From IMG/VR virus record IMGVR_UViG_3300044796_000657, positions 310,001 through 374,000 of that record: a stretch of DNA of 64,000 nucleotides; one strand, given 5' to 3'. The notes beneath the pieces are model-generated. The model had not been told where the DNA came from, made no database searches, and saw nothing but the letters and a program-made list of their open reading frames with translations. Shown here in pieces: positions 1-64,000 of the stretch; the stretch's first letter is position 1, and each line of letters begins with the position of its first letter. A program made the translations under genes and the position numbers.

Positions 1-1270
1 ATGAAAAATTACCTTCAATATTCGTATTTCCAAAAGCACCTTCAACATTTTGAGCAACAGAGCCAGTTGTGCCATCTTCATTAATGTTTACTGTAAACGG
101 ACTATTGGCTTCAACGGCGATCTTAAAGTTCGTAACGGTTTCGGCAAGAGTCCCACCGATTGTTACACCATATGTTCCTCCTGTAATGCTTTCATTATTA
201 TCAAATTCAAAGACATATTGTTCACCATTGGTATCTTGAAAACTGACGCCATAACCATCTACTACGCTTTGACGACTAAAATCAAACTCTGCCGAAGCAG
301 GCGCAAGTGCATCACTGAAATGATTGTTGTTTCCAATCAACATAATATTGGTATAAGTGTCACCGATGACATTAACATCCTCGCCTCCGTTGAGATTGTT
401 AATGTTGATAGCATCGAGAATATCGCCGCCGTTCATATTTAGAACACCAGCAGGGTCTTCGTCTGCCCCTTTCATGATCAAGGCACTAATATTGTGAAGA
501 TAACTAACTCCGGCCCCGCCACACGATTCTACACCACCAACAAATGCTATGCCCGGCGTATAAATTCCCGATCCAAATTGGAATGTTTCTTGATCGGAAT
601 TAAAACTGACTATGGACTCTTCACCCGCACCAAAAACAAGTGTGGGTGTTTGAACTAGATCAAAAGCCACTTGATCGGTCGTATTCAAACTTTGATCAAA
701 TGAGTCCCCACCACCGCCTCCACCTGTTGCTGCCCATGAAGTTGTCGTGCCGTTAGTAGTCAAGAACTGTCCACTGTGTCCGGTTTGTGTTGGAAAAATA
801 CCGGCAGCATCACCCGTAATATTCAAATGATGAACATCTAGTGTTCCTGTATAAGTCCCATTGTTGCCACTTAAAGTATCAGCCATCAATTGGCCATCCA
901 CACCGGCATTATTGCTGACAACGAGATTGTTAAACGTGACGTCATCGGTTGTATTCAAATCCTGATCAAACGAACTGCCACCACCACTAATGGTTTTGAA
1001 TATGATTGTTTCACTTTCAGAATCATATGCCAAAACTCTATTGTTTGCTTTATTGGACGTATCAACGTTAATACCGTCAATGGTATTATCATCTACGGTT
1101 TTGAATTCTATCGCTTGCGTATCAGCGTTATAGAATAAGACTTTTCCGTCACCCTTGTTTGTAACATCAATCTTTATCCCTTTGATAAAATTTGCATCCG
1201 TTCTATTGGTGGATGCAAACTTAAGAGTTATAAATGGAACATAGGCGCCGTTGAGAAAATACATTGTCAT
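1..1270 (-). CDS. Tail fibre / receptor-binding-like virion protein, 3'-partial (runs off the window start; absent from the ORF track)
   Basis: Manual translation from ATG at 1270 (MTMYFLNGAYVPFITLKF...) stays open to position 1. It is Gly/Thr/Asn-rich with a repeated motif SFDQDLNTTDDVTF / SFDQSLNTTDQVAF and a GGGGGG linker. Confidence 0.7.
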   Translation of the reverse strand, partial: MTMYFLNGAYVPFITLKFASTNRTDANFIKGIKIDVTNKGDGKVLFYNADTQAIEFKTVDDNTIDGINVDTSNKANNRVLAYDSESETIIFKTISGGGSSFDQDLNTTDDVTFNNLVVSNNAGVDGQLMADTLSGNNGTYTGTLDVHHLNITGDAAGIFPTQTGHSGQFLTTNGTTTSWAATGGGGGGDSFDQSLNTTDQVAFDLVQTPTLVFGAGEESIVSFNSDQETFQFGSGIYTPGIAFVGGVESCGGAGVSYLHNISALIMKGADEDPAGVLNMNGGDILDAININNLNGGEDVNVIGDTYTNIMLIGNNNHFSDALAPASAEFDFSRQSVVDGYGVSFQDTNGEQYVFEFDNNESITGGTYGVTIGGTLAETVTNFKIAVEANSPFTVNINEDGTTGSVAQNVEGAFGNTNIEGNFS

Positions 1271-1331
1271 AGTAAGATATTTACTTTTTTTTACTCAATA
1301 TCCTAGAAAAAGTTTTTTAGAGGTGTTGCCA

Positions 1332-1835
1332 ATGGATTATCTGAAAATGGGATTAGTGATGATTCCCGACTTTATCACCGAGGATGAAGAAAAAGCCATT
1401 ATGTCTCATATCATTAAGGCAAAAGCAACTAAAAGTAAAAGTCGAAATACCATTAAACGTTTCGGTTCTAGTTTGCCTTACAAAAGTAATATGGCATCTA
1501 AAGTCATCCCGCCTTTTTTAGACGCAATTGCCAGCAAGCTTTACGATCAAAACTTATTAACTGCAAAGCCCGATTCCGTAACGATCAACGAGTACTTTCC
1601 CGGCCAAGGGATTGCACCGCATATCGATAGCAAGAGCAGCGGCGACATTATTACTATTTTAAGTTTGTTGGGATCTGCTAAAATGGATTTCGTGAAAGGT
1701 GATAAAAAGTTCAGTATCGATTATCCCGCACGCTGCTTGTTGCAGATGAAAGATGAAATTCGATATTCTTGGATGCACTCAATCTTAAAAGTTAATGAAA
1801 TACGATATTCCCTTGTTTTTCGCAAGGGAACTTAA
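1332..1835 (+). CDS. alkB: AlkB-family 2OG-Fe(II) dioxygenase
   Basis: NEYFPGQGIAPHID (HxD), WMHSI and RYSLVFR motifs. The likely start is ATG 1332 rather than 1251. Confidence 0.85.
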   Translation: MDYLKMGLVMIPDFITEDEEKAIMSHIIKAKATKSKSRNTIKRFGSSLPYKSNMASKVIPPFLDAIASKLYDQNLLTAKPDSVTINEYFPGQGIAPHIDSKSSGDIITILSLLGSAKMDFVKGDKKFSIDYPARCLLQMKDEIRYSWMHSILKVNEIRYSLVFRKGT

Positions 1836-1836
1836 T

Positions 1837-2094
1837 TCATATTAACCATTGATGCGGTTTGGCAGCAAGTTTGGGCTTTGTTAATGTTGGCGACACTTCG
1901 GTTTGAAGGGTTGGCGTATGCTCAATGTTTGGTGTAATAATTGGCGAAGGTGTGGGTTGTTTGAATGGATCGCCGTAAATTGCACAATGCAGTACACCGA
2001 ATAATACAACCAAAACAACCATAATCAAAAAAATGACAGGTGCGGGTCGTAATTGCGGTGGTCTGACGCCGGGATCATAACTCCATAATTTCAT
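1837..2094 (-). CDS. Small membrane protein, hypothetical
   Basis: One hydrophobic helix (VIFLIMVVLVVLFGVLHCAIY) followed by a P/T-rich tail. Confidence 0.55.
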   Translation of the reverse strand: MKLWSYDPGVRPPQLRPAPVIFLIMVVLVVLFGVLHCAIYGDPFKQPTPSPIITPNIEHTPTLQTEVSPTLTKPKLAAKPHQWLI

Positions 2095-2143
2095 TTTGAA
2101 TCTCCAAAGTGTAACTAATTTACATAGATGAATTTATTTAAGT

Positions 2144-3097
2144 TTGATGAAGGATAATACGATGATTGATGCGAAAGATATGCAAGAAAAGATGGCTCTC
2201 TGGGAAAAAACTGGCCTTCTCAAAGGTCTTTCTGACGATAAAAAATTGGCAGTTTCAATTTTGATGGAAAATCAAAGGGTTTTAAATGAAAGCCATGACG
2301 ATCAATCAGTGAAACGCTTCAATATACCTCTTGTTAGAAGATGGGTTGGTAATACCGTCTTATTTGATTTAGTGTCAGTCCAAGCATTGACAGAAGCCAA
2401 TTCTGAAATTTACCATTTTAGCAAAAACACGTTAATATCTTCGGAAGTCAAAACGACACCTCGAAAAATGAAAACGTCTTGGAGTCTTGAAGCCACTCAA
2501 TCATTACGATCATGTAACGGTATTGATGCCGAGATGGACTTGTTGAGCATTATAGCAGCAGAACTTACACTAGAAGTTGATCGTTCCGTTATTAGCGAAA
2601 TGCGAATTAACGCTGCTTTACATAAAAAGATAAACTTTAAGTATCTGTCAGGAACATATCAAGAAAAAAATGAAATTGTCAAACAGCAAATTTACAATGT
2701 CGGCAAAGAATCCAGTGAAATGTATGGTCGCTCTTTCCCCAATTGGATGATCTGCTCTCCTGAAATGAGAGAATCTGTCGGTAATAATACCAGCAAAAAA
2801 ACTCGTTCGTGGAATTTGGGGGTTCGGAAAGAAGGGGTCTTTGAGTTTGAAGATGCCACTATTAATATTTACAGCGATCCCCTTTTCCCTGTTGGTACAG
2901 TTCTCCTTGGATACAAAGGTGAACACGTATGCGACTCAGGTTATGTGTTTGCCCCGCACTTGATGGTTCAGGCATCACCCGTAGTTCTTGATCCTGATGA
3001 CTTTGTCCCACGACGACAGTTACTCAGCCAATTCAGCGGCAACCTCATTAATCCCACTTATTATTCCACTTTGGAAGTTAAAGATTTTCTCGCCTAA
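2144..3097 (+). CDS. Short, divergent T4 gp23-like major capsid protein paralogue
   Basis: gp23-like motifs WEKTGLL, ILMENQ, IPLVRR, VSVQ, RKMKTSWSLE, GIDAEMDL...EVDRSVI and GYKG...DSGYVFAPH. The start is possibly ATG 2162. Confidence 0.8.
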   Translation: MMKDNTMIDAKDMQEKMALWEKTGLLKGLSDDKKLAVSILMENQRVLNESHDDQSVKRFNIPLVRRWVGNTVLFDLVSVQALTEANSEIYHFSKNTLISSEVKTTPRKMKTSWSLEATQSLRSCNGIDAEMDLLSIIAAELTLEVDRSVISEMRINAALHKKINFKYLSGTYQEKNEIVKQQIYNVGKESSEMYGRSFPNWMICSPEMRESVGNNTSKKTRSWNLGVRKEGVFEFEDATINIYSDPLFPVGTVLLGYKGEHVCDSGYVFAPHLMVQASPVVLDPDDFVPRRQLLSQFSGNLINPTYYSTLEVKDFLA

Positions 3098-3882
3098 TGA
3101 GATATGAGCAAAAAGATGCGCTAGATAGGTTTTATACCAACCGTGAAACTGCCTCTCGTTGTGTATCGTTGCTTGATTTAACACAGTATGAATTGATTGT
3201 AGAACCATCAGCGGGGGATGGTTCTTTTGTGGATGCTATCAAAGTATCCCACTTGATTGCCTTGGACATCAACCCCGGTAGAGAAGATATTCAACAAGCC
3301 GATTTTTTTGACTTTACGACATCTATTGATGCTTCCAAAGTATTAGTCATAGGAAATCCGCCTTTTGGGAAACAAAACAGTCTGGCCTTAAAGTTCATCG
3401 CCCACGCTTCCAAGTGGGCGGATACAATTGCCTTCATTTTACCTTTGTCTTTTATGAAGCCATCGGTTCAAAATAAAATCAATCCGACATTTCATCTTTT
3501 TGTTTGTGAAGAGCTTCCGCCAATCAGCTTCTTATTTAATGGGGTGCCTTATGATGTGCCTTGCGTATTTCAGATTTGGCGAAAAGGTGAATTGCGAAAA
3601 CCGCAACGACCAGATACACCCATAGGGTTTGAATATACCAATTCCAATTATGGCAACGTTTGTGTGAGACGGGTTGGATATTATGCGGGCAAGGCATCCG
3701 ATGATATGACGAAAAACAAGGAATCTCATTTTTTCTTGAAAGTAGACACCAATAAGGTAGACACGGTTATTGCCGGGCTAAATCAACAAGTCTGGAATCA
3801 TAAAAACACCGTTGGGCCACGAACGGTATCTCGCTTCGATCTCAATCCCATTATTAATGGCATTCTCAAAGAAAATTGTTGA
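3097..3882 (+). CDS. N6-adenine DNA methyltransferase-like protein
   Basis: DRFYT, the SAM-binding motif VEPSAGDGSF and the catalytic motif GNPPF. Confidence 0.8.
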   Translation: MRYEQKDALDRFYTNRETASRCVSLLDLTQYELIVEPSAGDGSFVDAIKVSHLIALDINPGREDIQQADFFDFTTSIDASKVLVIGNPPFGKQNSLALKFIAHASKWADTIAFILPLSFMKPSVQNKINPTFHLFVCEELPPISFLFNGVPYDVPCVFQIWRKGELRKPQRPDTPIGFEYTNSNYGNVCVRRVGYYAGKASDDMTKNKESHFFLKVDTNKVDTVIAGLNQQVWNHKNTVGPRTVSRFDLNPIINGILKENC

Positions 3883-3907
3883 CAAGTGATATGGGATAGG
3901 TTATAGT
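3879..3907 (+). promoter_or_regulatory. Sigma70-type (early) promoter upstream of the SPFH pair
   Basis: TTGACA (3879-3884), a 17-nt spacer and TATAGT (3902-3907). Confidence 0.75.
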
Positions 3908-3952
3908 CTTTTGTAATCCGGGTTCTTTCTACCCGGCACACAGGAGAATCCC

Positions 3953-5563
3953 ATGAAGGATTGGATTGAGGCCAATGTCGGCAAGCTCATCGCTGCCGGT
4001 ATTGCCTTTGTACTGTTCGTGATTGTTGGTATCATCACTTACAGCAGTGTCCGCATCGACGTTCCGGCAGAACACATTGCCGTTTTGACACGGAATACCG
4101 GCGAAGACATCGATAACGGCGATGCGGTGGCACCTGATGCCAACCACAAAGGGCTGCAACTCGGTGTGTTAACCGAAGGCCGACACTTTTACAATCCGTA
4201 TTCGTGGTCGTCCAACGTCTACCCGATGATTACCATCCCTGACGGCAAGCTCGGCGTTCGCATCCGCCAATACGGGAAGAACCTTCCCTACGGCGACTTC
4301 CTTGCCACGCAGGAAGATCAGAAGGGTATCGTGCCCGAAGTGCTTCGCCCCGGACGCTATCCCATCAATGGCGTGATCAAGGGTGAAGAAGCCAAACGCC
4401 CCAAAAACGACTATGTGGAAATCATCGAGCTTTACACGCCGGTCACCATTCCCGCCGGATACCGTGGGGTGGTTGCCAATCTCGCCGGGCCGCTTCCCGA
4501 AAATCCCAACGTGATCCTCGTTCCAAAGGGTTGCCGTGGCGTTCAAGAGGAAACGCTCGATACGGGAACCTACTACCTGAACCCATACCTTCACCGTGTT
4601 AACGTTGTGGATTGCCGCTCGCAACGGTTCAATCTCGCCGAAACGGTAGACATGGGCTTTCCGAGCCGGGATGGATTTTGGGTGTCCCTCGACGGCATCA
4701 TCGAGTTCCGTGTCGATCCAGCCAAGGCCGCACATGTATTCGTCGTCTACAACGAAACCTCTAACGACAATGTCGCCGACTCCATCATCCACGACGAATT
4801 GATCCGCAAGGTCATCATGCCGAACGCCCGCTCATTCTGCCGACTGAAAGGGTCGGACAAGTCGGGCCGGGACTTCATCGGCGGCGAAACCCGGATTGAA
4901 TTCCAGAAAGATTTCCAAACGGCAATGGCGAAATCGTGCCGTCTCGAAGGCGTGGATGTCGTCCAAGCACTGATTACGAAGATTAACCCGCCGCAAGCAA
5001 TCGCCAAGCCGGTTCGGGATCGAGAAGTCGCCCACCAAAAGCAACAGCAATACGTGGAGCAGAAAAAGCAGCAAGTGGCCGAAGCGATGCTGGCGACGGA
5101 AAAGGCATTGATCGCCCAACGTCAAGCACTGGTCACAACGGAAACGACTGTGATACAGAACACGACCACTGCGAAGCAAAACCAGCAGGTGAAAGTCACC
5201 GAAGCAAATCGGGACTTGTCGGTTGGCAAGGCCGATCTCGAAGCAGCGAAGGATAAAGCCTCAGCGGTTCTTGCCGGGAAGAAAGCCGAAGCCGGGGTTA
5301 TCGACTTCCAAAATCTCGCTGATGCTGCCGGTTGGAAAACGGCGGTAGACGCATTGGGAGGCGATGGCGAAGCCTATGCCCGGTTCGTTCTCTACCAGAA
5401 GTTAGCACCGGCATTCAAGAAGATGATGGTTAACACTGGCGATAGCCCACTCATGAAAATCTTTGAGGGCTTCAACAAGGATAACCAAAAACCGGCACCA
5501 CCGGCAGGCGCACCGAAACCGGTTGCTGCATTGCCGGAACCGAAACCGCTCGAAAAGAAATAA
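3953..5563 (+). CDS. SPFH/band-7 domain membrane protein A (TM, three beta repeats, SPFH domain, coiled coil)
   Basis: N-terminal TM helix; repeats ending EGRHFYNPY, PGRYPING and TGTYYLNPY; SPFH core FPSRDGFWVSLDGIIEFRV; Ala/Gln/Lys-rich coiled coil. Confidence 0.85.
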   Translation: MKDWIEANVGKLIAAGIAFVLFVIVGIITYSSVRIDVPAEHIAVLTRNTGEDIDNGDAVAPDANHKGLQLGVLTEGRHFYNPYSWSSNVYPMITIPDGKLGVRIRQYGKNLPYGDFLATQEDQKGIVPEVLRPGRYPINGVIKGEEAKRPKNDYVEIIELYTPVTIPAGYRGVVANLAGPLPENPNVILVPKGCRGVQEETLDTGTYYLNPYLHRVNVVDCRSQRFNLAETVDMGFPSRDGFWVSLDGIIEFRVDPAKAAHVFVVYNETSNDNVADSIIHDELIRKVIMPNARSFCRLKGSDKSGRDFIGGETRIEFQKDFQTAMAKSCRLEGVDVVQALITKINPPQAIAKPVRDREVAHQKQQQYVEQKKQQVAEAMLATEKALIAQRQALVTTETTVIQNTTTAKQNQQVKVTEANRDLSVGKADLEAAKDKASAVLAGKKAEAGVIDFQNLADAAGWKTAVDALGGDGEAYARFVLYQKLAPAFKKMMVNTGDSPLMKIFEGFNKDNQKPAPPAGAPKPVAALPEPKPLEKK

Positions 5564-5614
5564 CCCTCACCCCACTCTTACTTTCCCCTTAACATTGAAA
5601 CAGGAGATTGCGTC

Positions 5615-7207
5615 GTGAACTGGAAACTCAAATTCGGCTTGCTTGGATTGCTCGCCGTGATGGTGATCTATGTCGGCGTGGATTGGCTTTGGAACCGGGT
5701 ACAAGTTCCAGACGGCCACAGCCTGCAACTGCGATACAAAGGTCCGATGTTCTTCGGTAAACACAATCAAGCCGAAGCAGGCAATTGGGCCAAAGAAGGC
5801 GAAGTCGGCATTTTGGAAAAACTCCGTGGGCCGGGCCGACACTTCTACTGCCCGATCTGGTGGGAACGTACGATTGTGCCGGATGTGATCGTCAAGCCGG
5901 GTGAAGTCGGCTTGGTGACGTGCAAGTTGGGTGCCTCCTTGCCAGAAGGCGAATTCCTCGTAGACGGCGAAATCGGGGATACGAAATTCAAGGGAACGCT
6001 TCGGAAGGTATTGGGGCCGGGTCGCTACCGGGTTAACCCTTACGGCTACGAAGTGAAAGTTGTTGGCACCCACACCATTGACTCTGGCAACGCCAAGAAG
6101 CAATCTGGTTGGGTTAACATTCCAACAGGATACGTCGGCGTCGTTTCCAACTTGGCTGACAATCCGATTACTCACCAGAAAACCGGCATTCAAGACAAGG
6201 TTCTGCCTCCCGGCCTGTATCCGATGAATCCGGCTGAACAACACGTGGACGTTGTGGAAATCGGCTTCCACGAAACCCACATTGACATTACCAGCGGTGG
6301 AAAGAACACGCTGGAAATGGCCAAGGCGGATGAAGAAGGAAATAACCTCGATGCGACATTGACCGGGGGTATTAACTTCCCATCAGCGGACGGGTTCAGC
6401 ATCACGATGGACTATACGGCAGTGTGGGGGCTGATGCCAAATCAAGCCCCGAATGCTATCCGCAAGTTCGGCAACGTCGGCCTTGTGGAGCAGAAGGTGG
6501 TGTTGCCACAAATCGAATCGATCTGCCGCAACAATGGTTCCGAATATCCGGCAGTGAAGCTGTTGGTCGGCGAACAGCGAGAAATCTTCCAGAACAAGAC
6601 TCTGACTGAATTCCAAGCTGTTCTGGCAGCAAAAGACATTACCTTACTCTACGGATTGGTACGGCACATCTATATTCCAACAGATGTTCGCCGTCCTATT
6701 CAAACGGCATACATTGCCGACGAGTTGAAGCTGACACGGGAAGTGGAACAGCTAACGGCCAAAAAGGAAGCCGAATTGCGGGAAGCAGAGCGAAAGGTTG
6801 AACAGGCAACACTCGAAACCAACGCTCTGACGACGAAGTTGGTTGCCGAAAAATTGGCAGACGGTGACAAGATAGTTGCCGAAACGGACGCCGAAACCCG
6901 GAAGCTGGTTGCCACAATTAACAAGCAAACCGCCGAATTGAAGGCGCAAGCGACACTTGTGGCAGGGCAAGCGGAAGGTGAAGGCAAGATGGCTATCGAG
7001 ACGGCGAAAGCCAGCAAGTTCAAGATGGCTGTGACCGCCTTTGGAACACCCGCTGCCTACAATAATTGGGTGTTCGCTACCGCTCTGCCCGATGGATTGG
7101 AATTGAACCTGTTCTATTCGGGCACCGGAACCCTGTGGACGGACTTGAACGGCGGTAAGTTCAACATTAACGTGCCAGCACCGGCAGCAGAAGCTCCGAA
7201 GAAGTAA
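5615..7207 (+). CDS. SPFH/band-7 domain membrane protein B, paralogue of A
   Basis: TM helix; repeats PGRHFYCPIW, PGRYRVNPY and PGLYPMNP; core FPSADGFSITMDYTAVW; coiled coil. Confidence 0.85.
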   Translation: MNWKLKFGLLGLLAVMVIYVGVDWLWNRVQVPDGHSLQLRYKGPMFFGKHNQAEAGNWAKEGEVGILEKLRGPGRHFYCPIWWERTIVPDVIVKPGEVGLVTCKLGASLPEGEFLVDGEIGDTKFKGTLRKVLGPGRYRVNPYGYEVKVVGTHTIDSGNAKKQSGWVNIPTGYVGVVSNLADNPITHQKTGIQDKVLPPGLYPMNPAEQHVDVVEIGFHETHIDITSGGKNTLEMAKADEEGNNLDATLTGGINFPSADGFSITMDYTAVWGLMPNQAPNAIRKFGNVGLVEQKVVLPQIESICRNNGSEYPAVKLLVGEQREIFQNKTLTEFQAVLAAKDITLLYGLVRHIYIPTDVRRPIQTAYIADELKLTREVEQLTAKKEAELREAERKVEQATLETNALTTKLVAEKLADGDKIVAETDAETRKLVATINKQTAELKAQATLVAGQAEGEGKMAIETAKASKFKMAVTAFGTPAAYNNWVFATALPDGLELNLFYSGTGTLWTDLNGGKFNINVPAPAAEAPKK

Positions 7208-7210
7208 TCC

Positions 7211-7702
7211 GTGTCATGTTGCCGGGGTAGCAATACCCCGGCGTTTTTTCCACCTTCAATTTTAGGCTTCATCATGCGATGGCAACCATATCTGACAAAT
7301 GCCTCGGTGGCTTCCATTACTTCCGCATCCATTAAGCTAGATGCGGAGCATTATGGAGAATGGTTTAAGGATTTGGACAATCCTACGGATGAAGAGGTCG
7401 CCAATTACTTTCGCCACTTCTTTTCTGGTATGAGTGATGAGTGGGAAATTCCTATCAATGGCAATTTCCGCATCGATAAATTCGAAGGCGAGTTGGATGA
7501 TCTTCCAAAAGGAACAGTTGTCCAAGAGGGCAAAGAGGAAATGAAGCGACTAGATGTTAATAAAATTCAAGTCATCATAGATGGCGAAATTTACATCCTC
7601 GAAGCCGCTGCTCCAATCCGAGCCAAACGAGTTGATGCCGAACAAGAAGAAACAGAAACAAAGCCTCTCAAGCAAAAAGCAATGGAACCGCCTTACGAGT
7701 GA
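7211..7702 (+). CDS. Hypothetical acidic protein (true start probably downstream, near 7274)
   Basis: Long ORF with protein-like composition; its 5' end overlaps the terminator. Confidence 0.55.
   Translation: MSCCRGSNTPAFFPPSILGFIMRWQPYLTNASVASITSASIKLDAEHYGEWFKDLDNPTDEEVANYFRHFFSGMSDEWEIPINGNFRIDKFEGELDDLPKGTVVQEGKEEMKRLDVNKIQVIIDGEIYILEAAAPIRAKRVDAEQEETETKPLKQKAMEPPYE
7221..7249 (+). terminator. Intrinsic terminator closing the SPFH unit
   Basis: GCCGGGGTA-GCAA-TACCCCGGC stem-loop followed by a T-tract. Confidence 0.8.
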
Positions 7703-7738
7703 CCATACACCACTTATCACAACTAATGGACTAAAAAA

Positions 7739-8350
7739 ATGGGCTTCTCCTTCATCATTGATACCGACAAATACGCAGGTAATTTTGAACGAGAAATCTG
7801 TGCTTTTGTCACGGGTCGTATCGGTGAAGACGGCGTTGGTGAAGAAGAAGGCACCCAATACATCAAAGACGGCTACGATCCATTGGAATTTGTTGAGAAC
7901 CGCTTTGATGAAGATGATCTTGAGGATGATACATATCGACCAGTTAATGTTTATCCTACACCGGGATGGTTCAACCACGGACTAGGCAAAGAATTCAAAG
8001 ACGGGGAAGAGGAAAAGGCTCTCAAAATACTCAAGCAGGATGCTGCCGATAACTGCAAGAAGCAAAATGATAAAATCAAAAATTATAAGCATTGGCCACT
8101 GGAGTCACGGGAACAATCTATCAAGCAAAATACAGAAACAATGCTTGCGGTTGTTCAGCGTGAAACCATCATCAAGTACCCCGCCTATCTATCGGTAGCC
8201 ATTTTTTGCAGCCGTCAACCTACCACAGACGAAATGTTTTTCATGCAAGAGCGGGCCAGACTCTATGTCAAAGACCGTAATATTAACATCAGTGGTTTCC
8301 GTTTACTTGTTGATTCCAAGCCGGAACTTATCAACGAGAAGGACATGTAG
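7739..8350 (+). CDS. Hypothetical protein
   Basis: 203-aa ORF with no recognised motif. Confidence 0.6.
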   Translation: MGFSFIIDTDKYAGNFEREICAFVTGRIGEDGVGEEEGTQYIKDGYDPLEFVENRFDEDDLEDDTYRPVNVYPTPGWFNHGLGKEFKDGEEEKALKILKQDAADNCKKQNDKIKNYKHWPLESREQSIKQNTETMLAVVQRETIIKYPAYLSVAIFCSRQPTTDEMFFMQERARLYVKDRNINISGFRLLVDSKPELINEKDM

Positions 8351-9472
8351 ATCGCTACATTGCTGAGGGTGAGCAATTGCGACATTTCGTTTCTCATTTG
8401 GGTCGGTATCTAAATTGTACAGTTCACTTGTTTCGGTGTTGTGTGTGTAGATGTATTTCCACTTTCCTAATCGTACCATATGCTGAGTGCCCACAAAACG
8501 GCTTCTATTAGACTTGGCAAAGGCCCAATCTTTCCATTTCTTGCCTTTCAACAAAGACGTTAAATTTCTACCTTGCCCGAATTTTTCAACACCCAACTTG
8601 CGAGCAATTGTTGTTGAAACGTCCAATGATGAACAAACATTGTCTTTGACACCATAATGCTCACCATCTGAGATAATCAATGGCACCTTGATTGCGCCAT
8701 CGTACAGACAAGGTTTACTCCACAAGCCGTGGTGTCCCATCATATTTCCGTGGTCAGACGTATAAATCACTTCGCTATTATTGATTAATCCAGTTGAATG
8801 AAGACTGTTCATCAATTCACCAACTCTTTCATCCATCCACATAATCATTCCATAATATGATGCCAATACTTTTCTGGATTCTTCTCTGGTGAGTTTGGGT
8901 TGATTGACAAATTTGGCAGCACCTTCGTGTGCAGGCCACGGGGGGTTTGGAAACTGTATTTGATCCATGAATCGATCAACATATCTTTTTGCTGGAACCG
9001 CCAAAGGTGGATGTGGTGCCAAGTAATTCAGCATGGCAAAAAATGGTTGTTTGGGTGCCCCTTCAAATAAACGACATACATGTCTGGTTGATAGAATGTC
9101 ATGCTTATGATTTTTATTAACTTCTACATTTTTGGCCTTTAGGAGTTTTGGTCTATGGTTTCTTTTTTGAGCAAATCTCGGACAAAGAAGATTGAATTTA
9201 CCTTTGATCGTACTCATTTTGCCGACATAAAAGGAGTGTATTTCTTGTTGTGATAGTTTATAGGCAAGTGCTGGTTTTTGAGAGTTTGATTGACCGGAGA
9301 GAAAGAGTGATCTTGCCGAAGTGCATGAAGGACTGGCAGCGTAGCAATTGGTTAAGGTTGTTCCATTTTTTGCGAGCAAGTCCAAGTTTGGGGTATGAGC
9401 AATTTGATTTCCGGCACAACCCATGAAGTTGTGATTGTGTCCATCTGACATAATAAGAATAACATTTTTCAT
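8303..9472 (-). CDS. Formylglycine-type sulfatase (choline-sulfatase-like)
   Basis: NVILIMSDGH, the active-site motif SPSCTSAR, HPP, IYTSDHG, GLWSKPCLYDG and ELYNLDTDPNE. Confidence 0.88.
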   Translation of the reverse strand: MKNVILIMSDGHNHNFMGCAGNQIAHTPNLDLLAKNGTTLTNCYAASPSCTSARSLFLSGQSNSQKPALAYKLSQQEIHSFYVGKMSTIKGKFNLLCPRFAQKRNHRPKLLKAKNVEVNKNHKHDILSTRHVCRLFEGAPKQPFFAMLNYLAPHPPLAVPAKRYVDRFMDQIQFPNPPWPAHEGAAKFVNQPKLTREESRKVLASYYGMIMWMDERVGELMNSLHSTGLINNSEVIYTSDHGNMMGHHGLWSKPCLYDGAIKVPLIISDGEHYGVKDNVCSSLDVSTTIARKLGVEKFGQGRNLTSLLKGKKWKDWAFAKSNRSRFVGTQHMVRLGKWKYIYTHNTETSELYNLDTDPNEKRNVAIAHPQQCSDLHVLLVDKFRLGINK

Positions 9473-9574
9473 TTTAGATCAAATCCTTACAAGTCGTCGT
9501 ATTGAGCGTTTTTTATCACACGGAATTATTTATTGACCCCTCCAACTACTTTATTTTGTTCGTGGAGGATCTCA

Positions 9575-10330
9575 ATGAAAAAATTATTTTTAGGCGTAGT
9601 GGCTGCGTTGCTGCTCGTCGGTCCGGCTTTTTCAGCCGAACCGGAAGTTAAAGTTCCCGTTGCAAAGGCCAAAGTAGCCGATGTGCCGGAACTTAAAGTC
9701 CCGACTGAAATGAAAGTTAAACCGGGTCGCCTGTTGCGAATTCCGGCTGAAACTGCTTGCAAAACCGTTATCTGGTACCTTGATTCCGCTGATGCCGATT
9801 TGGTAACTTTTGAATCAACTAAAGAAGCTGTATTTAGCAGCCCAGTACCCGGCAAATACAAAATTATCGTTTATACCGCTGCTGGTGATGTACCAAGTCA
9901 GCCATATGTTTGCGTAGTAACAGTAGAAGGTGATGTGCCTGTGCCGCCCACACCGCCCACTCCACCCGGCCCTGGTCCCGATCCAATTCCGGTGGATGTA
10001 TTACTTCAAAATCTAGTTAAAGCGTATCAAGCTGATACTACGGCTGATAAGGCTACAAAATTACAAGCACTTGTTACTTTGTGGAAAAGTGCTGCCAAAA
10101 ACACAGTTAACGATGCCGACATCAAGACCACCGGAAAACTTCTTGAAGTTCTCCACAATTCAGCTCAACAACTTTTGGGTAATGACTTAATGGGATTGAG
10201 AGAGGCCATCAGAGTTGATTTGGACTCAAAATTGCCGAAGACCGCAACAGCCGCTCTTGATGATGCTACTCGTAAAGCAATTGCCGTTCACTTTCAAAAT
10301 GTAGCCGATGCGCTAGGGAAGGTTAAATAA
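9575..10330 (+). CDS. Exported protein with signal peptide, Ig/PKD-like N-domain, Pro-rich linker and helical C-domain
   Basis: GGAGG Shine-Dalgarno before ATG 9575; signal peptide MKKLFLGVVAALLLVGPAFSA; PPTPPTPPGPGPDP linker. Confidence 0.7.
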   Translation: MKKLFLGVVAALLLVGPAFSAEPEVKVPVAKAKVADVPELKVPTEMKVKPGRLLRIPAETACKTVIWYLDSADADLVTFESTKEAVFSSPVPGKYKIIVYTAAGDVPSQPYVCVVTVEGDVPVPPTPPTPPGPGPDPIPVDVLLQNLVKAYQADTTADKATKLQALVTLWKSAAKNTVNDADIKTTGKLLEVLHNSAQQLLGNDLMGLREAIRVDLDSKLPKTATAALDDATRKAIAVHFQNVADALGKVK

Positions 10331-11274
10331 TGCTAAAATCATTCAAGTATAATAATGCAGAATTCTTCTTCGGATGGAAGAAGGATAATAATGCTGTAGC
10401 TCGTGTTCTCAGTCAACTTCAACATCCGTTCTTTTCGGGTGCTGCTCCTCACCTTAAGGGAACAGGTGAAAATAAGGATGTATTTTTCTGGGAAGCCGAA
10501 CAAAAAGTTTTAGGTCAAGTTCTTAATTCGTGGGATCAAGGACAAGTTGGAAGTTGTGTTTCACACGGTTCAGGTCGTGCAGCACAAGACTTGTTAATTG
10601 TTCAAATCGCTTTGGGCGCTGCCGAAGAATGGGAAGGTCACGAAGTAGCCCGTGAACCGATTTATGGCGGTAGTCGCTGTGAAGTCGGTGGGCAATACGG
10701 TGATTATTCTGATGGATCGGTTGGTGCTTGGGCAGCTGAGTGGTTAAATAAGTGGGGAATTGTTCTCGGCGAAAAATACGACTCAGTGGATTTGTCAAGT
10801 TATAACGAAACTCGATGCCGTGATTGGGGTGCCAAGGGCGTTCCAAGCGATATTGAAACAATCGCTAAACAACACCATATCCAAACGACAATGGTAAGCA
10901 CTGTTACCGAAGCAAGAGATGCTTTGGCAAACGGCTATCCGATTAGCATTTGCGGTTCATTGGGCCGTACAATGCAACGTCAAGCCGGTGGATGGTGTCC
11001 GGTGTCTGGAGCATGGGCACACTGCCAAGCTCTGCGTGGCGTATGTACAGTCAAGGGTGGCACGCCTGCCTTTGTTTATCAAAATTCTTGGGGTGATTAC
11101 TTGGGAAATACCAACAATGTTGTGACCTTGGAAAGTGGTCGTCAAGTGACTCTTCCGCAAGGTTGCTATCTCTCAGATTTTGATAGTGTTGGTCGTGAAT
11201 TGAAACAGCAAGATACATTTGCTTATTCGCAAGCAGTTGGTTGGCCCGCTCAAACAATTAGCTGGCTAGTCTAA
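10330..11274 (+). CDS. Papain-like C1 cysteine peptidase
   Basis: DQGQVGSCV (oxyanion Gln and catalytic Cys), WAHCQAL (His) and QNSWG (Asn). Confidence 0.85.
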   Translation: MLKSFKYNNAEFFFGWKKDNNAVARVLSQLQHPFFSGAAPHLKGTGENKDVFFWEAEQKVLGQVLNSWDQGQVGSCVSHGSGRAAQDLLIVQIALGAAEEWEGHEVAREPIYGGSRCEVGGQYGDYSDGSVGAWAAEWLNKWGIVLGEKYDSVDLSSYNETRCRDWGAKGVPSDIETIAKQHHIQTTMVSTVTEARDALANGYPISICGSLGRTMQRQAGGWCPVSGAWAHCQALRGVCTVKGGTPAFVYQNSWGDYLGNTNNVVTLESGRQVTLPQGCYLSDFDSVGRELKQQDTFAYSQAVGWPAQTISWLV

Positions 11275-11281
11275 AAAAAAG

Positions 11282-11308
11282 AAAACCTCCCTTCGGGGAG
11301 GTTTTTTT
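11282..11308 (+). terminator. Intrinsic terminator
   Basis: CCTCCC-TTCG-GGGAGG followed by T7. Confidence 0.85.
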
Positions 11309-11346
11309 GTGCTGCATACATAGAGTAACATCTAAAAGGTGAATCT

Positions 11347-11940
11347 ATGAAAAAGTATCTCGCATTAATTGTTGTATTGTTAACGTTATCGTTTATTCCG
11401 GCGGCTGAATCACAAGTCGAAACGGATGTTAAAGTAGCCCTTGCTATCGCCAAAGCCAAAGCATTAGCCGTAGCCCCTGTTTCCGAGTCCGCTCCGGACT
11501 TCAAAGAATATGGTGTCGCACGTGAAAAAGCAATCAAAGAACATAAAAACCTGATTGTTTGGGTTGGTTATTATTCGCCACTCATGATTGATGATTTATC
11601 TGATTTCGTACACGTTGCCGTGTCGCCTGATTTGTTCGGTCGTGGTAAGGATAAAGAAATTCTTGTTGGTAAGTATTTCAATAACGAACTTTGGATTGTT
11701 CCGGGTATTGAAACTACGGATTTACCACCAACCATTAAATCTAAAGTAGAAGCCTATAAAATCGCTTTATCTACACAAGGTAAAGTTGAAGTGCAACAAC
11801 CTGTATTCAGCGGCACAATCATTCAAGGTTGCTCCGGTGGACAATGCGGTGTTGGACGTATCATTCAACAACCTGTTTTTTCCGGACAAATCAGAGGTAG
11901 CAGCAGTGGTTGTGCCAATGGTCAATGTCCCGTTAAGTAA
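11347..11940 (+). CDS. Exported protein with a twice-repeated C-terminal Cys/Gly motif
   Basis: Signal peptide; QQPVFSG.I.G repeated twice, followed by GCSGGQCG and GCANGQCP. Confidence 0.65.
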   Translation: MKKYLALIVVLLTLSFIPAAESQVETDVKVALAIAKAKALAVAPVSESAPDFKEYGVAREKAIKEHKNLIVWVGYYSPLMIDDLSDFVHVAVSPDLFGRGKDKEILVGKYFNNELWIVPGIETTDLPPTIKSKVEAYKIALSTQGKVEVQQPVFSGTIIQGCSGGQCGVGRIIQQPVFSGQIRGSSSGCANGQCPVK

Positions 11941-11997
11941 GTTGATTATCTGTCTTATTATGGTATCTTCATGGTAGTTCCTTTTAGTTGCTAAAAC

Positions 11998-12378
11998 TTG
12001 GAGTGTATCATGAAGATCCCGTGTCCTCTTAGCAAGACGGCCAAGAAGTTTAAGTTCCAGTACATTGCTGGCCCCTTCCTGCCGTTTACGGATGCTGAAC
12101 TTGCAAAAAAAATGGCGGTTAACGTCGCCAACAAAGAAAACGTCGTCATCGCTGACTACCGATCATTCGGCTATCACGAAATGGACGAAACTCTCAAAAA
12201 GGCTTGGCTCAATGCTCAAATCGGTTGGGATCACCCAATGTTGAAGGGTCAAGGCCCGGATAGTAAGATTGCCGCCCGTAGCTATTTCGTTTGCTCCAAA
12301 ACGGAAAGTGATAAGCCGTACTCGTTCTTTGAAGATCAAAACGATGAGTATTGGAAGACGATTGAAAAACGAGGCTAA
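11998..12378 (+). CDS. Hypothetical protein
   Basis: 126-aa ORF followed by a terminator. Confidence 0.6.
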   Translation: MECIMKIPCPLSKTAKKFKFQYIAGPFLPFTDAELAKKMAVNVANKENVVIADYRSFGYHEMDETLKKAWLNAQIGWDHPMLKGQGPDSKIAARSYFVCSKTESDKPYSFFEDQNDEYWKTIEKRG

Positions 12379-12382
12379 TTAT

Positions 12383-12405
12383 AACCCGGCTTGGCCGGGT
12401 TTTTT
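12383..12405 (+). terminator. Intrinsic terminator
   Basis: ACCCGGC-TTG-GCCGGGT followed by a T-tract. Confidence 0.75.
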
Positions 12406-12415
12406 ATTCGATATT

Positions 12416-12422
12416 CTAAATA
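12416..12422 (+). promoter_or_regulatory. T4-like late promoter box CTAAATA
   Basis: Lies 4 nt upstream of ATG 12427; the same geometry recurs at 20749, 52008, 17879(-), 52980 and 61441. Confidence 0.65.
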
Positions 12423-12426
12423 AAGA

Positions 12427-12561
12427 ATGATGAACTTCAAAGAATGGTTAAAAATTAATGAAATGGCTGGAGTTGCCACCATTATAAATCCAAAGAAGGA
12501 TTGCAAAAATCCCGATTTTCAGGTATGGGGTGCGGTTTGTAAAAAGTCTAAGAAGAAGTAG
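12427..12561 (+). CDS. 44-aa protein with a capsid-targeting-like N-terminus (not in the ORF track)
   Basis: Manual translation MMNFKEWLKINEMAGVATIINPKKDCKNPDFQVWGAVCKKSKKK*, preceded by CTAAATA. Confidence 0.65.
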   Translation: MMNFKEWLKINEMAGVATIINPKKDCKNPDFQVWGAVCKKSKKK

Positions 12562-12922
12562 GTAATCTTTCCATAATCGCATGACCTAACGGATTTCCCC
12601 GGCCAATAATGCGGAATCCAAGATTCAGATAAAAGTTTCCAAGTCGATTAAGGTTTGTTCGTTTGTCGAGTGGCGATGCTAAAAGTTTGATTCTTAATTT
12701 TCTTGCATCTGCCTCTGCTACCAATGCTTTCATGGCAGCAAGAGCTAATCCCTGATTTCTTTTCTTTCCTGAAACACGAAGAGAAGCAAGGTCAATAAGG
12801 TCGCCTGACACTTGATAAAGTAACCTTGCACCATTAATGTTTTTCTGATGATGCTTTTCAGCGAAATCTTCATCAGAAAATGGCAGGTTCTCGGACTCTA
12901 AATAGTATTGCTTGAAGTTCAT
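12548..12922 (-). CDS. GNAT-family acetyltransferase with a capsid-targeting-like N-terminus
   Basis: LRVSGKKRNQGLALAAM (acetyl-CoA loop) and FYLNLGF; N-terminus MNFKQYYLE. Confidence 0.75.
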   Translation of the reverse strand: MNFKQYYLESENLPFSDEDFAEKHHQKNINGARLLYQVSGDLIDLASLRVSGKKRNQGLALAAMKALVAEADARKLRIKLLASPLDKRTNLNRLGNFYLNLGFRIIGRGNPLGHAIMERLPTSS

Positions 12923-13581
12923 TGGTCTGAAATTTGAAACTCCTTCTTTTTAGCGGCAATCCAAACCTCCGTAATAATGATAAATTTTATACCCCGCTTC
13001 TTACAGTACTCGTTGCAATAACTCCATTTAGATTCATTTATCGCCAAGTTTGTTTGATTGACCGGCTTGATTTCCCACACTTCTTTTCTTCCATCGGTAA
13101 AGTGAACACGCAAGTCAGGAAGATAAGTATGTCTCTCACCATCAAAGAAATACTCAATTTCCAGCGGCTCTACTTCGTAACCAATTACATCATCCATCTT
13201 ATCCAGAATGCGATAAACATCTAATTCCCATCCCGAATTGTAATGGAGCTTTCTGCGATTTTTTGGCGAAACGTGCCACCCTTCCTTGAATGATATTTTC
13301 TTTTTCTTACGATTAGGATCTTTGGGATCACGCCAGATCAATGATTTCATTTGACAAGTTTTAGGCAACACTTCTTGTGGATGTATTGATTTGAAATGTG
13401 CTCTGACATCTCTAACGGGAGCACAGCAACGAGCCAAGGGGCATACGACGTATTCTCGCCCCTCTTCGTGGTTATTGCGTATATGTTCTTTGAAACTGGC
13501 CCAATCGGGCTGCAGGACGCCACAGACGAAGCATTGAAATTGTCTCTTGCCGCCGTGGTTATTGTTAAATGGTAATGGCAT
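12919..13581 (-). CDS. TnsA-like / T4 gp4-like PD-(D/E)XK endonuclease with two N-terminal C2H2 zinc fingers
   Basis: CFVC-x12-HIRNNH and CPLARC...HFKSIH fingers; nuclease motifs YNSGWE, YEVEPLEIEY, YLPD and EIKP. Confidence 0.75.
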   Translation of the reverse strand: MPLPFNNNHGGKRQFQCFVCGVLQPDWASFKEHIRNNHEEGREYVVCPLARCCAPVRDVRAHFKSIHPQEVLPKTCQMKSLIWRDPKDPNRKKKKISFKEGWHVSPKNRRKLHYNSGWELDVYRILDKMDDVIGYEVEPLEIEYFFDGERHTYLPDLRVHFTDGRKEVWEIKPVNQTNLAINESKWSYCNEYCKKRGIKFIIITEVWIAAKKKEFQISDQ

Positions 13582-13689
13582 ATAAAAATCTTTTTTAATT
13601 TGACTATAATTGGCATTCCTTATTATGCCAATTGTTTAATCACCTGTGTCAGAAATCCCATCCCATTAAGACAAAGCAATCTTCGAGCA

Positions 13690-14196
13690 TTATGAACACG
13701 TATCGCCAAAAAGTTCATGCGTTTCTTTAACGAAATCTGAGAACATTTTGACTAAGTGAATATTAACAGCTTCTAGCAATTTCAATGAACTATCAAGAGT
13801 GCCTAAAAATACATAAGATCCTCTTTCACATTGAGTACAAGAAATTTCACTCATATAATGGTTAATGTCTTTAACTGCTTTCAAGAAATCGTCGTTATAA
13901 AACATTAACTCTTTTTCAACTTGTAAAATGGCATTTTTTGTACTTACCCATTTAGCATGACAAGGGGCCGTTGAGTAAAAGGTTGCCTTGGTGTCACACT
14001 TAGTTTTCCAATCCGCTATTTGTTCTGATAATTCATGAAATTCTTTTGATATAACATCATTCAATCTATTTAGCTGATCTTTTTTGAATTGATGACAAGA
14101 TGGTGCGAATGTCAAATCATCACAAGGCGTGTGATCTTTCACCAAGGGTGTAATAGCTTCGATTTTGGCTGGTGCTATATTGGATATATTGCTCAT
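13690..14196 (-). CDS. Hypothetical helical protein
   Basis: 168-aa ORF. Confidence 0.55.
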   Translation of the reverse strand: MSNISNIAPAKIEAITPLVKDHTPCDDLTFAPSCHQFKKDQLNRLNDVISKEFHELSEQIADWKTKCDTKATFYSTAPCHAKWVSTKNAILQVEKELMFYNDDFLKAVKDINHYMSEISCTQCERGSYVFLGTLDSSLKLLEAVNIHLVKMFSDFVKETHELFGDTCS

Positions 14197-14238
14197 GTAA
14201 TCCTTTTTGTAACAATGACTTAAATATTATATATTCCA

Positions 14239-15000
14239 TTAATCGTATTTTATAGACTTGACCTCTAACATGAGGTTTTGATTGAAAACCCCTATTACAA
14301 TTTTGTCGGCAATAAACTTGTAATGGTTGCCGGTTTCAACCAATGTGGTAAAATTAACACCATCTGGTGAAATGGAAATTTTGCGATAATTATCATCATC
14401 TTCCAATTGAACAAACTTGGCAGCAGACATGGACATTTGTTTTGTTTTCATTTCAAATCCTTTGAAATGAACTTGATCTTGCCAACGTGCGACAAAGGCA
14501 TTGGGTTTTATACCGAAATCCCGTAATCCAAGAGTCATTGCTTTGCCGCAATTTGATCCAAATCCAAAGTAAATGGCCCCGGTACGATTTTCAGGAGCAA
14601 ATTCATCAGCTATCAAACTTGATTCCCATTGAAACGTCACCTTGTATGGTGTTATTGGTATTTCACGATAGAGAAACACTGGATGTGGCGTATAAGATGA
14701 CCGACAAACGACATTTAACGATCCTTCATTTTCGCTACAAACGGAATCTTCTTTGTTGTACGACCATTCCCATCCTTGTGCTGGTACATCAAACATCTTG
14801 CCATATTCGTTGTATCTTGTCCAAGATGTGCCATCGTCATAGAGTTTGAAGGGTCTATCCTCACAGATAAACAATCTCCCGGCATTTCCTGCTTCTGGAC
14901 AATCTTCATATTTACCTGCGATGATTGGTGAAGGGACGCATTCTTTGACTAATCCATAGACCATATCTTTGACGGCACATTTTGAACACTTGCATTTCAT
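14239..15000 (-). CDS. Hypothetical protein (Cys-rich N-terminus, beta-rich and possibly lectin-like C-terminus)
   Basis: 253-aa ORF rich in aromatic residues and beta-strand patterns. Confidence 0.5.
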   Translation of the reverse strand: MKCKCSKCAVKDMVYGLVKECVPSPIIAGKYEDCPEAGNAGRLFICEDRPFKLYDDGTSWTRYNEYGKMFDVPAQGWEWSYNKEDSVCSENEGSLNVVCRSSYTPHPVFLYREIPITPYKVTFQWESSLIADEFAPENRTGAIYFGFGSNCGKAMTLGLRDFGIKPNAFVARWQDQVHFKGFEMKTKQMSMSAAKFVQLEDDDNYRKISISPDGVNFTTLVETGNHYKFIADKIVIGVFNQNLMLEVKSIKYD

Positions 15001-15035
15001 GTTAATTTCCTTTTGTAATATTATGTATTTTTATC

Positions 15036-15064
15036 TTGCAAATGATTTTCAATTATGGTAGACT
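15036..15064 (+). promoter_or_regulatory. Sigma70-type promoter of pncB
   Basis: TTGCAA, a 17-nt spacer and TAGACT with an extended TG; TTATGGTAGACT is shared with the pncA promoter. Confidence 0.6.
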
Positions 15065-15088
15065 ATTTCCATCCTTCCGGAGTAGATC

Positions 15089-16285
15089 ATGGCCATTAAA
15101 AGCTTGCTGGACAACGACATCTATAAAATTTTCATGCAATATGCCGTACTCAAAGAGTTTCCGGGTACGCATGTCCGTATGGCTTTCATGAACCGTCGTA
15201 AAACCGATGTTCTCTCAAAATCGCTTTTGAAATCTTTAAGGGAAGTCGTAAATTCCGTGAAAGGCATGAAAGCCGATTCATGGGAATTGTCACACATCCA
15301 TAAACACTACCCATTCCTGCCAAATTGGTATATGGATTGGCTTAGTGAGTTTGCCCCAAATCCCGCCCACGTTAATATAACGGAAAACGGTGAAATTACC
15401 GTTGAAGGCCCGTGGGAACAAGCCATGTGGTGGGAAATTCCCATCCTCTACACAATCAGCGAATTGTTCTGCGGGGAAATCGATGCTGAAATAGGACACA
15501 TTCCTCGTAGCGAAATAGTCAAATCCACATTGACCAAAATGGAAATTCTGAAAGGTCACTACAGTCGCTATGGCGAGGCAATCGAACACGATCCTTGTCA
15601 ATACGTTCAATTCGGCTGTCGTCGTCGTCGCTCATACGATATTGAGGATGAAGTTGTTCGTACAATGAAAAAGGCCGATCATCCGAATATGCTCGGTATT
15701 AGCAACATCCACTTGGCAGCGAAATACGATATTAGGCCGGTGGGCACAATGGCTCATGAGTTCGTTATGGGTGTCAGTGCATTGAAAAGCCTGCGATATG
15801 CCAACCGTGAGGCAATGGAGACATGGCTTCGTGTTTTCAAGGGCGAATTGGATATTTTCCTGCCCGATACTTTTGGAACGAATGTGTTCCTGAAAGACTA
15901 CACTCGCCAATTTGCTCAAGCATTCAATGCGACTCGACAAGATAGCGGGTCAGCGTATGAATACGGCGAAAAACTCATTAACCATTACAAAACAGTAAAA
16001 CTTGATCCAAAAACCAAATCGATCACATTCAGTGATGGGTTAACTGCTACAGAATCAACGAACATCCAGCAACACTTCTACAATCGAATTAAAAGAGCTT
16101 ACGGCATCGGCACACACTTCACTAACGATTTCATGAACAGACCTGCCATGAATATCGTGATGAAGTTAACACATGTCAACGGAATTCCGGTCGTCAAGCT
16201 CAGCGACGTTCCCGGCAAAGCCTGTGGCGATCCCAATGCTCTCAAAGCAGCAAAGTGGGTGTTTCTCGGCGAACCTTTAGTATAA
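15089..16285 (+). CDS. pncB: Nicotinate phosphoribosyltransferase
   Basis: SLLDNDIYK, FGCRRR, GTMAHEF (phospho-His), LPDTF, RQDSG, FSDGL, GIGTHFTND and KLSDVPGK. Confidence 0.93.
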   Translation: MAIKSLLDNDIYKIFMQYAVLKEFPGTHVRMAFMNRRKTDVLSKSLLKSLREVVNSVKGMKADSWELSHIHKHYPFLPNWYMDWLSEFAPNPAHVNITENGEITVEGPWEQAMWWEIPILYTISELFCGEIDAEIGHIPRSEIVKSTLTKMEILKGHYSRYGEAIEHDPCQYVQFGCRRRRSYDIEDEVVRTMKKADHPNMLGISNIHLAAKYDIRPVGTMAHEFVMGVSALKSLRYANREAMETWLRVFKGELDIFLPDTFGTNVFLKDYTRQFAQAFNATRQDSGSAYEYGEKLINHYKTVKLDPKTKSITFSDGLTATESTNIQQHFYNRIKRAYGIGTHFTNDFMNRPAMNIVMKLTHVNGIPVVKLSDVPGKACGDPNALKAAKWVFLGEPLV

Positions 16286-16294
16286 GGATTTACG

Positions 16295-16783
16295 ATGAAG
16301 TACGTTGAATGTCCCGACTTGTTCATTCCTGAATCCATCGATGATTACAAGAAAACCTTGTTTCTCGGTGGGGGAATTTCAGGTGTGGGCAATTGGCAAG
16401 CGGAGATGGTGAGATTGTTGCAGGATACGGAGTTAATCCTCATCAATCCCCGGCGAACCAACTTCGACGTTAATAATACAAAAATGACTGTGGAACAAAT
16501 CCAGTGGGAATATCACCACTTGAATTTGTCTCATGCTCGTATGTTCTGGTTCCCACCGGAAACTCTGTGTCCGATCACCTTATTTGAATTAGGGAGATTC
16601 TCCGTACAGAGCAATCCCCTATTCGTAGGGTGTGATCCCAAATACGCACGGTCGCTTGATCTCGAAGAGCAAATGAAGCATGTCCGAAGATCGGAAGTCA
16701 TGTTTGATTTGGAGATTCTCGCACGACAGATTATTTTGTATGCGAAACATATGTCAAGCAACGGGCGATACTACGCCACTTAA
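16295..16783 (+). CDS. Nucleoside 2-deoxyribosyltransferase-like protein
   Basis: LFLGGGI, NWQ, LINPRR, QIQWE, FWFP and CPITLFELG. Confidence 0.8.
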   Translation: MKYVECPDLFIPESIDDYKKTLFLGGGISGVGNWQAEMVRLLQDTELILINPRRTNFDVNNTKMTVEQIQWEYHHLNLSHARMFWFPPETLCPITLFELGRFSVQSNPLFVGCDPKYARSLDLEEQMKHVRRSEVMFDLEILARQIILYAKHMSSNGRYYAT

Positions 16784-17121
16784 CCACTACTACTAGAAGA
16801 AGACGAACTTGATGAATGAATAACTTTGTGTGTTGGAAAATTGCTCACTCTTAACGGTACGCCCGGCAGCAATCCAATTGGTGGAGGCACGAAGTCATCA
16901 AAATCAGGATGCCGCAAATTCGGTAAAGGAATTGGAATTCGTCTCGTTCCCCACGGCCAAAGTAATGGTAAAAAATACCTCATTCCCGGTGGTGGCACCA
17001 TTGGCGGTGGTGCTTGCGGTTGTGGTTGTGGTTGCGGTTGTTCGATTGGTGGCGGTGGTGGTAATTGCATATTATTCCTTTTCTTGTGGTGTTTAACTAC
17101 TACTGCTGCTACTACTATCAC
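16780..17121 (-). CDS. Pro-rich protein with a C-terminal poly-Ser tail (paralogue 2)
   Basis: PPPPPIEQPQPQPQPQ...PTHKVIHSSSSSSSSSG; the start is probably the internal MQLPPP. Confidence 0.55.
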   Translation of the reverse strand: MIVVAAVVVKHHKKRNNMQLPPPPPIEQPQPQPQPQAPPPMVPPPGMRYFLPLLWPWGTRRIPIPLPNLRHPDFDDFVPPPIGLLPGVPLRVSNFPTHKVIHSSSSSSSSSSG

Positions 17122-17470
17122 TTGACGAAGATGATGAGTGGCTAACTACGTGAGTGGGTCTTATGGGTTCAGGTCGTAATACCATGCCGGGTGGTGTATC
17201 AAAAAATGGGAAATCTGGTAACTTAAATTTAGGCCACCACTTTGGCGGAGTTGGAATTGGCGGAATCGGTATCGGCGGTATTGGTGGGAGTGGGAACGGC
17301 CAAGATCGCCGTGGTGTCCCCGGAGGTGTCGGGGGCGTCGGCGGTGAAGGTATTCCTCTCGGTGGTTCAGGCGGCATAGTCGGCGGCAATAGCGGCATCA
17401 TTGGAGGCCCATAAGGCCCAATTGGTCCAAAAGGCGGTGGTGGTGGAAGCGGGGGTAAAGGTGGATTCAT
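17093..17470 (-). CDS. Pro-rich protein with a C-terminal poly-Ser tail (paralogue 1)
   Basis: MNPPLPPLPPPPP...PTHVVSHSSSSSSDSSSSSSS; its start abuts the upstream stop (TAATG overlap). Confidence 0.6.
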   Translation of the reverse strand: MNPPLPPLPPPPPFGPIGPYGPPMMPLLPPTMPPEPPRGIPSPPTPPTPPGTPRRSWPFPLPPIPPIPIPPIPTPPKWWPKFKLPDFPFFDTPPGMVLRPEPIRPTHVVSHSSSSSSDSSSSSSS

Positions 17471-17874
17471 TATTTTCCTTGTGGGGTTGTTTGATCTTTT
17501 TCACGTTCAAAAAATGCTGAAAGTTGAGCCAATACTTCATCTCTAGAGATGATATGAACTTTCGGCAAATCTGTTTCTCCAAAAATCATTTGAAGTTGAA
17601 CGCCTTGTCCCATTTTGTTCAGGTTAATAGCAGTAAAGTGGGCTTCTTTAAGCCATCCCGGTGAATTGTCTTCATCATCCAAGTCTTTCATCTTAGCAAA
17701 CATTACACGACTGCCTTCATCACCACCGAAAACCGAGTCTTCGAAAGTAAAGAAAAATGAAAAGTTTCCACCATCCAACATTAACTTCAATTTATTTTTT
17801 TGAATAGAATCCAATGCCGCTTCTAGCAAAACGGAAAGATTCTTTCGGCCAAAAATTTCATCCATGTTGATCAT
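17470..17874 (-). CDS. Hypothetical late protein
   Basis: CTAAATA box 4 nt upstream (17879-17885). Confidence 0.65.
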   Translation of the reverse strand: MINMDEIFGRKNLSVLLEAALDSIQKNKLKLMLDGGNFSFFFTFEDSVFGGDEGSRVMFAKMKDLDDEDNSPGWLKEAHFTAINLNKMGQGVQLQMIFGETDLPKVHIISRDEVLAQLSAFFEREKDQTTPQGK

Positions 17875-18000
17875 GCTCTATTTAGCCCCTCATGTCACAA
17901 TCATTTCAGATTGATTGTCATTCTTGTTTCGTTATAATAACACCCAGAATAATAGAATTTTGACTATCTGAAATAGGCGAAGCTTTTAATTTACGGAGTA

Positions 18001-18600
18001 TTGATGTTAAAATATATTGGTTTTGGTGGACAATATCGTTCGGGAAAAGACGCTGCTTCTGATCATTTATATGCTCGTTTGAGTGGAAAATGGAAACGTG
18101 CCTCGTTGGGTCATGCCGTCAAAAAGATTTTCGCTGAACACTTTAACGTAAGTATGGAATTTATTGAGGAATGGAAAGTCAAAGAAGAAGTGCCGCCCGG
18201 ATTCAATTGCCCTTTGCGAGATGGGTTAATTAAAATTGGGGATGGCTGGCGGGACACCAAGGCTGATATTTGGATTAGAAAATTATTCGATAACAATAAA
18301 GATAATTTGATTATCTCAGATGTTCGTTATATTAATGAAGCTGAGCATGTTCGTAATAACAATGGTATTATGAATTTGGTTTGGCGACCGGGATATGAAA
18401 ACAAAAAACCATCACGATCAGAACAAGAATTGATGCAATTTGTCAAAAGGCTTCAAAAAGAGCCAAGCGGTCGTATTGATCATGAAAAATATCCTGACGT
18501 TCCTTTTGACTTCTGGTTAGTTAATGATGGAAATTATAGGGATTGGCTGGAAAAGGTTGATAACATCGTATTGCCATATGCTCTTAAAAGGTTAAGTTAA
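18001..18600 (+). CDS. Deoxynucleoside monophosphate kinase (T4 gp1-like)
   Basis: P-loop GQYRSGKD, LGHAVK, IISDVRYINE and NDG. Confidence 0.8.
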   Translation: MMLKYIGFGGQYRSGKDAASDHLYARLSGKWKRASLGHAVKKIFAEHFNVSMEFIEEWKVKEEVPPGFNCPLRDGLIKIGDGWRDTKADIWIRKLFDNNKDNLIISDVRYINEAEHVRNNNGIMNLVWRPGYENKKPSRSEQELMQFVKRLQKEPSGRIDHEKYPDVPFDFWLVNDGNYRDWLEKVDNIVLPYALKRLS

Positions 18601-19346
18601 TGCATTTCGTTATAAGAAACAAAGATTTTATTTTCACAGAAACCGTATTGCCGGGCGATGATGTTCTTACATCCAATGGCGGTAAGGTATTTCAAGATTA
18701 CATCCAAGAAACTAAAGTTTTATGTGGGCCTTACTCTGAATGTAAATTTCCACAAAGTTACTTCGGCAACATCCGACCTTGGGATTACGAGCGGATTTTA
18801 GAATACGGGGACTTCGCTGCCAATCAAAAGGTTTTAGAATGCGGTGGGCTTCATAGCTATTTCGCTATTGCCACTTCCCAAAAAGTTAATCATTACACTT
18901 GTACTGATAGTTTTTATTGGGCGACTCGTGACTATGCTCAAAATCCACAATTACAAAGTCCTCAAGAGTGGTGTAAGTATTTGATTGGTAAAGGTCGTGG
19001 CAAACTTCACGCCGAAGAAGCCGACTTGCAATCCATGAAGTATGCCAACGAACAATTTGATAGAGTTGTCTGTATCAGTGTGATTGAGCATGTACACGAA
19101 GATCGCAAGGGTATTCTGGAAATGATGAGGGTTCTTAAGCCGGGCGGTTTATTGCTTTTGACAACTGAATACAATCCCACTTGGTCTAAGCCTTACGCTG
19201 AAACAGACGGCAGTTATTATCGTGTATATGATCAAAGTGACTTGAGTAATCTTTTGGCTGGTCTTGATGTTGAAGTAATGCAAGCCCAAGGTGGGGATGT
19301 TCGTGACGGGCAATTTACTACTACGTTCATACGGATCAGAAAATGA
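18600..19346 (+). CDS. Class I SAM-dependent methyltransferase
   Basis: VLECGG, FDRVVCISVIEH and RVLKPGGLLLLT. Confidence 0.85.
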   Translation: MHFVIRNKDFIFTETVLPGDDVLTSNGGKVFQDYIQETKVLCGPYSECKFPQSYFGNIRPWDYERILEYGDFAANQKVLECGGLHSYFAIATSQKVNHYTCTDSFYWATRDYAQNPQLQSPQEWCKYLIGKGRGKLHAEEADLQSMKYANEQFDRVVCISVIEHVHEDRKGILEMMRVLKPGGLLLLTTEYNPTWSKPYAETDGSYYRVYDQSDLSNLLAGLDVEVMQAQGGDVRDGQFTTTFIRIRK

Positions 19347-20752
19347 ATGTATCTGACATCATTAATAAGTTCAAAATTCAAAATGCCAAAACGAGACTGA
19401 GAATAGCAGTTATTGGTGATACGCTCGTTGATGAATACCGTTACGGCCAAGTCAACCGGATTTCGCCCGAATTTCCCGTTCCGATATTAACTTCCGAGTC
19501 AGACGCCAAGGAATCTTGTCCCGGTGGCGCTGCGAATGTATGCCATCAAATGACACACATGAACGCCGAAGTCTTTCTCGTAGGCTTTGTGGACAATGTC
19601 ACACGTAAATTGTACGGTCAGCAAACCTTCAATATTGACTACTGCGTTGATTTGCCAAGCGGCTTTGTACCAATCAAAGTTCGATTTTATGAAGGCGACT
19701 TTCCTCTCCTGCGATGGGATATTGAAAGTCCTAACTATGGCGAAAAAGATTTAAGTGAATTGAGACGAAAAATTCTCATTAATTTTGAATCTCTCATCAA
19801 AGAGGGATTGAGTGCGGTCATTATTAGTGATTATAATAAAGGCATCTTTGACGAAGCTACCGCTCGTTCTCTCATGCAATTATGTACTTATTACCGCATT
19901 CCTACTATCGTTGATCCCAAGAAACCACCAGTGAGCAAATGGTTCGGGGCTACAGTCATTAAGCCAAATGCGGCTGAAGCCAAGACGCTAACTGGTGAAT
20001 CTACTATTTCATCTCAATTGAGTAAATTATGTGAAAATGCTCATACGAGTATGATCACCCAAGGCGGCGACGGTGTTATTTGCCAAATTGGAAAAGAAAT
20101 TTTTGAATACATGTCCCCCGTACCACGATCTAAGGAGGTGAACAGTGTTATCGGGGCGGGGGACTGTTTTATAGCAATGTTAACTCTTGGGATGTCGCAC
20201 GGTATGACAACTCAAGAAGCTGTAGCATTGGCATTTGAAGCCGGTGCTGTTTACGTTAAAGCAAGACATAATAAACCAATTCATCTTAATGAAATACTCG
20301 CAAGAGTTGATGTTGAAGGCTCTCGTATCGTCAAAGCCGAAGAGTTAAACTTTAACAAAAACGAACGTATTGTTTTCACAAATGGTTGTTTTGACGTTAT
20401 TCATGCTGGTCACTTGGATACTTTGAAATTTGCCAAATGTCAAGGTGATCGATTGATTGTCGGTGTTAATTCGGATGCTTCTGTCAAGCGACTTAAGGGT
20501 GATAAGCGACCCATTTATGGACAAGATGAACGTGCTAGATTTTTAGCGTCAATGTATTTCGTAGATCATGTTGTGATTTTTGATGAAGATACACCAGCCG
20601 AATTGATTAATAAAATTCAGCCACACATTGTTGTTAAGGGCGGCGATTACTCTATTACGGATGTTGTTGCCGGTAATGCCAAAGTTGTTTTGTCGCCTCT
20701 CAGAAAAGGATACTCTTCAACTAATACAATTAATAAACTATCTGACGACTAA
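19343..20752 (+). CDS. hldE: Bifunctional heptose-7-phosphate kinase / heptose-1-phosphate adenylyltransferase
   Basis: PfkB half: GDTLVDEY, RISPEFPVP, GGAANV, SDYNKG and GAGD. C-terminal half: FTNGCFDVIHAGH, GVNSD, EDTP and VKGGDY. Confidence 0.93.
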   Translation: MNVSDIINKFKIQNAKTRLRIAVIGDTLVDEYRYGQVNRISPEFPVPILTSESDAKESCPGGAANVCHQMTHMNAEVFLVGFVDNVTRKLYGQQTFNIDYCVDLPSGFVPIKVRFYEGDFPLLRWDIESPNYGEKDLSELRRKILINFESLIKEGLSAVIISDYNKGIFDEATARSLMQLCTYYRIPTIVDPKKPPVSKWFGATVIKPNAAEAKTLTGESTISSQLSKLCENAHTSMITQGGDGVICQIGKEIFEYMSPVPRSKEVNSVIGAGDCFIAMLTLGMSHGMTTQEAVALAFEAGAVYVKARHNKPIHLNEILARVDVEGSRIVKAEELNFNKNERIVFTNGCFDVIHAGHLDTLKFAKCQGDRLIVGVNSDASVKRLKGDKRPIYGQDERARFLASMYFVDHVVIFDEDTPAELINKIQPHIVVKGGDYSITDVVAGNAKVVLSPLRKGYSSTNTINKLSDD

Positions 20753-20759
20753 ATAAGGT

Positions 20760-21044
20760 ATGTTCAAAAAATTCAAAGAATTCGTTTCACTAAAAGAGGC
20801 AATGGCTCCTCAAATGGGCCAACCGGGTCAAATGACTCCACAGACGCCAAATCCTGCCGCTAAAATGAACGTTCAAAACACTTTGAAGCAGGCGATGAAT
20901 GTGCCGCCTCCGACTGGTATCAATCAATCAATATATAAGAACAAGTTGATGGCAGCTATGAAAATGTCTCAAACGAGCAATGTTCAAACACCTCAACAAG
21001 CGATAGATTTAGTTAATATTCAGCAGCGGGCGGCTCAGGCGTAA
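20760..21044 (+). CDS. Gln/Pro/Met-rich small protein with a capsid-targeting-like N-terminus
   Basis: N-terminus MFKKFKEFVSLKE; CTAAATA at 20749-20755. Confidence 0.65.
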   Translation: MFKKFKEFVSLKEAMAPQMGQPGQMTPQTPNPAAKMNVQNTLKQAMNVPPPTGINQSIYKNKLMAAMKMSQTSNVQTPQQAIDLVNIQQRAAQA

Positions 21045-21324
21045 ATCTCTCGGTTTCATCAATCCAATATTCTTTATCGTTCATCCATAAATGAACAATC
21101 CAATGACCTTTAGTAGAAAAATATTTGCGGTCGACTTTAATGTTTTCCGAATGTATACTACGATGACAATTACAGCACACGGTAATTACGTTACTTGAGT
21201 GGTAAGTTCCACCTTCAACAATACGGTGAGCATCAAGTAGCTTGTAATTGTGTTCATCACAAAGCAGACATTTCCCGTCTATTCTTTTTTTGATCTGTTG
21301 GCGAGAGTATTTTTTCTTTTTCAC
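21013..21324 (-). CDS. Small HNH endonuclease
   Basis: CLLC...DAHRI...NVITVCCNCHRSIH. Confidence 0.8.
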   Translation of the reverse strand: MKKKKYSRQQIKKRIDGKCLLCDEHNYKLLDAHRIVEGGTYHSSNVITVCCNCHRSIHSENIKVDRKYFSTKGHWIVHLWMNDKEYWIDETERFTPEPPAAEY

Positions 21325-21378
21325 TTATTAAGAGAGTGACCTTTCTATGATAATGTTGAAAATAACTCACAGGAATTA

Positions 21379-21675
21379 ATGATGATTAAAGTTACAGGTG
21401 TTAGAGCTTCTGGATATTCTTTCATTGTGGAATTACTTAACGAACAAGAACTTGCAGCCGGTCATTCCGTCTTGAGTATTCGTGATCGAGAAAGTAATCA
21501 CGGGATTATCAAGAGCGTCGGCCCACTCGTTCAAAAAGAAGCAGGTATTAAAGAAGGCGACATCGTTCTTCTCCAAAGTCAATTCGTACCGGTTCCAAAT
21601 CCAACGAATTCCAAGCGAAAGTGGGGTTCAGTTGAACTCCATGCGATCAAGGCAATCTTAACCACCGAGGAATAA
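21379..21675 (+). CDS. GroES-like co-chaperonin (functional analogue of T4 gp31)
   Basis: GIIKSVGP...IKEGDIVL...AIKAIL pattern, 98 aa. Confidence 0.7.
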   Translation: MMIKVTGVRASGYSFIVELLNEQELAAGHSVLSIRDRESNHGIIKSVGPLVQKEAGIKEGDIVLLQSQFVPVPNPTNSKRKWGSVELHAIKAILTTEE

Positions 21676-22025
21676 TGTCGCAAATTTTAGATTTAGTCGT
21701 CAGTCAAGTATCTGATGCCCTTCAAGTAGAAAAAGTTGATAAGAAAATCGCTGTTGATCCTATGATGATTGATGTAATCCTTCAAATCATTTTGGCAGCG
21801 ATTCAGGCTTATCAAAAGTGTCAGCAACCACCCGCACAAGTAGTAGCAGATTTGAAATCTCTTAATTTGATGCGAAGATGGCAACTAAGACGTTTGATTT
21901 TACAACATATTAATGATGGTGAAGTTTCACTCAAATTGGGATCGCAAGTATTCACCGCTATCTCAAAAGTAGGCGCAACACTTACCGAAGAAAGCGTCAA
22001 TAAGATGTTTTCAGAAGTTCATTGA
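21675..22025 (+). CDS. Hypothetical protein with an amphipathic/hydrophobic segment
   Basis: Segment IDVILQIILAAIQAY; translationally coupled to the GroES-like gene. Confidence 0.55.
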   Translation: MSQILDLVVSQVSDALQVEKVDKKIAVDPMMIDVILQIILAAIQAYQKCQQPPAQVVADLKSLNLMRRWQLRRLILQHINDGEVSLKLGSQVFTAISKVGATLTEESVNKMFSEVH

Positions 22026-22030
22026 AAAAC

Positions 22031-22056
22031 AAAAACCGGGCAAAGCCCGGTTTTTT
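22031..22056. terminator. Bidirectional terminator between convergent genes
   Basis: A5-CCGGGC-AAA-GCCCGG-T6. Confidence 0.8.
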
Positions 22057-22059
22057 ACT

Positions 22060-22500
22060 TTAACTACCACTATCGCTACTACTGTCCATATTCATATCAA
22101 ATGGCGGCGAATAAAAGTTCAACAATACCGTACCAGTCTTTGAAAGGTTGGTGAGTTGATGGATCGCCTCACCATCCAATCCTGAAATATCACCCTTGCG
22201 AAGATAATGCTGGTGATAGAATGACAACTCGCCCGGATCTTCTTCTTTATAAAGCGTTTCCAGCAACTTGCCATTAACTACACGGATCACACAATTGCTA
22301 CCTTGGTGATTGTGTACCGAACTTGTTTGGCCTTCTCGGAAGCAAATCAAAACGATTTCCATGTCGTCGTCACGAGAGATAGAAACTCTCGTATAAGGTT
22401 CGTCGCCGAAACTTACCGGCAAGTTCTTTAACTTGAATTGGTAATTATAGGCAAAATTGGTCAGGGCTGATAGGTCGTAACTCATGTTATTAAATAGCAA
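22060..22500 (-). CDS. Cysteine dioxygenase-like cupin
   Basis: YTRV, SSVHNHQGSNC, IHQL and FYSPPF; the start is probably 22485. Confidence 0.8.
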   Translation of the reverse strand: MLFNNMSYDLSALTNFAYNYQFKLKNLPVSFGDEPYTRVSISRDDDMEIVLICFREGQTSSVHNHQGSNCVIRVVNGKLLETLYKEEDPGELSFYHQHYLRKGDISGLDGEAIHQLTNLSKTGTVLLNFYSPPFDMNMDSSSDSGS

Positions 22501-24165
22501 TTACCAACCAAATTCCTGTAAAAGTTTATGATGTGGTCTTTGTGTGTCGAACATCATTCTTGGCAACAAGTCAACATCTGGATCTAGATTGGCCAACAAA
22601 TCGCCCGTTTCAATACCAGCTTCCAATTCTTTCCACAATGCCTTAACGTCGTCACCCGAAAAACTCTTGTGAATGATATTAGCATCAGGCGTAGCACCGA
22701 TTGGCATTTCCCGGTTCAAAACGTCAGAGATGTACAATGCTATACTGAGGCAAATCACCAAGTCGTCATGCTTGTTCTTTTGTGCTTCGGCTCTTTGCTT
22801 TTCTTGATTGTAAATGAATGTTAACAATTCCCGAATAATACGAACGCTTCGAATCTTGACAAGACGATTCAACATACACGTTTGTAATGCTTCCATACAA
22901 ACTGGACGCAATACTTTATTCATGTTAACGCCGGGACGATCTCTAGTTGCCCCTTGCGTAAAGTAAAGGTTGTCATAACTCAATGAGTGTTCAAGTCGTT
23001 CACAAACAGCTTGGCCCGGTCCCATTGAGTTTTCCACAATAATCAAAGCATTGTTATAAAGTTTTCCCACATGCGCCAAAACTTGACTGAACTTATATGT
23101 CGGAATTGTCTTGGAATAAAATTCAGCCACTTGCGTTAACGTGGAAATGTCCATGACAATAAAGGCGCAGTTATCGCCTTCTTGTCCAACACCCATAGCG
23201 GCATCGGCAGTAATGAGATATTCACGACCGGATTTAGGCATTTCCCAAACCCACATCGCACCGGGTTCGTATTTTGCATTCGGAAGTTCGTCTTCTTTGA
23301 AGCTTTCTTCGGGGATGATGTCCCATTCACCCATCATCTTTTTAATTGGATTAGAGCATTGTTTTTCAAATTCTTTGATAACTTCACCGGGAATGTAAGT
23401 ATCACCGGAGCCGAGGAATGAACCTTCGTATTCCTGTGCGAAGCCTTTTTCGCCGATGTTAGCTCGTGTTCGCTTTTCCCATTCGGCATTGTTATAGTCG
23501 GGGTGTTCATGCCAGTCAATATGTACAACAAAAAACTGACTTCTCTTGTCAATAGCCTTTTGGTATTGTTCGTAGTACCAACCACCGACGCCACCGATAC
23601 CGTTAACCGTGGAGATGATAATAGCATTACCACCGGTTGAGAGCGTAGGATACATGCTCTTCCAGTGTTCTTCCATACCTTGAACGAACGCCGCTTCATC
23701 GATAATTAGATAAGTTAAAGCACGGGAACGAGCAGCGGCAGGAGTATAGAACCACATAACCGAACGAGTTTCAGCAAACTCTTTTTCGTGGTCGTTATCG
23801 TTGTTCATTTCCGGACGAAGCCATTCCGGAAGTTCATTCTTGGCATTAGCTACCGTTTTACCTACAGCTTTAGCTTCACGGTCAGTTTTAGAAGCAATGA
23901 GAATACGCTGATCGGTGTAGAAAATGCACTTCCATAACATCCACATAGATGTTACAGTGGTCAGACCGGCTTGACGGAATTTCTTAACAATGCTAAACTG
24001 ATTAGATTCAAAGTCAGAGATAACTCGATTTTGGAAGTCGTATAGAACGAATGGTACCAAACCCTTTTTCGGGTGGGTAATCTGTAAGTACTTCTCAGAA
24101 AAGTACTTGAAACTATTTCGACATCTGATAAACTCTCTAAGTTGCTCGTCATTTAATTGGCCCAT
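22501..24165 (-). CDS. terL: Terminase large subunit (T4 gp17-like)
   Basis: Walker A region KFRQAGLTT, Walker B IIDEAAF, ISTVNG, QEYEGSF, nuclease motif ITAD and HDDLV. Confidence 0.95.
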   Translation of the reverse strand: MGQLNDEQLREFIRCRNSFKYFSEKYLQITHPKKGLVPFVLYDFQNRVISDFESNQFSIVKKFRQAGLTTVTSMWMLWKCIFYTDQRILIASKTDREAKAVGKTVANAKNELPEWLRPEMNNDNDHEKEFAETRSVMWFYTPAAARSRALTYLIIDEAAFVQGMEEHWKSMYPTLSTGGNAIIISTVNGIGGVGGWYYEQYQKAIDKRSQFFVVHIDWHEHPDYNNAEWEKRTRANIGEKGFAQEYEGSFLGSGDTYIPGEVIKEFEKQCSNPIKKMMGEWDIIPEESFKEDELPNAKYEPGAMWVWEMPKSGREYLITADAAMGVGQEGDNCAFIVMDISTLTQVAEFYSKTIPTYKFSQVLAHVGKLYNNALIIVENSMGPGQAVCERLEHSLSYDNLYFTQGATRDRPGVNMNKVLRPVCMEALQTCMLNRLVKIRSVRIIRELLTFIYNQEKQRAEAQKNKHDDLVICLSIALYISDVLNREMPIGATPDANIIHKSFSGDDVKALWKELEAGIETGDLLANLDPDVDLLPRMMFDTQRPHHKLLQEFGW

Positions 24166-24212
24166 GTTAAGTATGTAGTGGCTTCATTTGCTAAATTACC
24201 AAGGGTCTTACC

Positions 24213-24533
24213 ATGCGACGACGCCTTAGAAAACTCATTGTGTTTGTCATGGAAGCTGCCATGCTCGGAATGCTGGCATCGCAGATAGTTAATATCGGCT
24301 CAGGTGAAGCGACAATGTCTGTCATACTTGGCGACATATTGAGCTGTGTAGTATTGGCATTTTTCTTGTACCTATTTACTGTGTTTGAAGTGGCAGAATA
24401 CAAAGAGGTTTTCGCCTTATCATATTGGAGAAGAAAAGTTCGTTGGATTTGGCCTATAAAGCCAAAGGTTTATCCGCATAATATCAATGACATCGTTGCT
24501 GACGATTATCGTCGTCAATTAAATCGCAGATAA
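24213..24533 (+). CDS. Small membrane protein
   Basis: Two hydrophobic segments and a basic C-terminus. Confidence 0.55.
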   Translation: MRRRLRKLIVFVMEAAMLGMLASQIVNIGSGEATMSVILGDILSCVVLAFFLYLFTVFEVAEYKEVFALSYWRRKVRWIWPIKPKVYPHNINDIVADDYRRQLNRR

Positions 24534-24536
24534 AAA

Positions 24537-24938
24537 ATGTCCAAACCCGACAAGAAATGTACTTGGTGTACCCTAGAGCATCCGCTTTCACAAGGCAGAA
24601 TGCGAAATGGGGATTGGGTCTGTTACACATGCTTTCCCCAAGATGCCGGGTTTATAACCTGTGTACGTAAGTGCGATATTTGTGGAAACAAAGCAAATCA
24701 AGGAACGGTAGCAGGTAGAAATTTCTTTTGTGTTAATTGTAGTGGTCAACCACTTTACTCAAATCACAAACACACAAACGCCAAGAAAAAGAGCCGCAAA
24801 GGTTGGTATCAGCCTTCGCAACCCGAACCAGAAGTCTACAAAAAAGGCCGCAAAAACAAACAAGAATATCACGAACCACCAGTCAAAATTGAGCGGTGGA
24901 AAGTTCTGATTGAAGACATTACAACGGGCGAACTATAA
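24537..24938 (+). CDS. Zinc-finger protein
   Basis: Several CxxC pairs (CTWC, CYTC, CDIC, CVNC). Confidence 0.6.
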   Translation: MSKPDKKCTWCTLEHPLSQGRMRNGDWVCYTCFPQDAGFITCVRKCDICGNKANQGTVAGRNFFCVNCSGQPLYSNHKHTNAKKKSRKGWYQPSQPEPEVYKKGRKNKQEYHEPPVKIERWKVLIEDITTGEL

Positions 24939-24944
24939 GTTAAT

Positions 24945-25745
24945 ATGAAAAAAATTAGACCTGTTTTCAAAGTGCATGGCGGCAAGTATTACATAAGCGA
25001 TTTTGTTATCGCTCATTTCCCACAAAACTTTCACAAGTACGTAGAAGGTTGCGGCGGTGCTGCTTCTGTTCTACTGAATAAGCCTCAATCTCTCATTGAG
25101 GTTTATAATGATGCCGATCCTGCCATTGCCAACATATTTCATCACCTCAAAGAAAATCCCGAAGCATTTTTGGCTTTAATACAAGGTATTGAATACGCCG
25201 AAGCATCTTTTGATAATGCCAAAATCCATTGCCATGAACCGGGTTTGATTGGCGCAGTATCCGAATTAGTTGTACGACGTATGAGTCGTGGCGGATTGAG
25301 AAAAGCCTTTAGTTGGTCAGAACGACTACGAGGTGGAAGGCCCGGAGATTTGAATGCGTGGGAGACATACAAAGAACATTTGCCGTTAATTATTAATAGA
25401 CTTCATAATGTTCAAGTAGAAAACAAACCGGTAGCTGAGTTGATAGCAGCTCACGATGCTCCTGATACATTCTTCTATGTCGATCCGCCTTATCTGCCAT
25501 CAACCAGACAATCCAACAACGTTTATTCCGTGGAAATGACCGAAGAACAGCATATTGAATTACTCAAGATTGCTAACGACATACAAGGTAGGATACTCAT
25601 CAGTGGATACCCTTCACCACTGTATGAAAAATACTTAAAGGGATGGAAGATGAATTGTCGTCCTATTGCCAATCATTCTTCACAGTCAAAACAAAAAGAA
25701 AAAAGAATTGAAGTCTTGTGGATGAACTACAAATTGGAGAAATGA
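24945..25745 (+). CDS. dam: Dam-family DNA adenine methyltransferase
   Basis: GGKYY, YVEGCGGAASV, EVYND, DPPY, ISGY and EVLWMNY. Confidence 0.9.
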   Translation: MKKIRPVFKVHGGKYYISDFVIAHFPQNFHKYVEGCGGAASVLLNKPQSLIEVYNDADPAIANIFHHLKENPEAFLALIQGIEYAEASFDNAKIHCHEPGLIGAVSELVVRRMSRGGLRKAFSWSERLRGGRPGDLNAWETYKEHLPLIINRLHNVQVENKPVAELIAAHDAPDTFFYVDPPYLPSTRQSNNVYSVEMTEEQHIELLKIANDIQGRILISGYPSPLYEKYLKGWKMNCRPIANHSSQSKQKEKRIEVLWMNYKLEK

Positions 25746-26326
25746 TGAAAATAAATTTAGCAAAATTTGGCTTTGACAATGAAGTGGAAATCATTGGCAC
25801 TTTAGAAAAAGAACATTGTATTGATAATCAACCATTGGTCATTGTATTTGGCGAAAATCATAAGAATGAAATGATTCTCAAAAACGCCAAAGATGCTATT
25901 GCTTTTTGTGATTGTAATATAATTGGGTGTATTGGAACAGAGCCTCAGTTCAGTATTCTTTCACGTTATAATTTTGCTACCGAATTAAAAAAACTTCACC
26001 CGAAAATTAACCTCGTATGTGTTGAAGATGAAAACTTACTTAAAGAAACAGAAATCGTTCAACCGAAATATAATGATTATGAGTTTTGGGTCGGAGAAGG
26101 CAAGACGATTGAGCACCCTTTTCCAAAATATCCAAAAAGAAATCAACATCCTAATACCTTAAAACGAGAAAAGCGATTTTTGGAAATTCTTTTTGACCAT
26201 TGGGATAAAGAAAAAATAGCTATTTTAAATTTAGGAAGAGATCACGTTTTGCCTATTTTGGATGATCTTGTAATAAAAAAATGTAATTATATTTACATAA
26301 GACATGATGATGAAGATGGTTTATAA
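25718..26326 (+). CDS. Hypothetical protein
   Basis: 202-aa ORF with FGENH and GRDHV motifs that suggest a metal-binding site. Confidence 0.5.
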   Translation: MDELQIGEMMKINLAKFGFDNEVEIIGTLEKEHCIDNQPLVIVFGENHKNEMILKNAKDAIAFCDCNIIGCIGTEPQFSILSRYNFATELKKLHPKINLVCVEDENLLKETEIVQPKYNDYEFWVGEGKTIEHPFPKYPKRNQHPNTLKREKRFLEILFDHWDKEKIAILNLGRDHVLPILDDLVIKKCNYIYIRHDDEDGL

Positions 26327-27187
26327 AAATAATTTTCTCTTTGAGTTGTGTTTGCGTCTTACAGCCAATTCCGTACGCACCAAACTAGCGGGGTCTTTGA
26401 GCGGGTGAACTATGGAGGCTTCGGGATAAATCTCCCCGGAGGCGATGTCTGGTGCGTTGCGAATGGGGTATTTGCGGAACTTCCCCCGCCAAGTATCATG
26501 ATCTTTTCCGGCATAATAAACTTTAGAGTCTGTTCGGGTAGATTGGTGGTCACTTTGATCGCCATATTTCCAACAAGAAAGTTCGTAGAGGTTGCCGCCT
26601 AGACTGGTTGCCAGAGTAGGCCATAGTTCCTCTTCAAATGCCCATCGGTTGTATCCGGGGAATTTGCCCTTTTCGTAATCTTTGGTTGCTTCTAGGAACT
26701 TGTCGAAAAAGTTAATTTCAGCCAATTTGCGAACGAATGAACCCCTGTGAAAATGGCAACAACCTAAGAAGTAATAAGAGAATTTAGGAATTGGCAAGTT
26801 GATGATGTTGAACAGTTCGGGAAATTCAAAGGTAAATCGACGGAGATCAACGCCGACAAGCCAAGCGTTTCGTTCTTCTGCCGATTTGAGTTCTTCTTTG
26901 AATTTGTCAGAAACAAAAACGCAGTCGTATTCTGTGTAGAGGTACCAATCAGAGTCCGGCCATCGTTCGTATAATCGTTTGAGTCCAAGTGCGTAGTTTC
27001 TATATGGACTTCTTTTGTGTGCGTGGTAAAAGCCTTTTTCGGCATTGGGAAAATTTTGAAATTGATCCCAACCCGCTGCGTCCACAAGAGTCATAACACG
27101 ATCACCCGTAAATTCACGGATTGAATTAACGGTATCCTTAGTTAATTTAGGATATGCATGAGTCAGAACTACGCTGGATATTTTCAT
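26321..27187 (-). CDS. Putative GT-A-fold glycosyltransferase
   Basis: LVDAAG, RSPYRNYALGL, the DxD-like YTEYDC, and HPLK near the C-terminus. Confidence 0.55.
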   Translation of the reverse strand: MKISSVVLTHAYPKLTKDTVNSIREFTGDRVMTLVDAAGWDQFQNFPNAEKGFYHAHKRSPYRNYALGLKRLYERWPDSDWYLYTEYDCVFVSDKFKEELKSAEERNAWLVGVDLRRFTFEFPELFNIINLPIPKFSYYFLGCCHFHRGSFVRKLAEINFFDKFLEATKDYEKGKFPGYNRWAFEEELWPTLATSLGGNLYELSCWKYGDQSDHQSTRTDSKVYYAGKDHDTWRGKFRKYPIRNAPDIASGEIYPEASIVHPLKDPASLVRTELAVRRKHNSKRKLFL

Positions 27188-27420
27188 TTAGTTGTCGAGT
27201 CAGTGACGCCTTCCCAAATGAGTTTACCGCCCGGCGTTGAACACAACGGATTATGACAGCGGTACTCCCAAGGTCCGTAGCCTCCGGCCCAAAACATGGC
27301 ACCTTCCCATTGCTTGCCGCATTCGTAGCACAATGGCCATACTTTGCCTTGATTCGGCTGTTGGACACCTGTATAATCGACGTAAAAGTAACAGCAATCA
27401 TTCATTTTGGAACTTCCCAT
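27184..27420 (-). CDS. Small Cys-rich (zinc-ribbon-like) protein
   Basis: CYEC and CHNPLC; coupled to the downstream gene. Confidence 0.55.
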   Translation of the reverse strand: MGSSKMNDCCYFYVDYTGVQQPNQGKVWPLCYECGKQWEGAMFWAGGYGPWEYRCHNPLCSTPGGKLIWEGVTDSTTK

Positions 27421-27445
27421 TATGGTCTAACTACATAAAGTAGTT

Positions 27446-27712
27446 ATGAAAAAAAATCACGAACAAGTAGAATTGCTGATTCGCAATGCGATAGCAGCCT
27501 GTGGATATGATGCGGCATTTTCTGAGACTAAACGTTATTTATCTGCCGCATTACAATCTACTCAAAAAGTTTCCAAAAAACGCTCACGTTCAGTAGCGAA
27601 TGAGAAACATAATCAAGAAGTAAAGACCTACCAAGAAAAGTGGTGGGAAATGATTAAACGTAATAATGCCAATTACAAAGTTGAAGATGTTAATTATAAG
27701 GAAAACCAATGA
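27446..27712 (+). CDS. Hypothetical late protein
   Basis: CTACATA at 27431-27437. Confidence 0.55.
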   Translation: MKKNHEQVELLIRNAIAACGYDAAFSETKRYLSAALQSTQKVSKKRSRSVANEKHNQEVKTYQEKWWEMIKRNNANYKVEDVNYKENQ

Positions 27713-28161
27713 CTATTGATGAATTTGTTGATGAAATGCAGGGCGACCTAGTAAACGAATACACTCATATGCTTTTTTATATGCATGCGAGTTTTACCTT
27801 AAACGGCTACGAAAGAATGTTTGCCGTTCCTTGGCTGACGGCACAATCCAATGAGGAAATGGGTCACGTTCGCCAATTCGCAGAAAAGATCAGGGCTTTC
27901 GGTAAAATGCCTACTCACGCCAATGGTAAAGGCTATCAAGGCGGTGAGTATTCCTTTACGACCCTCAAAGAAATTTTAGAATTCGCTCTTGCTTTAGAGA
28001 AGACGGTTATTGAAAATTATCACAAGAGATTGGGACAAGCACAAAAATTATTTGAAAAAACTGGCAAGTATTACGATTTGGTTATTTTCTACGAAGAACA
28101 TATTGAACATTCTCAACATGACGTTGATGAAATAGTCAAAATGTTGTCTTCCACACGGTAA
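27709..28161 (+). CDS. Ferritin/bacterioferritin-like diiron protein
   Basis: NEY, EEMGH, LEKTV..NY and EHSQHD in a four-helix-bundle spacing. Confidence 0.8.
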   Translation: MTIDEFVDEMQGDLVNEYTHMLFYMHASFTLNGYERMFAVPWLTAQSNEEMGHVRQFAEKIRAFGKMPTHANGKGYQGGEYSFTTLKEILEFALALEKTVIENYHKRLGQAQKLFEKTGKYYDLVIFYEEHIEHSQHDVDEIVKMLSSTR

Positions 28162-28163
28162 GT

Positions 28164-28193
28164 AAAAAAGCCACTCAGATGAGTGGCTTTTTT
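28164..28193. terminator. Bidirectional terminator
   Basis: A6-GCCACTC-AGAT-GAGTGGC-T6. Confidence 0.8.
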
Positions 28194-28195
28194 GT

Positions 28196-28444
28196 TTAAC
28201 CTAATGCTGTATCCCCTAACGTAAACGGCAAAACCGCACCTTCTTCCATAGAAAGTGAAGATGAAGACGAAGAGGAGGAGGAGGAGGAGGAGGAACAAGG
28301 GTCATCATCTATAACATAATCAATACTATTAGTATTATTAGTTGTTGCTGCTGTTTGAAAAGCGCCAACTAATCTACGCAAGCTGTAATTTGGATGCACT
28401 AGCGATTTGATTTTTCGTAATTCGATAAGGGTTGGGTTAGACAT
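28196..28444 (-). CDS. Small late protein with an internal poly-Ser tract
   Basis: 13 consecutive Ser encoded largely by a TCC triplet repeat; ATAAATA upstream at 28455-28461. Confidence 0.6.
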   Translation of the reverse strand: MSNPTLIELRKIKSLVHPNYSLRRLVGAFQTAATTNNTNSIDYVIDDDPCSSSSSSSSSSSSSLSMEEGAVLPFTLGDTALG

Positions 28445-28457
28445 ATTGTATACTTAT

Positions 28458-29282
28458 TTATGGAGGCGTTACTAAATCACCACTCGTCATAACGTAAGGG
28501 ATTTCTGTAATTTGGTCAGGTTTAGTATTAGCACCACTATAAACATAATCTATCTGACGGGCCAAATCACCAACTCTGGCACCAGCAGCGTATTCAATAA
28601 TTGTCGTAATGCGGTCGCTACCATCTACAGTAATTTTCTGGAAGTTAAAGATACCAGACCGGCCACGCAACAGCTCCCAATCGGCTTGCTCATTCGTATA
28701 ATTCAAACCGGCATCCGCAATAATAGCCTGATCAATAGCTTGTGAGACATCGAGCTTTTGAAGAACACCCAAGGAGTCTGGGAATGATGTAATGCTGCTG
28801 ATTGTGTGTCTGTCAAAGTACAAAGGCATTTCAGCAACGCCAGCCTTTTTGTTAAATCTCAACTTGCTTTCAGCACCGCTATTTGAGATGTAAACCTTGA
28901 ATTGGGTTCTCTGTCTTAGAGACTTAACGATAACATAATTAACACCGTGGTTATCGGTATTGACACTAGCCGCAAACAAAGCTTTGAAAGTGCTATTGGC
29001 ATTCAAAGCAGTAACTACTTCAGTAGCAGACACAGCAGAGGAACTTACGGCACCAGCGGCAATATTAACAGCTAATTGTGCGTAGCTTTTGCCGACATCA
29101 AATGAATAATTGAATGTTAATGTATTTACAACTGATAAATCGAATGGTTCTGGATTGAACGCCATCATCAATTGCGAAGAATTGATATTGGAGTTAACTA
29201 CAAACGTCATATTGTATTGCTTATCAGACAGCAATAAGTTACCACGAAACTCGGTGTCAAATACGTTTTGGTAAAACGGCAT
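28458..29282 (-). CDS. Probable virion structural protein
   Basis: Ala/Ser/Asn/Val-rich and beta-rich; the start is probably MPFYQNVF at 29282. Confidence 0.55.
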   Translation of the reverse strand: MPFYQNVFDTEFRGNLLLSDKQYNMTFVVNSNINSSQLMMAFNPEPFDLSVVNTLTFNYSFDVGKSYAQLAVNIAAGAVSSSAVSATEVVTALNANSTFKALFAASVNTDNHGVNYVIVKSLRQRTQFKVYISNSGAESKLRFNKKAGVAEMPLYFDRHTISSITSFPDSLGVLQKLDVSQAIDQAIIADAGLNYTNEQADWELLRGRSGIFNFQKITVDGSDRITTIIEYAAGARVGDLARQIDYVYSGANTKPDQITEIPYVMTSGDLVTPP

Positions 29283-29283
29283 A

Positions 29284-29793
29284 TTAATATCCCCACAAGG
29301 CTTTAAATCGTTGCACAATCCCCTGTGCTTTTTTACGCTCATCCACTTTTCTCTCTTCTTTTTCTTCAAGAGATTTTCTGGCTTCTACTGGTCGAGCATA
29401 ACCGTAAAGCCTGTCAACTGCATCTTCCCATTCAGTACCGGGAACGTACGACCTCAACTCACCTTCAATTTCCATATAAGTTCTATAACCCTGATAATGG
29501 ACAATCAATTCCGCTGGTCGGCTATCATAAAACATCAATTTGATACACAAATTGATTCCTCGTCTTAGCCCATCGAAGTAATAACCTTTAAGGTAGACTT
29601 CGCCATCCCCGTCATCCAAAATGTCGGGCGTATCCATTTCCCAGAAATCGGGCAGCATTGAATATTGAACGGTTTGTTCGACTACCGGTCTGCCAAAAGC
29701 CTTTACGATTACGTGAAGTTTACTGGTCAATTCTTTTCGGGCCGCTTCAATCGTCCGTTTTTCAACGAGCGCTTTGATCCTCTCTTCAATCAT
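29284..29793 (-). CDS. Hypothetical protein
   Basis: 169-aa ORF. Confidence 0.6.
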   Translation of the reverse strand: MIEERIKALVEKRTIEAARKELTSKLHVIVKAFGRPVVEQTVQYSMLPDFWEMDTPDILDDGDGEVYLKGYYFDGLRRGINLCIKLMFYDSRPAELIVHYQGYRTYMEIEGELRSYVPGTEWEDAVDRLYGYARPVEARKSLEEKEERKVDERKKAQGIVQRFKALWGY

Positions 29794-29912
29794 GTCACTT
29801 TATATAGTATTTTTTCAAGAAAGTGATATTCAATGTACTTACTTAATTTTTCATTTATTTCATTGCTACTTCATATATATTGCCCACTATCGAAAGGGGG
29901 GGGTATATATAT

Positions 29913-31331
29913 ATGAAAATATGGAATTCATTAAAGGCGTTTTTTGTTACCCCAATAGTAAAGGCTTTTAGTGGTTTAATACATTACCAAGCTAACGATC
30001 CAACGAGGCCAGAGCTTGCGGTAGTGATGGAATTGCCACAGCCGCCAACCCCTTGCCCGCCATTCGTGGTTGAAGGATTTACGGGCAAAGATGGACCGGA
30101 TGGATCAATTGAGCGGCAAGCTTGTGGCGTTTACACCACAATGACTTTGTCGCTAATCCAATGCCAAAACATTCTTACTAAGCCGATTATTCGTTGGCCA
30201 GCCCTTTGCCAGCTTTTTGCCAATCCACGTTCTGGCAAAATGTTCAATGCTTATTACGACCGATACTATCTCAACTTCTTTTACGATTTAGACCCAAAAA
30301 CCAATCAGACGGTTTATACGTGTGAATCGACAGATGTTGTTGCCCACGAACTCGGACATGCCATTCTTGACGCTCTCCGACCCGACTTGTGGGCCGTTCA
30401 AAGTGTTGAAATCCAATCTTTCCATGAAGCTTTTGGCGACATTAATGCGATGTTAACGGAACTTACAATGAAGGAAATGGTTGCTGACGTTTTGAAAGAA
30501 ACGAATGGTGATTTGAGAAAGAGTAATGTTGTTGCCCGTATCGGCGAACAAATGGGACTTGCTATCTACCATGCTAAGGGTAATGATGGTATGCCGGATA
30601 ATTTTGCTTTGAGAACCGCTATCAATAACTTCCAATACGTTGCCCCTGAAACATTGCCAACACGTGCGCCGGATGATACTTTGGCTGGTGAACCACACAG
30701 TTTCAGCCGAGTTTTCGCAGGCGGATTCTACGATGCATTGGTCAATGTTTACGATAAAGAAGTTGCAAGTGGAAAACTTCCTGTTGATGCCTTAGAGCAA
30801 GCTAGATTGAAAATGTCTAAAATCATTTACAACAGTATCCGTACTGCTCCCGTGACGACACGATTCTTCGGGTCAGTTTTGAAGGCAATGTTAACTTATG
30901 ATTTCCAAATGGGATTAGAGTGTGGTGAAGCAATTAGAACTGGTTTCGCAGGACACGGCATTTATGCTCCGGAAGATTTGAATGTCAATATGGTGGCTAT
31001 TGATTTGACGGCACAAGATTCGTTGTTTATGCTTGGCCAAAACCAAGTTGAAACGGCCAGAACGGTTGATTTTGACTTTGACAAGAGCGATCCTCTTTAT
31101 TCTTGTATTATTGAATTGGCAAATGCTCATCAACCACGCCAGTTTGTTACTGACAATTTAGAAGATTTACAAAAAGCCATTGGTGCTGCCAAACACTCAT
31201 TAATGGTAATTCGTGATCATGATCGTGTTGCCTCCGGACCAACTGCCGGAAGGGTTCACGAAAAGGAATTTTCCGTTATTGATGGCCGTTTAGTGCGTAA
31301 TTACTTCAGTTGCTGGTTTCATCAACATTAG
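29913..31331 (+). CDS. Thermolysin-like (M4/M36) zinc metallopeptidase
   Basis: FNAYY, DVVAHELGH (HExxH), SFHEAFGDI (third ligand) and EPHSFS. Confidence 0.8.
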   Translation: MKIWNSLKAFFVTPIVKAFSGLIHYQANDPTRPELAVVMELPQPPTPCPPFVVEGFTGKDGPDGSIERQACGVYTTMTLSLIQCQNILTKPIIRWPALCQLFANPRSGKMFNAYYDRYYLNFFYDLDPKTNQTVYTCESTDVVAHELGHAILDALRPDLWAVQSVEIQSFHEAFGDINAMLTELTMKEMVADVLKETNGDLRKSNVVARIGEQMGLAIYHAKGNDGMPDNFALRTAINNFQYVAPETLPTRAPDDTLAGEPHSFSRVFAGGFYDALVNVYDKEVASGKLPVDALEQARLKMSKIIYNSIRTAPVTTRFFGSVLKAMLTYDFQMGLECGEAIRTGFAGHGIYAPEDLNVNMVAIDLTAQDSLFMLGQNQVETARTVDFDFDKSDPLYSCIIELANAHQPRQFVTDNLEDLQKAIGAAKHSLMVIRDHDRVASGPTAGRVHEKEFSVIDGRLVRNYFSCWFHQH

Positions 31332-32122
31332 GTATAATGGTCGTATCCATGAGGGGTACGGCAATGAACGTGGCAACAGAATACGTTATGCGAAACAACG
31401 TAGCAGCTAAAATGCTCAAGCTGCCTTGTTCGTTGTTTTTAGAAAGTTTAAGCAAACGCAAAAAGAAAATGACGAAATCTGCTCTGGTTCTGGAAACAGA
31501 CGGTGCGGATTTCGTCACCGTGACGAGATACGACTTAACTCAACAAAAATCCAAATCGGTACCCGAACCTTCATACAAAACGCAAGTTAACCGGGCTGAC
31601 ATTTTCACAAGTCCGTTTATCGTAATTCCCAACATGTTCCTCATGCCTTTCCACGAAACGCCTTATACGTTCGATGGCAAGCAAGAACAATCGATACCTT
31701 TGAGTGTTATTCAAGAAAAAGAATACACGAAAACCGTGGATGGGTTCTTCCAATCCATGAACAATAAAACCGCCCGTGAAACTTGGCTTTGGCGGGTTTT
31801 TGAAAAAATTAACATTTCCCCCGAAACCCGAACTCTTTATGCTGAGTCTGGGTTTGCGGAAGCAACCGCATTGTCTCGCTTTGATGCTGCTCTACACCAG
31901 ATTTGGGTACAGTGGAAAAGCACTTTGCTGGATTTTTCTGGTCCCGCATCAGAATTGATTTTCAACAAAGTCTATAAAGGAAAGATTAACGCTTATCCAG
32001 AAAGACTGGTACGATCAGGCATGGATGAATTTATGCCTGTCATGCGTCCTAGCCGACAGAGAGAGAGAATCATTTTCCCCCCATTGGGTATGCGGCCACC
32101 TAGTAGAACCATTCGTGAATAA
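31310..32122 (+). CDS. Hypothetical protein
   Basis: 270-aa ORF. Confidence 0.5.
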   Translation: MLVSSTLGIMVVSMRGTAMNVATEYVMRNNVAAKMLKLPCSLFLESLSKRKKKMTKSALVLETDGADFVTVTRYDLTQQKSKSVPEPSYKTQVNRADIFTSPFIVIPNMFLMPFHETPYTFDGKQEQSIPLSVIQEKEYTKTVDGFFQSMNNKTARETWLWRVFEKINISPETRTLYAESGFAEATALSRFDAALHQIWVQWKSTLLDFSGPASELIFNKVYKGKINAYPERLVRSGMDEFMPVMRPSRQRERIIFPPLGMRPPSRTIRE

Positions 32123-32150
32123 TGATTTTTGTATTAAGAATCTACATACT

Positions 32151-32954
32151 ATGATGGAAAGACGCAAATTCGATAATTGGGTTAAATCTCGCCAAAATAT
32201 AGTAGGCGAAGGCTTCATGGATCGTATATTCGGCAGAAAGCAACAGCCGCAATCGCACGAACCACCTGAACCGGAAGAACCGTCACATATTTATGCGCAC
32301 CCAACGGTTGAAAAATATCACCGTGAAGTCCTAGATCATCTTCTTTTGAATCAGCCACTCGAAATCATTAATGGTTCTGGTCAAAAGACCGGCGATTATC
32401 ATGGTAAACTCCCGCCGGAAATTGACAAGGCTCTCCGAAGATTTGTGGCAAGTCACACTTTGGGCGGCGAAAAGTCATTCCTCAGAGTTAACCAGCACGA
32501 CGCAATTTTGATCCTCAACTATATGGATCGATTGCGGGTGCCGGGCGAAGACTCACCACTCACCGACCGCTTTGGCATTACAAATCCTGTTTCATTCAGT
32601 CAATGGATGGAAACCCACGTTCCAGTATCCTTGAACGTACAAAGACAAATGGGCTTTGCACAAGCATCCGGTAACTATGTGCCGCCACGTGATAATGTCG
32701 GAGCGGGTTCTTTACGTGATCCAAGAATCAAGAAACTTGTTGACGCTTCGTTGAAAGTAATTAACGGTGTCAGCGGCAAGATGGAAACATCAAGCCGTAG
32801 AATTACAAAAGACATTATTGATGGTGTCAAAGAAATGCGTGGGGCACTAGCTGCCATGAACATTATTGATGATGCTCAACCGACCACCAACACCCCTCCT
32901 CCTGATCCTTACGTCGTTGGCAAGGGCCGTCCAAAACCCAAACAAAAGCCTTGA
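32151..32954 (+). CDS. Hypothetical late protein, possible internal head protein
   Basis: CTACATA at 32142-32148 just before ATG; N-terminus MMERRKFDNWVKS. Confidence 0.6.
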   Translation: MMERRKFDNWVKSRQNIVGEGFMDRIFGRKQQPQSHEPPEPEEPSHIYAHPTVEKYHREVLDHLLLNQPLEIINGSGQKTGDYHGKLPPEIDKALRRFVASHTLGGEKSFLRVNQHDAILILNYMDRLRVPGEDSPLTDRFGITNPVSFSQWMETHVPVSLNVQRQMGFAQASGNYVPPRDNVGAGSLRDPRIKKLVDASLKVINGVSGKMETSSRRITKDIIDGVKEMRGALAAMNIIDDAQPTTNTPPPDPYVVGKGRPKPKQKP

Positions 32955-32978
32955 CATTTAGGTAATTTATGGTAGACT
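32951..32978 (+). promoter_or_regulatory. Sigma70-type promoter of pncA
   Basis: TTGACA, a 16-nt spacer and TAGACT with an extended TG; contains TTATGGTAGACT. Confidence 0.65.
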
Positions 32979-32996
32979 TAATATAAGGAGTCTACC

Positions 32997-33602
32997 ATGA
33001 ATACCGATGCCTTATTTGTTGTCGATCCTCAAAACGGTTTTTCAAAATTGTGTCCAAAAGAGTTGCCCGTAGAAGGGGCTTTGGACATCATTGCTCCGAT
33101 TAACGAACTCCTTGAATTACCTTTTGCCCGCAAAGACATGTCATTGGATTGGCACCCTGCCGATCACGACTCTTTCAAAATATATCCGCCTCATTGCGTC
33201 ATGGACACCTTCGGCGCATCGCCTCTTAGTGGGTTGAATACCCACAAGATTCATGTCATTTGGCGTAAGGGCTACGACAAAACCGGGATGGCATACAGTG
33301 CCGTCGATCAACACCCGTATCTGCCTCATATGTTCATTCATCAAGGTATCAAAAGAATTTTCTTTTGCGGCATTTGTACCAACATCTGTGTGATTGATAC
33401 AGCATTAGGAATGATCCTTAATTGTCCGATGTATAAGGATGTCGGACGACCTTTTTACGAAGTCTACATTGTAGAAGATGCTTCGGCGGGCATTGATATT
33501 CCCGCATTGGACATTGATCAAAAAGCCGCCAAAGCCAAAGGCATTGCCAATGGCATCAAATACATTACCGTGGCCGAAGTCAAGAAGATGGTTAAGGAGT
33601 AG
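32997..33602 (+). CDS. pncA: Nicotinamidase (isochorismatase fold)
   Basis: VVDPQNGF, DWHP, PPHC, RKG, YSA and GICTNICV (catalytic Cys). Confidence 0.9.
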   Translation: MNTDALFVVDPQNGFSKLCPKELPVEGALDIIAPINELLELPFARKDMSLDWHPADHDSFKIYPPHCVMDTFGASPLSGLNTHKIHVIWRKGYDKTGMAYSAVDQHPYLPHMFIHQGIKRIFFCGICTNICVIDTALGMILNCPMYKDVGRPFYEVYIVEDASAGIDIPALDIDQKAAKAKGIANGIKYITVAEVKKMVKE

Positions 33603-33604
33603 TC

Positions 33605-33790
33605 ATGGCTAAAAAGACTCAAACCAAACAAGAGCAAATTTCGCAAGAAGAGCAGTATATCGCATTCCTTCAAAAGCGATTAGCTTCTGAGCATTACAAG
33701 GAAGTTACTTCAAAGGAAGACTACGCCAAGGAAAAGGCAAAGTATGAAAAGGCAAAGTTCAAATTGAAGATGTTGAAGGAACAGCGTTAA
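33605..33790 (+). CDS. Small basic hypothetical protein
   Basis: 61-aa ORF directly downstream of pncA. Confidence 0.6.
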   Translation: MAKKTQTKQEQISQEEQYIAFLQKRLASEHYKEVTSKEDYAKEKAKYEKAKFKLKMLKEQR

Positions 33791-34286
33791 TAGAACCTAC
33801 GATGTTTTCGATAATCTGCCGGGATTTCTGAAACAGTGAAATCAAACCCGAATGAAATTTCTTTGAAGATATTAACATCATCTTTTGAATTTCTTCATAA
33901 GCCAACCAGTCAATATGGGAAGTTTCCCAACTATGTCCGGAATGGGGACTGAAAGTGAATTCTGTTGGCACAACACCAATGAAATTGAAATACTTGAAGT
34001 TTCCAGAACTGAAAACATAAGCGGGAGTTAACTGGATTGCCCCTTCGTAACCCGTCTCTTCTTTCATTTCTTCTTTGGCACTTTCGGCGGGTTGCATTCC
34101 TCTTTGGATTGCGCCTCCAAGAGTGCCGTAGCAATTACCCATATGAACCGATCCGGAACGCCACGCAAGACAAATCCGTTTCGTACTTGAACATATCGGA
34201 AGAATGCCGCTGGCCCCACCACCTTCACCAGCCCAAAAACCGTCGTTATCGTAGTGAGATTCTATCCACATCTTAAATCTCTTCAT
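33759..34286 (-). CDS. NUDIX hydrolase with a capsid-targeting-like N-terminus
   Basis: NUDIX box GGAIQRGMQPAESAKEEMKEETGY; N-terminus MKRFKMWIES. Confidence 0.8.
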   Translation of the reverse strand: MKRFKMWIESHYDNDGFWAGEGGGASGILPICSSTKRICLAWRSGSVHMGNCYGTLGGAIQRGMQPAESAKEEMKEETGYEGAIQLTPAYVFSSGNFKYFNFIGVVPTEFTFSPHSGHSWETSHIDWLAYEEIQKMMLISSKKFHSGLISLFQKSRQIIENIVGSINAVPSTSSI

Positions 34287-34516
34287 TAGACCGTTCTCAC
34301 AACCTGTTTTCTTCCGATCTGTGGCAATGCTGGCCCGCCATAGGTTGGGAATGCCGAAGTCGTTGGTTCGGGCCGCATTGGTTTAGGTATACTTTTATCA
34401 CTCAGTCCACCAGATTTCAAGTCCGGTCTACGATCCTGTGAAGGCGTTGCTTTGATTGGCCCATTATCTACAATAGGCCCACCAAATTCCATCCATGTTC
34501 TAAAACTGCTTAGCAT
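34286..34516 (-). CDS. Small protein with a capsid-targeting-like N-terminus
   Basis: Internal start MLSSFRTWME at 34516, preceded by ATATATA. Confidence 0.6.
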   Translation of the reverse strand: MLSSFRTWMEFGGPIVDNGPIKATPSQDRRPDLKSGGLSDKSIPKPMRPEPTTSAFPTYGGPALPQIGRKQVVRTV

Positions 34517-34554
34517 ATCTTTATATATCCTCTCATTATCGTATACATATTTAT

Positions 34555-35031
34555 ATGCAGTTAATGACAATATCAGAAATTATCCATTTCGATATCGATG
34601 GAAAAGAATTGTGGCGAATGGAAGACATCCATAATGTCTTTCATGTTCAAGGTGAAGAATATTTCTTGAAAGCACTTTTTACTGGTCTCGCAATACCAAC
34701 CAATTATTATGTCGGTTTGGATAATAGGCTCAACATCAATAAAGCGGACATAGCAAGCGGTTTGTTGGGCGAACCTACCGGTGGCGGATATACCAGAAAA
34801 ACTGTCAGTAGTTTCGGGGCGGTTTACGAAAGTGGCAAGTGGCGAGTCAAATCAACAACGTTAATTTTTAATGCTATTGGTGGTGGATGGGGGCCGGTCA
34901 GAAATGCGTTTTTGACTACCTCTACCGGCAATAGTGGATACCTGATTTCTTCGGTGCCTTTACAGTCGCCAAGAACCTTGACGGATGGACAATCGTTGAG
35001 TTTTAGGTATGTTTTAGCTATGGGGGAATGA
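34555..35031 (+). CDS. Virion structural protein (tail/baseplate-associated type)
   Basis: YYVGL, EPTGGGYTR, WGPV.NAFL and RTLTDGQSL pattern typical of myovirus tail proteins; ATACATA upstream. Confidence 0.6.
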   Translation: MQLMTISEIIHFDIDGKELWRMEDIHNVFHVQGEEYFLKALFTGLAIPTNYYVGLDNRLNINKADIASGLLGEPTGGGYTRKTVSSFGAVYESGKWRVKSTTLIFNAIGGGWGPVRNAFLTTSTGNSGYLISSVPLQSPRTLTDGQSLSFRYVLAMGE

Positions 35032-35034
35032 TTT

Positions 35035-35418
35035 ATGATGCTATGGGAAGAGTATTTTTTGAGACACAAAATGCCTCTCATATCGCCTTATCCTCCTTTT
35101 ATTGAGGATACAGGGGCGTCGTTCATCATTAGACCAAACCCGCCACAAGAGCATAGAAGGTGGGTTGAATTCATTGTACAATTCAACGAATCGCTCAGAA
35201 GTAATGAAATAGGACAGCAGGCGATGAGATGGGGGTCTGAAATCACCCAAGGCAGATTGAGTTATATGCCTTCTTTGCGAGAGCAGCAATCATTCTTGTT
35301 TCATCAGATACCGGCAATGGAAGTCTTGTGGCACTCACAAGTTAACCGTGTTATCTCGTGGTCCTGTTCAGATAGCTTGCGAGATTCTCACAGAATACTG
35401 ACCTCTCCAATTCGCTAA
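35035..35418 (+). CDS. Hypothetical protein
   Basis: 127-aa ORF. Confidence 0.4.
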   Translation: MMLWEEYFLRHKMPLISPYPPFIEDTGASFIIRPNPPQEHRRWVEFIVQFNESLRSNEIGQQAMRWGSEITQGRLSYMPSLREQQSFLFHQIPAMEVLWHSQVNRVISWSCSDSLRDSHRILTSPIR

Positions 35419-35821
35419 TATCCTGAATAACGATTTGATTGGTAGTAAAAAAACGTTCGCCATTTTTCGTGGTTACGTTTTCAATGACGAATTGGAACCA
35501 TGTTATATCGTCGGGAGCATCAGCGGCTTTTACCCACTTGTTGGTATCGGATATGTTGATGTGATACCCGGCCTCTACTTCTTCAATTTCATCTGTTGAA
35601 TGACTCGTAATTGAGTATGGGCAATAAATTTCACTGAGTTGCAAATCGGATGCCGATTCGTCAACCGGAACGCAAAATCCAACCGTTTCAATGGTTGTTG
35701 GTGATGCCAAATCGGCAATTTCTTGTCTGGTCAAAAATATGCTGTGGGAGATATAAAGACGTTTCATTTTTTGCTCGTCAAAGGGGTTCTGAGGTAATAT
35801 AGTAGCGTTGTGACCATACAC
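35351..35821 (-). CDS. Hypothetical protein
   Basis: 156-aa acidic ORF. Confidence 0.55.
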   Translation of the reverse strand: MYGHNATILPQNPFDEQKMKRLYISHSIFLTRQEIADLASPTTIETVGFCVPVDESASDLQLSEIYCPYSITSHSTDEIEEVEAGYHINISDTNKWVKAADAPDDITWFQFVIENVTTKNGERFFTTNQIVIQDISELERSVFCENLASYLNRTTR

Positions 35822-35829
35822 CCTACTAG

Positions 35830-36060
35830 ATGCCCAAACAGGAGAATGCCATGATGAAGCGTATCAAAATTTGGATGCTGAATCGCAAGGTTAATGCCGC
35901 CAAGGCGAACTTGGCCAGCGTGCTTGCGATGCCTGCAGACTATCTAGCGAAACAAACGATTGATGTTGTTCCGCTATTGAGAATCTACATCAAGCAACAT
36001 GAAGCCGATCTGCTCAAACTTACGGATGCTGCTGCTGCAGTTTTGCCAGCAACGCTCTGA
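35830..36060 (+). CDS. Hypothetical protein
   Basis: 76-aa helical ORF. Confidence 0.45.
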   Translation: MPKQENAMMKRIKIWMLNRKVNAAKANLASVLAMPADYLAKQTIDVVPLLRIYIKQHEADLLKLTDAAAAVLPATL

Positions 36061-36853
36061 GTTTTGGAACGAGCTGCTTGTTGTTCAGTCTGCCGCCACG
36101 ATTGCCATTTAACATCGCCGACAAGTCTTTCACAACTGCTTGGGCATCAAATGCTATGCTTTGTGGCGTTGGGTTATTTGTCGGCTGTTGTGGTTGCGGG
36201 TTATTAGGCTGCGGTGTAGGTTGTTGTGGCTGAGGCTGAGGCTGCGGTGTAGGTTGTTGTGGCGTTGGCTGAGGCTGAGGCTGCGGTTGGGGTGGTTGTG
36301 TTGGATTAGGCGTCGGTTGCTGTGGAGCCGGTGTCGGTGCAGTTGGTTGTGATGCTGACCACGGTTGCGGTGCTGCATACTTACCAATTCCTAATTGCTT
36401 GTGAATATTATTCATCGTCCTATCATTTCGAGCTTGCTGATACCCTTGCTTGAAATTTTGCCCAAAGCTATTTTGTGATTGAGCAACAGCCGCATTTTGC
36501 TGTTTTTCTAATTGGTCAATGTGCTGTTGCGTAATGCCTTGTTTTGCCAATTCGTCGGGCGATAGGCTCTTGAGATAAGCCAGTTGGCTTGTTTGCTGTT
36601 GCGCCCGGCCCTTCGAACCGATATTCTTGAAGGCATTGCCAACACCTTTCAAGCCGTCCCAAGCCTTGCCCATACCAAGCAATTCATTGATAGCCTCTTC
36701 GTCTTCCATCATCAAAATATCTGGATTTTTAACGAGAGTTTCGTAAAAAAGCGTAGGATCGTATCCGGCATCGGCAATGATTTGAGCCGACTCGTTAACA
36801 AACTTGGCTAGGTCTTTGTTAGCAACAAAGTATTCGTATTTGTACTTAAACAT
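36020..36853 (-). CDS. Gln/Pro-rich late protein, possible internal head protein
   Basis: QPTPQPQPQ repeats; ATAGATA box 5 nt upstream. Confidence 0.65.
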   Translation of the reverse strand: MFKYKYEYFVANKDLAKFVNESAQIIADAGYDPTLFYETLVKNPDILMMEDEEAINELLGMGKAWDGLKGVGNAFKNIGSKGRAQQQTSQLAYLKSLSPDELAKQGITQQHIDQLEKQQNAAVAQSQNSFGQNFKQGYQQARNDRTMNNIHKQLGIGKYAAPQPWSASQPTAPTPAPQQPTPNPTQPPQPQPQPQPTPQQPTPQPQPQPQQPTPQPNNPQPQQPTNNPTPQSIAFDAQAVVKDLSAMLNGNRGGRLNNKQLVPKLRALLAKLQQQHP

Positions 36854-36861
36854 ATCGGTAT

Positions 36862-37506
36862 CTATGGAGCATCATACCAAGTTTTCGGCATTTTTATGGA
36901 ACGCAAAAAAGACAAAGTTTCATCTTTGTTTTTGCCACTTGAATAAGCGTTCCATATCATCAAATCCAGATCGGCAACACTTCGCTTAGCAGCATCGGCG
37001 AATTCCAAGAATTTGCCTTCAATTTTATTGTATTTCTTGCCGGGACTCTTTGGAACAGTTAACCCTAGATCGTTCAAACAGGCTAGAACGTGAGTATCCA
37101 ATCCGGCGACTCGTACATTCTCTCTACTATGAAGCACGAAGCAGCGAGCGGTTTTAGGCCCAATACCATAAATGGCATCAAGTTCATCAACCGTACACGT
37201 TCGCAAATCCAAATCCGAATAAATCAATTGATGAATTGTTTTGCTTTTGATTTGCCAGCAACCAAGCCCACTTGTTGCCAGAGCGTCCACTACGACACGC
37301 CAACCCCATCGCTGATTCGCACTCACTATTGATGCAAAAGGACTGTACGAAGCATCTGGTGCTTTGTACATACGCTTTAGGAACTTGTCAACACCACGGG
37401 CAGTCGATATGGCGTTATGCCCTGCTGCGAATACCCAAAAGAGCAATGTTTCTTCAAGTTCTGATATGGTTAAATTGTAATTGGTGATTTTTGTAGGGTC
37501 AATCAT
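36862..37506 (-). CDS. HhH-GPD DNA glycosylase/AP lyase (Ogg-like)
   Basis: HhH motif ELDAIYGIGPKTA with Lys, and the catalytic LDTHV. Confidence 0.75.
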   Translation of the reverse strand: MIDPTKITNYNLTISELEETLLFWVFAAGHNAISTARGVDKFLKRMYKAPDASYSPFASIVSANQRWGWRVVVDALATSGLGCWQIKSKTIHQLIYSDLDLRTCTVDELDAIYGIGPKTARCFVLHSRENVRVAGLDTHVLACLNDLGLTVPKSPGKKYNKIEGKFLEFADAAKRSVADLDLMIWNAYSSGKNKDETLSFLRSIKMPKTWYDAP

Positions 37507-37873
37507 TTAAAACTTTGATTTTTGTTTCATTGCGATCCAATAAGGTAAAATGCAGTTCCACTGCATCGAATGTTTGTTTGATCATATCAATAACATCTTT
37601 GACTTCAAACGTAGCGCAGGAATAAAGATCGAACCTCAAATACGGTGGTTCGGCCTTGTCCCAAGCGTGAATGCTTAGATGTGAAGTCTCTATGCATACA
37701 GCCCCGGTGATGCCGTTATTCCCGTCAGCAGTACAGTAATCAGCGAATGGGCCGATCTTGATTTTCATGCCGATTTTATCAACAACATTTCGCAAGAAAT
37801 CTTCCGTAGCTCTTGGATCTACGGGGGGCTTATTGACAATGGCGTTAACTATCAAATGTTTGTGATCAAGCAT
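37499..37873 (-). CDS. speD: Pyruvoyl-dependent S-adenosylmethionine decarboxylase-like protein
   Basis: HKHLIV, GITG, IETSHLSIHAW (self-cleavage region) and DLYSC. Confidence 0.85.
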   Translation of the reverse strand: MLDHKHLIVNAIVNKPPVDPRATEDFLRNVVDKIGMKIKIGPFADYCTADGNNGITGAVCIETSHLSIHAWDKAEPPYLRFDLYSCATFEVKDVIDMIKQTFDAVELHFTLLDRNETKIKVLND

Positions 37874-38252
37874 CGTATTTCTTCTTGAGTTTGAGAAAGG
37901 TTTTATATTCGTTATCTGCAGTTTCTTCGGCTTTTTTCTTTTGGTATTCGGCTAATTGTTCCTCGTAAATAGCTATTAGTTTTTCATAATTTGCCATTGC
38001 CTTGTCATGCCGCCCTTTCATTAAGGCTAATTCAGCGTCTTCCAGCGGCACATTTTTCATGAATTGAAGATCAACTTCAATATCGCCATATCCAGCTTCT
38101 TTAGCATAAATGGTAATATTGCTGGTACCTTCTGGAATATCGTCGATATTTAACATACTGCCATTCGTAAAATCCATCGATTTCAAGTTAACGAATTTGT
38201 GAGTAACTAAAGGCGACGGCATTGTCGGCTTATAAGGAATTGCTATGCCCAT
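37866..38252 (-). CDS. Hypothetical protein
   Basis: 128-aa ORF. Confidence 0.55.
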   Translation of the reverse strand: MGIAIPYKPTMPSPLVTHKFVNLKSMDFTNGSMLNIDDIPEGTSNITIYAKEAGYGDIEVDLQFMKNVPLEDAELALMKGRHDKAMANYEKLIAIYEEQLAEYQKKKAEETADNEYKTFLKLKKKYDA

Positions 38253-38554
38253 TAAATTCTACCTCTCAACATTTCATAACACATTTTGACATCTGCCATT
38301 TTAGCATAAATCGGATTGGAACTCAAGAAGGCTGGTTTATTTCCTTCATGGATCAAATGCCCCGGAACGGCAAACGGATAAACAATAAACGGTGTCAAAA
38401 GCAACCACCACAGGCTCACACCGGCTACTAGAGCGAAAAACAGCACCAAAGCAAAATAAGTCCACGTTGCCACTTGACCAGCAAGGTGAAAGAGGCGATT
38501 GTGCGGATTTTGATGTTTGCTTAGGTAGAACGGATAATACTCAGAAAATGTCAT
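38252..38554 (-). CDS. DUF962/Mpo1-like membrane protein
   Basis: YYPFYLSKHQNPHNRLFHLAG, GHLIHEGNKPA and P...KMAD. Confidence 0.8.
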   Translation of the reverse strand: MTFSEYYPFYLSKHQNPHNRLFHLAGQVATWTYFALVLFFALVAGVSLWWLLLTPFIVYPFAVPGHLIHEGNKPAFLSSNPIYAKMADVKMCYEMLRGRI

Positions 38555-38555
38555 G

Positions 38556-39021
38556 TTAATTTCTTTCTTTCTTTTTGTTATGCCAATCTAAAGCTCGCTG
38601 TGCAGCCTTGGATTCTATTGGATCTTGATGCTTCAAAGTTTTTTTCAAATTATTAAGGTAAAATTGTGAGCAATCTGTTAGTCCTTTTTGCTGACAATAA
38701 CGCAGAACAAATTTGTGAGCCTGCGTTTCCATTAATTCTTTTGCCATATTTTCATCAGACCGATAAAGATGAAATAATTTAGGTCGAAATTTTAAATGAT
38801 ATCGAGCATGACATAACTCATGTAGCAGATAAACTATGTTTTGTAATGAGTTGTTATTGGCATTGAGGTGTATTGTATTAATGGTTTTTATTTTTTTTAC
38901 GTACTAAATCACCTTTGCAGAAAGCTTTTTTCTCTTCTGTCCAATTTTTGATTTCAAAAATTACAATACCCTCTGATCTGACTTGTTCACACAAATTCTT
39001 GTAAAATGCATCTAAGTTCAT
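38556..39021 (-). pseudogene. HExxH metallopeptidase-like gene split by a +1 frameshift in an A8 tract (38891-38898)
   Basis: ATG 39021 reads MNLDAFYKNL...VRKKNKNH* (stop 38878-38880). Removing one A gives ...RKKIKTINTIHL...LLHELCHA...MAKELMETQAHKF, in frame with ORF 38556-38747. Confidence 0.65.
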
Positions 39022-39042
39022 ATTAACTTCCGAAAAGGGTAA

Positions 39043-40602
39043 TTACGAGTAACAGCAAGTTGTCTTAATTTTATTATCAAGATTTCGAGTGATTTTTTTA
39101 TTGGCCACTTTTTTGAACCCAATAATTTTATTAAGAAGTTTGGGATAGGTTTCAAAAAACTTTTTTACGTATGAATTGTCTTTGCCATCGTTTCTAAGAC
39201 TGTAGAGATTAACTTTACGACTAAAGGGCTTACCTTTTTCTATTGAAGATAAAAGGCTTTGTTGATCATGCTCATCTTTCCACTCATTTAGATTTTTGAT
39301 ATGACCTAAACCACCATATGCTTTATCAGCATTTTTGGCTTCTATTTCATTTTCATATATTGTGATTTCATACTCTTCTTCTTCTGACCACGTATTGGTG
39401 TTCCAAACTCCGCTAGGAATAAGATATTGATCTGATTCATAAAATGAAACAGCCTTTTCCATTTCTTTTTTATCGCAATATATTAAAAAAGTATCATCAA
39501 ATTTTGAATGTTTGTCTTGTCCCAAATAGCCACAACACCGACCCGCTACCTGTGCTATATTGTCAGCGTTAGATCTAGCACCCTCAATCCAGCCTTTAAT
39601 ATGTTTGGTTGTAGAAAGAGTCTTGCCTGCTCGTAAAGAGCCTAAAATAATGACTACAAATGGTTTAGGCGGAATTTTTCCCAATCTGTCATTTAAGGAT
39701 GAAATAGGAAAATGTCCTTTGCCTTTTTTGGAAGAATAAATTCTTACATCAATTTGATCGCCATACTTTTCAGCCAGCCATGACCTTAATAATGTTGGAT
39801 TTTCACCAACTGCTCTCACTATCAAGTAGCCATTACTTGATTCGCAATTATCAATAAAAACTTCTGCTTGTTTAACAAAGAAGTCAGTAGGTTTTTTGTC
39901 TCTACCAATAATTTTTTGAGATTGATGATATCGATTTTTCAATTTCAAATCACTCAATCCAAAATATTCCGGTGAGACTTTTATTGCTACTGTTGAAAAA
40001 ACGCCATTTTCAATATTTTCTTTGATGACAGCAGCATAAGGTGTCGCTGACACTGACAAAATAAAGGTATTTTGATTTTCCCATTCATGACTTTTAGAGC
40101 CGTACTTTACACCTCTTGCAGCAAAAAATTTATCAAGCGGCTTGTCCTTCTTCAAGGCGATATGGCATTCGTCATCAACAATAAGTCGACAATCAACATT
40201 TTTAGGTTCAAGTTCCGCTTGTGACAAATGGAGTAAATTAACTTTATTTGATAAGGCTGCATCTACCAGTCTATCATCAGTTTGGTTCAATAAGTCATTA
40301 TCAGCAATGTTGATGATGTAATCAATTTCATAGCTTTTGCCTTGTGACTCACAGTACTTGATGAACTCGTCAATAATTAAAGCGACGGTGCTGGTTTTGC
40401 CTTGTTGTGGTTGTGCTATCAATAAAACTGATTTTTTGTTGTTCTTGAAATTATCTATAACTTTAATAGAAGCTTCTGTTTGTTGAGGATAAACTTGTAG
40501 TTCGCCTATTTTTTTCATTCCAATTATTAATGGTTGTATTGGCTTTATTGGAGCAGGAATGCCGAACATATGCGTGAATGTCGTATTTGAAGAAGTTGTC
40601 AT
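39043..40602 (-). CDS. SF2 (DExH) helicase/ATPase-like protein
   Basis: AQPQQGKT, VDDECH, SVSATP, SLRAGKT and QVAGRCCGY; AT-rich. Confidence 0.7.
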   Translation of the reverse strand: MTTSSNTTFTHMFGIPAPIKPIQPLIIGMKKIGELQVYPQQTEASIKVIDNFKNNKKSVLLIAQPQQGKTSTVALIIDEFIKYCESQGKSYEIDYIINIADNDLLNQTDDRLVDAALSNKVNLLHLSQAELEPKNVDCRLIVDDECHIALKKDKPLDKFFAARGVKYGSKSHEWENQNTFILSVSATPYAAVIKENIENGVFSTVAIKVSPEYFGLSDLKLKNRYHQSQKIIGRDKKPTDFFVKQAEVFIDNCESSNGYLIVRAVGENPTLLRSWLAEKYGDQIDVRIYSSKKGKGHFPISSLNDRLGKIPPKPFVVIILGSLRAGKTLSTTKHIKGWIEGARSNADNIAQVAGRCCGYLGQDKHSKFDDTFLIYCDKKEMEKAVSFYESDQYLIPSGVWNTNTWSEEEEYEITIYENEIEAKNADKAYGGLGHIKNLNEWKDEHDQQSLLSSIEKGKPFSRKVNLYSLRNDGKDNSYVKKFFETYPKLLNKIIGFKKVANKKITRNLDNKIKTTCCYS

Positions 40603-40606
40603 GTCG

Positions 40607-41629
40607 TTAATTTTTTTCTTTCTTTTTTCTAATGGTTTTTGATTTTATTATTTGTCTTTGATGTACCGGATCATTGTCTAGTTTAGCATCAATAAACTTC
40701 ATAATCAATTTCTGTTTTTCTTGATTGATTGCTGGTTCAGCGATTGGATATGGGCAATTTTTAATTTTTTGATAAACATAGTTTCTCGCCCACTTGCATT
40801 CAGGAATGCTTTGATAATCACCTAAATTTTTCGTCATAAATCTTAATCTGATACGGTTGTTTTTGTTTTCTATACCACAACCTTCGCAGTATTCAATTAA
40901 TTCGGGCAAAAATTTATCTACCAAATCTTTTTTGCGAGACAAATAAGGGCCGTCGGAATAAATGAAATTCAAAAAAGTTAACACATCGGCCTTTTTGTTC
41001 CAAACGATACTCCACGCAGCATTAACGGATTTTGTGTTTTTGCTCTTTTGTGATGGATGTTGAGGGAGTTTGGTGATTTTTCCGATTTCATCATTCATCA
41101 TATCAACAAACATCTTTGTGCCAATTAGCGTAACACCTACAAGGTTTTTCTTATTTTTGAAAATACAACCATCGCCATCAAAATATCCACGTATAAAATG
41201 AGAGAGATATTGTTCTTCAATATTTGGAAAAGGCAAATTGAGATAGGTTTTATTGGGCAAAATGCCGTGTTTGTTTACAAGACAAGAAATTAACTTTTTG
41301 CTGTAAATGGCAATTTTTGTATAAGGCTTAACGTAATAGCCTTTTTTATGCCAATAGCCATCCAGTCTGGTAATTTTATGTTTTGAATGAATTGCATTTC
41401 TCAAACCAACTACGATCTCTTCATCTTCGGTAGTGCATCCAATTTGTAATTTTCCATCACTGATATTGCCATCAGCCCATATCCACCCAAGATAATAAGC
41501 CATTTCTGTTGACCAATTTTCAAAATAATCATGTTTCATTCCATAAAATAGTATCATGGAATGAAAATGGGCATATTTCACGTAAGTTTCCAAAACTGAC
41601 AGAGGGTTCGATAATCGCACCGATGGCAA
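40607..41629 (-). mobile_element. Free-standing LAGLIDADG homing endonuclease gene
   Basis: YYLGWIWADG and FIRGYFDGDG; the start is probably 41539. Confidence 0.85.
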
Positions 41630-42384
41630 TGTCGCCCGGTATTGCCATGAACTTTATCAGGATCAAGGGATTCGATTTCCTTGTATCTTGCCAAGAGTTT
41701 TTCAGGAACACTCAAAAGTTGTTCTTCGCTGAAAGTTGTCGGTATCAACTTATTGTCGTCCAGATAAAATAAGGCAGCACGGATATTTTTAGCCGGAACC
41801 TTGAATGTATTCATGACAACATAGCAATAGCACATTAACTGCAAGTCTTGGCCAATGGTTCGTTCGTTCTTGCGCCAACCACCTGTTTTTGTCGTCTTAT
41901 AATCCAGCAGGAAAAACTCGTCGTCTTTGCGGATCATGCGGTCAATGAAGCCGGTCATTTTGCGGTTATGTCCATCCATGTCCAAATCAAACTTCCATTC
42001 AAGTTCACCACCATAACCAATCTTTTCAGTTAGTCGCTTATAGTATCCCAACATTCTTATGAGTTTGTTTTGATATTCGGGATCAAATCTCGGAGCCTTC
42101 TTGCCGGGCTTCGTGACCATGACTTGCTTATCCTTGTCAAAATATGATACCGGTGGTTCTAAATCAATCTTGCCGCTGAGAACGTCTTTAGCAACTATTG
42201 AAAGTTCTAACGAACCTCTTGCTCTCGTATGTTCTTCAATGATCTTGTGGATGGCTTTCCCGAAGGCGAAATAAATTGGCTCTGGTACCGGAGACACGGT
42301 TTCCAAGTGATACCGAAATTTGTACTTTTGTGGGCATTCAGTGAAACAACTTTCACGAGAAATGGATATGTGGTTTATTTTCAT
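41578..42384 (-). CDS. PD-(D/E)XK (RecB/Cas4-like) exonuclease
   Basis: SISRESCFTECPQKY, FGKAIH, GFIDR, LDYKT, QLMCY and C-terminal CHRCDYRTLC. Confidence 0.85.
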   Translation of the reverse strand: MKINHISISRESCFTECPQKYKFRYHLETVSPVPEPIYFAFGKAIHKIIEEHTRARGSLELSIVAKDVLSGKIDLEPPVSYFDKDKQVMVTKPGKKAPRFDPEYQNKLIRMLGYYKRLTEKIGYGGELEWKFDLDMDGHNRKMTGFIDRMIRKDDEFFLLDYKTTKTGGWRKNERTIGQDLQLMCYCYVVMNTFKVPAKNIRAALFYLDDNKLIPTTFSEEQLLSVPEKLLARYKEIESLDPDKVHGNTGRHCHRCDYRTLCQFWKLT

Positions 42385-42433
42385 AATGTCTCTGGTATAA
42401 TCTAAACAACGTTTGTACATTAAATAAGTTACT

Positions 42434-43441
42434 ATGTCAATATCTTTTGAATCGTTCTACAATTGGTGCGTCAGCAAATTCGGCGATCACAACGTTAAAG
42501 TTTCTGGTCCGGAAATTTGTCTCAACTCACCATTCTCGCCAAAACACAACCCAGATTCAGGGCATCACTGTTGGTGTAATCCTGATAAGAATGCTTACAA
42601 CTGCTGGAAAACTAATGAACACGGTTCGCTTCATCAATTAGTAGCTGAATTCGAGCCATGCGATTTAGCGGATGCCGATGAAATACTCGGCAATACAAAT
42701 CTAATTCGTGGACTTGAGGATAAACTCAGACAGTTGTTCACAAATAAAAAAGAAGAGCGACCGACGGTTAAGTCTTCTATTATACTACCCATTGAAGCAG
42801 TTGCCTATAGCAGTTTGTCATCTATTCACAAAGACAGGGTGCATGATTATATGGCGAAGCGGCAACTTCCGCCAAATGATCTTTTCTATTGTCATACTGG
42901 ACGATACCGAGAAAGAATCGTTATTCCTTATTATGGGCCAAAGGGCGAGTTGATCTATTTCAATGGGCGTGACATCAGTAGTAAGGGTACAGGGCCACGG
43001 TATTTGGGGCCACCAAAAGAGATTGGAATTGGCAAGGGTGATGTATTGTGGATGAAGTCTTGGCCAACTCAAGGAAAGATTTATTTGTGCGAAGGAGAAT
43101 TTAACGCTATGTCATTAGGTCAAGCAAATCTTCCGGCTGCAGCATGTGGTGGTAAGAACCTGAGTGACAAACAGTTAACTATGCTTCAACCATATGATGT
43201 AACGTTTTGTTTTGACAATGACAAATATGGTCAAGAAGCACTACATAAATTCAGTGCATACAAGAAGTCGTTTCACGGCGGCAAGTCGACAACCGTAGGT
43301 TTCGTACTGCCCCCAACGGGTTTCAAGGACTGGAACGATTTGCTGATCCACGGGGGAGCCGGGGCGTTAAACTATTACGTCACTTCTCAGGAGAAGCAAC
43401 TTGATTGGGGCGATTTTATGCGAATGCGATTACGTCTTTAA
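42434..43441 (+). CDS. DnaG-type DNA primase (T4 gp61-like)
   Basis: Zinc-binding domain, RIVIP, YFNGR, TOPRIM CEGEFNA, FDND..G and KDWND. Confidence 0.9.
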   Translation: MSISFESFYNWCVSKFGDHNVKVSGPEICLNSPFSPKHNPDSGHHCWCNPDKNAYNCWKTNEHGSLHQLVAEFEPCDLADADEILGNTNLIRGLEDKLRQLFTNKKEERPTVKSSIILPIEAVAYSSLSSIHKDRVHDYMAKRQLPPNDLFYCHTGRYRERIVIPYYGPKGELIYFNGRDISSKGTGPRYLGPPKEIGIGKGDVLWMKSWPTQGKIYLCEGEFNAMSLGQANLPAAACGGKNLSDKQLTMLQPYDVTFCFDNDKYGQEALHKFSAYKKSFHGGKSTTVGFVLPPTGFKDWNDLLIHGGAGALNYYVTSQEKQLDWGDFMRMRLRL

Positions 43442-43450
43442 AGGCCCAAA

Positions 43451-43951
43451 ATGAAAAAGCGCAAGAGCCAAGGGAAGAGTTCCAAGCGTGAGAAAGTAGA
43501 CGACATCAGAAGTTTCTTTCTTGCTTGTGAATTCAAACCCAATTCAGATTTATTTTCCGTCCTCGATCCCTTCGCCTATGACATTAAGCCAGCCTTTATT
43601 CATGGTTCTCTCGGTATCGTAGCATACGAACCAGAAGCCTATGCCATTGTAGATGCCGATGAGAAAAGCCCACCTCTCATGGGTTATATTATGACCATTA
43701 CTCATCCTGATACCATTTTATTGCTAGATAAAATCAAGGGTGTCAATGGGCCAACCGGCTTCAATTACCACACCAAAAAATTAGTACACGTTTATACGGA
43801 TATTGATGTAGTTCAAAATGCTTGGATTTATATCTTGAGCGAATCAGCATTGGATGCTTATGAACAAATTGAGCAAGTAGAATTCGGTCTATGGGACGAG
43901 GAAGACGAACAACAAATCAGCTTCCTTGAAAAAATGGGAGATGGGATGTGA
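43451..43951 (+). CDS. Gamma-glutamylcyclotransferase-like (AIG2-like) protein
   Basis: Pattern ...LLDKIKG..Y..KLV.V...AWIY. Confidence 0.5.
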   Translation: MKKRKSQGKSSKREKVDDIRSFFLACEFKPNSDLFSVLDPFAYDIKPAFIHGSLGIVAYEPEAYAIVDADEKSPPLMGYIMTITHPDTILLLDKIKGVNGPTGFNYHTKKLVHVYTDIDVVQNAWIYILSESALDAYEQIEQVEFGLWDEEDEQQISFLEKMGDGM

Positions 43952-44298
43952 ATTATCAAGGTGTAGATTTTTTCCAAGAAAACCATCAAACTTTTTCACT
44001 CCACGACGGTGATAGAAGTAGCGAAGAAGTATTGGCTAAGATTTCGCCACACATTAGACTCTACGAAGGCTTTGAACTAAAATTATTGGAAATGTCTCGC
44101 ACTGCTAAAAGTCTCGTTATGAATGCGACTTTGTGGCCACTGACATTAAAAGTTAAAGTTTATCACAAAAAGAAACTCTCTTATGACGTAATTATCACAG
44201 CCAATGTGTCATATTACGAATTGGGGTATCGGGGCAATAGTGACCAATATCCAATACGCATCGTTTTTCACTGTTTGGATATTGAATGCAATGATTGA
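43948..44298 (+). CDS. Hypothetical protein
   Basis: 116-aa ORF, coupled to its neighbours. Confidence 0.55.
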   Translation: MNYQGVDFFQENHQTFSLHDGDRSSEEVLAKISPHIRLYEGFELKLLEMSRTAKSLVMNATLWPLTLKVKVYHKKKLSYDVIITANVSYYELGYRGNSDQYPIRIVFHCLDIECND

Positions 44299-44662
44299 AA
44301 GCTATAATTTTTTCATCGGAAAAGTTTGCACCATATTAACGACAAGTGTCGCTCTCCCTATCAAAGACGCTTTATCTGGTGCATTGTATTTTTCTGGTTT
44401 GGTTGCCAAAGTAGACGACAATGGTATCTGGATTCAACAACTTGAAACCAATACTATGAGTTATTTTACTTTTCCAATAGTCGGCATCGTACAAGAACAA
44501 GCGGTTGCTAAAAGTGATCCCAATTACGAAAAGATCAAAGAAGAAATTGAAAAGCAAAAACCTGTTGCCCCGCCTAAACCGGTACCGCCAAACTTTACGT
44601 CTGTTAGCGATTTGACTCAAAAAGCCAAAGAATTAAGACGACGAAAAGAAGAAGGTAAGTAA
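44291..44662 (+). CDS. Hypothetical protein, possibly Sm/LSm-like fold
   Basis: FIGKVCTI...FSGLVAKVDDNGIWI pattern; start at 44291. Confidence 0.5.
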   Translation: MIESYNFFIGKVCTILTTSVALPIKDALSGALYFSGLVAKVDDNGIWIQQLETNTMSYFTFPIVGIVQEQAVAKSDPNYEKIKEEIEKQKPVAPPKPVPPNFTSVSDLTQKAKELRRRKEEGK

Positions 44663-44672
44663 TAGGCATTGC

Positions 44673-44694
44673 CTAGGCAGAAAATTCTGCCTAG
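44673..44694. terminator. Hairpin between convergent genes
   Basis: CTAGGCAGAA-AA-TTCTGCCTAG; no clear U-tract. Confidence 0.5.
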
Positions 44695-44708
44695 ACCGTT
44701 AATCTTCA

Positions 44709-45185
44709 TTAGTCAGCCAAAAATTCTGAAATCTTTTTCAAGCTCATAATTGCTGAATCAAAATCGTGGTATTGCGAGTTAATGTATTCCAAGTTGAGCG
44801 AATCAAACTTTTCCACATCTTCACTGCCTACTTCAAAATAGAAGTTCCTAGTTTTGCGACCTACACACTTGAAGCCGTGCATCTTGACAAATGCAGCAGC
44901 ACCCAAATCGGAAACACTCTTGCGAATCATCCCATTTGGTTCCATCAATCGCTCTTGAACTTTTTTGAGGCTCATAATACATGCGTCAAAGTCATGGTAT
45001 GGTGAATTGATGTATTCAAGATTTAAATCTTCGAATTTATTTAATCCTTCATCTGCTACGTCAAAATAAAATGAACGACCTTTGCGGCCTACACATTTAT
45101 ATCCTTTCATTCTGGCAAATGCCGCTTCACCTAAATCATCGACTGGTCGACGTGTTACTTTCCGAACTTGCTTTTCCATATTCAT
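44709..45185 (-). CDS. Protein made of two tandem ~60-aa domains (DUF5659-like)
   Basis: DLGEAAFARMKGYKCVGRK...YINSPYHDFD..IMSLKK is repeated as DLGAAAFVKMHGFKCVGRK...YINSQYHDFD..IMSLKK. Confidence 0.75.
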   Translation of the reverse strand: MNMEKQVRKVTRRPVDDLGEAAFARMKGYKCVGRKGRSFYFDVADEGLNKFEDLNLEYINSPYHDFDACIMSLKKVQERLMEPNGMIRKSVSDLGAAAFVKMHGFKCVGRKTRNFYFEVGSEDVEKFDSLNLEYINSQYHDFDSAIMSLKKISEFLAD

Positions 45186-45249
45186 TCCTGCTTGCTTAAT
45201 ACTGTCACTACAATTTATAGAGGTTTCATAGTAATTATTTACTACGAAA

Positions 45250-45789
45250 TTACCCAATGGCGTTTTCCGCCGCAATCAATTGTCTATACGATGTTAAGTT
45301 ATCACACCATTTTATAAATTTTTCGTATGACATTTTGCCTTTAGCCCAATTGCATGTTTTGCAACACGGCAAAGAATTTTCGGTGGTATATCCTTGACCG
45401 GGTACTTTTTGATCTATCCCTAACCAATGATAATATCCCCAATTGGTAATGTTAGTTTTGTATAAACGATCAGGATTTGTACCGCAATAATGACAATTGC
45501 TAGAAGTTATGTCTTTGAATTCTTTCAAAGTCAAAGACATATAATTTCTCTTGCTATAAATATTAAATAATGCTTCAAGGCCACTTTGACCTTTGGGTTT
45601 ATTTTTACATTTTTTGCATACTGTATCTCTTTTTATATGACTTCTAGTTGATATTTTTATTGCATCGCAATTTTTACAATGAATTTTCCATACACTGGTC
45701 TTGCGATTAAATTCCATTTGTTTGATTTCAATAAATTCATCAACTATCCAATTTTTTAAATTATCAATCGTTTGTATGAATTTACTCAT
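45250..45789 (-). mobile_element. Free-standing HNH homing endonuclease gene
   Basis: CHYCG...GIDQKVPGQGYTTENSLPCCKTCNWAKG; ATGA overlap with the actin-like gene stop. Confidence 0.8.
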
Positions 45790-46787
45790 TGTAAAGCATT
45801 CTCTGCTGCCATTAAGCATCCTTTGCCGACACTAAATAAGTGATCTTCGGGACGCTTAACTTCACCAACAGGAATCGACCAATCCGCTTCTTTGATACCT
45901 TGTTTGAACAATTCAACAAAGCCGGGAGGACTCGCAGTACCACCACCCAAAATAACATCTAAAGGCTGACCGGGCACCGCTTTGGCACCAGCATCAACAA
46001 TCGCCTTCTTGATTGCGCTCGTCGTCTTTTGGATCAAGATTTCATATTGACTCTTAATTGCTCTTTCAACTAATGAAGTCGGCGTTTTGGTCAAATCGAT
46101 CTTCGTCTTTTCTTGATTGATGACTGTCGGACTTTCGCCGCACGCCTTTGCTGCCATCTTGTCAATCCAGTCGCCACTATTCACAAGCGACATTTGAAAT
46201 ACCGGTTGAGCAAAAATGGAATAACACAAGTTAACCATACCAGCACCGAAACTGATACCAACACCGGTATGCATCTTATTACCTAATTCGGCAAAAACCA
46301 ATGCTAAGGCTTCGTTGATTGGAAACGCTTGAAGTCTCTTATTGTTGACGTTGTACGCCTTGAAAATAGAGAGCAAGACGTTACTGTGAAAGTCCGCATC
46401 CGTTTCGGTGTTGATAGCGTTGGCAGGAACCGAATAGTAAAGAATTTCTTTGTCTTTTTCAATTTCGCCGATCAGAGAGTGAATCATGATCTTGAGAATT
46501 TCAAAAGCATTACGTTCTTTGGGGTTCAAACACCCATCAGCCATAGGACGCTTCAGATTTAAAAGCGGAATAGTATAAGCCATATCGATAGCCGGTTGAC
46601 CGACTACGTAAGCCACTTTATCACGCTCAATCATCTTAACTTTATCTTTGAGCATATTGAACATGAAACGATTTTCCAACGGCAATTCAATGAATGCATT
46701 TACCGTCTTCTTGCTCTTGATTTCATTCGTTTCATTACGCTTGCTACAAATAAGGTTGTAGGTACCCGCATCAAATCCGATTGCCAT
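45786..46787 (-). CDS. Actin-fold ATPase (MreB/ParM/MamK-like)
   Basis: Phosphate-1 IGFDAGT, INEALA, phosphate-2 GISFGAG, adenosine motif ILGGGT and SVGKG. Confidence 0.88.
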   Translation of the reverse strand: MAIGFDAGTYNLICSKRNETNEIKSKKTVNAFIELPLENRFMFNMLKDKVKMIERDKVAYVVGQPAIDMAYTIPLLNLKRPMADGCLNPKERNAFEILKIMIHSLIGEIEKDKEILYYSVPANAINTETDADFHSNVLLSIFKAYNVNNKRLQAFPINEALALVFAELGNKMHTGVGISFGAGMVNLCYSIFAQPVFQMSLVNSGDWIDKMAAKACGESPTVINQEKTKIDLTKTPTSLVERAIKSQYEILIQKTTSAIKKAIVDAGAKAVPGQPLDVILGGGTASPPGFVELFKQGIKEADWSIPVGEVKRPEDHLFSVGKGCLMAAENALQ

Positions 46788-46884
46788 TCTTCACCTTTTG
46801 TTCGTGTAAAATATAATAGTTATAAGTCTAAAATAGATTGCTTCCTGTATATAATTAACCGCAAATTAGATTGGTTGGTGTGAT

Positions 46885-47226
46885 ATGGGTGGCATGACAA
46901 GAAGTCCCGAATCGTGGTGGGAGTATTTTAAATCCCTTTTTAATATCAAAAATTATTATATCGATGGCACCGTTACGGTATGTGCTGGTTTCCATCAAAT
47001 TGAAATTCCTACGGTTACTAGCAATCCATGTTCTGTTTTTCTTAGCATCGAAGAGCCAGATAGCGCAACGACAACTTGTGTAGGCGATCTCAATTGGGCT
47101 ACTGCTAAGGTTCAACTCAACGGCTTCACTTTATACGCCAACATCAAATCTAACACTTGTACTATCAAATACGTTATTCAATATGACTGCGATAATTCTA
47201 ATCCTCAAAGCCCCATTGGTATATGA
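46885..47226 (+). CDS. Hypothetical beta-rich protein
   Basis: 113-aa ORF coupled to the downstream gene. Confidence 0.5.
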   Translation: MGGMTRSPESWWEYFKSLFNIKNYYIDGTVTVCAGFHQIEIPTVTSNPCSVFLSIEEPDSATTTCVGDLNWATAKVQLNGFTLYANIKSNTCTIKYVIQYDCDNSNPQSPIGI

Positions 47227-48212
47227 AAACTGTAACTGTTTTGGGTTGGTATGGCAAAAGCAATTGTGGTGATGAAAGCTACAAAATGGCTTTTCCTGCC
47301 GTGTTCAAAAATTATAAATTCAATTTCGTCAACAAGATTACCGATCACAATAGTGATGCTTACATTTTGGGTGGCGGCGATGTCTTGGCCCCTAGTTTCT
47401 TGAATCAATTAGTTAACGTCAAAAAACCAAAACACATTATTTCTGTTTCTGCTAACGAAAAAGTAGATCCGGAACTCTTGAAGGGTTACGCCAACATCTT
47501 TGTACGTGAAAAACAGTCGTTGGATATTTTGACCAAAAAGGGGGTCAAGGCTTCTTATGCCCCCGATGTTGCTTTCGCCTTATCAGGCGATCCAGTTCGT
47601 GGTCTTGAATTGATGCGAAATCACTTCGTTGAACAGAAACGGGATATGTACGAACGGCGAATCGTTGTTGTTATCAATGGCTTCTTGGCGGAAGATCACG
47701 CCAACGGCTTTGATGTACGGCGTGCTTATAACTTTCAAGACTTGACATATAAGTTGTCTCACGTTCTGGATCATACGAACGCCAGTTTCGTTTTTGTTCC
47801 ATTTGGTCAAGAATTGCCGTGGGATGATCGGGTAACAAATATGTGGATTGCGAGTAAAGCAAAATTCTGGAAAAAGAATTTATGTATCAGCGAATCCAAC
47901 GTTCAAAATGTTCTGGATATTATCTCAAGTGCTGATGCAATAGTCTCAACAAGATTACATTCTACCATTTTTGCTATGACAACAAAAACGCCTATTGTAG
48001 ACATTACTCACAATCATAAAAATCGTTGGTTGTTGGAAACAGTTGATAAAAATCATTTTTCTGTTAATTATCGTGCGATTGATGAAGGTGCTTTGAAATT
48101 AAAAATAAATGATTTGATTTCAAATCGTAATATACATGCAAAAGAACTCTCCATTTTGCTAGATAAACAAAAGGAAATCTTGGGAGGGTTGAGTAATGTA
48201 TGTCTCGTTTGA
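47223..48212 (+). CDS. Polysaccharide pyruvyltransferase family protein
   Basis: GWYGKSNCGDE, ILGGGD, IFVRE, PDVAF and STRLHSTI. Confidence 0.85.
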   Translation: MKTVTVLGWYGKSNCGDESYKMAFPAVFKNYKFNFVNKITDHNSDAYILGGGDVLAPSFLNQLVNVKKPKHIISVSANEKVDPELLKGYANIFVREKQSLDILTKKGVKASYAPDVAFALSGDPVRGLELMRNHFVEQKRDMYERRIVVVINGFLAEDHANGFDVRRAYNFQDLTYKLSHVLDHTNASFVFVPFGQELPWDDRVTNMWIASKAKFWKKNLCISESNVQNVLDIISSADAIVSTRLHSTIFAMTTKTPIVDITHNHKNRWLLETVDKNHFSVNYRAIDEGALKLKINDLISNRNIHAKELSILLDKQKEILGGLSNVCLV

Positions 48213-49473
48213 TCGGCATAACGTAATTACTGCTGTCTCTGAAGTTCCATTCAATTCCAATGGCCAAAGTGTAGTTCGAATCCACATTAACAAGGGTATG
48301 GATCTGAACCAAATCGTGGGGCGACTCTTGAGTACTAAACCAAAAAAACAGATAAAAGATTTGAAGGTAGCAGCAATATGCAATTGGGGCGATGCCTGCG
48401 GTATCGCCACTTACAGTAAATTTTTGTTCGATGAAATCAAGAAGAAGGTAGCTGATCTTCATGTATTTTCCGAAATCATACTCGAAGAACTGCCAGAAGA
48501 GGCTAATGTAACACGCTGTTGGAAGCGTGGTCAAAATCCATCAAAGCTTCTGGAGCAACTCAAAAAATACGATCCGGATTTTGTCATTATCCAGCACGAA
48601 TTTGGCATTTTTCCAAAAGCGGGATATTTCTTACAATTGCTTCAAGGACTTGAACAATATCCTTATGTGTTAACTTTGCACTCTGTATATGAACATCTTG
48701 ACAAAGCAGTATGTACTTCGGCTATTAAACACATTGTCGTCCATACCGAAGAAGGCAAAGAGGTTCTTAAGAAGACTGGGAATAATAACGATATTTTTGT
48801 AGTGCCTCACGGATGTGTTAGCATTCCTCCAGCAGAACGCATAGAATTATGGAATATTTTTCAAACCCCCTACGCTATCGTGCAATTCGGATTTGGTTTT
48901 TATTACAAAGGCGTTGATACGATTTTGGAAGCTATTGCTATCCTCAAAAAAACCAACTACGAAAAATACAAAGAACTCTTCTACTGCTATCTTTGCAGCG
49001 AGAATCCCCATGCCAATGCCATCCATACAAACTATTACAACTTTTTGATGGACAAGGTGAAAGAGTTGGATATTTCGGAGAACGTTGCCATTATTCGCAA
49101 GTTCCAAACCGAGCAGACAATTAACCATTACTTACGAACAGCTAAACTCGCAATCTTCCCATATCGTAGCGATCCGAACAATGTTGTTTATGGTGCTTCC
49201 GGTGCCAGTCGTATTGCTATGGCCAATGGTATTCCTGTTATTGTCGGCAAGAACCATCAGTTTGATGATTTGGAAGGTGTTTTGCCAAGAGCCGGTACAC
49301 CACAAGAATTGGCTAATGAAATTGACAAGATTTTCTCTAACGACAAACACCGCAAAGCAGTTATTGATCGTTCGTTAAAGTATATCGAAAATACGACTTG
49401 GAGCAAATGTGCCGATAAGTATTTGGATCTTTACGAAAAAGTATTACCCACCAACATCTTCGCCAAAATTTGA
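48196..49473 (+). CDS. GT4 glycosyltransferase
   Basis: CGIATYS, IQHEFG, TLHSV, PHG, FGFGFYYKG, FPY, ASGASRIAMANGIPVI. Confidence 0.85.
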   Translation: MYVSFDRHNVITAVSEVPFNSNGQSVVRIHINKGMDLNQIVGRLLSTKPKKQIKDLKVAAICNWGDACGIATYSKFLFDEIKKKVADLHVFSEIILEELPEEANVTRCWKRGQNPSKLLEQLKKYDPDFVIIQHEFGIFPKAGYFLQLLQGLEQYPYVLTLHSVYEHLDKAVCTSAIKHIVVHTEEGKEVLKKTGNNNDIFVVPHGCVSIPPAERIELWNIFQTPYAIVQFGFGFYYKGVDTILEAIAILKKTNYEKYKELFYCYLCSENPHANAIHTNYYNFLMDKVKELDISENVAIIRKFQTEQTINHYLRTAKLAIFPYRSDPNNVVYGASGASRIAMANGIPVIVGKNHQFDDLEGVLPRAGTPQELANEIDKIFSNDKHRKAVIDRSLKYIENTTWSKCADKYLDLYEKVLPTNIFAKI

Positions 49474-49689
49474 TAATAATTCCGTTGGACTATCAAAGTC
49501 CGGTATGATGAATTGAGTGCTCTCAACAGGGTCAATCTTCTTGAGAGCTATCGGACTATGCGGTGTTGCTCCGATGCTCAATGAACCATCTTGATTCAAA
49601 GTGATCGTTAAATTCAAGTTAACCGTTATTTCGCCTTGAACGGTTTGAACTCTCTCAGTGATAATTTGTGATTTGATGACCTGAACCAT
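49444..49689 (-). CDS. Hypothetical late protein
   Basis: GTAAATA upstream at 49696-49702. Confidence 0.55.
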   Translation of the reverse strand: MVQVIKSQIITERVQTVQGEITVNLNLTITLNQDGSLSIGATPHSPIALKKIDPVESTQFIIPDFDSPTELLSNFGEDVGG

Positions 49690-49698
49690 ACACCGTAT

Positions 49699-50658
49699 TT
49701 ACTTAGCAGTAGGCCATTTTACCATTATATCATCAAGCGATTGAAGAATTTCCTTCGCTGTCAATTCTGTAATACAAGGTTTTGATATTTGAGTATGATG
49801 ACATTTGTGACATTCACCCCAATTATAACACGGCCCACAATCCCATCCTTCATCACGATGTTTCTGAATTAAGTTCCACTTCTCATAATACTTGCCATAT
49901 ACCTTACCATCGGCCCATGAGAAAATTCCGACCATTGGAATTCCTAGACCACCAGCAATATGAAATGCGGCGCTGTCTACACTTATGACATAATCAGCAG
50001 CTCCGACCAATGCCATGAATTGTTTGTTATTTTTGCCGTGTAGCACTTTTCCATCAAAACCGGGAATGGCCCTTGAGTGAATTCCATAGTAGCTTAATCC
50101 CCGCTCTTGTAAACCTTTGCAGACTTGATCAATTTGCTCAACAGTTAAGTTTTTGCTGGAAATGGCCGATATGGGAGCGAAGCAAACTTTGGCACCTTGC
50201 GTTAGTTCTTTTGCTTCGGCTAACTCAGGTTCGCTAATTTTCATATGCATATTATGCCGAGTTAATTCTAATCCGCACCAATTGGCCCAAATATCGCTTC
50301 GGTGTGGTGCGGAATACGGAGAGGCTATGGCTTCAATTCTACCGCATATAGTTGTTGTGTCGTAATGAATAATCAATTTACTCATGTCGTAGTTGTTAAA
50401 GTCAACGACTTCGTCTACGAATGGATGTCCTTCAATTAGGGACATAAATTGTGGTGGACAACCGAATATAACTTTGATGTCTGGATTCAATAATTTGAAA
50501 TCTTCAAAAATCATCCTATGCATGAGGATGTCACCAATGCCACCGGTTCCTCGCATAATGAATACGGTTTGTCGTCTATCATAATAATCTCTAAGAGACC
50601 ATCGTTTCTTCATTGGGGGAATTCGATGGAGTCCAGAAGCAAGTCGTAATGTTTTCAT
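49699..50658 (-). CDS. GT9 (ADP-heptose-dependent heptosyltransferase-like) glycosyltransferase
   Basis: GGIGDILM, GHPFVDEV, ISVDSAAFHIAGGLGIPMVGIF and a C-terminal CGPC..C..C..PC cluster. Confidence 0.85.
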   Translation of the reverse strand: MKTLRLASGLHRIPPMKKRWSLRDYYDRRQTVFIMRGTGGIGDILMHRMIFEDFKLLNPDIKVIFGCPPQFMSLIEGHPFVDEVVDFNNYDMSKLIIHYDTTTICGRIEAIASPYSAPHRSDIWANWCGLELTRHNMHMKISEPELAEAKELTQGAKVCFAPISAISSKNLTVEQIDQVCKGLQERGLSYYGIHSRAIPGFDGKVLHGKNNKQFMALVGAADYVISVDSAAFHIAGGLGIPMVGIFSWADGKVYGKYYEKWNLIQKHRDEGWDCGPCYNWGECHKCHHTQISKPCITELTAKEILQSLDDIMVKWPTAK

Positions 50659-50672
50659 ACTAATCTAATTGA

Positions 50673-51302
50673 ATGTCGTACACGAATTACTTAAAAATAA
50701 AAGATAAGGTCTGTATTTGTTCTGAAGGCCACAACCCGGAATACCTTATACAGCTTCGAATATTATTGCCAACCCTAACCAAAGAGTTTCCGGAAATTGA
50801 TTTTACATTTGCCTGCCGAGCAGAAAATGTTCATTATATTCGTGGGGCTATTCCTATGGAAATTTACAATCAAACTAAAGGGGACTACGCATTCTCATAC
50901 GAAATCATTTATGATGCTCACTTCAAAGAGCATCCAATAGTCAGTATGTTAAACAATTCTAATATCACTCCAATTAAGATTAAGTCTTCTAGCCCCCGTG
51001 GACATATCGCCTACATATCAGCGATAGGCGACTTTCCTAATTCTAATTTGACAGATCAACAAATCAAAAAAGCATGTTCTTTTGCTGCGAATAAAGGATT
51101 CAAAACCAAAATCATTCAAGACAAATTAACTTTGAATGAAATTCAGAGGATGGTCATAGGGGCTGCGTTCGTTATCGGAACATCAAATGAGTTATTCTAT
51201 GAGGCTGTAGCAGCAGAAGCTCCAACTGCCTTGATTCCAACAGGCCCACAAGCCGAAGACATTTACCGAATGCTCGTACAATCGCCAAATGTTTTACCAT
51301 AA
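50673..51302 (+). CDS. Degenerate GT9-like protein
   Basis: Weak GT-B C-terminal pattern AAFVIGTSNELFYEAVAAEAPT. Confidence 0.45.
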   Translation: MSYTNYLKIKDKVCICSEGHNPEYLIQLRILLPTLTKEFPEIDFTFACRAENVHYIRGAIPMEIYNQTKGDYAFSYEIIYDAHFKEHPIVSMLNNSNITPIKIKSSSPRGHIAYISAIGDFPNSNLTDQQIKKACSFAANKGFKTKIIQDKLTLNEIQRMVIGAAFVIGTSNELFYEAVAAEAPTALIPTGPQAEDIYRMLVQSPNVLP

Positions 51303-51372
51303 AGAAAAAAATGATGGTAAATGAGCCTAAATAAAAGTGAGCTTATAACTTTTACATCCAAGGAGAGAACTC

Positions 51373-51954
51373 ATGAGTGTTTTCCGTGTTAATTTAGATC
51401 AAGGTGTTGGCCGTACGGCTGGTGGTTATCTTGATCCTTCGAAATCTGGTGGCTACAGCATTCAGCGTACTATTTACGCCCCTGGCCCAAACAAAATCAA
51501 TCGCAAACTCGTTGACGGCAGCACCTTTACTGACGTAAACTACTGGAAGCGTTTTTCAAGTTCAGTTCTTGCTCCTGAGCAAGCCTTCATTGAAGTTGTT
51601 ACCGATGACGGTAGCGTTTGGAGCGATTACAGCGCCGACAACAGCTTCCCTCGTTCATATCACGTAATCATTGCCGACAACTCAGCTTATGCTGCTAACG
51701 TTGTTGACATTTTGGGCGACAATGGCTCAGCAGCCGTGTTCACCCAAATCACCGTAACCGCTTCTGGCTCAGCCCCAACATTCCGCTTCAACGGTTTGTC
51801 AACGGCTACTTTGACAATCGCTGGTGGTGTTACCCAAGTGTTTGATAAGGGCGACCTTGTCATCAGCAAGATTGAAATCAACAACACTCAATCTTCACAC
51901 GCAGCCGCAACTGCCGACATCTTTGTTTCAATCAAATCTGTCGCCAATAGCTAA
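51373..51954 (+). CDS. Probable abundant virion structural protein
   Basis: CTAAATA at 51327, AGGAG Shine-Dalgarno, biased codon use and its own terminator. Confidence 0.6.
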   Translation: MSVFRVNLDQGVGRTAGGYLDPSKSGGYSIQRTIYAPGPNKINRKLVDGSTFTDVNYWKRFSSSVLAPEQAFIEVVTDDGSVWSDYSADNSFPRSYHVIIADNSAYAANVVDILGDNGSAAVFTQITVTASGSAPTFRFNGLSTATLTIAGGVTQVFDKGDLVISKIEINNTQSSHAAATADIFVSIKSVANS

Positions 51955-51966
51955 CTTGCCAAAAAT

Positions 51967-51998
51967 AAAAAAAAGCCCCGCAAAGCGGGGCTTTTTTT
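51967..51998 (+). terminator. Intrinsic terminator
   Basis: A8-GCCCCGC-AAA-GCGGGGC-T7. Confidence 0.85.
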
Positions 51999-52018
51999 AT
52001 TTAACGTCTAAATAAAAC

Positions 52019-52270
52019 ATGCTAGGATTCAAATTGTGGATAGAAGCGAAAGCCGCTCCTCTGATTATCAGTAGACGCAATGAATATGACGATTTTCCGT
52101 ACATCGTTGTTGCGTTCCCTAGCGGTGCCCGTTGGAAATATATTTTCCCTAATCAGCACACGATGGAAGAATATTTGTATCGATACAGTCGGAACGTTGG
52201 CAGATTAGTTTCCAAGATTAAAGACGACGATACTGTTAAACAAGAGCAATTACCTCTTCCACAGAGTTAA
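52019..52270 (+). CDS. Small protein with a capsid-targeting-like N-terminus
   Basis: N-terminus MLGFKLWIEA; CTAAATA at 52008-52014. Confidence 0.65.
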   Translation: MLGFKLWIEAKAAPLIISRRNEYDDFPYIVVAFPSGARWKYIFPNQHTMEEYLYRYSRNVGRLVSKIKDDDTVKQEQLPLPQS

Positions 52271-52975
52271 GTCTTTGCCTGTGATCTTTTCTAATTCTTC
52301 GGTATGCGGCAGATAATAATCAAGCCACTTCTTTCTTTGTTCAGGCGTTGGCTTTTGGGCGTTAAATTTCTTATCATGTTCGTGATAACTGAACTTGAAC
52401 CAGTCTTTATAGCTATCTGGCACAAAAGACTCATCTACACCTAAAAACTTCCAAACTTCTTTCAGCACTTTTACGGGTTGTGATTCAATATCATCGTACC
52501 AAACAATGTGAATTTGCTCTTTTGGAAATAGTGCGTACCACTGCTTCAACCAACGTGAGTATATGCTTCTCTCTCTTACCCGCCAGAATTCAAAAGAATC
52601 CATGAAGGTTTTGTTTTTATCAAATCTTCCAGCATTTGTGGCGTGTTTCCAATTAGAAAAAGCACGTTCTAATGGGTGTCTGAATGAAACTATTAACTTA
52701 GATTGCGGTGAATACTCTTTGATCAGGTGCATGGCTTCGTAGTGATGAAAATAATCCGGTGTAAACTCACCGGTTTTTTGTTCATCTGTTGCCCGACCCA
52801 ATTGTTTCATATACACAGACATTGATCGTTTAACGGCATTGTTAAAGAAATGCATTTCTTTGACTTTGGGGGAATAGAGTTGCGGATGGCTCTTCATTTC
52901 ACGCCATAGCCAACTCGTACCGCATTTGACGCAGCCGATACCAATCCAGTCTGGTAATCTCATAAAAGTTCTCAC
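52250..52975 (-). CDS. PAPS-dependent sulfotransferase
   Basis: 5'-PSB loop IGIGCVKCGTSWL, KEMHFF, GEFTPDY and the 3'-PB motif FRHPLERAFS. Confidence 0.9.
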   Translation of the reverse strand: MRTFMRLPDWIGIGCVKCGTSWLWREMKSHPQLYSPKVKEMHFFNNAVKRSMSVYMKQLGRATDEQKTGEFTPDYFHHYEAMHLIKEYSPQSKLIVSFRHPLERAFSNWKHATNAGRFDKNKTFMDSFEFWRVRERSIYSRWLKQWYALFPKEQIHIVWYDDIESQPVKVLKEVWKFLGVDESFVPDSYKDWFKFSYHEHDKKFNAQKPTPEQRKKWLDYYLPHTEELEKITGKDLTLWKR

Positions 52976-52990
52976 CTGTTTAAATACAGT

Positions 52991-54844
52991 ATGAAAATAA
53001 TGTTTTTGTCAGATCGCAAAGACGATTTACTGGAAACTCTATATGAATATTTTTCCAAGATGTATCCGTGCGAATATGGCATGAATACCACCGAAGCAGA
53101 TTTATTCGTCGCAAATTGCATAACTAATTTTCCGAATAAGACGATTTACTATGCGACTGATCCAAGTGATTATTTGTCCGACATCAGTACTCGGCGATTC
53201 AAAATAGGGTTTTTTCAAAAAACTAGGAGCATATTATGCCCATCTTTGTATCTCGCACAAACTTTTTATCGCAGGTTCAAAATACCTTGTGAAATACAAT
53301 ATCCACATTATTTGACAAAAGAAACATCACCTCAAAACATAATTTGTCATCCCAAGTTCGCATCTCAACACTCTATTGATGTTAATGAATTGTCACATGA
53401 AAACTTAAAATTGTTAGATGGCAACTTATCTCATGCTAAATTATATATTTCAAATGATGGGCCAATTGATGGTTCCCTTATAGAAGCATCGGCAAGAGGG
53501 GTTCCGGTTATTGCTCCGAATGATGTTTGGGTGCAAGAATTTTTAATTAACGGCGATCAGACTTTTCGATGGGGAACAACAGAGTGGATCGCAGCCACTA
53601 AAAAATGCTTGCGTAATATTGGAAGCAAAGTGCCGAGTGGTAAATATTCAAACATGTCTACATTACATGACAAAATTCAAAAGGCATTAGAAAAGAAGCC
53701 TACCGTTCTGCTTGATTTTCAACCAAAACCAGTCAAGCCCCCGCAAGTTTTTGGCAGACGACCAAATCGCACTACGAGAGTAGAACCACGTCGACCAATT
53801 ATGTTGCCTGAAATATCAGACAGAACAATTTACATCAGCGGCAGTTGTATCGGCATATCGGGATACGACAATTTGGTTTATGAAACAATTCGTGGGTTCA
53901 AATCTATTGGTGCTGACGTTCGCATCAATGCCAACAATCAAATTAATTATAATGTTTGTCCGGTATGGTTTCAAGATATTCACGCAGCCAAACCGGCCAA
54001 TGCGTGGGAAATTATCATTACCCCACCGTGTAATTTGAATTTTATCACACCGGGAAAGCGATCTGTTGTTTTGACAATGTGGGAAACGGATTATCTGGAA
54101 CCCGAATGGGTGAAGATGTTGAATAATGCCCATATGGTATGTGTACCGAGTCAGTGGGCTGTTGAGTGCTTCAAGAAGTGTGGTGTCACGGTTCCTATTG
54201 CTTGTGTTCCTCTCGGATATGATCCACTCATATTCAATCCTTTGGGTGAATTTCCAAAATTGTGTACCTTTGGTACAGCGGCAGCACTGACCGCTGGCGG
54301 TTTGCGTAAAAACACAAGATATATCATAGACTTATTCCGCAAAGCATTTCCTGAAGAAGCAGACGTAAGACTTAAAGTTAAAGTAAGTCCAGCTTGCCCA
54401 TTGCCGGAATTTCAGGATTCAAGAGTTGAAATCATTCGGGAGATGTTGCCCCCTGCTAAATTGGCTGATTGGTATCGATCCATTACTGCTTTTGTTAACG
54501 CTTCGTACGCTGAAGGGTTTGGACTACACCTAATAGAGTCAATGGCATGTGGTCGGCCATTGATTTCCACATACTATAGTGCCGTAACTGAATATTTTGA
54601 TGATAGTGTTGGTTGGACGGTAGATCATGAAATTATCAAAGCGGCGGGTGGTGCTTACTCTGGACATTGGGGAAAGCCGATAGAACAATCTATCATCAAC
54701 AACATGAGACAGGTTTATAGCGATAAAGAAGCGGTTAAAAATAAAGGTGAGGCGGCTTATCTGAAATCACGGGATTTCACTTGGAAGAAATTCGGTCATA
54801 AGTTAATAGAGGCTATTGGGAAAAATGGAGTGGTGAATTTATGA
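52991..54844 (+). CDS. Two-domain GT4-type glycosyltransferase
   Basis: C-terminal domain WETD, VPSQW, LRKN, AEGFGLHLIESMACGRP; degenerate N-terminal GT domain (EASARGVPVI); TTAAATA 4 nt upstream. Confidence 0.85.
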   Translation: MKIMFLSDRKDDLLETLYEYFSKMYPCEYGMNTTEADLFVANCITNFPNKTIYYATDPSDYLSDISTRRFKIGFFQKTRSILCPSLYLAQTFYRRFKIPCEIQYPHYLTKETSPQNIICHPKFASQHSIDVNELSHENLKLLDGNLSHAKLYISNDGPIDGSLIEASARGVPVIAPNDVWVQEFLINGDQTFRWGTTEWIAATKKCLRNIGSKVPSGKYSNMSTLHDKIQKALEKKPTVLLDFQPKPVKPPQVFGRRPNRTTRVEPRRPIMLPEISDRTIYISGSCIGISGYDNLVYETIRGFKSIGADVRINANNQINYNVCPVWFQDIHAAKPANAWEIIITPPCNLNFITPGKRSVVLTMWETDYLEPEWVKMLNNAHMVCVPSQWAVECFKKCGVTVPIACVPLGYDPLIFNPLGEFPKLCTFGTAAALTAGGLRKNTRYIIDLFRKAFPEEADVRLKVKVSPACPLPEFQDSRVEIIREMLPPAKLADWYRSITAFVNASYAEGFGLHLIESMACGRPLISTYYSAVTEYFDDSVGWTVDHEIIKAAGGAYSGHWGKPIEQSIINNMRQVYSDKEAVKNKGEAAYLKSRDFTWKKFGHKLIEAIGKNGVVNL

Positions 54845-55866
54845 TTGTTGGAATCTCAACACCGACATTAGTAGGGGGCGATGCCGTCGGTAATGATGTT
54901 ATGGGGATGTACTATGCATTATTATATCATGGTCACAAAGTGAGACTGTTTGCCAACCATTATGACGTTAATGCCACAGTAGAACCATTGACAAGGCTTG
55001 ATAACAACATGGATGTTTTGATCTATCATCATTCCATCAATTGCCCATTGGGTATTCAGGCACTCCAAAAAGGTAAATATCAGAAAGTTATTAAGTACCA
55101 CAATATTACGCCACCTGAATTTTTCATTGGTGATGAAAAAACTAAAAAGGAGTGCGAACTTGGACTAGAGCAGAACCACGAAATCGTTAAACATAACGTA
55201 TGGTCTGACTCTCATTACAACGCCAGCCAGTTGAAGGCTATCAAACCCGATTTAGAATATTCGGTAATTCCCCCATTTACACAAGCCGAAGATTTAGGGG
55301 CAGTAGAAGCAAATTTTCAAGCAGCAATACCATATGACGATTGGTTGACAAACATCATTATGGTTGGACGAGTTGCCGCCAACAAAGATGTTATGATGGG
55401 GATAAGAGCTTTTGAAGAGTATTTAAAAATCAATCGCTTTGCTCGCCTCATCATCATTGGCGATAAAAGTACCGATTATGCCAATAGTGTCATTGATTAT
55501 GCCAAAAAGTTTGGCGATAAAGTTGTTATGACTGGTCGGGTTACACTTTCAACATTGAAAGCGTTCTATTTGATAGCAGATGCTTTATTGATTACAAGTC
55601 TCCATGAGGGTTTTTGTGTACCGCTCATTGAAGCAATGTCTCTGAATGTTCCGGTGGTAGTTAATGATAAGTGTGCTTTGCCTGAAACTGCCGGTGATGC
55701 TGCCATTGTCATAAAAGGCAATGATCCCAAATCTTTTGCAGATGGATTACATCAAACGATTGATAGTATCACATATGTCAAAGCCGGAAAAGATCATTAC
55801 CGAGAAAAATTTCATCGCTCTGCCGTAGCTAAAACTTTTATCACGGCTTTTGAAGCAGTTCGGTAA
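54841..55866 (+). CDS. GT4 glycosyltransferase
   Basis: GDAVGND, YHNITP, VGRVAANK and SLHEGFCVPLIEAM. Confidence 0.88.
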   Translation: MIVGISTPTLVGGDAVGNDVMGMYYALLYHGHKVRLFANHYDVNATVEPLTRLDNNMDVLIYHHSINCPLGIQALQKGKYQKVIKYHNITPPEFFIGDEKTKKECELGLEQNHEIVKHNVWSDSHYNASQLKAIKPDLEYSVIPPFTQAEDLGAVEANFQAAIPYDDWLTNIIMVGRVAANKDVMMGIRAFEEYLKINRFARLIIIGDKSTDYANSVIDYAKKFGDKVVMTGRVTLSTLKAFYLIADALLITSLHEGFCVPLIEAMSLNVPVVVNDKCALPETAGDAAIVIKGNDPKSFADGLHQTIDSITYVKAGKDHYREKFHRSAVAKTFITAFEAVR

Positions 55867-56746
55867 TACTTTCAGCTAATGCTAGTTTGAGATTCGTGTA
55901 ATAAATGTGTCTGTATTTCTTCTCAAAGTAATTAGTGGCTCTTTCAGGTTTGAAGCCTTTGATTTTATTTTTGAGTGGAACCAAATGCATGACATTGTCA
56001 CAAATGTCAAAAAAGTTAATGGGGTGGTGTTTGTGCCATACGCCGATACTAGGTGTGGTTGTTGTTCCGGCAACGTGTAACGGGCCAGAATCTATGCCAA
56101 CGTAAAGTTTGGCCCTACCAATCAATGCTGCCAATGTACCAGCACTTGAATTTTTAACGCCCCCCCAAATTGGATTTTTGGCGTCGGGATTGAATATGGT
56201 TTTGTTGTCTGGAAGTGGTGACTCTTTTTTCCAATCTAAGATCACTGGTGTACAATTCATTCCTTTGACACACTTACAGATAAACCTTGCGTCGGCATGT
56301 GTGAGGCTCTTGGCTGTTTTGAGTGTCTTAGCCAAATAGTGAATTAGTACAAATGGTTTATCTGGCAGAGTTTTGATGAAATCGTCAGCTAATTGATGCT
56401 CATGAGGCTGGATTGTAATATCGTAGCCTTCATAGAGCTTTTCAATTGGCTTAACTTTTAATACGTGCTTCAAAAATTGCGTAGGCTTAGTGGAAGGTAA
56501 ATTACTGCAACAACTCTTTGGAATTGGCCAAAGAATATCTAAAATTTCGTCATAAGAACGACTTTCATATTGATCAATTTTTCTACGAAAGATGTTTCCG
56601 ACTTTGCCTAGAAAGTAAGATTCCTTTCCGGAGCCGACTTCAATATCCAGATTCCAATGAGGAAAGTAATGTGCAATATGCCGCATCACAATTGAAAATT
56701 GGGCATTGTCGCCCAAACCGTGCCTCATCTTAAACAAAACTCGCAT
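55841..56746 (-). CDS. GT9-like glycosyltransferase
   Basis: HGLGD and LYVGIDSGPLHVAGTTTTPSIGVW. Confidence 0.8.
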   Translation of the reverse strand: MRVLFKMRHGLGDNAQFSIVMRHIAHYFPHWNLDIEVGSGKESYFLGKVGNIFRRKIDQYESRSYDEILDILWPIPKSCCSNLPSTKPTQFLKHVLKVKPIEKLYEGYDITIQPHEHQLADDFIKTLPDKPFVLIHYLAKTLKTAKSLTHADARFICKCVKGMNCTPVILDWKKESPLPDNKTIFNPDAKNPIWGGVKNSSAGTLAALIGRAKLYVGIDSGPLHVAGTTTTPSIGVWHKHHPINFFDICDNVMHLVPLKNKIKGFKPERATNYFEKKYRHIYYTNLKLALAESITELLQKP

Positions 56747-56762
56747 ACTCTATGAAAGTAAG

Positions 56763-57749
56763 TTAAATCATATTCGGCGAACCACCGAGAAAATGTCTAA
56801 CTCTTTGCCCTCTCATAAGACCGTCATATATCTCCTTATTGATCATATCCTGTAGCTGATATGGAGTTCCTCGCCAATCTTCGTGCGGGCCAATGAAATC
56901 ACTATCTTTCATTGGTGGCAACGCAAGCAATGGCGGACGACTCAATCCAAGGGTTTTTTCGCCAAATGCTAAATCATCGATGTGTTCACCGAGTATTGAA
57001 ATTTCTGCCGTAAACTTTTCCCGCATCCGTGGTTTACTATTAAAGATTTTCGGTTGCGGCAAATTGGAAAGAGGATCGGCATCAACACCCAATAACCGAC
57101 ATCGTAATATATTCCATTCGTCCAACGGCATTTCGTTGACGTTGATACGGTAATCATTTGTGAAAAGGTCTAATGTTGGTGCAACATCGGGAGCACAATT
57201 ATGAATTAGATCGTAAGTTAAACAAATCGCTACTCCCATCCAAAAGTTGGGATTGTTCAACGGAAACACTTTTTGGTTACGAGTGATCTTATCGAGTATG
57301 GTTGGCGGGCTGCGGTGATACGTTTTAACATATCGACATTGCCCGTGCAATAAATTCCGATAGTGATGACTTAGATCACGGATACTATGAAATTGGTGTT
57401 GGGCGAGATGTTCACTTTTGCCAAAGATTGCCCAAGGAATTACGCTGACGCTACGACTTCCCGCAACAAAAAGTGTGCGATATGACAAAAAGCCGTTAAC
57501 TCTATCAAACATATCACATACCGTTTCACCCCATTCACACCAATGCTGCCGACGGCGGAAGCGGGAATCTTCGGGGTACGTATCGATATGCGCAAAGTAT
57601 TTTTTCAAGAAAAAGGTTTTCTTGAGAGCGCCTTTCGGTATAGCGAACTCCAGAACGTGATATTCGGTATCATCGACTACTTCGATGCTTGATGAGACAT
57701 TGCCGTTATGGAAGGCTTCTTTTGGTGTCATAATGTTGCTATTTTGCAA
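56763..57749 (-). CDS. Hypothetical protein
   Basis: 328-aa ORF with no recognised motif. Confidence 0.55.
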   Translation of the reverse strand: MQNSNIMTPKEAFHNGNVSSSIEVVDDTEYHVLEFAIPKGALKKTFFLKKYFAHIDTYPEDSRFRRRQHWCEWGETVCDMFDRVNGFLSYRTLFVAGSRSVSVIPWAIFGKSEHLAQHQFHSIRDLSHHYRNLLHGQCRYVKTYHRSPPTILDKITRNQKVFPLNNPNFWMGVAICLTYDLIHNCAPDVAPTLDLFTNDYRINVNEMPLDEWNILRCRLLGVDADPLSNLPQPKIFNSKPRMREKFTAEISILGEHIDDLAFGEKTLGLSRPPLLALPPMKDSDFIGPHEDWRGTPYQLQDMINKEIYDGLMRGQRVRHFLGGSPNMI

Positions 57750-57769
57750 ATTTAAGGTATACTAAACCC

Positions 57770-58654
57770 ATGAGCAAATTTCTAATTACCGGTGCTAGTG
57801 GTTTCATAGGATCAAATCTAGTAAATAACTTACTAGACATGGGGCATGAAGTCACATGCATCGGAAGAATAGACGAACAACCAGTTCGATGTCTATCATA
57901 CACTTTCCATGACATTAATTGGAAGAGCATTGGGCAGATTGATGGTATATTTCATCAAGCGGCAATCACCAATACGCTTCATCCCAACAAAACAGATTTT
58001 AACTTAATAAACTTTGAATACACGAAGTCACTGTTTGAGGCGGCTAAGCATAATGTCAAATCTATTGTGTACGCAAGTTCCTGTGGCGTTTACGGCGATG
58101 TTCCCACCCCATTTAGGGAAGATGGCCCCACCAAGCCACTCAATCTGTACAGTCAATCTAAATTGGATCTTGATCAATGGGCAATGAAATGGTCTCTTGC
58201 AAATCGTGTTAAGGTCGTTGGCCTCAGATATAGCAACGTGTACGGTGCTGGCGAATCACACAAGGGCAAGAGTGCCAGTATGATTTACCAATTGGCCAAA
58301 AGTATCAGTCGGGGAATTCGTCCTAGATTATTTGAACATGGCGAACAAAAGAGAGATTTCGTTTACATTGAAGATGTCATGACAGCAAATCGTTTGGCTT
58401 TAAGTGCTCCGTCCGGTGTCTACAATGTTGGCTCTGGATCAGCTACCTCGTTCAATGATATTGTTAATCATCTAAATGCCACCTTAAGCACAGATGTTAA
58501 ACCTGAATACTTCCCCAATCCACATCAATCAGTTTACCAAAATTCTACATTGTGCGATTTGAGTTTATCAAAAGATCGTTTGTGCTATTTCCCTCTGTAC
58601 GACATTGCTTCTGGCATCAAAGCATATCACCAATCGGGAAAGCTAGTCTCTTAA
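57770..58654 (+). CDS. hldD: ADP-L-glycero-D-manno-heptose 6-epimerase-like extended SDR
   Basis: GASGFIG, FHQAA, YASSCGVYG, YSQSK, RYSNVYGAGESHKGKSAS, RDFVYIED. Confidence 0.82.
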   Translation: MSKFLITGASGFIGSNLVNNLLDMGHEVTCIGRIDEQPVRCLSYTFHDINWKSIGQIDGIFHQAAITNTLHPNKTDFNLINFEYTKSLFEAAKHNVKSIVYASSCGVYGDVPTPFREDGPTKPLNLYSQSKLDLDQWAMKWSLANRVKVVGLRYSNVYGAGESHKGKSASMIYQLAKSISRGIRPRLFEHGEQKRDFVYIEDVMTANRLALSAPSGVYNVGSGSATSFNDIVNHLNATLSTDVKPEYFPNPHQSVYQNSTLCDLSLSKDRLCYFPLYDIASGIKAYHQSGKLVS

Positions 58655-59497
58655 GCCGCTGGTCGTATTAATAGCAACCGGCAAGCCCATAATTTTGACG
58701 CCGAATTTGTCCGGATGAACCGGCAGAGTACCTTGCGACACTTCTCTTTTTATCCAAATCGGCAATATGTCACCCGGTAACATTGTCCCAATTTCCAATG
58801 GTTCACGACGAGCATTGGTGTCAAACACAACGCCAGTTGGTGGATTGTTTGATATTCCTATGTTCGGAGCAGTGCTGTTAATTGGCCCGCCATAGCCGAT
58901 ACGTGTAATCCGAACATTCAAACCTTGATCATCAACTACTCTAAGCAATTCTTGCGCTCGCCCTTTTGCGGTACCCGAAAACGTAATAATAAAATCATAT
59001 GAATCGCTTGTTCTTTGGCCCAAACAAGTCACGCCTGTCAAATTCCCCAGAGAGTTGATTAGAGCCGCAATCCGTTGAGACATAAATGCGGTGTCTGGTA
59101 CCCATAGAATATCCCGTGTTTGGGTAGTTTTTGTACCTTGTGCAGAAGATTCTGTATAAGCCAATCGGAATGAACCACCAACTGGACTTCCGGGTATTGT
59201 AATGGCTTGTACATCATTGGTAAAAGCAAATCCTAATTCAATATCAGCACCTTTATCTGCTTCTTTGGTCAAAAATACACTGGCATTTTTGAGTTTTTCA
59301 ATAGAAGACAAGAGTTTAACATAGATACAACGGTAATCAATTGAACCATCAATTGTTTGCTCTCTGGTTACGTCATCGAATAAATTGTTAAATATTTTTT
59401 TGACTGGCGAGCGAGATGGTTCACCGCCAATAGATAACAATGGATCTGAATTGTGCTGTCCGCCGGATAGCATAAACTCAATGTCTTTTTCAGTCAT
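58643..59497 (-). CDS. Probable virion structural protein
   Basis: LSGG..NSDP..SIGG...NNLFDDV...DYRCIYV pattern seen in phage structural modules; GTATATA upstream. Confidence 0.55.
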   Translation of the reverse strand: MTEKDIEFMLSGGQHNSDPLLSIGGEPSRSPVKKIFNNLFDDVTREQTIDGSIDYRCIYVKLLSSIEKLKNASVFLTKEADKGADIELGFAFTNDVQAITIPGSPVGGSFRLAYTESSAQGTKTTQTRDILWVPDTAFMSQRIAALINSLGNLTGVTCLGQRTSDSYDFIITFSGTAKGRAQELLRVVDDQGLNVRITRIGYGGPINSTAPNIGISNNPPTGVVFDTNARREPLEIGTMLPGDILPIWIKREVSQGTLPVHPDKFGVKIMGLPVAINTTSGLRD

Positions 59498-59598
59498 TTG
59501 GTCTATATACCTTTATAGAAATTTGTAGCCTTGTGTATATATGTCATATCGTTGCAAGTGCCGATTGTACATTGGGTTGACTAGGAGAATACAGAAAC

Positions 59599-60615
59599 AT
59601 GATGAATTATCAAACATACAAACTCCTTAACGAAACTTTGGGTTTGTCGGCTCTTGGTGTTAAGTCCCCCCACAACTTGGGAATTGGCGCAGCACCATCG
59701 GGCTGGAGTGAAGCGGGTATGCTGCCTCCAGTGGGTGGGGCACTTAGCGGTGGCAATCCTTTTGGCGGCGTTGGTGGTGGCGGTGAAGCCCCTGCTCCCG
59801 GTGCCGATGATATGGGCGGCGATGACATGAATGCTGATCCTGATGCCGGTGACGATCAAGGTGATCAAGGTGATAAAGATCCAGCCGATATGTCTCACGA
59901 AGAATTGGTTGCTGCTTTAACTGATTTGGGACACGAAGAAGACGAACTTGAAGGCAAAGAAGACGACGAACTCCGTGATATGCTCGTCCAAGCCCAAGCC
60001 GAACAAGGCGATGATAGTGGCGACGGCGAAACCGATGCCGATCTGGATGCCGATCACGGCGACGATATGGGTGATGCTTCAGCGGGTAGTGGTGATGACA
60101 ATCTCGTACCTAATAAGAAGCCAGTTAGCCCATTCATGAAGGCTTTTATGAAGAAAGAAGCCGCTGAAGCTAAGGCCAATGACAAAGAAGACAAAAAGGG
60201 CAAAGACGACGGCAAGCCTACTTTCATGATGAAGAAAAAGTGCGGTTCCGGCATGGATGATAAGAAGATGGTTATTGGCAGCAAGAACTGCAAAGGGTGC
60301 AAAGACAATATGAAGAAAGAAAATACCGCTGGTGATTACGCTCGTCCAAAGAGTTACGATGGCAGCGAAGCGGCCTTCAAGAAGAGCATTCGTGAACAAC
60401 TCGCTGCTACCAATGTTAATCAAAAATTCAACGATGGTATGCGAGATTTCAAAAAGGAAGATTTGCTGATTATGCCAAATCCCCTTGAAACCCCTGCTAT
60501 GTCTCAACCCGGCGAAGCAGGTTTTGCACCACAGGGCAAGATTGGTGACTTAGGATTTACTGCGGAAGCCGTTGCCAGTATGATGAAGCGAATTGAAAAA
60601 TTGGAAAAGAAATAA
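59599..60615 (+). CDS. Acidic low-complexity late protein, prohead core/scaffold-like
   Basis: N-terminus MMNYQTYKLLNE; Asp/Gly-rich middle and Lys-rich segment; AGGAG Shine-Dalgarno; terminator downstream. Confidence 0.55.
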   Translation: MMNYQTYKLLNETLGLSALGVKSPHNLGIGAAPSGWSEAGMLPPVGGALSGGNPFGGVGGGGEAPAPGADDMGGDDMNADPDAGDDQGDQGDKDPADMSHEELVAALTDLGHEEDELEGKEDDELRDMLVQAQAEQGDDSGDGETDADLDADHGDDMGDASAGSGDDNLVPNKKPVSPFMKAFMKKEAAEAKANDKEDKKGKDDGKPTFMMKKKCGSGMDDKKMVIGSKNCKGCKDNMKKENTAGDYARPKSYDGSEAAFKKSIREQLAATNVNQKFNDGMRDFKKEDLLIMPNPLETPAMSQPGEAGFAPQGKIGDLGFTAEAVASMMKRIEKLEKK

Positions 60616-60621
60616 CTCATC

Positions 60622-60650
60622 AAAAAAAGCCCGCATTTGCGGGCTTTTTT
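60622..60650 (+). terminator. Intrinsic terminator
   Basis: A7-GCCCGC-ATTT-GCGGGC-T6. Confidence 0.85.
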
Positions 60651-60699
60651 ATTTGGGTTCACAATATTATACTACTGTGCAAGTTAATACAAGGAAAAT

Positions 60700-60807
60700 A
60701 TGGACAAGACGAGATATTTGAATTTTTGGCTCTTGAGAGCTGAAATAAGGAGACGATTAGTAGAAGAAAAAACCAAAGAAGTTAAAGTGGTCTACAAAAA
60801 GTCTTGA
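60700..60807 (+). CDS. 35-aa basic microprotein (not in the ORF track)
   Basis: AAGGA Shine-Dalgarno; MDKTRYLNFWLLRAEIRRRLVEEKTKEVKVVYKKS*; flanked by two terminators. Confidence 0.5.
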   Translation: MDKTRYLNFWLLRAEIRRRLVEEKTKEVKVVYKKS

Positions 60808-60810
60808 TAC

Positions 60811-60835
60811 AAGCCCCGCTAAGCGGGGCTTTTTT
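60811..60835 (+). terminator. Intrinsic terminator
   Basis: GCCCCGC-TAA-GCGGGGC-T6. Confidence 0.8.
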
Positions 60836-61499
60836 ATTTGCATTTCCATTGATTACGGCAAACAATCTCTTTCCAATCTTCTTTTTTCTTTGGTAATTTT
60901 TTTTCAAGAAGCCAAGAGGGATCAAAAATAGGTGTCTTTTTCAAGAGCTCTAATGTCCAAGTTTGAGTTTCTTGATAGGGCAACTTGGATGTTTCGTGGA
61001 TTGATCCCGGCCCCACAAAGAGGCCACCGTCGCCTCGAATGTCCAAGTTATATTTAACGCCGTCTTTGACTATTTTTTGAACATTACGAATACTTCTGTT
61101 CATTGGATGCCGATAAATGTAATGTGTACCGTGTCCGGAACCGCTGACCTGCATGAGTGGTGTAGGTGGACATGCTTTTTGTACGACTTGCTCAGCGGCC
61201 TCATCGTCGGCATCTACAACGATAATACCAGAAATTTTGCCTGTGATAATGGCATAATTCAAACCGGCATACCTTTGATACCAATAAACAATTTGGTCTA
61301 AGCTGGCTCGTTCTGATTGATAGGGCTTCCATCGTTCTACGGTACACCCTTTGTTGGATGCTCCCTTAACGAGTGGCGGTGATATGGAGAAGCCGAGATT
61401 GCATAATCGCAAAGCATTTTCAAAGATCAGTCTATGATTCATAAATATGATATGGGTTCTTTCAAAAAATGGCTTGAGTCTGCTGATCAACAACGACAA
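60834..61499 (-). CDS. Stand-alone Prim-Pol (bifunctional primase/polymerase N-terminal) domain protein
   Basis: NYAIITG, IIVVDAD, SGSGHGTHYIY and LDIRGDGGLFVGPGSIH. Confidence 0.8.
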   Translation of the reverse strand: MSLLISRLKPFFERTHIIFMNHRLIFENALRLCNLGFSISPPLVKGASNKGCTVERWKPYQSERASLDQIVYWYQRYAGLNYAIITGKISGIIVVDADDEAAEQVVQKACPPTPLMQVSGSGHGTHYIYRHPMNRSIRNVQKIVKDGVKYNLDIRGDGGLFVGPGSIHETSKLPYQETQTWTLELLKKTPIFDPSWLLEKKLPKKKEDWKEIVCRNQWKCK

Positions 61500-61586
61500 A
61501 AAGATAAGGCTTCCCTCGCTCTGAAAAAACCAGAAGTGAGAGATAGCCTAATATCTCGTTACGGTGGATTTTTGAAGAAAACTTAA
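61452..61586 (+). CDS. 44-aa protein with a capsid-targeting-like N-terminus (not in the ORF track)
   Basis: MGSFKKWLESADQQRQKDKASLALKKPEVRDSLISRYGGFLKKT*; ATAAATA at 61441-61447. Confidence 0.6.
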   Translation: MGSFKKWLESADQQRQKDKASLALKKPEVRDSLISRYGGFLKKT

Positions 61587-62260
61587 TACATGTCTTCCCC
61601 GACGTTTTCGTTTTCAATGACTTCGTAATCATCGTAGTAACCGAATCGTTTTGAGAAAAAGTCTCTCAGTAATCTAACGTCCAGATGGGATACTTGATGC
61701 CCACCGTGGTATCTTTCTACAAAGTCCACTGGATATTTTTGCTTTTGAAGTGCCTTTTGCATTGGTACATATCGTTCGTCCCACTTGAAACAATTATCAT
61801 CCATGTTGTGTTGGACGATGAGCGGCGCACCGGTAGGGCATTTTGGCAATTGTTTCGGATTGAGAATTGCACCAGCCAAACACACACCACCTGCCAATGG
61901 CTCAACGCTATGTGCCATGACGTTAATTGTCATAACACCACCTGCCGAGAAGCCCATAATGCCGATTTCGTTTCGCTTAAAGCCCCAACCGTTTTGGATG
62001 GTACTAATTGCCTTTTCGATCACGGCACGGGCAGCAGGCAAGCCTTCTACAGCGTCGTTTTGATCGTGGATGCCGTTTGGTTGAGGGTACCATTCAAGAT
62101 TGTTTGGCTCTAGAATGACGGCCATACTTCGCCATAAGCCACTATGCTCGAAGATGGATTCCATGTAAGAAGTGGGAATTCCACGCCCCGGCAAAGCCAA
62201 CATACAACCCACTGGCTTTGTACCAGAAACGGGTTCAATAACCGTCCATTTAGAAAGCAT
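61583..62260 (-). CDS. Phospholipase/carboxylesterase-family alpha/beta hydrolase
   Basis: LPGRG, nucleophile elbow GFSAGG, HNMDD and GGHQV. Confidence 0.85.
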   Translation of the reverse strand: MLSKWTVIEPVSGTKPVGCMLALPGRGIPTSYMESIFEHSGLWRSMAVILEPNNLEWYPQPNGIHDQNDAVEGLPAARAVIEKAISTIQNGWGFKRNEIGIMGFSAGGVMTINVMAHSVEPLAGGVCLAGAILNPKQLPKCPTGAPLIVQHNMDDNCFKWDERYVPMQKALQKQKYPVDFVERYHGGHQVSHLDVRLLRDFFSKRFGYYDDYEVIENENVGEDMY

Positions 62261-62289
62261 GACAACTCCGAAAATATGTACGTATTAAG

Positions 62290-62313
62290 GCCACCGATCA
62301 AAAGATCGGTGGC
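62290..62313 (-). terminator. Hairpin after the ligase gene
   Basis: GCCACCGATC-AAAA-GATCGGTGGC. Confidence 0.6.
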
Positions 62314-62326
62314 TTAGAGACGACGA

Positions 62327-63331
62327 TTAGAAACCCCATGCCGTTGCGAGGTCAGTCCACGTTGCGGTGCAGTGTCGCTTGCCGTTGATGGGTTCGCAAG
62401 CCAACAGCAATTCTTCGTACAGCTTGGCGGGCATGTACTTCTTCACCAACCCGTTCAAGAAGGTTTTGCCCAACTTCTTGTCGGAATTGTTAATTGCGTT
62501 TTTGAGGTCTTCCACCTTGTAGGCGGTGCAGGTCTGTTCATCTTTCCAGAGTTCCAGATGCTTCTTTTCGGCGACGAAATCGACCGTGAACTTGCTCAAC
62601 CGATAAATCAGTTGAACGAGGGCCGGACTGCGGAGCCAGAAGTTGCCGGTTGCTCGGTATTCAACGCCGTAATCCTTCGGACGGTGGGTACCGGCGTTCC
62701 CATAGAGCTTCCGACGAGCGGCGCTGGTTGGGTCTTGATCCATCCACAGGGAGGGAATGCCGACGAACAAATCCATCATGCGTACCACCCACACCCGACC
62801 CCAAGGGCGTGCTTGGCCTTCGTCTTGGTCTTCCGGGGCAGTTAACGGGTACACTTGGTCGGCAAAGCCCAAGTGGATGTGCCCGCCCGCCGAACGGAAT
62901 GTGGTTTCGCAGCTCGGTGCTTGAACCATTGCCATTTCGTAGGCATCGAATTCGGGTTCGCAGCCGAAGACCAGTGCGTCGGGGTGTTGGCATTCCGATT
63001 TCGGATATTCGCCCGAAGCACGCAGTTCCAATTGATATGGGTACACTGCCTTGGAAAGACGATACAAGCAATCCTTGATGGTAGCGACCAGTGCGGCATC
63101 GCTATCAGCGGGATTGATGTTAACTTCGACGTTCACGTTGTCCGGAAACGCCTTGCCGCCGTTCCCCAAATCGAGTTTCTTTTCCTTGTTACCGTGAATC
63201 ACGCCGATGGCGGATTTCAGGTAGCCGGTTTTGGGATCGCAGAGCATCATCTCCGGATCGGTGCCCACAAGCAGTTTCGTCTTCGCCATGACTGTCGCTC
63301 CCTTAAGGTTTAATCGCCGTAGTAGTCGCAC
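62327..63331 (-). CDS. phiEco32-like COOH-NH2 ligase (type 2 amidoligase)
   Basis: VGTDPE, DNVNVE, GCEPEFDAY, RSAGGHIHLG, RRKLYG, RPKDYGVEYR and NFW. Confidence 0.88.
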   Translation of the reverse strand: MRLLRRLNLKGATVMAKTKLLVGTDPEMMLCDPKTGYLKSAIGVIHGNKEKKLDLGNGGKAFPDNVNVEVNINPADSDAALVATIKDCLYRLSKAVYPYQLELRASGEYPKSECQHPDALVFGCEPEFDAYEMAMVQAPSCETTFRSAGGHIHLGFADQVYPLTAPEDQDEGQARPWGRVWVVRMMDLFVGIPSLWMDQDPTSAARRKLYGNAGTHRPKDYGVEYRATGNFWLRSPALVQLIYRLSKFTVDFVAEKKHLELWKDEQTCTAYKVEDLKNAINNSDKKLGKTFLNGLVKKYMPAKLYEELLLACEPINGKRHCTATWTDLATAWGF

Positions 63332-63920
63332 CGACCATCGATGAAACTACCTTTTCTTCCACCTTTTTCTTTTCGTCAATACTCTTTCGTGTCCAATACT
63401 TGCACACGTTTTGCGTTGCGCCACTGGCAAAACCGCAAATCCCGGCACTGTTGTGCATAGTACTAATTGGCACTTTCGCCGGGTAATTCTTCTGAGTATC
63501 GATGAAGAAGAACTTACGATAACCCATCTTTAGTATCTTTTCTATCCCTTTCAACGCCTGCGAAACCTGATGCTGATCGTTAGTTTGGTATGCGGGTATT
63601 TTTCCTGAACCCACGCCTCTTAACGTTACCATAAAGTCAGTGCCGGGCTTATGTACGAAGCCAACTCGCAACATAAGGCTGTACATGCTAACCATGACCG
63701 GTGAATTGAACCACTTGCCCGATCCGCTAATGCGATATGCACCCGTTTTAGCGTATCTTGAAGGGGGATTCGATACCTTCCAAATTCTGGTCGGCTTTAA
63801 TTTGAGTTTTTGTTCTACCTGATTTAGAAAATCAAGCACCCCCTGAATTTTTTCATTGAATTTCTTATCACGAGAATTAACCACCACCAACCGAATCCTA
63901 TCCATCGATATTTTCGGCAT
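63303..63920 (-). CDS. Hypothetical basic protein
   Basis: 205-aa ORF upstream of the ligase. Confidence 0.55.
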   Translation of the reverse strand: MPKISMDRIRLVVVNSRDKKFNEKIQGVLDFLNQVEQKLKLKPTRIWKVSNPPSRYAKTGAYRISGSGKWFNSPVMVSMYSLMLRVGFVHKPGTDFMVTLRGVGSGKIPAYQTNDQHQVSQALKGIEKILKMGYRKFFFIDTQKNYPAKVPISTMHNSAGICGFASGATQNVCKYWTRKSIDEKKKVEEKVVSSMVGATTTAIKP

Positions 63921-64000
63921 TGTGGCCGGGTTATAGGTAAAACCGTAAATGGATGCCGTGCGGTTATTCAGATGCCCTTGAACGGCATCTTGAATAAAGT

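Follow-up and report, generated by a model that had tools for sequence, protein, structure and literature searches.

An operon of two SPFH genes in a giant phage

We analysed a stretch of 64,000 nucleotides (the window) from the 430-kb record of a giant T4-like phage, which lies within a 614-kb contig from peat and has a CheckV completeness of 97%. Near the beginning of the window is an operon of two paralogous genes, here denoted A and B, with a promoter and a terminator of its own. The features of the locus, in window coordinates, are:

3879-3907, + strand: sigma-70-type promoter, TTGACA (3879-3884), 17-nt spacer, TATAGT (3902-3907), matching at 11 of 12 positions
3953-5563, + strand: SPFH subunit A (P0001), 536 amino acids; ribosome-binding site AGGAG at 3942-3946
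3986-4051, + strand: N-terminal transmembrane helix of A, about residues 12-33
4052-4441, + strand: two extra beta-repeat modules of A, residues 34-93 and 94-163
4442-5074, + strand: SPFH / Band_7 domain of A, residues 164-374, with repeat 3 as its first ~60 residues
4994-5476, + strand: long helix of A (coiled-coil wall), about residues 348-508, followed by a Pro/Ala/Lys-rich tail
5615-7207, + strand: SPFH subunit B (P0002), 530 amino acids, GTG start; ribosome-binding site AGGAG at 5602-5606; transmembrane segment at about residues 7-25, repeats at 28-90 and 91-165, Band_7 at 168-386 and a long helix to about residue 490
7220-7249, + strand: intrinsic terminator, a 10-bp stem (7 GC pairs) with a 4-nt loop at 7220-7243, then TTTTTT

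The locus agrees with the original prediction of a near-consensus sigma70 promoter, two paralogues of about 530 amino acids and a terminator. The promoter is the best site found within 3000-8500. Sites matching at 11 or more of the 12 positions number 35 in the phage genome, where about 13 are expected, and most have a perfect TTGACA; the operon promoter is a member of this class, which is enriched in the phage's own genome. Upstream of the pair in the other phage carriers examined, a comparable promoter is absent. Early expression, as originally predicted, is suggested by the sigma-70-type promoter alone. The terminator has a strong stem with a fold energy of -19.6 kcal/mol, and in an RNA-library run the word depth is 9.7-15.3 before it and 2.8-4.5 after it, which is weak evidence.

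A Gp23-like capsid gene (E 2e-30) lies 0.9 kb upstream of the operon and a T4-type large terminase gene at 22501-24165; capsid and terminase thus flank the pair. No tyrosine integrase, PspA or FtsH gene was found in the phage record, and neither direct nor inverted repeats, as a sign of a mobile element, were found flanking the operon. Beside it we recognised no anti-defence or exclusion genes. A and B have no match among the PADLOC families at E <=0.01, and a nucleotide search with the operon and 12.7 kb downstream gave no match in 50,697 phage records.

GC content and integrity of the assembly

A GC content above that of the flanks had been noted originally, and the whole-genome comparison confirms it. 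In 500-nt windows GC is 51-57% inside the operon and 41-44% on both flanks; the 3-kb window with the operon has 53.7%, compared with a genome mean of 43.0% (sd 3.1%). Third codon positions follow the same pattern, GC3 being 0.64 in A and 0.61 in B and 0.43 (sd 0.08) in 228 ORFs of the genome. With the operon 12 GC points over its flanks, these values could be taken to mean that the pair is passenger DNA or an artefact, either a GC-rich host segment that was mis-assembled into the contig or a functionless insertion, recent and neutral. Several observations make this highly improbable. A second assembly of the DNA run produced a 72-kb contig that spans 3000-8500 with zero differences, and in a metatranscriptome of a different sample, contigs extend over the operon, the gap between A and B, and the 3' junction (7154-7485). 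Contigs of the RNA library cover neighbouring genes too and may reflect DNA carry-over. Given the 72-kb contig of the second assembly and the contig from a different sample over the 3' junction, the chimera with host DNA that the original prediction had held up against itself is unsupported.

The promoter, being of the phage's own enriched class, also argues against passenger DNA, as does the comparison of the copies in the window with the nearest phage copy (carrier L003), which gives a dN of 0.16-0.18 with saturated dS. Furthermore, in all phage carriers the GC content of the pair exceeds that of its flanks, by 1.6 to 10 points, indicating that the genes themselves account for at least some of the offset. 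We dropped the GC contrast as proof of recent capture, since the pair is GC-richer in all carriers and dS is saturated against all relatives.

Domain architecture and pairing of A and B

By Pfam score, both proteins are members of the SPFH / Band 7 superfamily. Band_7 (PF01145) was detected at residues 165-374 of A (E 6e-27, 95.2 bits) and 168-386 of B (E 7e-22, 78.7 bits), the gathering cut-off being 23.6, and the two proteins share 26% identity over 491 columns (E 1e-33). Hydropathy analysis of A placed the best 19-residue window (2.68) at residue 12, within a helix of residues 2-33 in the model, and showed one strongly hydrophobic N-terminal segment in B, as in A.

Comparison of the three repeat segments within and between A and B using hhalign gave probabilities of 95-98% and E-values of 1e-8 to 1e-15 for most pairs, the first segment of B having a weaker profile-profile score than the others. 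An AlphaFold model of A residues 30-352 (pLDDT 89) repeats one strand pattern three times. Repeat 3 is the opening part of Band_7, and therefore two additional modules precede a normal SPFH domain. Hence, of the three tandem beta repeats proposed originally, the relatedness of the three modules stands, whereas the third is not an extra module and belongs to the Band_7 domain. The full-length AlphaFold model of A, made from 26 sequences, is poor (pLDDT 66) and served for secondary structure only; DSSP assigns it helices at 348-467, 472-497 and 500-508, with low confidence past residue 440. Together, hydropathy, Pfam, hhalign and the AlphaFold model bear out the predicted order of transmembrane segment, repeats, SPFH domain and long helix.

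The prediction of an A:B complex scored 0.65, compared with 0.00 for the best of three controls, a pass that may stem from solved SPFH heteromers that the model learned in training. The 0.65 mark is met by 51 of 78 solved complexes and by 2 of 108 mismatched pairs. In the heterodimer, the form that was modelled, the contacts are parallel and run along the repeats, the SPFH domain and the helix. This supports the proposed co-assembly, and A and B are predicted to pair up as a heteromer.

The bulk of A and B probably faces the periplasm. Mean Lys+Arg before and after the membrane helix is 2.4 versus 1.6 in A and 1.6 versus 1.3 in B, and acidic residues are scarcer before the helix than after it in both. 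The signal is weak, as Lys+Arg is higher before the helix in just 52 of 84 sequences for A and 35 of 74 for B, and the N-terminal tail of the phage's own A has no net charge bias.

Structural relatives of the model of A

The model of A (pLDDT 89) contains the SPFH alpha/beta fold, with VIA Z-scores of 10-13.7 to prohibitin, erlin, HflK/C, stomatin, flotillin and QmcA and a Foldseek E-value of 1.6e-10. The core (model residues 132-318) scores highest with prohibitin (Z 13.7), then erlin (12.7) and HflK/C (12.4). A sequence search places prohibitin 1 closest among solved proteins, at just E 4.5e-4, and no NCBIfam model, including those of HflK (TIGR01933) and HflC (TIGR01932), matched A or B at E <=0.01.

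The original prediction likened the architecture to that of major vault protein (MVP). Of the solved chains just one, MVP, covers the model of A residues 30-352 from end to end (6bp7_A 319-652 against model 1-323, Z 11.3, 243 residues), and its R1-R7 fragment alone (3gf5_A) gives Z 7.0. Among solved chains, the extra modules of A align with the MVP repeats R7-R8 alone. The Pfam families Vault and MVP_shoulder have no match in A or B at E up to 1, and the repeat profile matched no chain among PDB sequences at E up to 10, so the likeness of the repeats to those of MVP is structural only. The vault-like architecture is thus upheld at the level of the fold, and a link at the level of sequence was not found.

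A paired gene family of Planctomycetota

We found more than 1,385 homologues, and those with a named source are from Planctomycetota. More than 1,000 proteins share 50-82% identity with A, and where a source is named it is again this phylum. Orthology to A and B is full-length and in the same order, with 50-82% identity over >90% of the length; Planctomycetota chromosomes carry the A-then-B pair at 50-69% identity. The two genes are adjacent in 73 of 73 loci, with the B orthologues (50-78% identical) directly downstream of A, so the paired arrangement expected of such SPFH proteins holds throughout. In a species-genome collection (one genome per species) 467 stretches encode a relative, the best 80 of the 467 being nearly all from Planctomycetota.

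On a 7.56-Mb chromosome the pair sits amid housekeeping genes, and it is likewise present on a Gemmata-like contig. Neighbours at the bacterial loci include LepA and formyltransferase, and the GC contrast is absent there. No conserved partner gene lies beside the pair in 67 bacterial loci, and FtsH is never adjacent. Our literature search found no paper on the planctomycete A/B pair and none that addressed the function of any SPFH protein from a phage; Hinderhofer 2009 described a paired SPFH11a/b subfamily whose taxa are unstated in the text.

FtsH is encoded in all five planctomycete genomes checked, HflK (TIGR01933) scores above the cut-off in none of the five, and in one of them the A/B pair are the sole SPFH genes. 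The presence of FtsH with no HflK above the cut-off points, by analogy only, to A/B as a candidate functional stand-in for HflK/C. Matches to the repeat profile extend to 1,087 cluster representatives (E <=0.001), some with up to 14 copies before Band_7 and E-values down to 1e-93 for the many-repeat relatives.

Of 301 genomes sampled from the phylum, just 35 have the family at E <=1e-60, indicating an accessory function rather than universal housekeeping, and we dropped the idea of a family universal in Planctomycetota. Such a patchy spread would suit an accessory role of the bacterial A/B in phage defence or stress, the copies in phages being decoys or dominant-negative agents of counter-defence. 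The compact, self-contained two-gene unit fits this explanation as well, and so do the VWA domains on related repeat-SPFH proteins, domains that are also found in conflict systems. We nevertheless regard it as quite improbable: PADLOC gave no match, the bacterial loci lie in a housekeeping setting with no step in GC, and a dominant-negative copy should lose conserved interface or core residues, which the window copies keep (see below).

Repeated carriage by giant phages

Scanning viral contigs with a single-protein query found nothing, while an alignment-based query recovered carriers. At least six other phage-like carriers of the pair exist, with flank GC of 31-61%: L003, L005 (356 kb), L090 (664 kb, with T4 gp13), L006/L007, L008 and L094/L095 (flank GC 30-32%). 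In the tree, phage copies nest inside bacterial ones and the phage label needs at least four changes; an AU test rejected a single phage clade (p 0.004). The results point to at least two independent transfers into giant phages, and probably to four or more. Some transfers may have run from phage to bacterium.

Among positions conserved in the hosts (>=95% in bacteria), the window copies keep 100 of 103 in A and 129 of 135 in B, which is within the bacterial range, and their branch (0.19) is under the tree median (0.31). Judged by these sequence comparisons, purifying selection acts on the copies in phages, and the operon consists of host-derived auxiliary genes of the phage. It is largely shown that the phage carries an operon that stems from its hosts, the Planctomycetota, and that A and B belong to an unnamed family in which A is always followed by an adjacent B. 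A point missed in the original prediction is that the phage did not invent the pair; the homologues, the loci, the tree and the kept residues identify it as a conservative copy of a Planctomycetota operon, which favours the supply of a host function over a new weapon.

The same data bear on a take-over of host cages, in which phage subunits mix with or replace the host's A/B cages and trap or shield membrane proteins. For example, in line with the original prediction, FtsH could be held off phage membrane proteins, or membrane-acting defence effectors or superinfecting phages could be blocked. SPFH cages such as HflK/C do enclose FtsH (PMC12624060), the operon in this genome is preceded by a strong promoter of its own, of phage type, and its capture on several occasions, by different phages, suggests that the benefit is strong. 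In addition, the N-terminal tails of A, by automated start calls, are shorter in phages (4-11 residues) than in bacteria (median 16). However, the kept positions and the short branch give no sign of a new function in the window copies, and neither the PADLOC search nor the adjoining genes reveal a recognised anti-defence or exclusion role, so we consider a take-over unlikely.

Proposed role during infection

The explanation that we favour, by a modest margin over doubt, is that the host-derived operon makes host-type heteromeric membrane cages for the upkeep or control of membrane-protein housekeeping in infection. The phage would transcribe the pair from its own sigma-70-type promoter, and host-type cages would thereby be made during infection. 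A and B would alternate side by side in a ring, an arrangement seen in the heteromeric cages of prohibitin and erlin, whose subunits alternate around the ring (PMC12624060). By analogy with HflK/C, prohibitin 1/2, erlin 1/2 and flotillin 1/2, this ring may close to a dome over a patch of the cytoplasmic membrane, and the two extra modules would heighten its wall to a half-vault-like shape. Both genes are always kept and are under purifying selection, suggesting that the cage is worth carrying during infection. Its likeliest purpose would be to sustain the host's housekeeping of membrane proteins and the integrity of its membrane, or to bring them under phage control, while a very large load of virions is being made; that it serves to attack the cell is less likely.

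A more far-reaching version, which we hold to be possible but rather doubtful, is that A/B forms a membrane-anchored heteromeric half-vault, an SPFH dome with a wall made taller by MVP-type repeat modules. A and B would be the smallest of a large bacterial repeat-SPFH superfamily, as yet without a name, that links SPFH cages to the vault, and giant phages of Planctomycetota would have captured the pair repeatedly because the cage is limiting in long infections. If true, the half-vault reading ties membrane SPFH cages to the eukaryotic vault.

SPFH cages, among them HflK/C, prohibitin, erlin, flotillin, stomatin and the vault, are under active structural study. A/B adds to them an uncharacterised paired family with repeats ahead of the SPFH domain, for which the vault is the sole solved counterpart, and the wider bacterial repeat-SPFH group around it has no name in Pfam. 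The pair is small and self-contained, and amenable to co-expression and cryo-EM. The movement of the same two genes into giant phages of very different GC constitutes a natural experiment. Our literature search found no paper describing giant phages of Planctomycetota, and the pair offers a practical handle on them.

Comparison with known systems

HflK/HflC of Proteobacteria, the SPFH cage that regulates FtsH, share with A/B the adjacent paralogous SPFH genes, a membrane helix at the N-terminus and a long helix after the SPFH domain. A side-by-side heteromer as in HflK/C is predicted for A:B, and a periplasmic bulk is probable. Unlike HflK and HflC, A and B have ~530 amino acids each and two extra beta modules. 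Prohibitin 1/2 and erlin 1/2 have the same layout of transmembrane segment, SPFH1, SPFH2, coiled coil and C-terminal tail, and rank first among structural matches to the SPFH core (rmsd 1.8-2.8 Å at the Z-scores given above). They differ in being eukaryotic organelle proteins of ~270-340 amino acids without extra repeats, at 14-19% identity.

Among phages, 420 SPFH-domain proteins of huge phages were read as a host-membrane management programme (bioRxiv 10.64898/2026.10.24.761521); that report mentions neither Planctomycetota (0 occurrences of 'planctomycet') nor a pairing of subunits nor repeats at the N-terminus. In BFVD, the SPFH proteins of phages have 280-310 amino acids and match only the SPFH core of our model, over ~190 columns.

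The bacterial many-repeat SPFH proteins (e.g. P0122, 1793 amino acids) have the same repeat module followed by Band_7, and the top AlphaFold DB cluster matches from this group span the whole model. They carry 5-14 repeats, often have 700-1800 amino acids and in some cases end in a C-terminal VWA domain; pairing is not known for them, whereas A/B is always paired. MVP shares the succession of tandem beta repeats, SPFH-like shoulder and long helix. It is, however, a soluble homo-39-mer with nine repeats and without a membrane anchor, whereas A and B form an obligate pair with an N-terminal hydrophobic segment in each.

A GC-rich SPFH operon in a large phage genome

The operon at 3879-7249 encodes two paralogous SPFH proteins, here denoted A and B. 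Its parts and the nearest phage hallmark genes are:

2144-3097, plus strand: Gp23-type capsid gene (317 aa), directly 5' of the operon
3879-3907, plus strand: promoter TTGACA-17-TATAGT, 11 of 12 consensus positions
3918-3936, 5' leader: small hairpin (CCGGG, 9-nt loop, CCCGG) in the gap between promoter and ribosome-binding site of A
3953-5563, plus strand: ORF A, 536 aa, preceded by ACAGGAGA
5615-7207, plus strand: ORF B, 530 aa, GTG start, preceded by ACAGGAGA
7220-7249, plus strand: terminator, a GC-rich 10-bp hairpin with T6
22501-24165, minus strand: T4-type large terminase, 15 kb 3' of the operon

Both proteins pass the Pfam Band_7 model and share 26% identity from end to end (E 1e-33). 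GC content is 51-57% in the operon versus 41-44% in the flanks on either side; the 3-kb window holding it lies 3.5 sd over the genome mean of 43.0%, and GC3 is 0.61-0.64 in the two genes versus 0.43 in the genome. The promoter, paired paralogues, terminator and raised GC of the original prediction are thus real. A phiEco32-like COOH-NH2 ligase gene (62327-63331, minus strand) also has a GC3 among the genome's highest (0.68), as do the SPFH genes.

The window corresponds to 310001-374000 of the phage record (430,229 bp; CheckV completeness 97%), which comes from a peat metagenome. No tyrosine integrase was found in the record, despite its IMG/VR label of provirus. Protein A is recorded on a 614-kb contig, the phage record being cut from a longer contig, and what was trimmed off may be phage as well. 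The capsid and terminase genes mark this as a phage, as do the many genes with matches in phage families alone. The 317-aa capsid protein matches only the C-terminal two thirds of its family, and its gene may encode a paralogue or vertex-type protein. Outside the window, at 28000-46000 of the record, lies a second, larger GC-rich island (50-55% versus 43% for the genome) that may likewise be foreign or mobile. Long ORFs are scarce there; it encodes a UvrD-like helicase and a ParB-HTH protein, and neither tRNA nor Rfam matches were obtained. Envelope-related host-like genes at 8303-9472 (minus), 19343-20752 (plus), 48196-49473 and 52991-55866 (plus), comprising a sulfatase, a PfkB-kinase/cytidylyltransferase fusion and three group-1 glycosyltransferases, suggest that the phage alters the host surface. 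In addition, a LAGLIDADG-type homing endonuclease ORF (40607-41629, minus) adjoins an SF2 helicase-like gene (39043-40602, minus).

An assembly chimera, raised with the original prediction as an alternative, is unsupported. In the Logan assembly of a peat DNA run, which may be the source sample, a single 72-kb contig contains all of 3000-8500 without any difference. In a metatranscriptome obtained from another sample in a separate study, contigs with at least 99% identity span most of the operon, including the A-B gap (4961-5948) and the junction at the 3' end (7154-7485), so the same phage segment exists elsewhere; bridging of the 5' junction was not seen among the contig pieces listed. One of these contigs ends at 3909, two bases past the -10 box, and word depth is lower just 5' of the promoter and just 3' of the terminator. 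Such ends and depths are compatible with a separate transcription unit and prove neither transcription nor timing, as the RNA-library contigs also cover neighbouring genes and may derive from DNA in the library.

TTGACA/TATAAT sites matching at 11 or more of 12 positions number 35 in the phage record, versus about 13 expected; in the majority the TTGACA is perfect, and 23 lie on the minus strand. The operon's promoter is therefore of a type in wide use by the phage. No such promoter precedes the pair in the other phage carriers. In T4-like phages promoters of this type are early, and by analogy early expression of the operon is plausible.

The pair is of planctomycete origin

More than 1,385 homologues of protein A share 57-82% identity with it, and all named ones belong to Planctomycetota. 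A one-genome-per-species collection gave 467 matching stretches, the best 80 of which are almost all from Planctomycetota, including Pirellulaceae, Planctomycetaceae, Gemmataceae and Thermoguttaceae. The family is not universal, being found in 35 of 301 sampled Planctomycetota genomes (E <=1e-60). In all 73 loci with sufficient downstream DNA, A is followed by a B orthologue, the median gap being 68 nt; across 67 bacterial loci the pair has no other conserved neighbour. One 7.56-Mb chromosome carries it between housekeeping genes, with no GC contrast. Together these data identify an obligate, host-derived pair from Planctomycetota. We read the pair as a host cage operon captured repeatedly by phages, not as a weapon that phages invented.

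Other phage or short contigs carrying the pair are:

L003: 107-kb phage-like contig; pair 80% identical to that of the window, flanks unrelated to this phage
L005: 356-kb IMG/VR phage
L090: 664-kb contig with T4 gp13 and NAD-salvage genes
L006 and L007: viral contigs of 48-61 kb; L007 has further genes in common with the window phage
L008: a further locus
L094 and L095: short contigs from two studies, flank GC 30-32%

In a tree of A rooted with B, phage copies occupy at least four separate positions: the window copy groups with L003 and protein P0003 (support 97), and L005 pairs with the 7.56-Mb chromosome as its sister (support 100). Monophyly of the phage copies, a grouping chosen once the tree was known, was rejected by an AU test (lnL difference 86.8, p 0.004). 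A common origin is possible for the copies of the window, L003 and L090 (support 88). NAD-salvage genes (NAPRTase, NAD synthase; 45-76% identity) are common to three otherwise different SPFH-carrying phage contigs, at 15089-16285 (plus; a NAPRTase) of the window, 501-8193 of L090 and 1-2716 of L007.

The window copies show no sign of decay or changed function by dN/dS, conserved positions or branch length. Against L003, dN is 0.16-0.18, with dS saturated (1.8 or not computable). Among positions at least 95% conserved in bacterial copies, window A retains 100 of 103 and window B 129 of 135, both within the bacterial range, and the window's terminal branch measures 0.19 versus a tree median of 0.31.

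Architecture and predicted assembly

Each protein has a single strongly hydrophobic segment, which is N-terminal. Modelling of A residues 30-352 from 52 A and B sequences (pLDDT 89) gave one strand pattern that occurs three times ahead of the alpha/beta SPFH core; a long helix comes after the SPFH domain. Profile-profile comparison showed the three segments to be related, both inside A and across the two proteins (probabilities mostly 95-98%). Three tandem beta repeats had been proposed to precede the SPFH domain; three related segments do exist, but the third is the initial part of Band_7, so what is new is two additional copies of the module, placed after the membrane helix and ahead of a normal SPFH domain. 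The pair combines an SPFH fold carrying two extra modules with conservative evolution in phages. In the B helix, three 16-nt copies spaced by 33 nt (6836-6917) give an 11-residue periodicity (KLVAEK / KIVAET / KLVATI) resembling some right-handed coiled coils.

A two-module profile matched 1,087 cluster representatives at E <=0.001 and 113 at <=1e-30, including proteins with up to 14 copies. Band_7 follows the repeats in 7 of 8 longest-array proteins checked, two of which also carry a C-terminal VWA domain. Four such proteins (P0122, P0123, P0129 and P0134; 1,284-1,802 aa) have 9-14 copies; a Pfam scan of P0122, P0123 and P0134 found Band_7 after the repeats in all three, VWA in two, and no Pfam name for the repeat. 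An AlphaFold DB cluster search recovered the same kind of protein. These matches define an unnamed bacterial repeat-SPFH group, of which A and B are the short, membrane-anchored, paired members.

Complex prediction for A 30-500 with B 25-500 scored 0.65 (best of three controls 0.00). Of 78 solved complexes 51 attain this value, as do 2 of 108 mismatched pairs. An A:B heterodimer as predicted would make parallel contacts along repeats, SPFH domain and helix. As similar heteromers have been solved, this score may partly reflect the model's memory of them and indicates likeness, not proof; the strict co-occurrence of the two genes is independent support for the putative binding.

Function and likeness to known systems

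HflK/C, prohibitin, erlin and flotillin offer analogues for a dome of alternating subunits (PMC12624060). By analogy, A and B would alternate to form a dome over a membrane patch, its wall lengthened by the extra modules, and a weak positive-inside trend suggests that the bulk faces the periplasm. In five planctomycete genomes FtsH is present in all and a protein above the HflK cut-off in none, and one has this pair as its only SPFH genes, which makes the pair, by analogy, a candidate stand-in for HflK/C; gene neighbourhood lends this no support. Since the phage copies resemble host subunits that have not changed, we favour maintenance or supplementation of a host function while a long infection runs its course; a take-over, decoy or exclusion role is possible but less likely. 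Upkeep or membrane management has been put forward for SPFH and PspA genes in a huge-phage survey (bioRxiv 10.64898/2026.10.24.761521). The original prediction was largely right on architecture; the function it proposed is recast as that of a host cage operon which phages have captured again and again.

Prohibitin, erlin, HflK/C, stomatin, flotillin and QmcA align to the SPFH part alone (model residues 132-318; Z 10-13.7), whereas major vault protein (MVP) provides the only solved chains spanning the whole A model: 6bp7_A at Z 11.3 over 243 residues (MVP 319-652, the last repeats and shoulder), and the R1-R7 fragment 3gf5_A at Z 7.0. Foldseek is consistent with these matches. No sequence link of A, B or the repeat profile to MVP was found, the nearest solved protein by sequence being prohibitin 1 (E 4.5e-4). 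The vault-like architecture first proposed is therefore borne out as a resemblance in fold and in the order of domains, which does not establish membership of the MVP family. What is new is an unnamed paired repeat-SPFH family, captured repeatedly by giant planctomycete phages and structurally akin to the vault.

Follow-up and report, generated by a model that had tools for sequence, protein, structure and literature searches.

A short N-terminal tag on unrelated proteins of a huge uncultivated phage resembles the capsid-targeting propeptide of T4 internal proteins

Internal-protein targeting and related systems

In phage T4, IPI, IPII and IPIII, all of them internal proteins, carry a capsid-targeting sequence (CTS), an N-terminal peptide of ~10 residues; the proteins that bear it are mostly small and basic and have nothing else in common. 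IPI begins with MKTFKEF, and IPII and IPIII with MKTYQEFIAE. Mutagenesis of the CTS maps targeting to residues 4 and 7 and processing to residues 8 and 10 (PMC9026906). T4 Alt, an ADP-ribosyltransferase that is packaged in the same type of head and has a short N-terminal propeptide, provides a precedent for a packaged enzyme acting on the host at once. The Alt propeptide sequence is not known to resemble that of the internal proteins. In phiKZ-like giant phages (e.g., SPN3US, where gp245 makes the cut), many head-internal proteins are reported to be cleaved after Glu by a gp21-related prohead protease. These phages belong to a different lineage from the one analysed here, and we know of no common short N-terminal targeting peptide among their inner-body and ejection proteins. 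For the polyvalent proteins of phages and conjugative elements, which fuse several domains in a giant polypeptide, delivery alongside the DNA is likewise predicted, and injection is predicted for classes that include ART-PolyVal, peptidase and GNAT domains (Iyer et al. 2017, PMC5512222). At the level of gene acquisition, promoter-cassette shuffling has been documented in T4-type phages (PMC2839356, PMC4122927). In the PeSL cassettes, a hairpin and a promoter box lie right before small accessory genes; these cassettes bear early promoters and encode no shared peptide.

The N-terminal tag and its genes

The window analysed here is a stretch of 64,000 nucleotides (positions 310,001 to 374,000) of the 430-kb IMG/VR record IMGVR_UViG_3300044796_000657. 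An exact-sequence look-up shows that this record was trimmed from a contig of 614 kb. The source phage, of ~0.6 Mb, is uncultivated and comes from a peat metagenome. A preliminary description of the window reported an N-terminal pattern common to at least seven unrelated ORFs. All nine N-termini quoted there are present at their coordinates and strands, and the common tag is confirmed; the family is genome-wide and larger than had been described. The strict pattern, M-x(1-3)-F-[KR]-x-[WFY]-hydrophobic-E, begins 18 of 758 heuristically called genes. From the internal frequency of the pattern, 0.55 tagged starts are expected (Poisson P 1.8e-21), an excess of ~30-fold, and the proposed comparison with shuffled N-termini gave an expectation of 0.44 and a maximum of 4 in 2000 shuffles. 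A six-frame regular-expression search of the record found 23 matches, almost all no more than 21 codons from an upstream stop, and 17 of the 19 top matches of a six-frame PSSM scan sit 1-4 codons past a start codon. The record holds 22 strict members, 7 of them inside the window. Pairwise BLASTP comparisons among the members reveal no similarity at E 1e-3, their Pfam families differ, and nothing is common to them beyond the tag, whose distance from the ATG varies by 1-3 codons. The tag is a detachable appendage on unrelated folds.

The first tag gene of the window (12427..12561, plus strand) encodes a basic 44-aa protein (MMNFKEWLKINE..., pI 9.7), and this exact product is on record. It is a free-standing unit downstream of a GC hairpin and T-run (about 12385-12410); a TAAATA box (12417..12422, plus strand) follows the hairpin directly and ends 4 nt before the ATG at 12427. 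On the minus strand, 12548..12922 is the second gene of an operon, has no box, and encodes a 124-aa protein (MNFKQYYLE...) with a weak GNAT match (Acetyltransf_7, 18.9 bits against a Pfam cut-off of 27). The plus-strand gene 20760..21044 (94 aa, MFKKFKEFVSLKE..., Q/P/M-rich, pI 10.2) has a TAAATA box at 20750-20755. The minus-strand gene 34286..34516 (76 aa, MLSSFRTWME..., pI 10.3; TATATA box at 34522-34527), whose start lies within a longer TTG-initiated frame, leads the operon that also holds the gene for a 175-aa NUDIX hydrolase (33759..34286, minus strand, MKRFKMWIE...). Two plus-strand genes complete the strict set. The product of 52019..52270 (83 aa, MLGFKLWIE...; TAAATA box at 52009-52014, downstream of a hairpin and T-run) has a predicted fold spanning residues 10-82, and its structural matches begin at residue 10. 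The other gene, 61452..61586 (44 aa, MGSFKKWLE..., pI 10.1; TAAATA box at 61442-61447), has an alternative ATG at 61434. The two genes put forward as looser cases are both loose variants, and Pfam searches with their products gave no match: 32151..32954 (plus strand, 267 aa, MMERRKFDNWV...; TACATA box at 32143-32148) and 59599..60615 (plus strand, 338 aa, MMNYQTYKLLNE...). The latter product, which is very acidic and of low complexity (pI 4.5), is possibly a head-core or internal protein. As to the statement that two members were missing from the ORF track, the public protein collection contains neither the exact product of 34516 nor the NUDIX protein at full length; the latter was called from Met6, and the 61452 product is recorded from 61434.

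Of the enzyme assignments made earlier, GNAT falls under the Pfam cut-offs and NUDIX stands, at 31.2 bits against a cut-off of 21.1. The structure model of the NUDIX protein has a pLDDT of 88.8, and NUDIX entries in the PDB match the protein at E about 1e-7; E-x-x-E-E is conserved and the Arg of the NUDIX box is not. Tag residues 1-9 have pLDDT <50 and the domain about 90, so that in the model the tag lies outside the predicted fold. Some NUDIX homologues keep variants of the tag and others are without the whole extension, and one homologue, P0003, is a tag-NUDIX-ART-like fusion.

The earlier claim that most members follow a late-promoter box holds for the box itself: TA[AT]ATA stands 4-5 nt before the ATG in 5 of the 7 window members, and the two boxless members are second genes of operons. 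The 430-kb record yielded no homologue of the T4 late sigma gp55 or the clamp gp45, and the word late therefore applies to the box only by analogy and because it stands in front of head genes. Homologues of T4 gp44, gp43, gp46 and gp47 were likewise not found. In 15 genes with TAAATA and 5 with TATATA, exactly 4 nt separate the box from the ATG; a box stands 2-8 nt upstream of 39 genes, and at least 14 of these begin with the strict tag. Box-adjacent tag genes are without a Shine-Dalgarno sequence, whereas the head genes have one. Metatranscriptome contigs, which are assembled and of flat depth, gave no information on transcript starts or ends. As in PeSLs, hairpin and box precede small genes at 12427 and 52019, and by this analogy the arrangement is a plausible route for plug-in gene acquisition; unlike PeSLs, the tag cassettes encode a shared peptide.

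Across IMG/VR, box-plus-tag cassettes are in frame in 45 cases and out of frame in 1. In the 41 unique cassettes, the F codon is TTC in 21 and TTT in 20, Leu is encoded by five codons, and 31 cassettes have Leu at the free NTN position. Synonymous codons thus vary freely, and selection therefore acts on the peptide, which is retained across cassette contigs of GC 0.24 to 0.56. In five huge phages, the tag is counted more often than its backwards control, and PF03420 occurs in 4 of 9 cassette contigs, among them the only complete one. In the huge phage LR756511.1, a strict FKxWxE DNA pattern gave no match and a looser pattern gave 7.

The head module, the presumed cleavage site and the putative payload

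The 430-kb record itself yielded no gp21 protease or head module in Pfam searches with PF03420 and PF07230, no head module in comparisons with T4 and Flavobacterium-phage proteins, and no gp21 protease with 4- and 7-member gp21 HMMs. PHROGs applied to 30 large proteins, and other head searches of the record, found only a gp23 paralogue and the terminase. The T4-type large terminase (22501..24165, minus strand) anchors synteny with LR756511.1. The gp23-family paralogue (2147..3097, plus strand, 316 aa) is without the insertion domain and bears the site RVLNE/S; it was ruled out as the capsid protein, since the main capsid protein is encoded outside the record. On the source contig, a T4-type head module lies 11-19 kb past the record end. 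It comprises a portal, assigned by its position in the module; a gp21-family (Peptidase_S77) protease (L111:4294-4944; PF03420; E 1.4e-22 with T4 gp21); a scaffold; and a gp23 capsid protein (PF07068, L111:6239-7672). The candidate scaffold is an acidic 322-aa protein encoded between the protease and capsid genes and homologous to that of a relative; homology to T4 gp22 was not detected. The genes for the protease, the scaffold and the capsid protein have a TAAATA/TATATA box 35-45 nt upstream. Tag genes cluster beside the module, with at least six further ones between the record end and the module.

The proposed resemblance to the T4 CTS is borne out: the tag has the T4 layout of aromatics at i and i+3, a hydrophobic residue at i+4, and then Glu, and as in T4 the phage has a gp21 protease, a scaffold and a gp23 capsid protein. 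Where T4 has Y-Q-E-F-I-A-E, the tag has F-[KR]-x-W-L-E, with Glu one residue earlier in most tag members. Unlike their T4 counterparts, tag genes often start 4 nt past a box without a Shine-Dalgarno sequence; the phage is of ~0.6 Mb, with T4 replication and late-transcription genes undetected in the record; and the three T4 members contrast with a tag set of at least 22-28, many of them enzymes. Glu is near-universal in the tag, within [LI]-x-E in about 7 of 24 members and aromatic-[LIM]-E in the rest. Because Glu follows aromatic-[LIM] in most members, P3 is aromatic and not the L/I preferred by T4 gp21. Comparable Glu sites are LINE/Q in the capsid protein, VLNE/S in the gp23 paralogue and LFNE/I in the capsid protein of the relative. 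The alignment of a 56-aa tag protein to residues 48-75 of the capsid protein (E 4e-5) sets IEE/T of the tag protein in register with LINE/Q, the presumed cleavage site.

The tagged set includes ART-PolyVal ADP-ribosyltransferases (PF18760), the NUDIX hydrolase and a C39 peptidase; GNAT and amidoligase matches are weak, and there are also HExxH proteins and small basic proteins. A helix-turn-helix (HTH) protein is among the members, and in three members, all ART-like, the tag is followed by a YHG(T) motif. PDB sequence searches with the kinase-like, ART-like and HExxH members gave no significant match; these calls are based only on short motifs. An actin-like protein of the Volactin family is present in the genome too, and a relative carries a NADAR protein. 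Several payload domains (ART-PolyVal; peptidase and GNAT more weakly) belong to known or predicted classes of virion-delivered effectors. The ADP-ribosyltransferases are of the H-Y-[DE] type, whereas Alt belongs to the R-S-E clade. The overlap with polyvalent proteins is secure for ART-PolyVal and weaker for peptidase and GNAT. In contrast to the giant fused polypeptides, tag members are separate, small, single-domain proteins, each with its own tag; several effector domains per polypeptide were not found, and only the homologue P0003 has two domains.

Weighing the explanations

Because the tag is found on at least 22 unrelated proteins and resembles the T4 CTS, it probably marks a set that is packed in the head and delivered with the DNA. 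This packaging reading is supported in that each of its computationally testable components came out favourably, and we put at about 0.7 the probability that the tag serves as a capsid-targeting propeptide like those of the T4 internal proteins. We infer binding, cleavage, packaging, ejection and payload roles as follows. The tagged proteins would be produced together with the head proteins, whose genes bear the same TAAATA-type box. The tag would bind the prohead scaffolding core, and the gp21-family protease would cleave after its Glu. The mature proteins would remain in the head and reach the host along with the DNA; among them are small basic proteins, ADP-ribosyltransferases and a NUDIX hydrolase, as well as a papain-like peptidase and probable acetyltransferases.

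Several observations sit less easily with capsid targeting. More than 25 different packaged proteins are many for a T4-type head; one member is an HTH protein, and the GNAT, amidoligase and HExxH payload calls are weak. The tag could instead be a peptide signal unrelated to the capsid, such as a ClpXP- or Lon-type N-terminal degron, a handle for a chaperone or hub, or an address for another phage structure. The HTH member, as a DNA-binding protein, need not be packaged. Degrons and docking peptides are likewise short, N-terminal, modular and disordered, as the tag is in the model, and the Volactin-family protein hints at cell-biological complexity. We nevertheless consider such a signal rather unlikely. 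The tag layout fits the mapped T4 determinants residue for residue, down to the MKTFKEF of IPI; tag and head genes have the box in common and lie clustered together; and one tag ends in register with the presumed cleavage site of the capsid protein. We know of no degron with the tag consensus.

The exact phasing of the box, 4 nt before the ATG, and the missing Shine-Dalgarno sequence, present at head genes, suggest leaderless transcripts and a portable cassette, and cassette shuffling in T4-type phages is on record (PMC2839356, PMC4122927). The conserved feature could then be a nucleic-acid element, either a mobile promoter-plus-start cassette of the PeSL kind or a leaderless-mRNA initiation element, which encodes the tag residues by chance and leaves the peptide without a function of its own. 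This is improbable in view of the free synonymous variation, with the hydrophobic Leu encoded by five codons, the ATG-to-motif spacing that differs by 1-3 codons, and the persistence of the peptide over the whole GC range and in boxless members (the operon-internal NUDIX and GNAT, 210232 and 428779). The YHG(T) motif and ART-likeness of three members imply that some members are related, as in a small family of duplicated genes keeping only the N-terminus. Such residual paralogy, or chance, is very hard to credit for the tag as a whole: it is contradicted by the ~30-fold enrichment, the absence of pairwise similarity at E 1e-3, the distinct folds (NUDIX, C39 peptidase, ART, HTH) and the existence of both tagged and untagged NUDIX homologues.

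More tentatively, and with somewhat less than even confidence, the tag may be a readable packaging code across many huge environmental phages, by which one short peptide, often supplied as a box-plus-leaderless-start cassette, plugs almost any protein into the head. If so, the full injected set of an uncultivated phage could be listed from sequence; in the present case it would number about 30 proteins, with NAD/ADP-ribose enzymes, proteases and a capsid-protein N-arm mimic among them. Should the tag work as it does in T4, sequence alone would suffice to list what huge uncultivated phages deliver together with their DNA. Host defences act at the moment of DNA entry, when counter-defence must already be present. 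The payload list is rich in NAD/ADP-ribose chemistry (ADP-ribosyltransferases, the NUDIX hydrolase and the NADAR protein of the relative), and its NAD/ADP-ribose enzymes and peptidases would therefore be concrete candidates for anti-defence and host takeover. The protein-packaging tool built on T4 could be extended to other phages, and the T4 solution would be ancient and widespread rather than a speciality of the T-even phages.

A shared N-terminal peptide

A strict form of the N-terminal peptide M-x(1-3)-F-[KR]-x-[WFY]-hydrophobic-E, hereafter the tag, begins 22 genes of the 430-kb record (two GTG starts counted in), seven of which lie within the window. The nine N-termini quoted in the preliminary description were all found in the sequence. 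By six-frame search of the whole record, 23 matches to M-x(1-3)-F-[KR]-x-[WFY]-x(0-4)-E were obtained, nearly all at most 21 codons past an upstream stop. The pattern opens 18 of 758 heuristically called genes, against 0.55 expected from its internal frequency (P 1.8e-21); the comparison with shuffled N-termini, a check suggested in the preliminary description, gave 18 observed and 0.44 expected. When six-frame matches were ranked with a position matrix, 17 of the top 19 were situated 1-4 codons behind a start codon, and enrichment extended to a looser rule (aromatic, polar, x, aromatic, hydrophobic; 21 observed, 2.9 expected). The tag is real.

The members had been described as unrelated, which is borne out by the absence of pairwise similarity between them at E 1e-3 and by their different Pfam families. 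Codon choice for the tag varies among members. In 41 unique IMG/VR cassettes, each consisting of an upstream TAAATA box and a tag start, the Phe codon is TTC in 21 and TTT in 20, and the unconstrained NTN codon specifies Leu in 31, via five Leu codons. The tag is a module, conserved as a peptide. An AlphaFold model gives the NUDIX protein (33759-34286; mean pLDDT 88.8) a domain with an ordinary NUDIX fold, while residues 1-9 score below 50; for the 83-aa protein at 52019, structural matches start from residue 10. Some NUDIX homologues retain tag variants (MRSFKEFLE, MKFSIWLE, MRFKTWLKE, MKPFNQWVRE, and MGDFSKWLKVRE), and others lack the tag and begin straight at the conserved ASGILP core.

Head genes and the upstream box

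The window is phage DNA. It spans 310,001-374,000 in an IMG/VR record of 430,229 bp (GC 0.43) from a peat metagenome and encodes a T4-type large terminase (22501-24165). Within the phage collection, the uncultured 595-kb phage LR756511.1 comes closest (terminase identity 41.6%), with synteny across window 21-51 kb. The window also encodes an actin-like Volactin-family protein (45786-46787, minus strand; PF25216, 193 bits), highly conserved in LR756511.1 (E 6e-129). Two neighboring paralogues of ~530 aa each (3953-7207, plus strand; phrog_200, "lipoprotein"), with N-terminal membrane segments, lie inside a GC-rich island (0.52 vs 0.40-0.43 in the surroundings).

By exact sequence matching, the window proteins were traced to a 614,480-bp JGI contig, of which the record is the first ~430 kb (offset 239), presumably cut out by provirus trimming. 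IMG/VR labels the record a provirus, 97% complete; because the trimmed-off part begins with phage genes, including a portal-protease-scaffold-capsid module, neither the trimming nor the estimated completeness seems correct. Inside the 430-kb record no portal, protease, or scaffold was found, only a gp23-family protein and the terminase. In the 19 kb beyond its end, four genes have homologues in LR756511.1: a 636-aa protein in the portal position, a Peptidase_S77 (PF03420; gp21 prohead protease family) protease (L111:4294-4944, on the 614-kb contig), an acidic 322-aa scaffold (L111:5234-6202), and a 477-aa gp23 capsid protein. The protease (E 1.4e-22) and the capsid protein (E 1.6e-35) also have T4 homologues. 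Since the gp23 capsid protein lies in this module, the 316-aa window protein (2147-3097, plus strand) is a gp23 paralogue; it lacks the ~160-residue insertion domain, is encoded at a distance from the head genes, and is a candidate vertex (gp24-like) protein.

Several features connect the tag with head assembly. The stretch that leads from the record end to the head module is occupied by six further tag genes. The box, TA[AT]ATA in its general form, is separated from the ATG by exactly 4 nt in 15 TAAATA and 5 TATATA genes; this spacing, without a Shine-Dalgarno sequence, is seen at window 12417-12426, 20750-20759, 52009-52018, and 61442-61451 and in about 20 other genes. A box 2-8 nt upstream is present in 39 genes; the strict tag occurs in at least 14 of these and a loose one in ~6. 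Before the protease, scaffold, and capsid genes the box (CATAAATA, CATATATAA, and TCTAAATAAATA) is 35-45 nt away, and a Shine-Dalgarno sequence follows it in each. This arrangement suggests that the box-N4-ATG genes have leaderless transcripts as a class. Searches of the record yielded no T4 late-transcription factor. Metatranscriptome data cover the region as flat-depth contigs only: 92% of L002:4000-9600 (L002 is another stretch of the record) is present in another study's peat metatranscriptome at a flat depth of ~10, which could be transcription or DNA carry-over.

Directly ahead of the conserved N-arm, the capsid protein contains ...RLINE/QSTDTGDISQFKR, close to where T4 gp23 is cut at Glu65. 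A 56-aa tag protein (genome 298065-298235; L002:4065-4235, minus strand) aligns to capsid residues 48-75 (46% identity, E 4e-5), with IEE/T in register with LINE/Q. It copies the presumed capsid cleavage site and the N-arm (TGDIxxFxR...YP), and may be a decoy or regulator of maturation. Similar sites are found at the end of other tags or box genes, namely VLNE/S in the gp23 paralogue and gene 185755, and LLNE/T in the loose variant at 59599.

Candidate payloads and distribution

The NUDIX assignment held (Pfam, 31.2 bits). The proposed acetyltransferase is less clear: GNAT matches are present in two members, but they are weak. Other Pfam matches are ART-PolyVal (51.5 bits, plus a fragment and a third protein with YHGT), Peptidase_C39_2 (67.5 bits), a helix-turn-helix protein, and a weak Amidoligase_2; two members are recognized by an HExxH motif alone. 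The GNAT, amidoligase, HExxH, and kinase-like assignments are all weak. The tagged protein with the Amidoligase_2 match (L002:4741-6105) lies upstream of a phiEco32-like COOH-NH2 ligase in the window (62327-63289, minus strand; 44.7 bits). NAD metabolism genes, a weak nicotinamide phosphoribosyltransferase match and an NAD synthase (window 15089-16285; L109:201-2192, on the 614-kb contig), accompany the NAD-consuming payloads. The small window members are basic (pI 9-10.3), as are T4 internal proteins. In one NUDIX homologue, tag, NUDIX, and an ART-like part are fused. T4 Alt, which is packaged and injected, is an ADP-ribosyltransferase. Polyvalent proteins, for which injection together with DNA is predicted, most often carry ART, peptidase, kinase, and GNAT as their protein-modifying domains (PMC5512222); several of these classes recur here, as separate tagged proteins.

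IMG/VR relatives identified by terminase have tag genes, and PF03420 is found in three of five; it is also present in LR756511.1. Box-plus-tag genes of LR756511.1 include a 1076-aa protein and a NADAR-domain protein (70.7 bits; L011:34611-35108, on this phage), the latter starting MLTWTEFLEAR behind a TAAATA box. In the phage studied here, gene 306382 starts MLTWQDFLKIRE and gave no match to Pfam. The cassette TAAATA-N4-ATG-N{3,9}-FKxWxE has 46 matches in IMG/VR, 45 with the gap in frame and one out of frame (chance, 3/7 in frame). Many are on contigs of 200-511 kb, and many payloads have a (V/L)YHG ART-like motif. PF03420 occurs in four of nine cassette contigs, the only complete contig being among the four. 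In five huge phages, a looser tag pattern and its backwards control gave 11/1, 10/1, 5/0, 5/0, and 7/1 matches.

Comparison with the capsid-targeting sequence of T4

In the T4 record, IPII and IPIII begin with MKTYQEFIAE and IPI with MKTFKEF. According to a review on T4, the first ten residues of IPIII are enough for packaging (PMC9026906; see also PMC3012670), targeting depending mainly on residues 4 and 7 and processing on residues 8 and 10 (PMC9026906). This sequence and the tag have the same layout, aromatic at i and i+3, hydrophobic at i+4, followed by Glu. They differ mainly in the position of Glu, which mostly comes one residue sooner in the tag (W-L-E), so that P3 is aromatic in most tags; [LI]-x-E as in T4 is seen in about seven members (KINE, SLKE, RLKE, LLNE, WIAE, NIEE).

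The reading best supported, with a probability of about 0.7, is that of the preliminary description: the tag resembles the capsid-targeting sequence, and we infer that the tagged proteins would be packaged into the head, cleaved, and ejected. The system probably represents a new form of T4-type capsid targeting, with far more members, many of them enzymes, and with a wide distribution across huge environmental phages.

What the first reader, a model, noticed from the sequence alone, without database searches (positions are those of the whole stretch)
15036..34286. PncA plus PncB NAD salvage route with a shared promoter element: a candidate third type of phage NAD-reconstitution pathway
Seen in sequence: intact pncB (15089-16285) followed by an NDT-like gene, and 18 kb away intact pncA (32997-33602) near a NUDIX gene. 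Both enzymes are preceded by sigma70-type promoters containing the identical 12-mer TTATGGTAGACT (15053-15064 and 32967-32978), which points to co-regulation. Established: NAD-cleaving defences (SIR2 and TIR effectors such as Thoeris and DSR) release nicotinamide and ADPR, and the described phage countermeasures NARP1 (Adps plus Namat) and NARP2 (Nampt plus NMN adenylyltransferase) use the amidated route. PncA followed by PncB is the deamidated Preiss-Handler route (nicotinamide to nicotinate to NaMN), finished by NadD and NadE, which are not in this window. Inference: an early-expressed deamidating rescue pathway. NUDIX and the NDT-like protein may recycle ADPR or NMN to ribose-5-phosphate or destroy signals.
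Basis: partly seen in the sequence, partly recalled or inferred. Interest (0 to 1): 0.8.

Follow-up and report, generated by a model that had tools for sequence, protein, structure and literature searches.

The report
Jumbo-phage nicotinamide salvage genes, twin promoters
A 430-614 kb phage carries working-looking copies of the two enzymes that turn nicotinamide into an NAD precursor, 18 kb apart but behind matching promoter cores; such gene sets are already known and common in giant phages, and their suspected role against NAD-destroying bacterial defences is still untested.

Summary
pncB (15089-16285), an NDT-like gene (16295-16783), pncA (32997-33602) and a NUDIX gene (33759-34286, minus strand) are intact, and TTATGGTAGACT sits upstream of both pncB and pncA.

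PncB passes curated NCBIfam cut-offs. PncA keeps every catalytic and metal-binding residue of nicotinamidases.

A repeated 12-mer is not unusual in itself. In its promoter register (TTGNNA, 16-17 nt spacer, TG-extended -10) it occurs exactly twice in the 430-kb IMG/VR contig, at these two genes.

Its first 8 nt also precede one unrelated gene (12010-12378). There and at pncA the promoter forms the 5' arm of a hairpin that buries the start codon, as in T4 genes e, soc, 49 and I-TevI.

The "third type" claim is outdated. NARP3 is PnuC plus NadR, and Preiss-Handler genes in jumbo phages were described in 2024. In IMG/VR, 41 of 79 PncB-bearing viral loci have a pncA-like gene within 10 kb.

This phage also encodes a glutamine-dependent NadE about 76 kb beyond pncA. 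No NadD was found.

NUDIX and the NDT-like protein have no demonstrable NAD link. The anti-defence role remains inference.

The parts
15036..15064 (+). pncB promoter-like site: TTGCAA (15036-15041), 17-nt spacer, TG-extended -10 TAGACT (15059-15064). The 12-mer is 15053-15064.
   Evidence: Sequence read. 12-mer hits. One of only two sites of the composite pattern in the 430-kb contig. The upstream gene is divergent, and no start-codon hairpin forms (z -0.14).
15089..16285 (+). pncB, nicotinate phosphoribosyltransferase, 398 aa
   Evidence: Passes TIGR01514 and NF003704 cut-offs. Pfam NAPRTase_N plus NAPRTase. Best solved relative is 1yir, with the GTMAHE histidine segment conserved. 42% and 39% identical to PncB of the related phages L007 and L008.
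16295..16783 (+). Nucleoside 2-deoxyribosyltransferase-like gene (PF15891), 162 aa, 9 nt after pncB and probably co-transcribed. Substrate unknown.
   Evidence: Pfam hit. Only solved relative is 4mcj, of unknown function. The family is mostly viral and often fused to metallophosphatase, NUDIX or DHH domains. Found within 10 kb of pncB in only 3 of 79 other viral loci.
32951..32978 (+). pncA promoter-like site: TTGACA (32951-32956, overlapping the stop codon of the upstream gene), 16-nt spacer, TG-extended -10 TAGACT (32973-32978). The 12-mer is 32967-32978.
   Evidence: (10 of 12 matches, TG present).
32965..33002 (+). Inverted repeat: arms 32965-32978 and 32989-33002, 14 nt, 93% complementary, 10 nt apart. 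The 5' arm is the promoter -10 region. The 3' arm covers the end of the Shine-Dalgarno sequence and the ATG.
   Evidence: repeat I9. RNA fold of -24.1 kcal/mol, z -5.95. Strongest start-codon-pairing structure among the gene starts folded in the window.
32997..33602 (+). pncA, nicotinamidase, 201 aa
   Evidence: Isochorismatase fold. Best solved relatives are nicotinamidases 3r2j, 1ilw and 2wt9. D10, K91, C131 and D51, H53, H57, H66 are invariant in an alignment with bacterial and phage homologues. Closest named homologues are Planctomycetota, 45-52% identical.
33605..33790 (+). Small lysine/glutamate-rich ORF (61 aa), 2 nt after the pncA stop and probably co-transcribed. No assignment.
33759..34286 (-). 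NUDIX hydrolase gene, 175 aa, convergent with pncA. Substrate unknown and link to NAD unproven.
   Evidence: Pfam hit. The Nudix box reads G-x5-M-x7-E-E-M-K-E-E-T-G-Y: the glutamates are kept, the usual arginine is not (read by eye). Not an orthologue of the NUDIX in the NAD clusters of L007 and L008. Only generic matches elsewhere.
11942..12378 (+). Third member of the promoter class: TTGATT (11942-11947), 16-nt spacer, TATCTT, with TTATGGTA at 11958-11965. A hairpin (about 11959-11976 with 12006-12023) buries the ATG of an orphan 122-aa gene (12010-12378).
   Evidence: (-25.1 kcal/mol, z -5.4). The protein has no relatives of known function.

Best explanation
The window comes from a T4-like jumbo phage. 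The IMG/VR piece is 430 kb and the parent scaffold is 614 kb.

The phage carries the salvage-specific half of the Preiss-Handler route:
- PncA deamidates nicotinamide to nicotinate.
- PncB converts nicotinate plus PRPP, with ATP, to NaMN.
- A phage glutamine-dependent NadE, about 76 kb beyond pncA and outside the window, performs the last step, NaAD to NAD.
- No phage NadD was found, so the NaMN to NaAD step probably falls to the host's essential NadD.

The module most likely keeps NAD available in the infected cell by recycling nicotinamide released by NAD-consuming enzymes, whether the phage's own, the host's housekeeping enzymes or defence NADases.

pncA and pncB are not an operon here. Each has its own sigma-70-type promoter with an identical TG-extended -10 core, so they are probably switched on together.

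pncA lies behind a same-strand gene. It is additionally locked by a hairpin in which the promoter's -10 region pairs with its own start codon. Read-through transcripts should therefore be poorly translated, and only transcripts started at the pncA promoter should make protein.

Shown here: gene identities, conserved residues, promoter and hairpin sequences, genome-wide uniqueness of the composite motif, presence of NadE, and frequency of pncA-pncB pairing in viral contigs.

Inferred: enzyme activity, promoter use and timing, hairpin function, dependence on host NadD, and the physiological purpose.
For: Enzyme identity:
- PncB passes curated equivalog and subfamily cut-offs and keeps the GTMAHE histidine segment.
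- PncA has the full nicotinamidase triad and metal site.

Phage context:
- TerL, Gp23-like capsid protein and other phage genes are present.
- The nearest GenBank phage by TerL is the 595-kb LR756511.

Pathway context:
- Related phages carry pncB-NUDIX-nadE-nadD clusters next to a conserved Band_7 pair.
- LR756501 has pncB, nadE, pnuC, nadR and pncA on one strand.
- Of 79 IMG/VR loci with PncB, 41 have a PncA-like gene, 49 have NadE and 14 have NadD within 10 kb.
- NadE lies on the same contig: 53% identical to a relative's NadE, with CN_hydrolase plus NAD_synthase domains.
- Our PncA is at most about 35% identical to other viral PncAs (best IMG/VR locus 31%), but 45-57% identical to planctomycete-type ones. 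It was therefore acquired separately, yet carries pncB's promoter core, which argues for selected co-expression.

Regulation:
- The composite promoter pattern occurs only at these two genes in 430 kb.
- The T4 precedent is PMC3014915.

Literature: jumbo phages with Preiss-Handler genes are described in PMC11662467.
Against: - There are no expression or activity data.
- NadD was not found. A profile of the phage-lineage NadD matched 68 proteins, none on the 614-kb scaffold, and none is in the about 79 kb read directly. Most of the genome could not be read.
- PncA scores far below the NCBIfam nicotinamidase equivalog cut-off, 48.7 against 174.
- The pncB promoter is a weak consensus match (8 of 12), and promoter-like sites are not enriched in the region.
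- The first 8 nt of the 12-mer also precede an unrelated gene, so part of the similarity reflects a promoter class.
- pncA, pncB and nadE are 18 to 94 kb apart, unlike the tight clusters in other phages.
- The 184 kb of the parent scaffold outside the IMG/VR piece was not scanned for the motif.
Confidence: 0.62

Rival explanations
1. Dedicated counter-defence. The PncA-PncB(-NadE) set is a deamidating NAD-reconstitution pathway whose main selected function is to rebuild NAD from the nicotinamide released by SIR2, TIR or SEFIR defence NADases. It would work like NARP1 to NARP3 but feed into the NadD step.
For: - NARP1, 2 and 3 show that phages do counter NAD depletion by resynthesis (10.1101/2024.02.11.579819; PMC13464706).
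- PncA uses exactly the base that NADases release.
- The module is frequent in viral contigs.
- pncA was acquired separately and wired to the same promoter core as pncB.
- Neither NARP paper searched for these terms mentions PncA or PncB, so the idea is open rather than excluded.
Against: - No experiment exists.
- The route needs four steps, PRPP, ATP at the PncB, NadD and NadE steps, and glutamine, and it does not reuse ADPR.
- No NadD was found.
- No defence or anti-defence genes were recognised beside either gene.
- The host is unknown.
- The same genes are equally explained as general NAD supply, as proposed for NAD-jumbo phages (PMC11662467).
Confidence: 0.3
2. Nicotinamide removal rather than NAD rebuilding. 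PncA mainly lowers nicotinamide, a product inhibitor of sirtuins, ADP-ribosyltransferases and NADases, to keep the phage's own NAD-consuming enzymes active. PncB merely disposes of the nicotinate.
For: - Established knowledge that nicotinamidase controls sirtuin activity through nicotinamide levels (yeast Pnc1). This is recalled from memory and was not tested here.
- NAD-jumbo phages are reported to carry many NAD-consuming enzymes (PMC11662467).
Against: - No ADP-ribosyltransferase, sirtuin or macro-domain gene was detected in the window.
- The frequent linkage of pncA with pncB and nadE points to flux towards NAD.
- Removing nicotinamide would also relieve inhibition of host defence NADases.
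Confidence: 0.08
3. Two unlinked cargo genes. pncA and pncB were picked up independently and act, if at all, separately. The shared 12-mer reflects a common promoter class plus chance.
For: - The genes are 18 kb apart with about 28 genes between them, including TerL.
- A shared 12-mer among upstream regions is not rare.
- TTATGGTA also precedes an unrelated gene.
- PncA and PncB have different nearest relatives.
Against: - The composite promoter pattern is found only at these two genes in 430 kb, against about 4e-4 expected.
- Both enzymes are consecutive steps of one pathway.
- The pairing recurs in about half of PncB-bearing viral loci.
- The phage also has NadE.
Confidence: 0.1

Closest known systems
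Preiss-Handler gene sets of 'NAD-jumbo phages' (PMC11662467), and the pncA/pncB/nadE clusters seen here in IMG/VR and in LR756501
   Same: A genome over 200 kb with phage-encoded pncB and nadE, and pncA in many. PncB here is 39-42% identical to that of related phages, which share the Band_7 pair at 54-60%. LR756501 has pncB, nadE, pnuC, nadR and pncA together. 41 of 79 viral loci pair pncA with pncB.
   Different: Here the genes are scattered: pncB, pncA 18 kb away, and nadE about 76 kb further. No nadD was found. pncA is of planctomycete type rather than the usual viral type. pncA and pncB are joined by matching promoters instead of operon structure.
NARP2 (Nampt plus Nmnat), NARP1 (Adps plus Namat) and NARP3 (PnuC plus NadR)
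   Same: Phage-encoded routes that raise NAD. NARP1 and NARP2 also start from nicotinamide.
   Different: None of their defining enzymes is in the window. This route is deamidated (nicotinate, NaMN, NaAD) and needs NadD and NadE. No anti-defence test exists for it.
Bacterial salvage pathway I, such as the Pseudomonas aeruginosa pncA-pncB1-nadE operon under NrtR (PMC7318152, PMC2330246)
   Same: The same three enzyme families carrying out the same chemistry.
   Different: The genes are phage-borne and dispersed. The inverted repeat at pncA does not fit the NrtR core (GT-N7-AC in a 21-bp palindrome) or the NadR operator (TGTTTA-N6-TAAACA) quoted in PMC2330246.
T4 genes e, soc, 49 and I-TevI: translation-initiation regions sequestered in a hairpin whose 5' strand holds the proximal promoter (PMC3014915)
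   Same: At pncA and at gene 12010 the start codon is paired in a strong hairpin, and the 5' arm coincides with the proximal promoter's -10 region. Both genes follow a same-strand gene. The phage is T4-like in TerL, Gp23 and gp13 relatives.
   Different: The T4 examples use late promoters (TATAAATA, no -35 element). Here the promoters look sigma-70-like with TTG at -35, and no TATAAATA sites precede genes. The function has not been tested.

Membership tests
PncB (nicotinate phosphoribosyltransferase, TIGR01514 / NF003704) | Score above the curated whole-protein cut-off | tested here: met
   371.9 against 269.55, and 385.9 against 379.
PncB (nicotinate phosphoribosyltransferase, TIGR01514 / NF003704) | NAPRTase_N plus catalytic domain, with the conserved histidine segment (GTxAHE) | tested here: met
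   Pfam domains cover residues 7-124 and 170-392. GTMAHE aligns with 1yir and H223 is invariant in alignment A6. That this is the phosphorylated histidine rests on memory.
PncB (nicotinate phosphoribosyltransferase, TIGR01514 / NF003704) | ATP-stimulated conversion of nicotinate plus PRPP to NaMN | not testable with these tools
   Needs an enzyme assay.
PncA nicotinamidase (isochorismatase-like hydrolase) | Catalytic triad Asp-Lys-Cys | tested here: met
   D10, K91 and C131 are invariant in alignment A5. They align with the triad segments of 1ilw and 3r2j.
PncA nicotinamidase (isochorismatase-like hydrolase) | Metal site (Asp plus three His, the DWHPxxH ... PPHC motifs) | tested here: met
   D51, H53, H57 and H66 are invariant.
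PncA nicotinamidase (isochorismatase-like hydrolase) | Score above the NCBIfam equivalog cut-off (NF008623) | tested here: not met
   48.7 against 174. I take this model to be built on enterobacterial PncA. The Pfam Isochorismatase cut-off is passed, 38.3 against 27.
NARP1 | Adps (PRPP-synthetase-like) plus Namat (NAMPT-like) | tested here: not met
   No such families among the window's proteins. The only phosphoribosyltransferase is of PncB type.
NARP2 | Nampt plus NMN adenylyltransferase | tested here: not met
   Neither is in the window. The only cytidylyltransferase-like domain belongs to an HldE-like protein. The rest of the genome was not read.
NARP3 | PnuC transporter plus NadR-like kinase/adenylyltransferase | tested here: not met
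   No NMN_transporter or AAA_28 hits in the window. Both are present in LR756501.
NAD-jumbo phage with a complete Preiss-Handler pathway (PMC11662467) | Phage genome over 200 kb | tested here: met
   The IMG/VR contig is 430,229 bp and the parent scaffold is 614,480 bp.
NAD-jumbo phage with a complete Preiss-Handler pathway (PMC11662467) | pncB, nadD and nadE all phage-encoded | tested here: inconclusive
   pncB is present and nadE is present. nadD was not found: the profile search gave no hit on the scaffold and none is in the about 79 kb read. Most of the genome is unread.
T4-type promoter-in-hairpin translational control | Shine-Dalgarno sequence and/or AUG paired in a stable helix | tested here: met
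   pncA: -24.1 kcal/mol, z -5.95. Gene 12010: -25.1 kcal/mol, z -5.4. These are the two strongest among the gene starts folded.
T4-type promoter-in-hairpin translational control | The proximal promoter lies in the 5' strand, so its transcripts lack that strand | tested here: inconclusive
   The -10 consensus element coincides with the 5' arm. Transcript starts have not been mapped.
Nucleoside 2-deoxyribosyltransferase-like (PF15891) | Score above the Pfam cut-off | tested here: met
   57.7 against 30. Substrate and any NAD link were not tested.
NUDIX hydrolase (PF00293) | Pfam cut-off passed and an intact Nudix box | tested here: inconclusive
   The cut-off is passed, 31.2 against 21.1. The box keeps the E-x2-E-E glutamates but has Glu where Arg is usual and Met where the first Glu is usual (read by eye).

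The most novel reading that the evidence does not exclude
PncA-PncB(-NadE) is a fourth, deamidating phage NAD-reconstitution pathway. It defeats NADase defences by feeding released nicotinamide into the near-universal bacterial NadD step. It is widespread in giant phages. In this phage a separately acquired pncA has been wired to pncB as a two-gene regulon, through identical promoter cores and a T4-like translational lock.
Probability: 0.3. Interest if true: 0.65.

Novelty: new member of a known kind. Interest (0 to 1): 0.4.

Why it matters
Phage-encoded NAD resynthesis is an active topic, and three pathways (NARP1 to NARP3) have been proven experimentally. None of them uses the deamidated route.

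This window shows a clean, minimal example of that route. The IMG/VR survey made here shows that pncA-pncB(-nadE) sets are frequent in viral contigs, so a direct anti-defence test would bear on many phages.

The twin promoters and the start-codon hairpin offer a small, testable case of how a giant phage co-ordinates genes that are not in one operon.

For this particular locus, however, the gene content is of a kind already described.

Tried and rejected
- **Host NAD regulator operator.** I asked whether the pncA inverted repeat could be an NrtR or NadR operator. The quoted cores (GT-N7-AC in a 21-bp palindrome; TGTTTA-N6-TAAACA) do not fit ATGGTAGACT-N10-AGTCTACCAT. Rejected.
- **HldE-like protein (19343-20752) as the missing adenylyltransferase.** It matches HldE domain models, not NadD. 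The window also holds two GT9 heptosyltransferase-family genes and an epimerase. It is read as ADP-heptose synthesis. Rejected.
- **NUDIX as an orthologue of the NUDIX in relatives' NAD clusters.** No similarity to those. There is only 24% identity to a different NUDIX in L008. Rejected.
- **pncA and NUDIX captured together from a planctomycete-like host.** A pncA/NUDIX pair is seen in one bacterial contig. The NUDIX of another such contig is unrelated to ours. Not supported.
- **T4 late promoter TATAAATA.** There are two sites in the window and neither precedes a gene.
- **Motif conservation in relatives.** The only copies of the pncB upstream region available are identical ones (L004, L006). 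L002, L007 and L008 are too distant and lack the motif.
- **NadD searches.**
  - The IMG/VR pattern scan found nothing.
  - The profile search gave no hit on the parent scaffold.
  - About 7 kb of left flank and 8 kb of right flank hold no NAD genes.
- **First genome-wide 12-mer scan (TTG only).** The stricter scan ran to completion.
- **One flank look-up failed** because the called start differs from the ORF start I gave.
- **No near DNA match** in GenBank phages.
- **No papers mention PF15891**.

Full report
**Source and setting**

The window is positions 310,001-374,000 of IMGVR_UViG_3300044796_000657, which is 430,229 bp. That contig is itself part of a 614,480-bp JGI scaffold. A near-identical 72-kb contig exists in another sample.

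It is phage DNA:
- a T4-type large terminase lies at 22501-24165 on the minus strand;
- a Gp23-family protein, DNA methyltransferases, a dNMP kinase and many orphan genes are present.

There is no near DNA match in GenBank phages. The nearest terminase, at 41.6% identity, is in the 595-kb uncultured phage LR756511.

**Checking the observation**

All four genes are intact at the stated coordinates.

- **PncB** (15089-16285) passes the curated cut-offs of NCBIfam TIGR01514 and NF003704. It aligns end to end with solved nicotinate phosphoribosyltransferases, including the GTMAHE histidine segment.
- **The pncA product** (32997-33602) is only a modest Pfam Isochorismatase match and falls below the NCBIfam nicotinamidase equivalog cut-off. 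However:
  - its best solved relatives are nicotinamidases;
  - the triad D10/K91/C131 and the metal ligands D51/H53/H57/H66 are invariant in an alignment with bacterial and phage homologues;
  - I therefore accept it as a nicotinamidase on residues, not on HMM score.
- **The gene after pncB** is a PF15891 nucleoside-2-deoxyribosyltransferase-like protein.
- **The gene convergent with pncA** is a generic NUDIX hydrolase.

**The 12-mer**

TTATGGTAGACT occurs exactly at 15053-15064 and 32967-32978.

It decomposes into a TRTGn extended -10 element plus the hexamer TAGACT. TTGCAA lies 17 nt upstream of the hexamer at pncB and TTGACA lies 16 nt upstream at pncA. A Shine-Dalgarno sequence sits 6 nt before each ATG.

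A repeated 12-mer alone means little:
- the window has 420 such pairs;
- shuffled sets of the 39 upstream regions share 12 nt or more in 30% of trials;
- another pair of upstream regions shares 13 nt.

The register is what counts. A complete scan of IMG/VR for the 12-mer with TTGNNA at the right spacing gave 97 stretches in the whole collection. Exactly two are in this contig, the pncA and pncB sites. I calculate about 4e-4 expected for 430 kb.

Two caveats apply:
- the 184 kb of the parent scaffold outside the IMG/VR piece was not searched.

**A promoter class and a hairpin lock**

The first 7-8 nt of the element are shared more widely.
- TTATGGT occurs 12 times in the window. Four of these sites are intergenic and lie 20-34 nt before a plus-strand start codon, although only 5.7% of the window is intergenic.
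- TTATGGTA with TTG at the -35 position precedes pncB, pncA and an orphan 122-aa gene at 12010-12378.

At pncA and at gene 12010 the promoter's -10 region is the 5' arm of a long inverted repeat whose 3' arm covers the start codon:
- pncA arms are 32965-32978 and 32989-33002, giving -24.1 kcal/mol and z -5.95;
- gene 12010 gives -25.1 kcal/mol and z -5.4.

These are the two strongest start-codon-pairing structures among the gene starts I folded.

Both genes follow a same-strand gene without a terminator. pncB has a divergent upstream neighbour and no such structure.

This is the design described for T4 genes e, soc, 49 and I-TevI. There, read-through transcripts are not translated, and transcripts from the promoter inside the 5' strand are translated (PMC3014915).

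I infer that pncA is insulated so that its own promoter sets its timing. That makes the shared promoter core with pncB more meaningful. It also weakens the unsupported word 'early', because the T4 precedents are late promoters. No TATAAATA-type late promoters precede genes here.

**Pathway context**

Within the window there is no nadD, nadE, nadM, nadR, nampt, pnuC or prs. None lies in about 7 kb to the left or 8 kb to the right.

Related phages:
- L007 shares the Band_7 pair at 58-60% identity and PncB at 42%.
- L007 and L008 carry pncB, NUDIX, nadE and a nadD-like gene in one cluster.

Using NadE of these relatives as a profile, I found a 663-aa glutamine-dependent NadE on our own contig:
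- it has CN_hydrolase plus NAD_synthase domains and is 53% identical to a relative's NadE;
- it lies at about contig position 418,979-420,970, roughly 76 kb beyond pncA;
- it sits in an operon after a class I tRNA-synthetase-like gene and RtcB;
- it has no copy of the 12-mer.

A profile of the phage-lineage NadD matched 68 proteins in the large protein collection, none on the 614-kb scaffold. NadD is therefore probably supplied by the host, though a divergent adenylyltransferase elsewhere in the genome cannot be excluded.

**How common is this?**

- PncB relatives are encoded in 308 IMG/VR stretches.
- Among the 79 best loci other than ours, the following lie within 10 kb of pncB: a PncA-like gene in 41, NadE in 49, the phage-type NadD in 14, NadR in 4, PnuC in 3 and an NDT-like gene in 3.
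- Contiguous nadE-pncA-pncB arrangements are frequent, for example in L161 and L165.
- The published 735-kb phage LR756501 has pncB, nadE, a TonB-dependent receptor, pnuC, nadR and pncA on one strand.
- In GenBank phages PncB is rarer, at 13 records.

Our PncA is at most about 35% identical to other viral PncA-like genes (best IMG/VR locus 31%). It is 45-57% identical to proteins of Gemmataceae and other Planctomycetota and their metagenomic kin, which lie in bacterial contexts.

pncA was therefore acquired separately from the lineage's pncB and then came to carry the same promoter core. I read that as evidence for selected co-expression.

**Literature**

- NARP1 and NARP2 were defined in 10.1101/2024.02.11.579819.
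- NARP3 is PnuC plus NadR (PMC13464706), so 'third type' is no longer available.
- Neither paper mentions PncA or PncB.
- 'NAD-jumbo phages' with salvage or Preiss-Handler pathways, including a pncB-nadD-nadE cluster and a passing mention of phage pncA, were described in PMC11662467.
- I found no experimental test of a PncA/PncB route as counter-defence.

**The accessory genes**

- **NDT-like protein.** It belongs to a large, mostly viral family that is often fused to metallophosphatase, NUDIX or DHH domains. Its only solved relative has unknown function. It lies near pncB in only 3 of 79 other loci, and never directly adjacent in those.
- **NUDIX protein.** It has a divergent box. It is unrelated to the NUDIX of relatives' NAD clusters and has only generic relatives.

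Their proposed roles in ADPR or NMN recycling are possible but have no support here.

**Verdict**

The sequence observation is right and the enzymes are real. The matched promoters are a real, specific feature, with an added T4-like translational lock.

The locus is a dispersed member of an already described and common kind: Preiss-Handler NAD salvage genes of giant phages. It is not a new type. Whether such sets act as counter-defence is open and easily testable.

Noticed in passing
window 11942-12378: An orphan 122-aa gene shares the TTGnnn / TTATGGTA promoter type and has a start-codon-sequestering hairpin as strong as the one at pncA. The protein has no recognisable relatives.
   Followed up: partly
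window 19343-20752 (+), and about 52250-58654: A glycan-synthesis set. It comprises an HldE-like heptose kinase/adenylyltransferase, which scores below the curated cut-offs, and a GT9 heptosyltransferase-family gene at 55841-56746. It also includes GT1/GT4 glycosyltransferases at 52991-55866, an NAD-dependent epimerase at 57770-58654 and a sulfotransferase at 52250-52975. A pyruvyl transferase lies somewhere in 45786-63920. This suggests phage-directed heptose-containing glycan modification.
   Followed up: partly
window 45786-46787 (-): A full-length match to Pfam Volactin, an actin-like family: E 1e-56, 193 bits against a cut-off of 35. This is an actin-like protein in a giant phage.
   Followed up: no
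window 3953-7207 (+): A tandem pair of large SPFH/Band_7 proteins (536 and 530 aa). The pair is conserved at 54-60% identity in related phages, next to their NAD clusters.
   Followed up: partly
window 8303-9472 (-), 22060-22500 (-), and unlocated genes within 24213-45819: Unusual metabolic cargo. A sulfatase lies at 8303-9472 and a cysteine-dioxygenase-like gene lies next to TerL at 22060-22500. Within 24213-45819 there are a SAM decarboxylase, a ferritin-like protein and an Mpo1-like dioxygenase. The sulfatase and sulfotransferase content, together with PncA's nearest relatives, hint at a planctomycete-like host. This is a weak inference.
   Followed up: no
parent scaffold jgi:3300044796 Ga0480561_0000004: The JGI scaffold is 614,480 bp, but IMG/VR holds only 430,229 bp of it, offset by 239 bp. 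Either the phage is larger than the IMG/VR record or the scaffold continues into other DNA.
   Followed up: no
L308 191-3558 (IMG/VR contig about 414,175-417,542): Upstream of the phage nadE, in the same operon, lie a 630-aa class I aminoacyl-tRNA-synthetase-like gene and an RtcB RNA ligase.
   Followed up: no
window upstream of 17470-17874 (-) and of 35041-35289 (-): Two unrelated upstream regions share the 13-mer GAAACAAGAATGA. This may be chance or another regulatory element.
   Followed up: no
L127 (LR756501 418000-436000), ORF 8478-10634 (-): A TonB-dependent receptor gene sits inside the NAD cluster of the 735-kb phage, between nadE and pnuC. This is an outer-membrane uptake component in a phage NAD gene set.
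   Followed up: no
window 12919-13581 (-), and unlocated genes within 1-45819: A TnsA-like endonuclease gene lies 1.5 kb upstream of pncB, and also next to pncB in the 58%-identical relative P0122. HNH and LAGLIDADG endonuclease domains are found elsewhere in the window.
   Followed up: no
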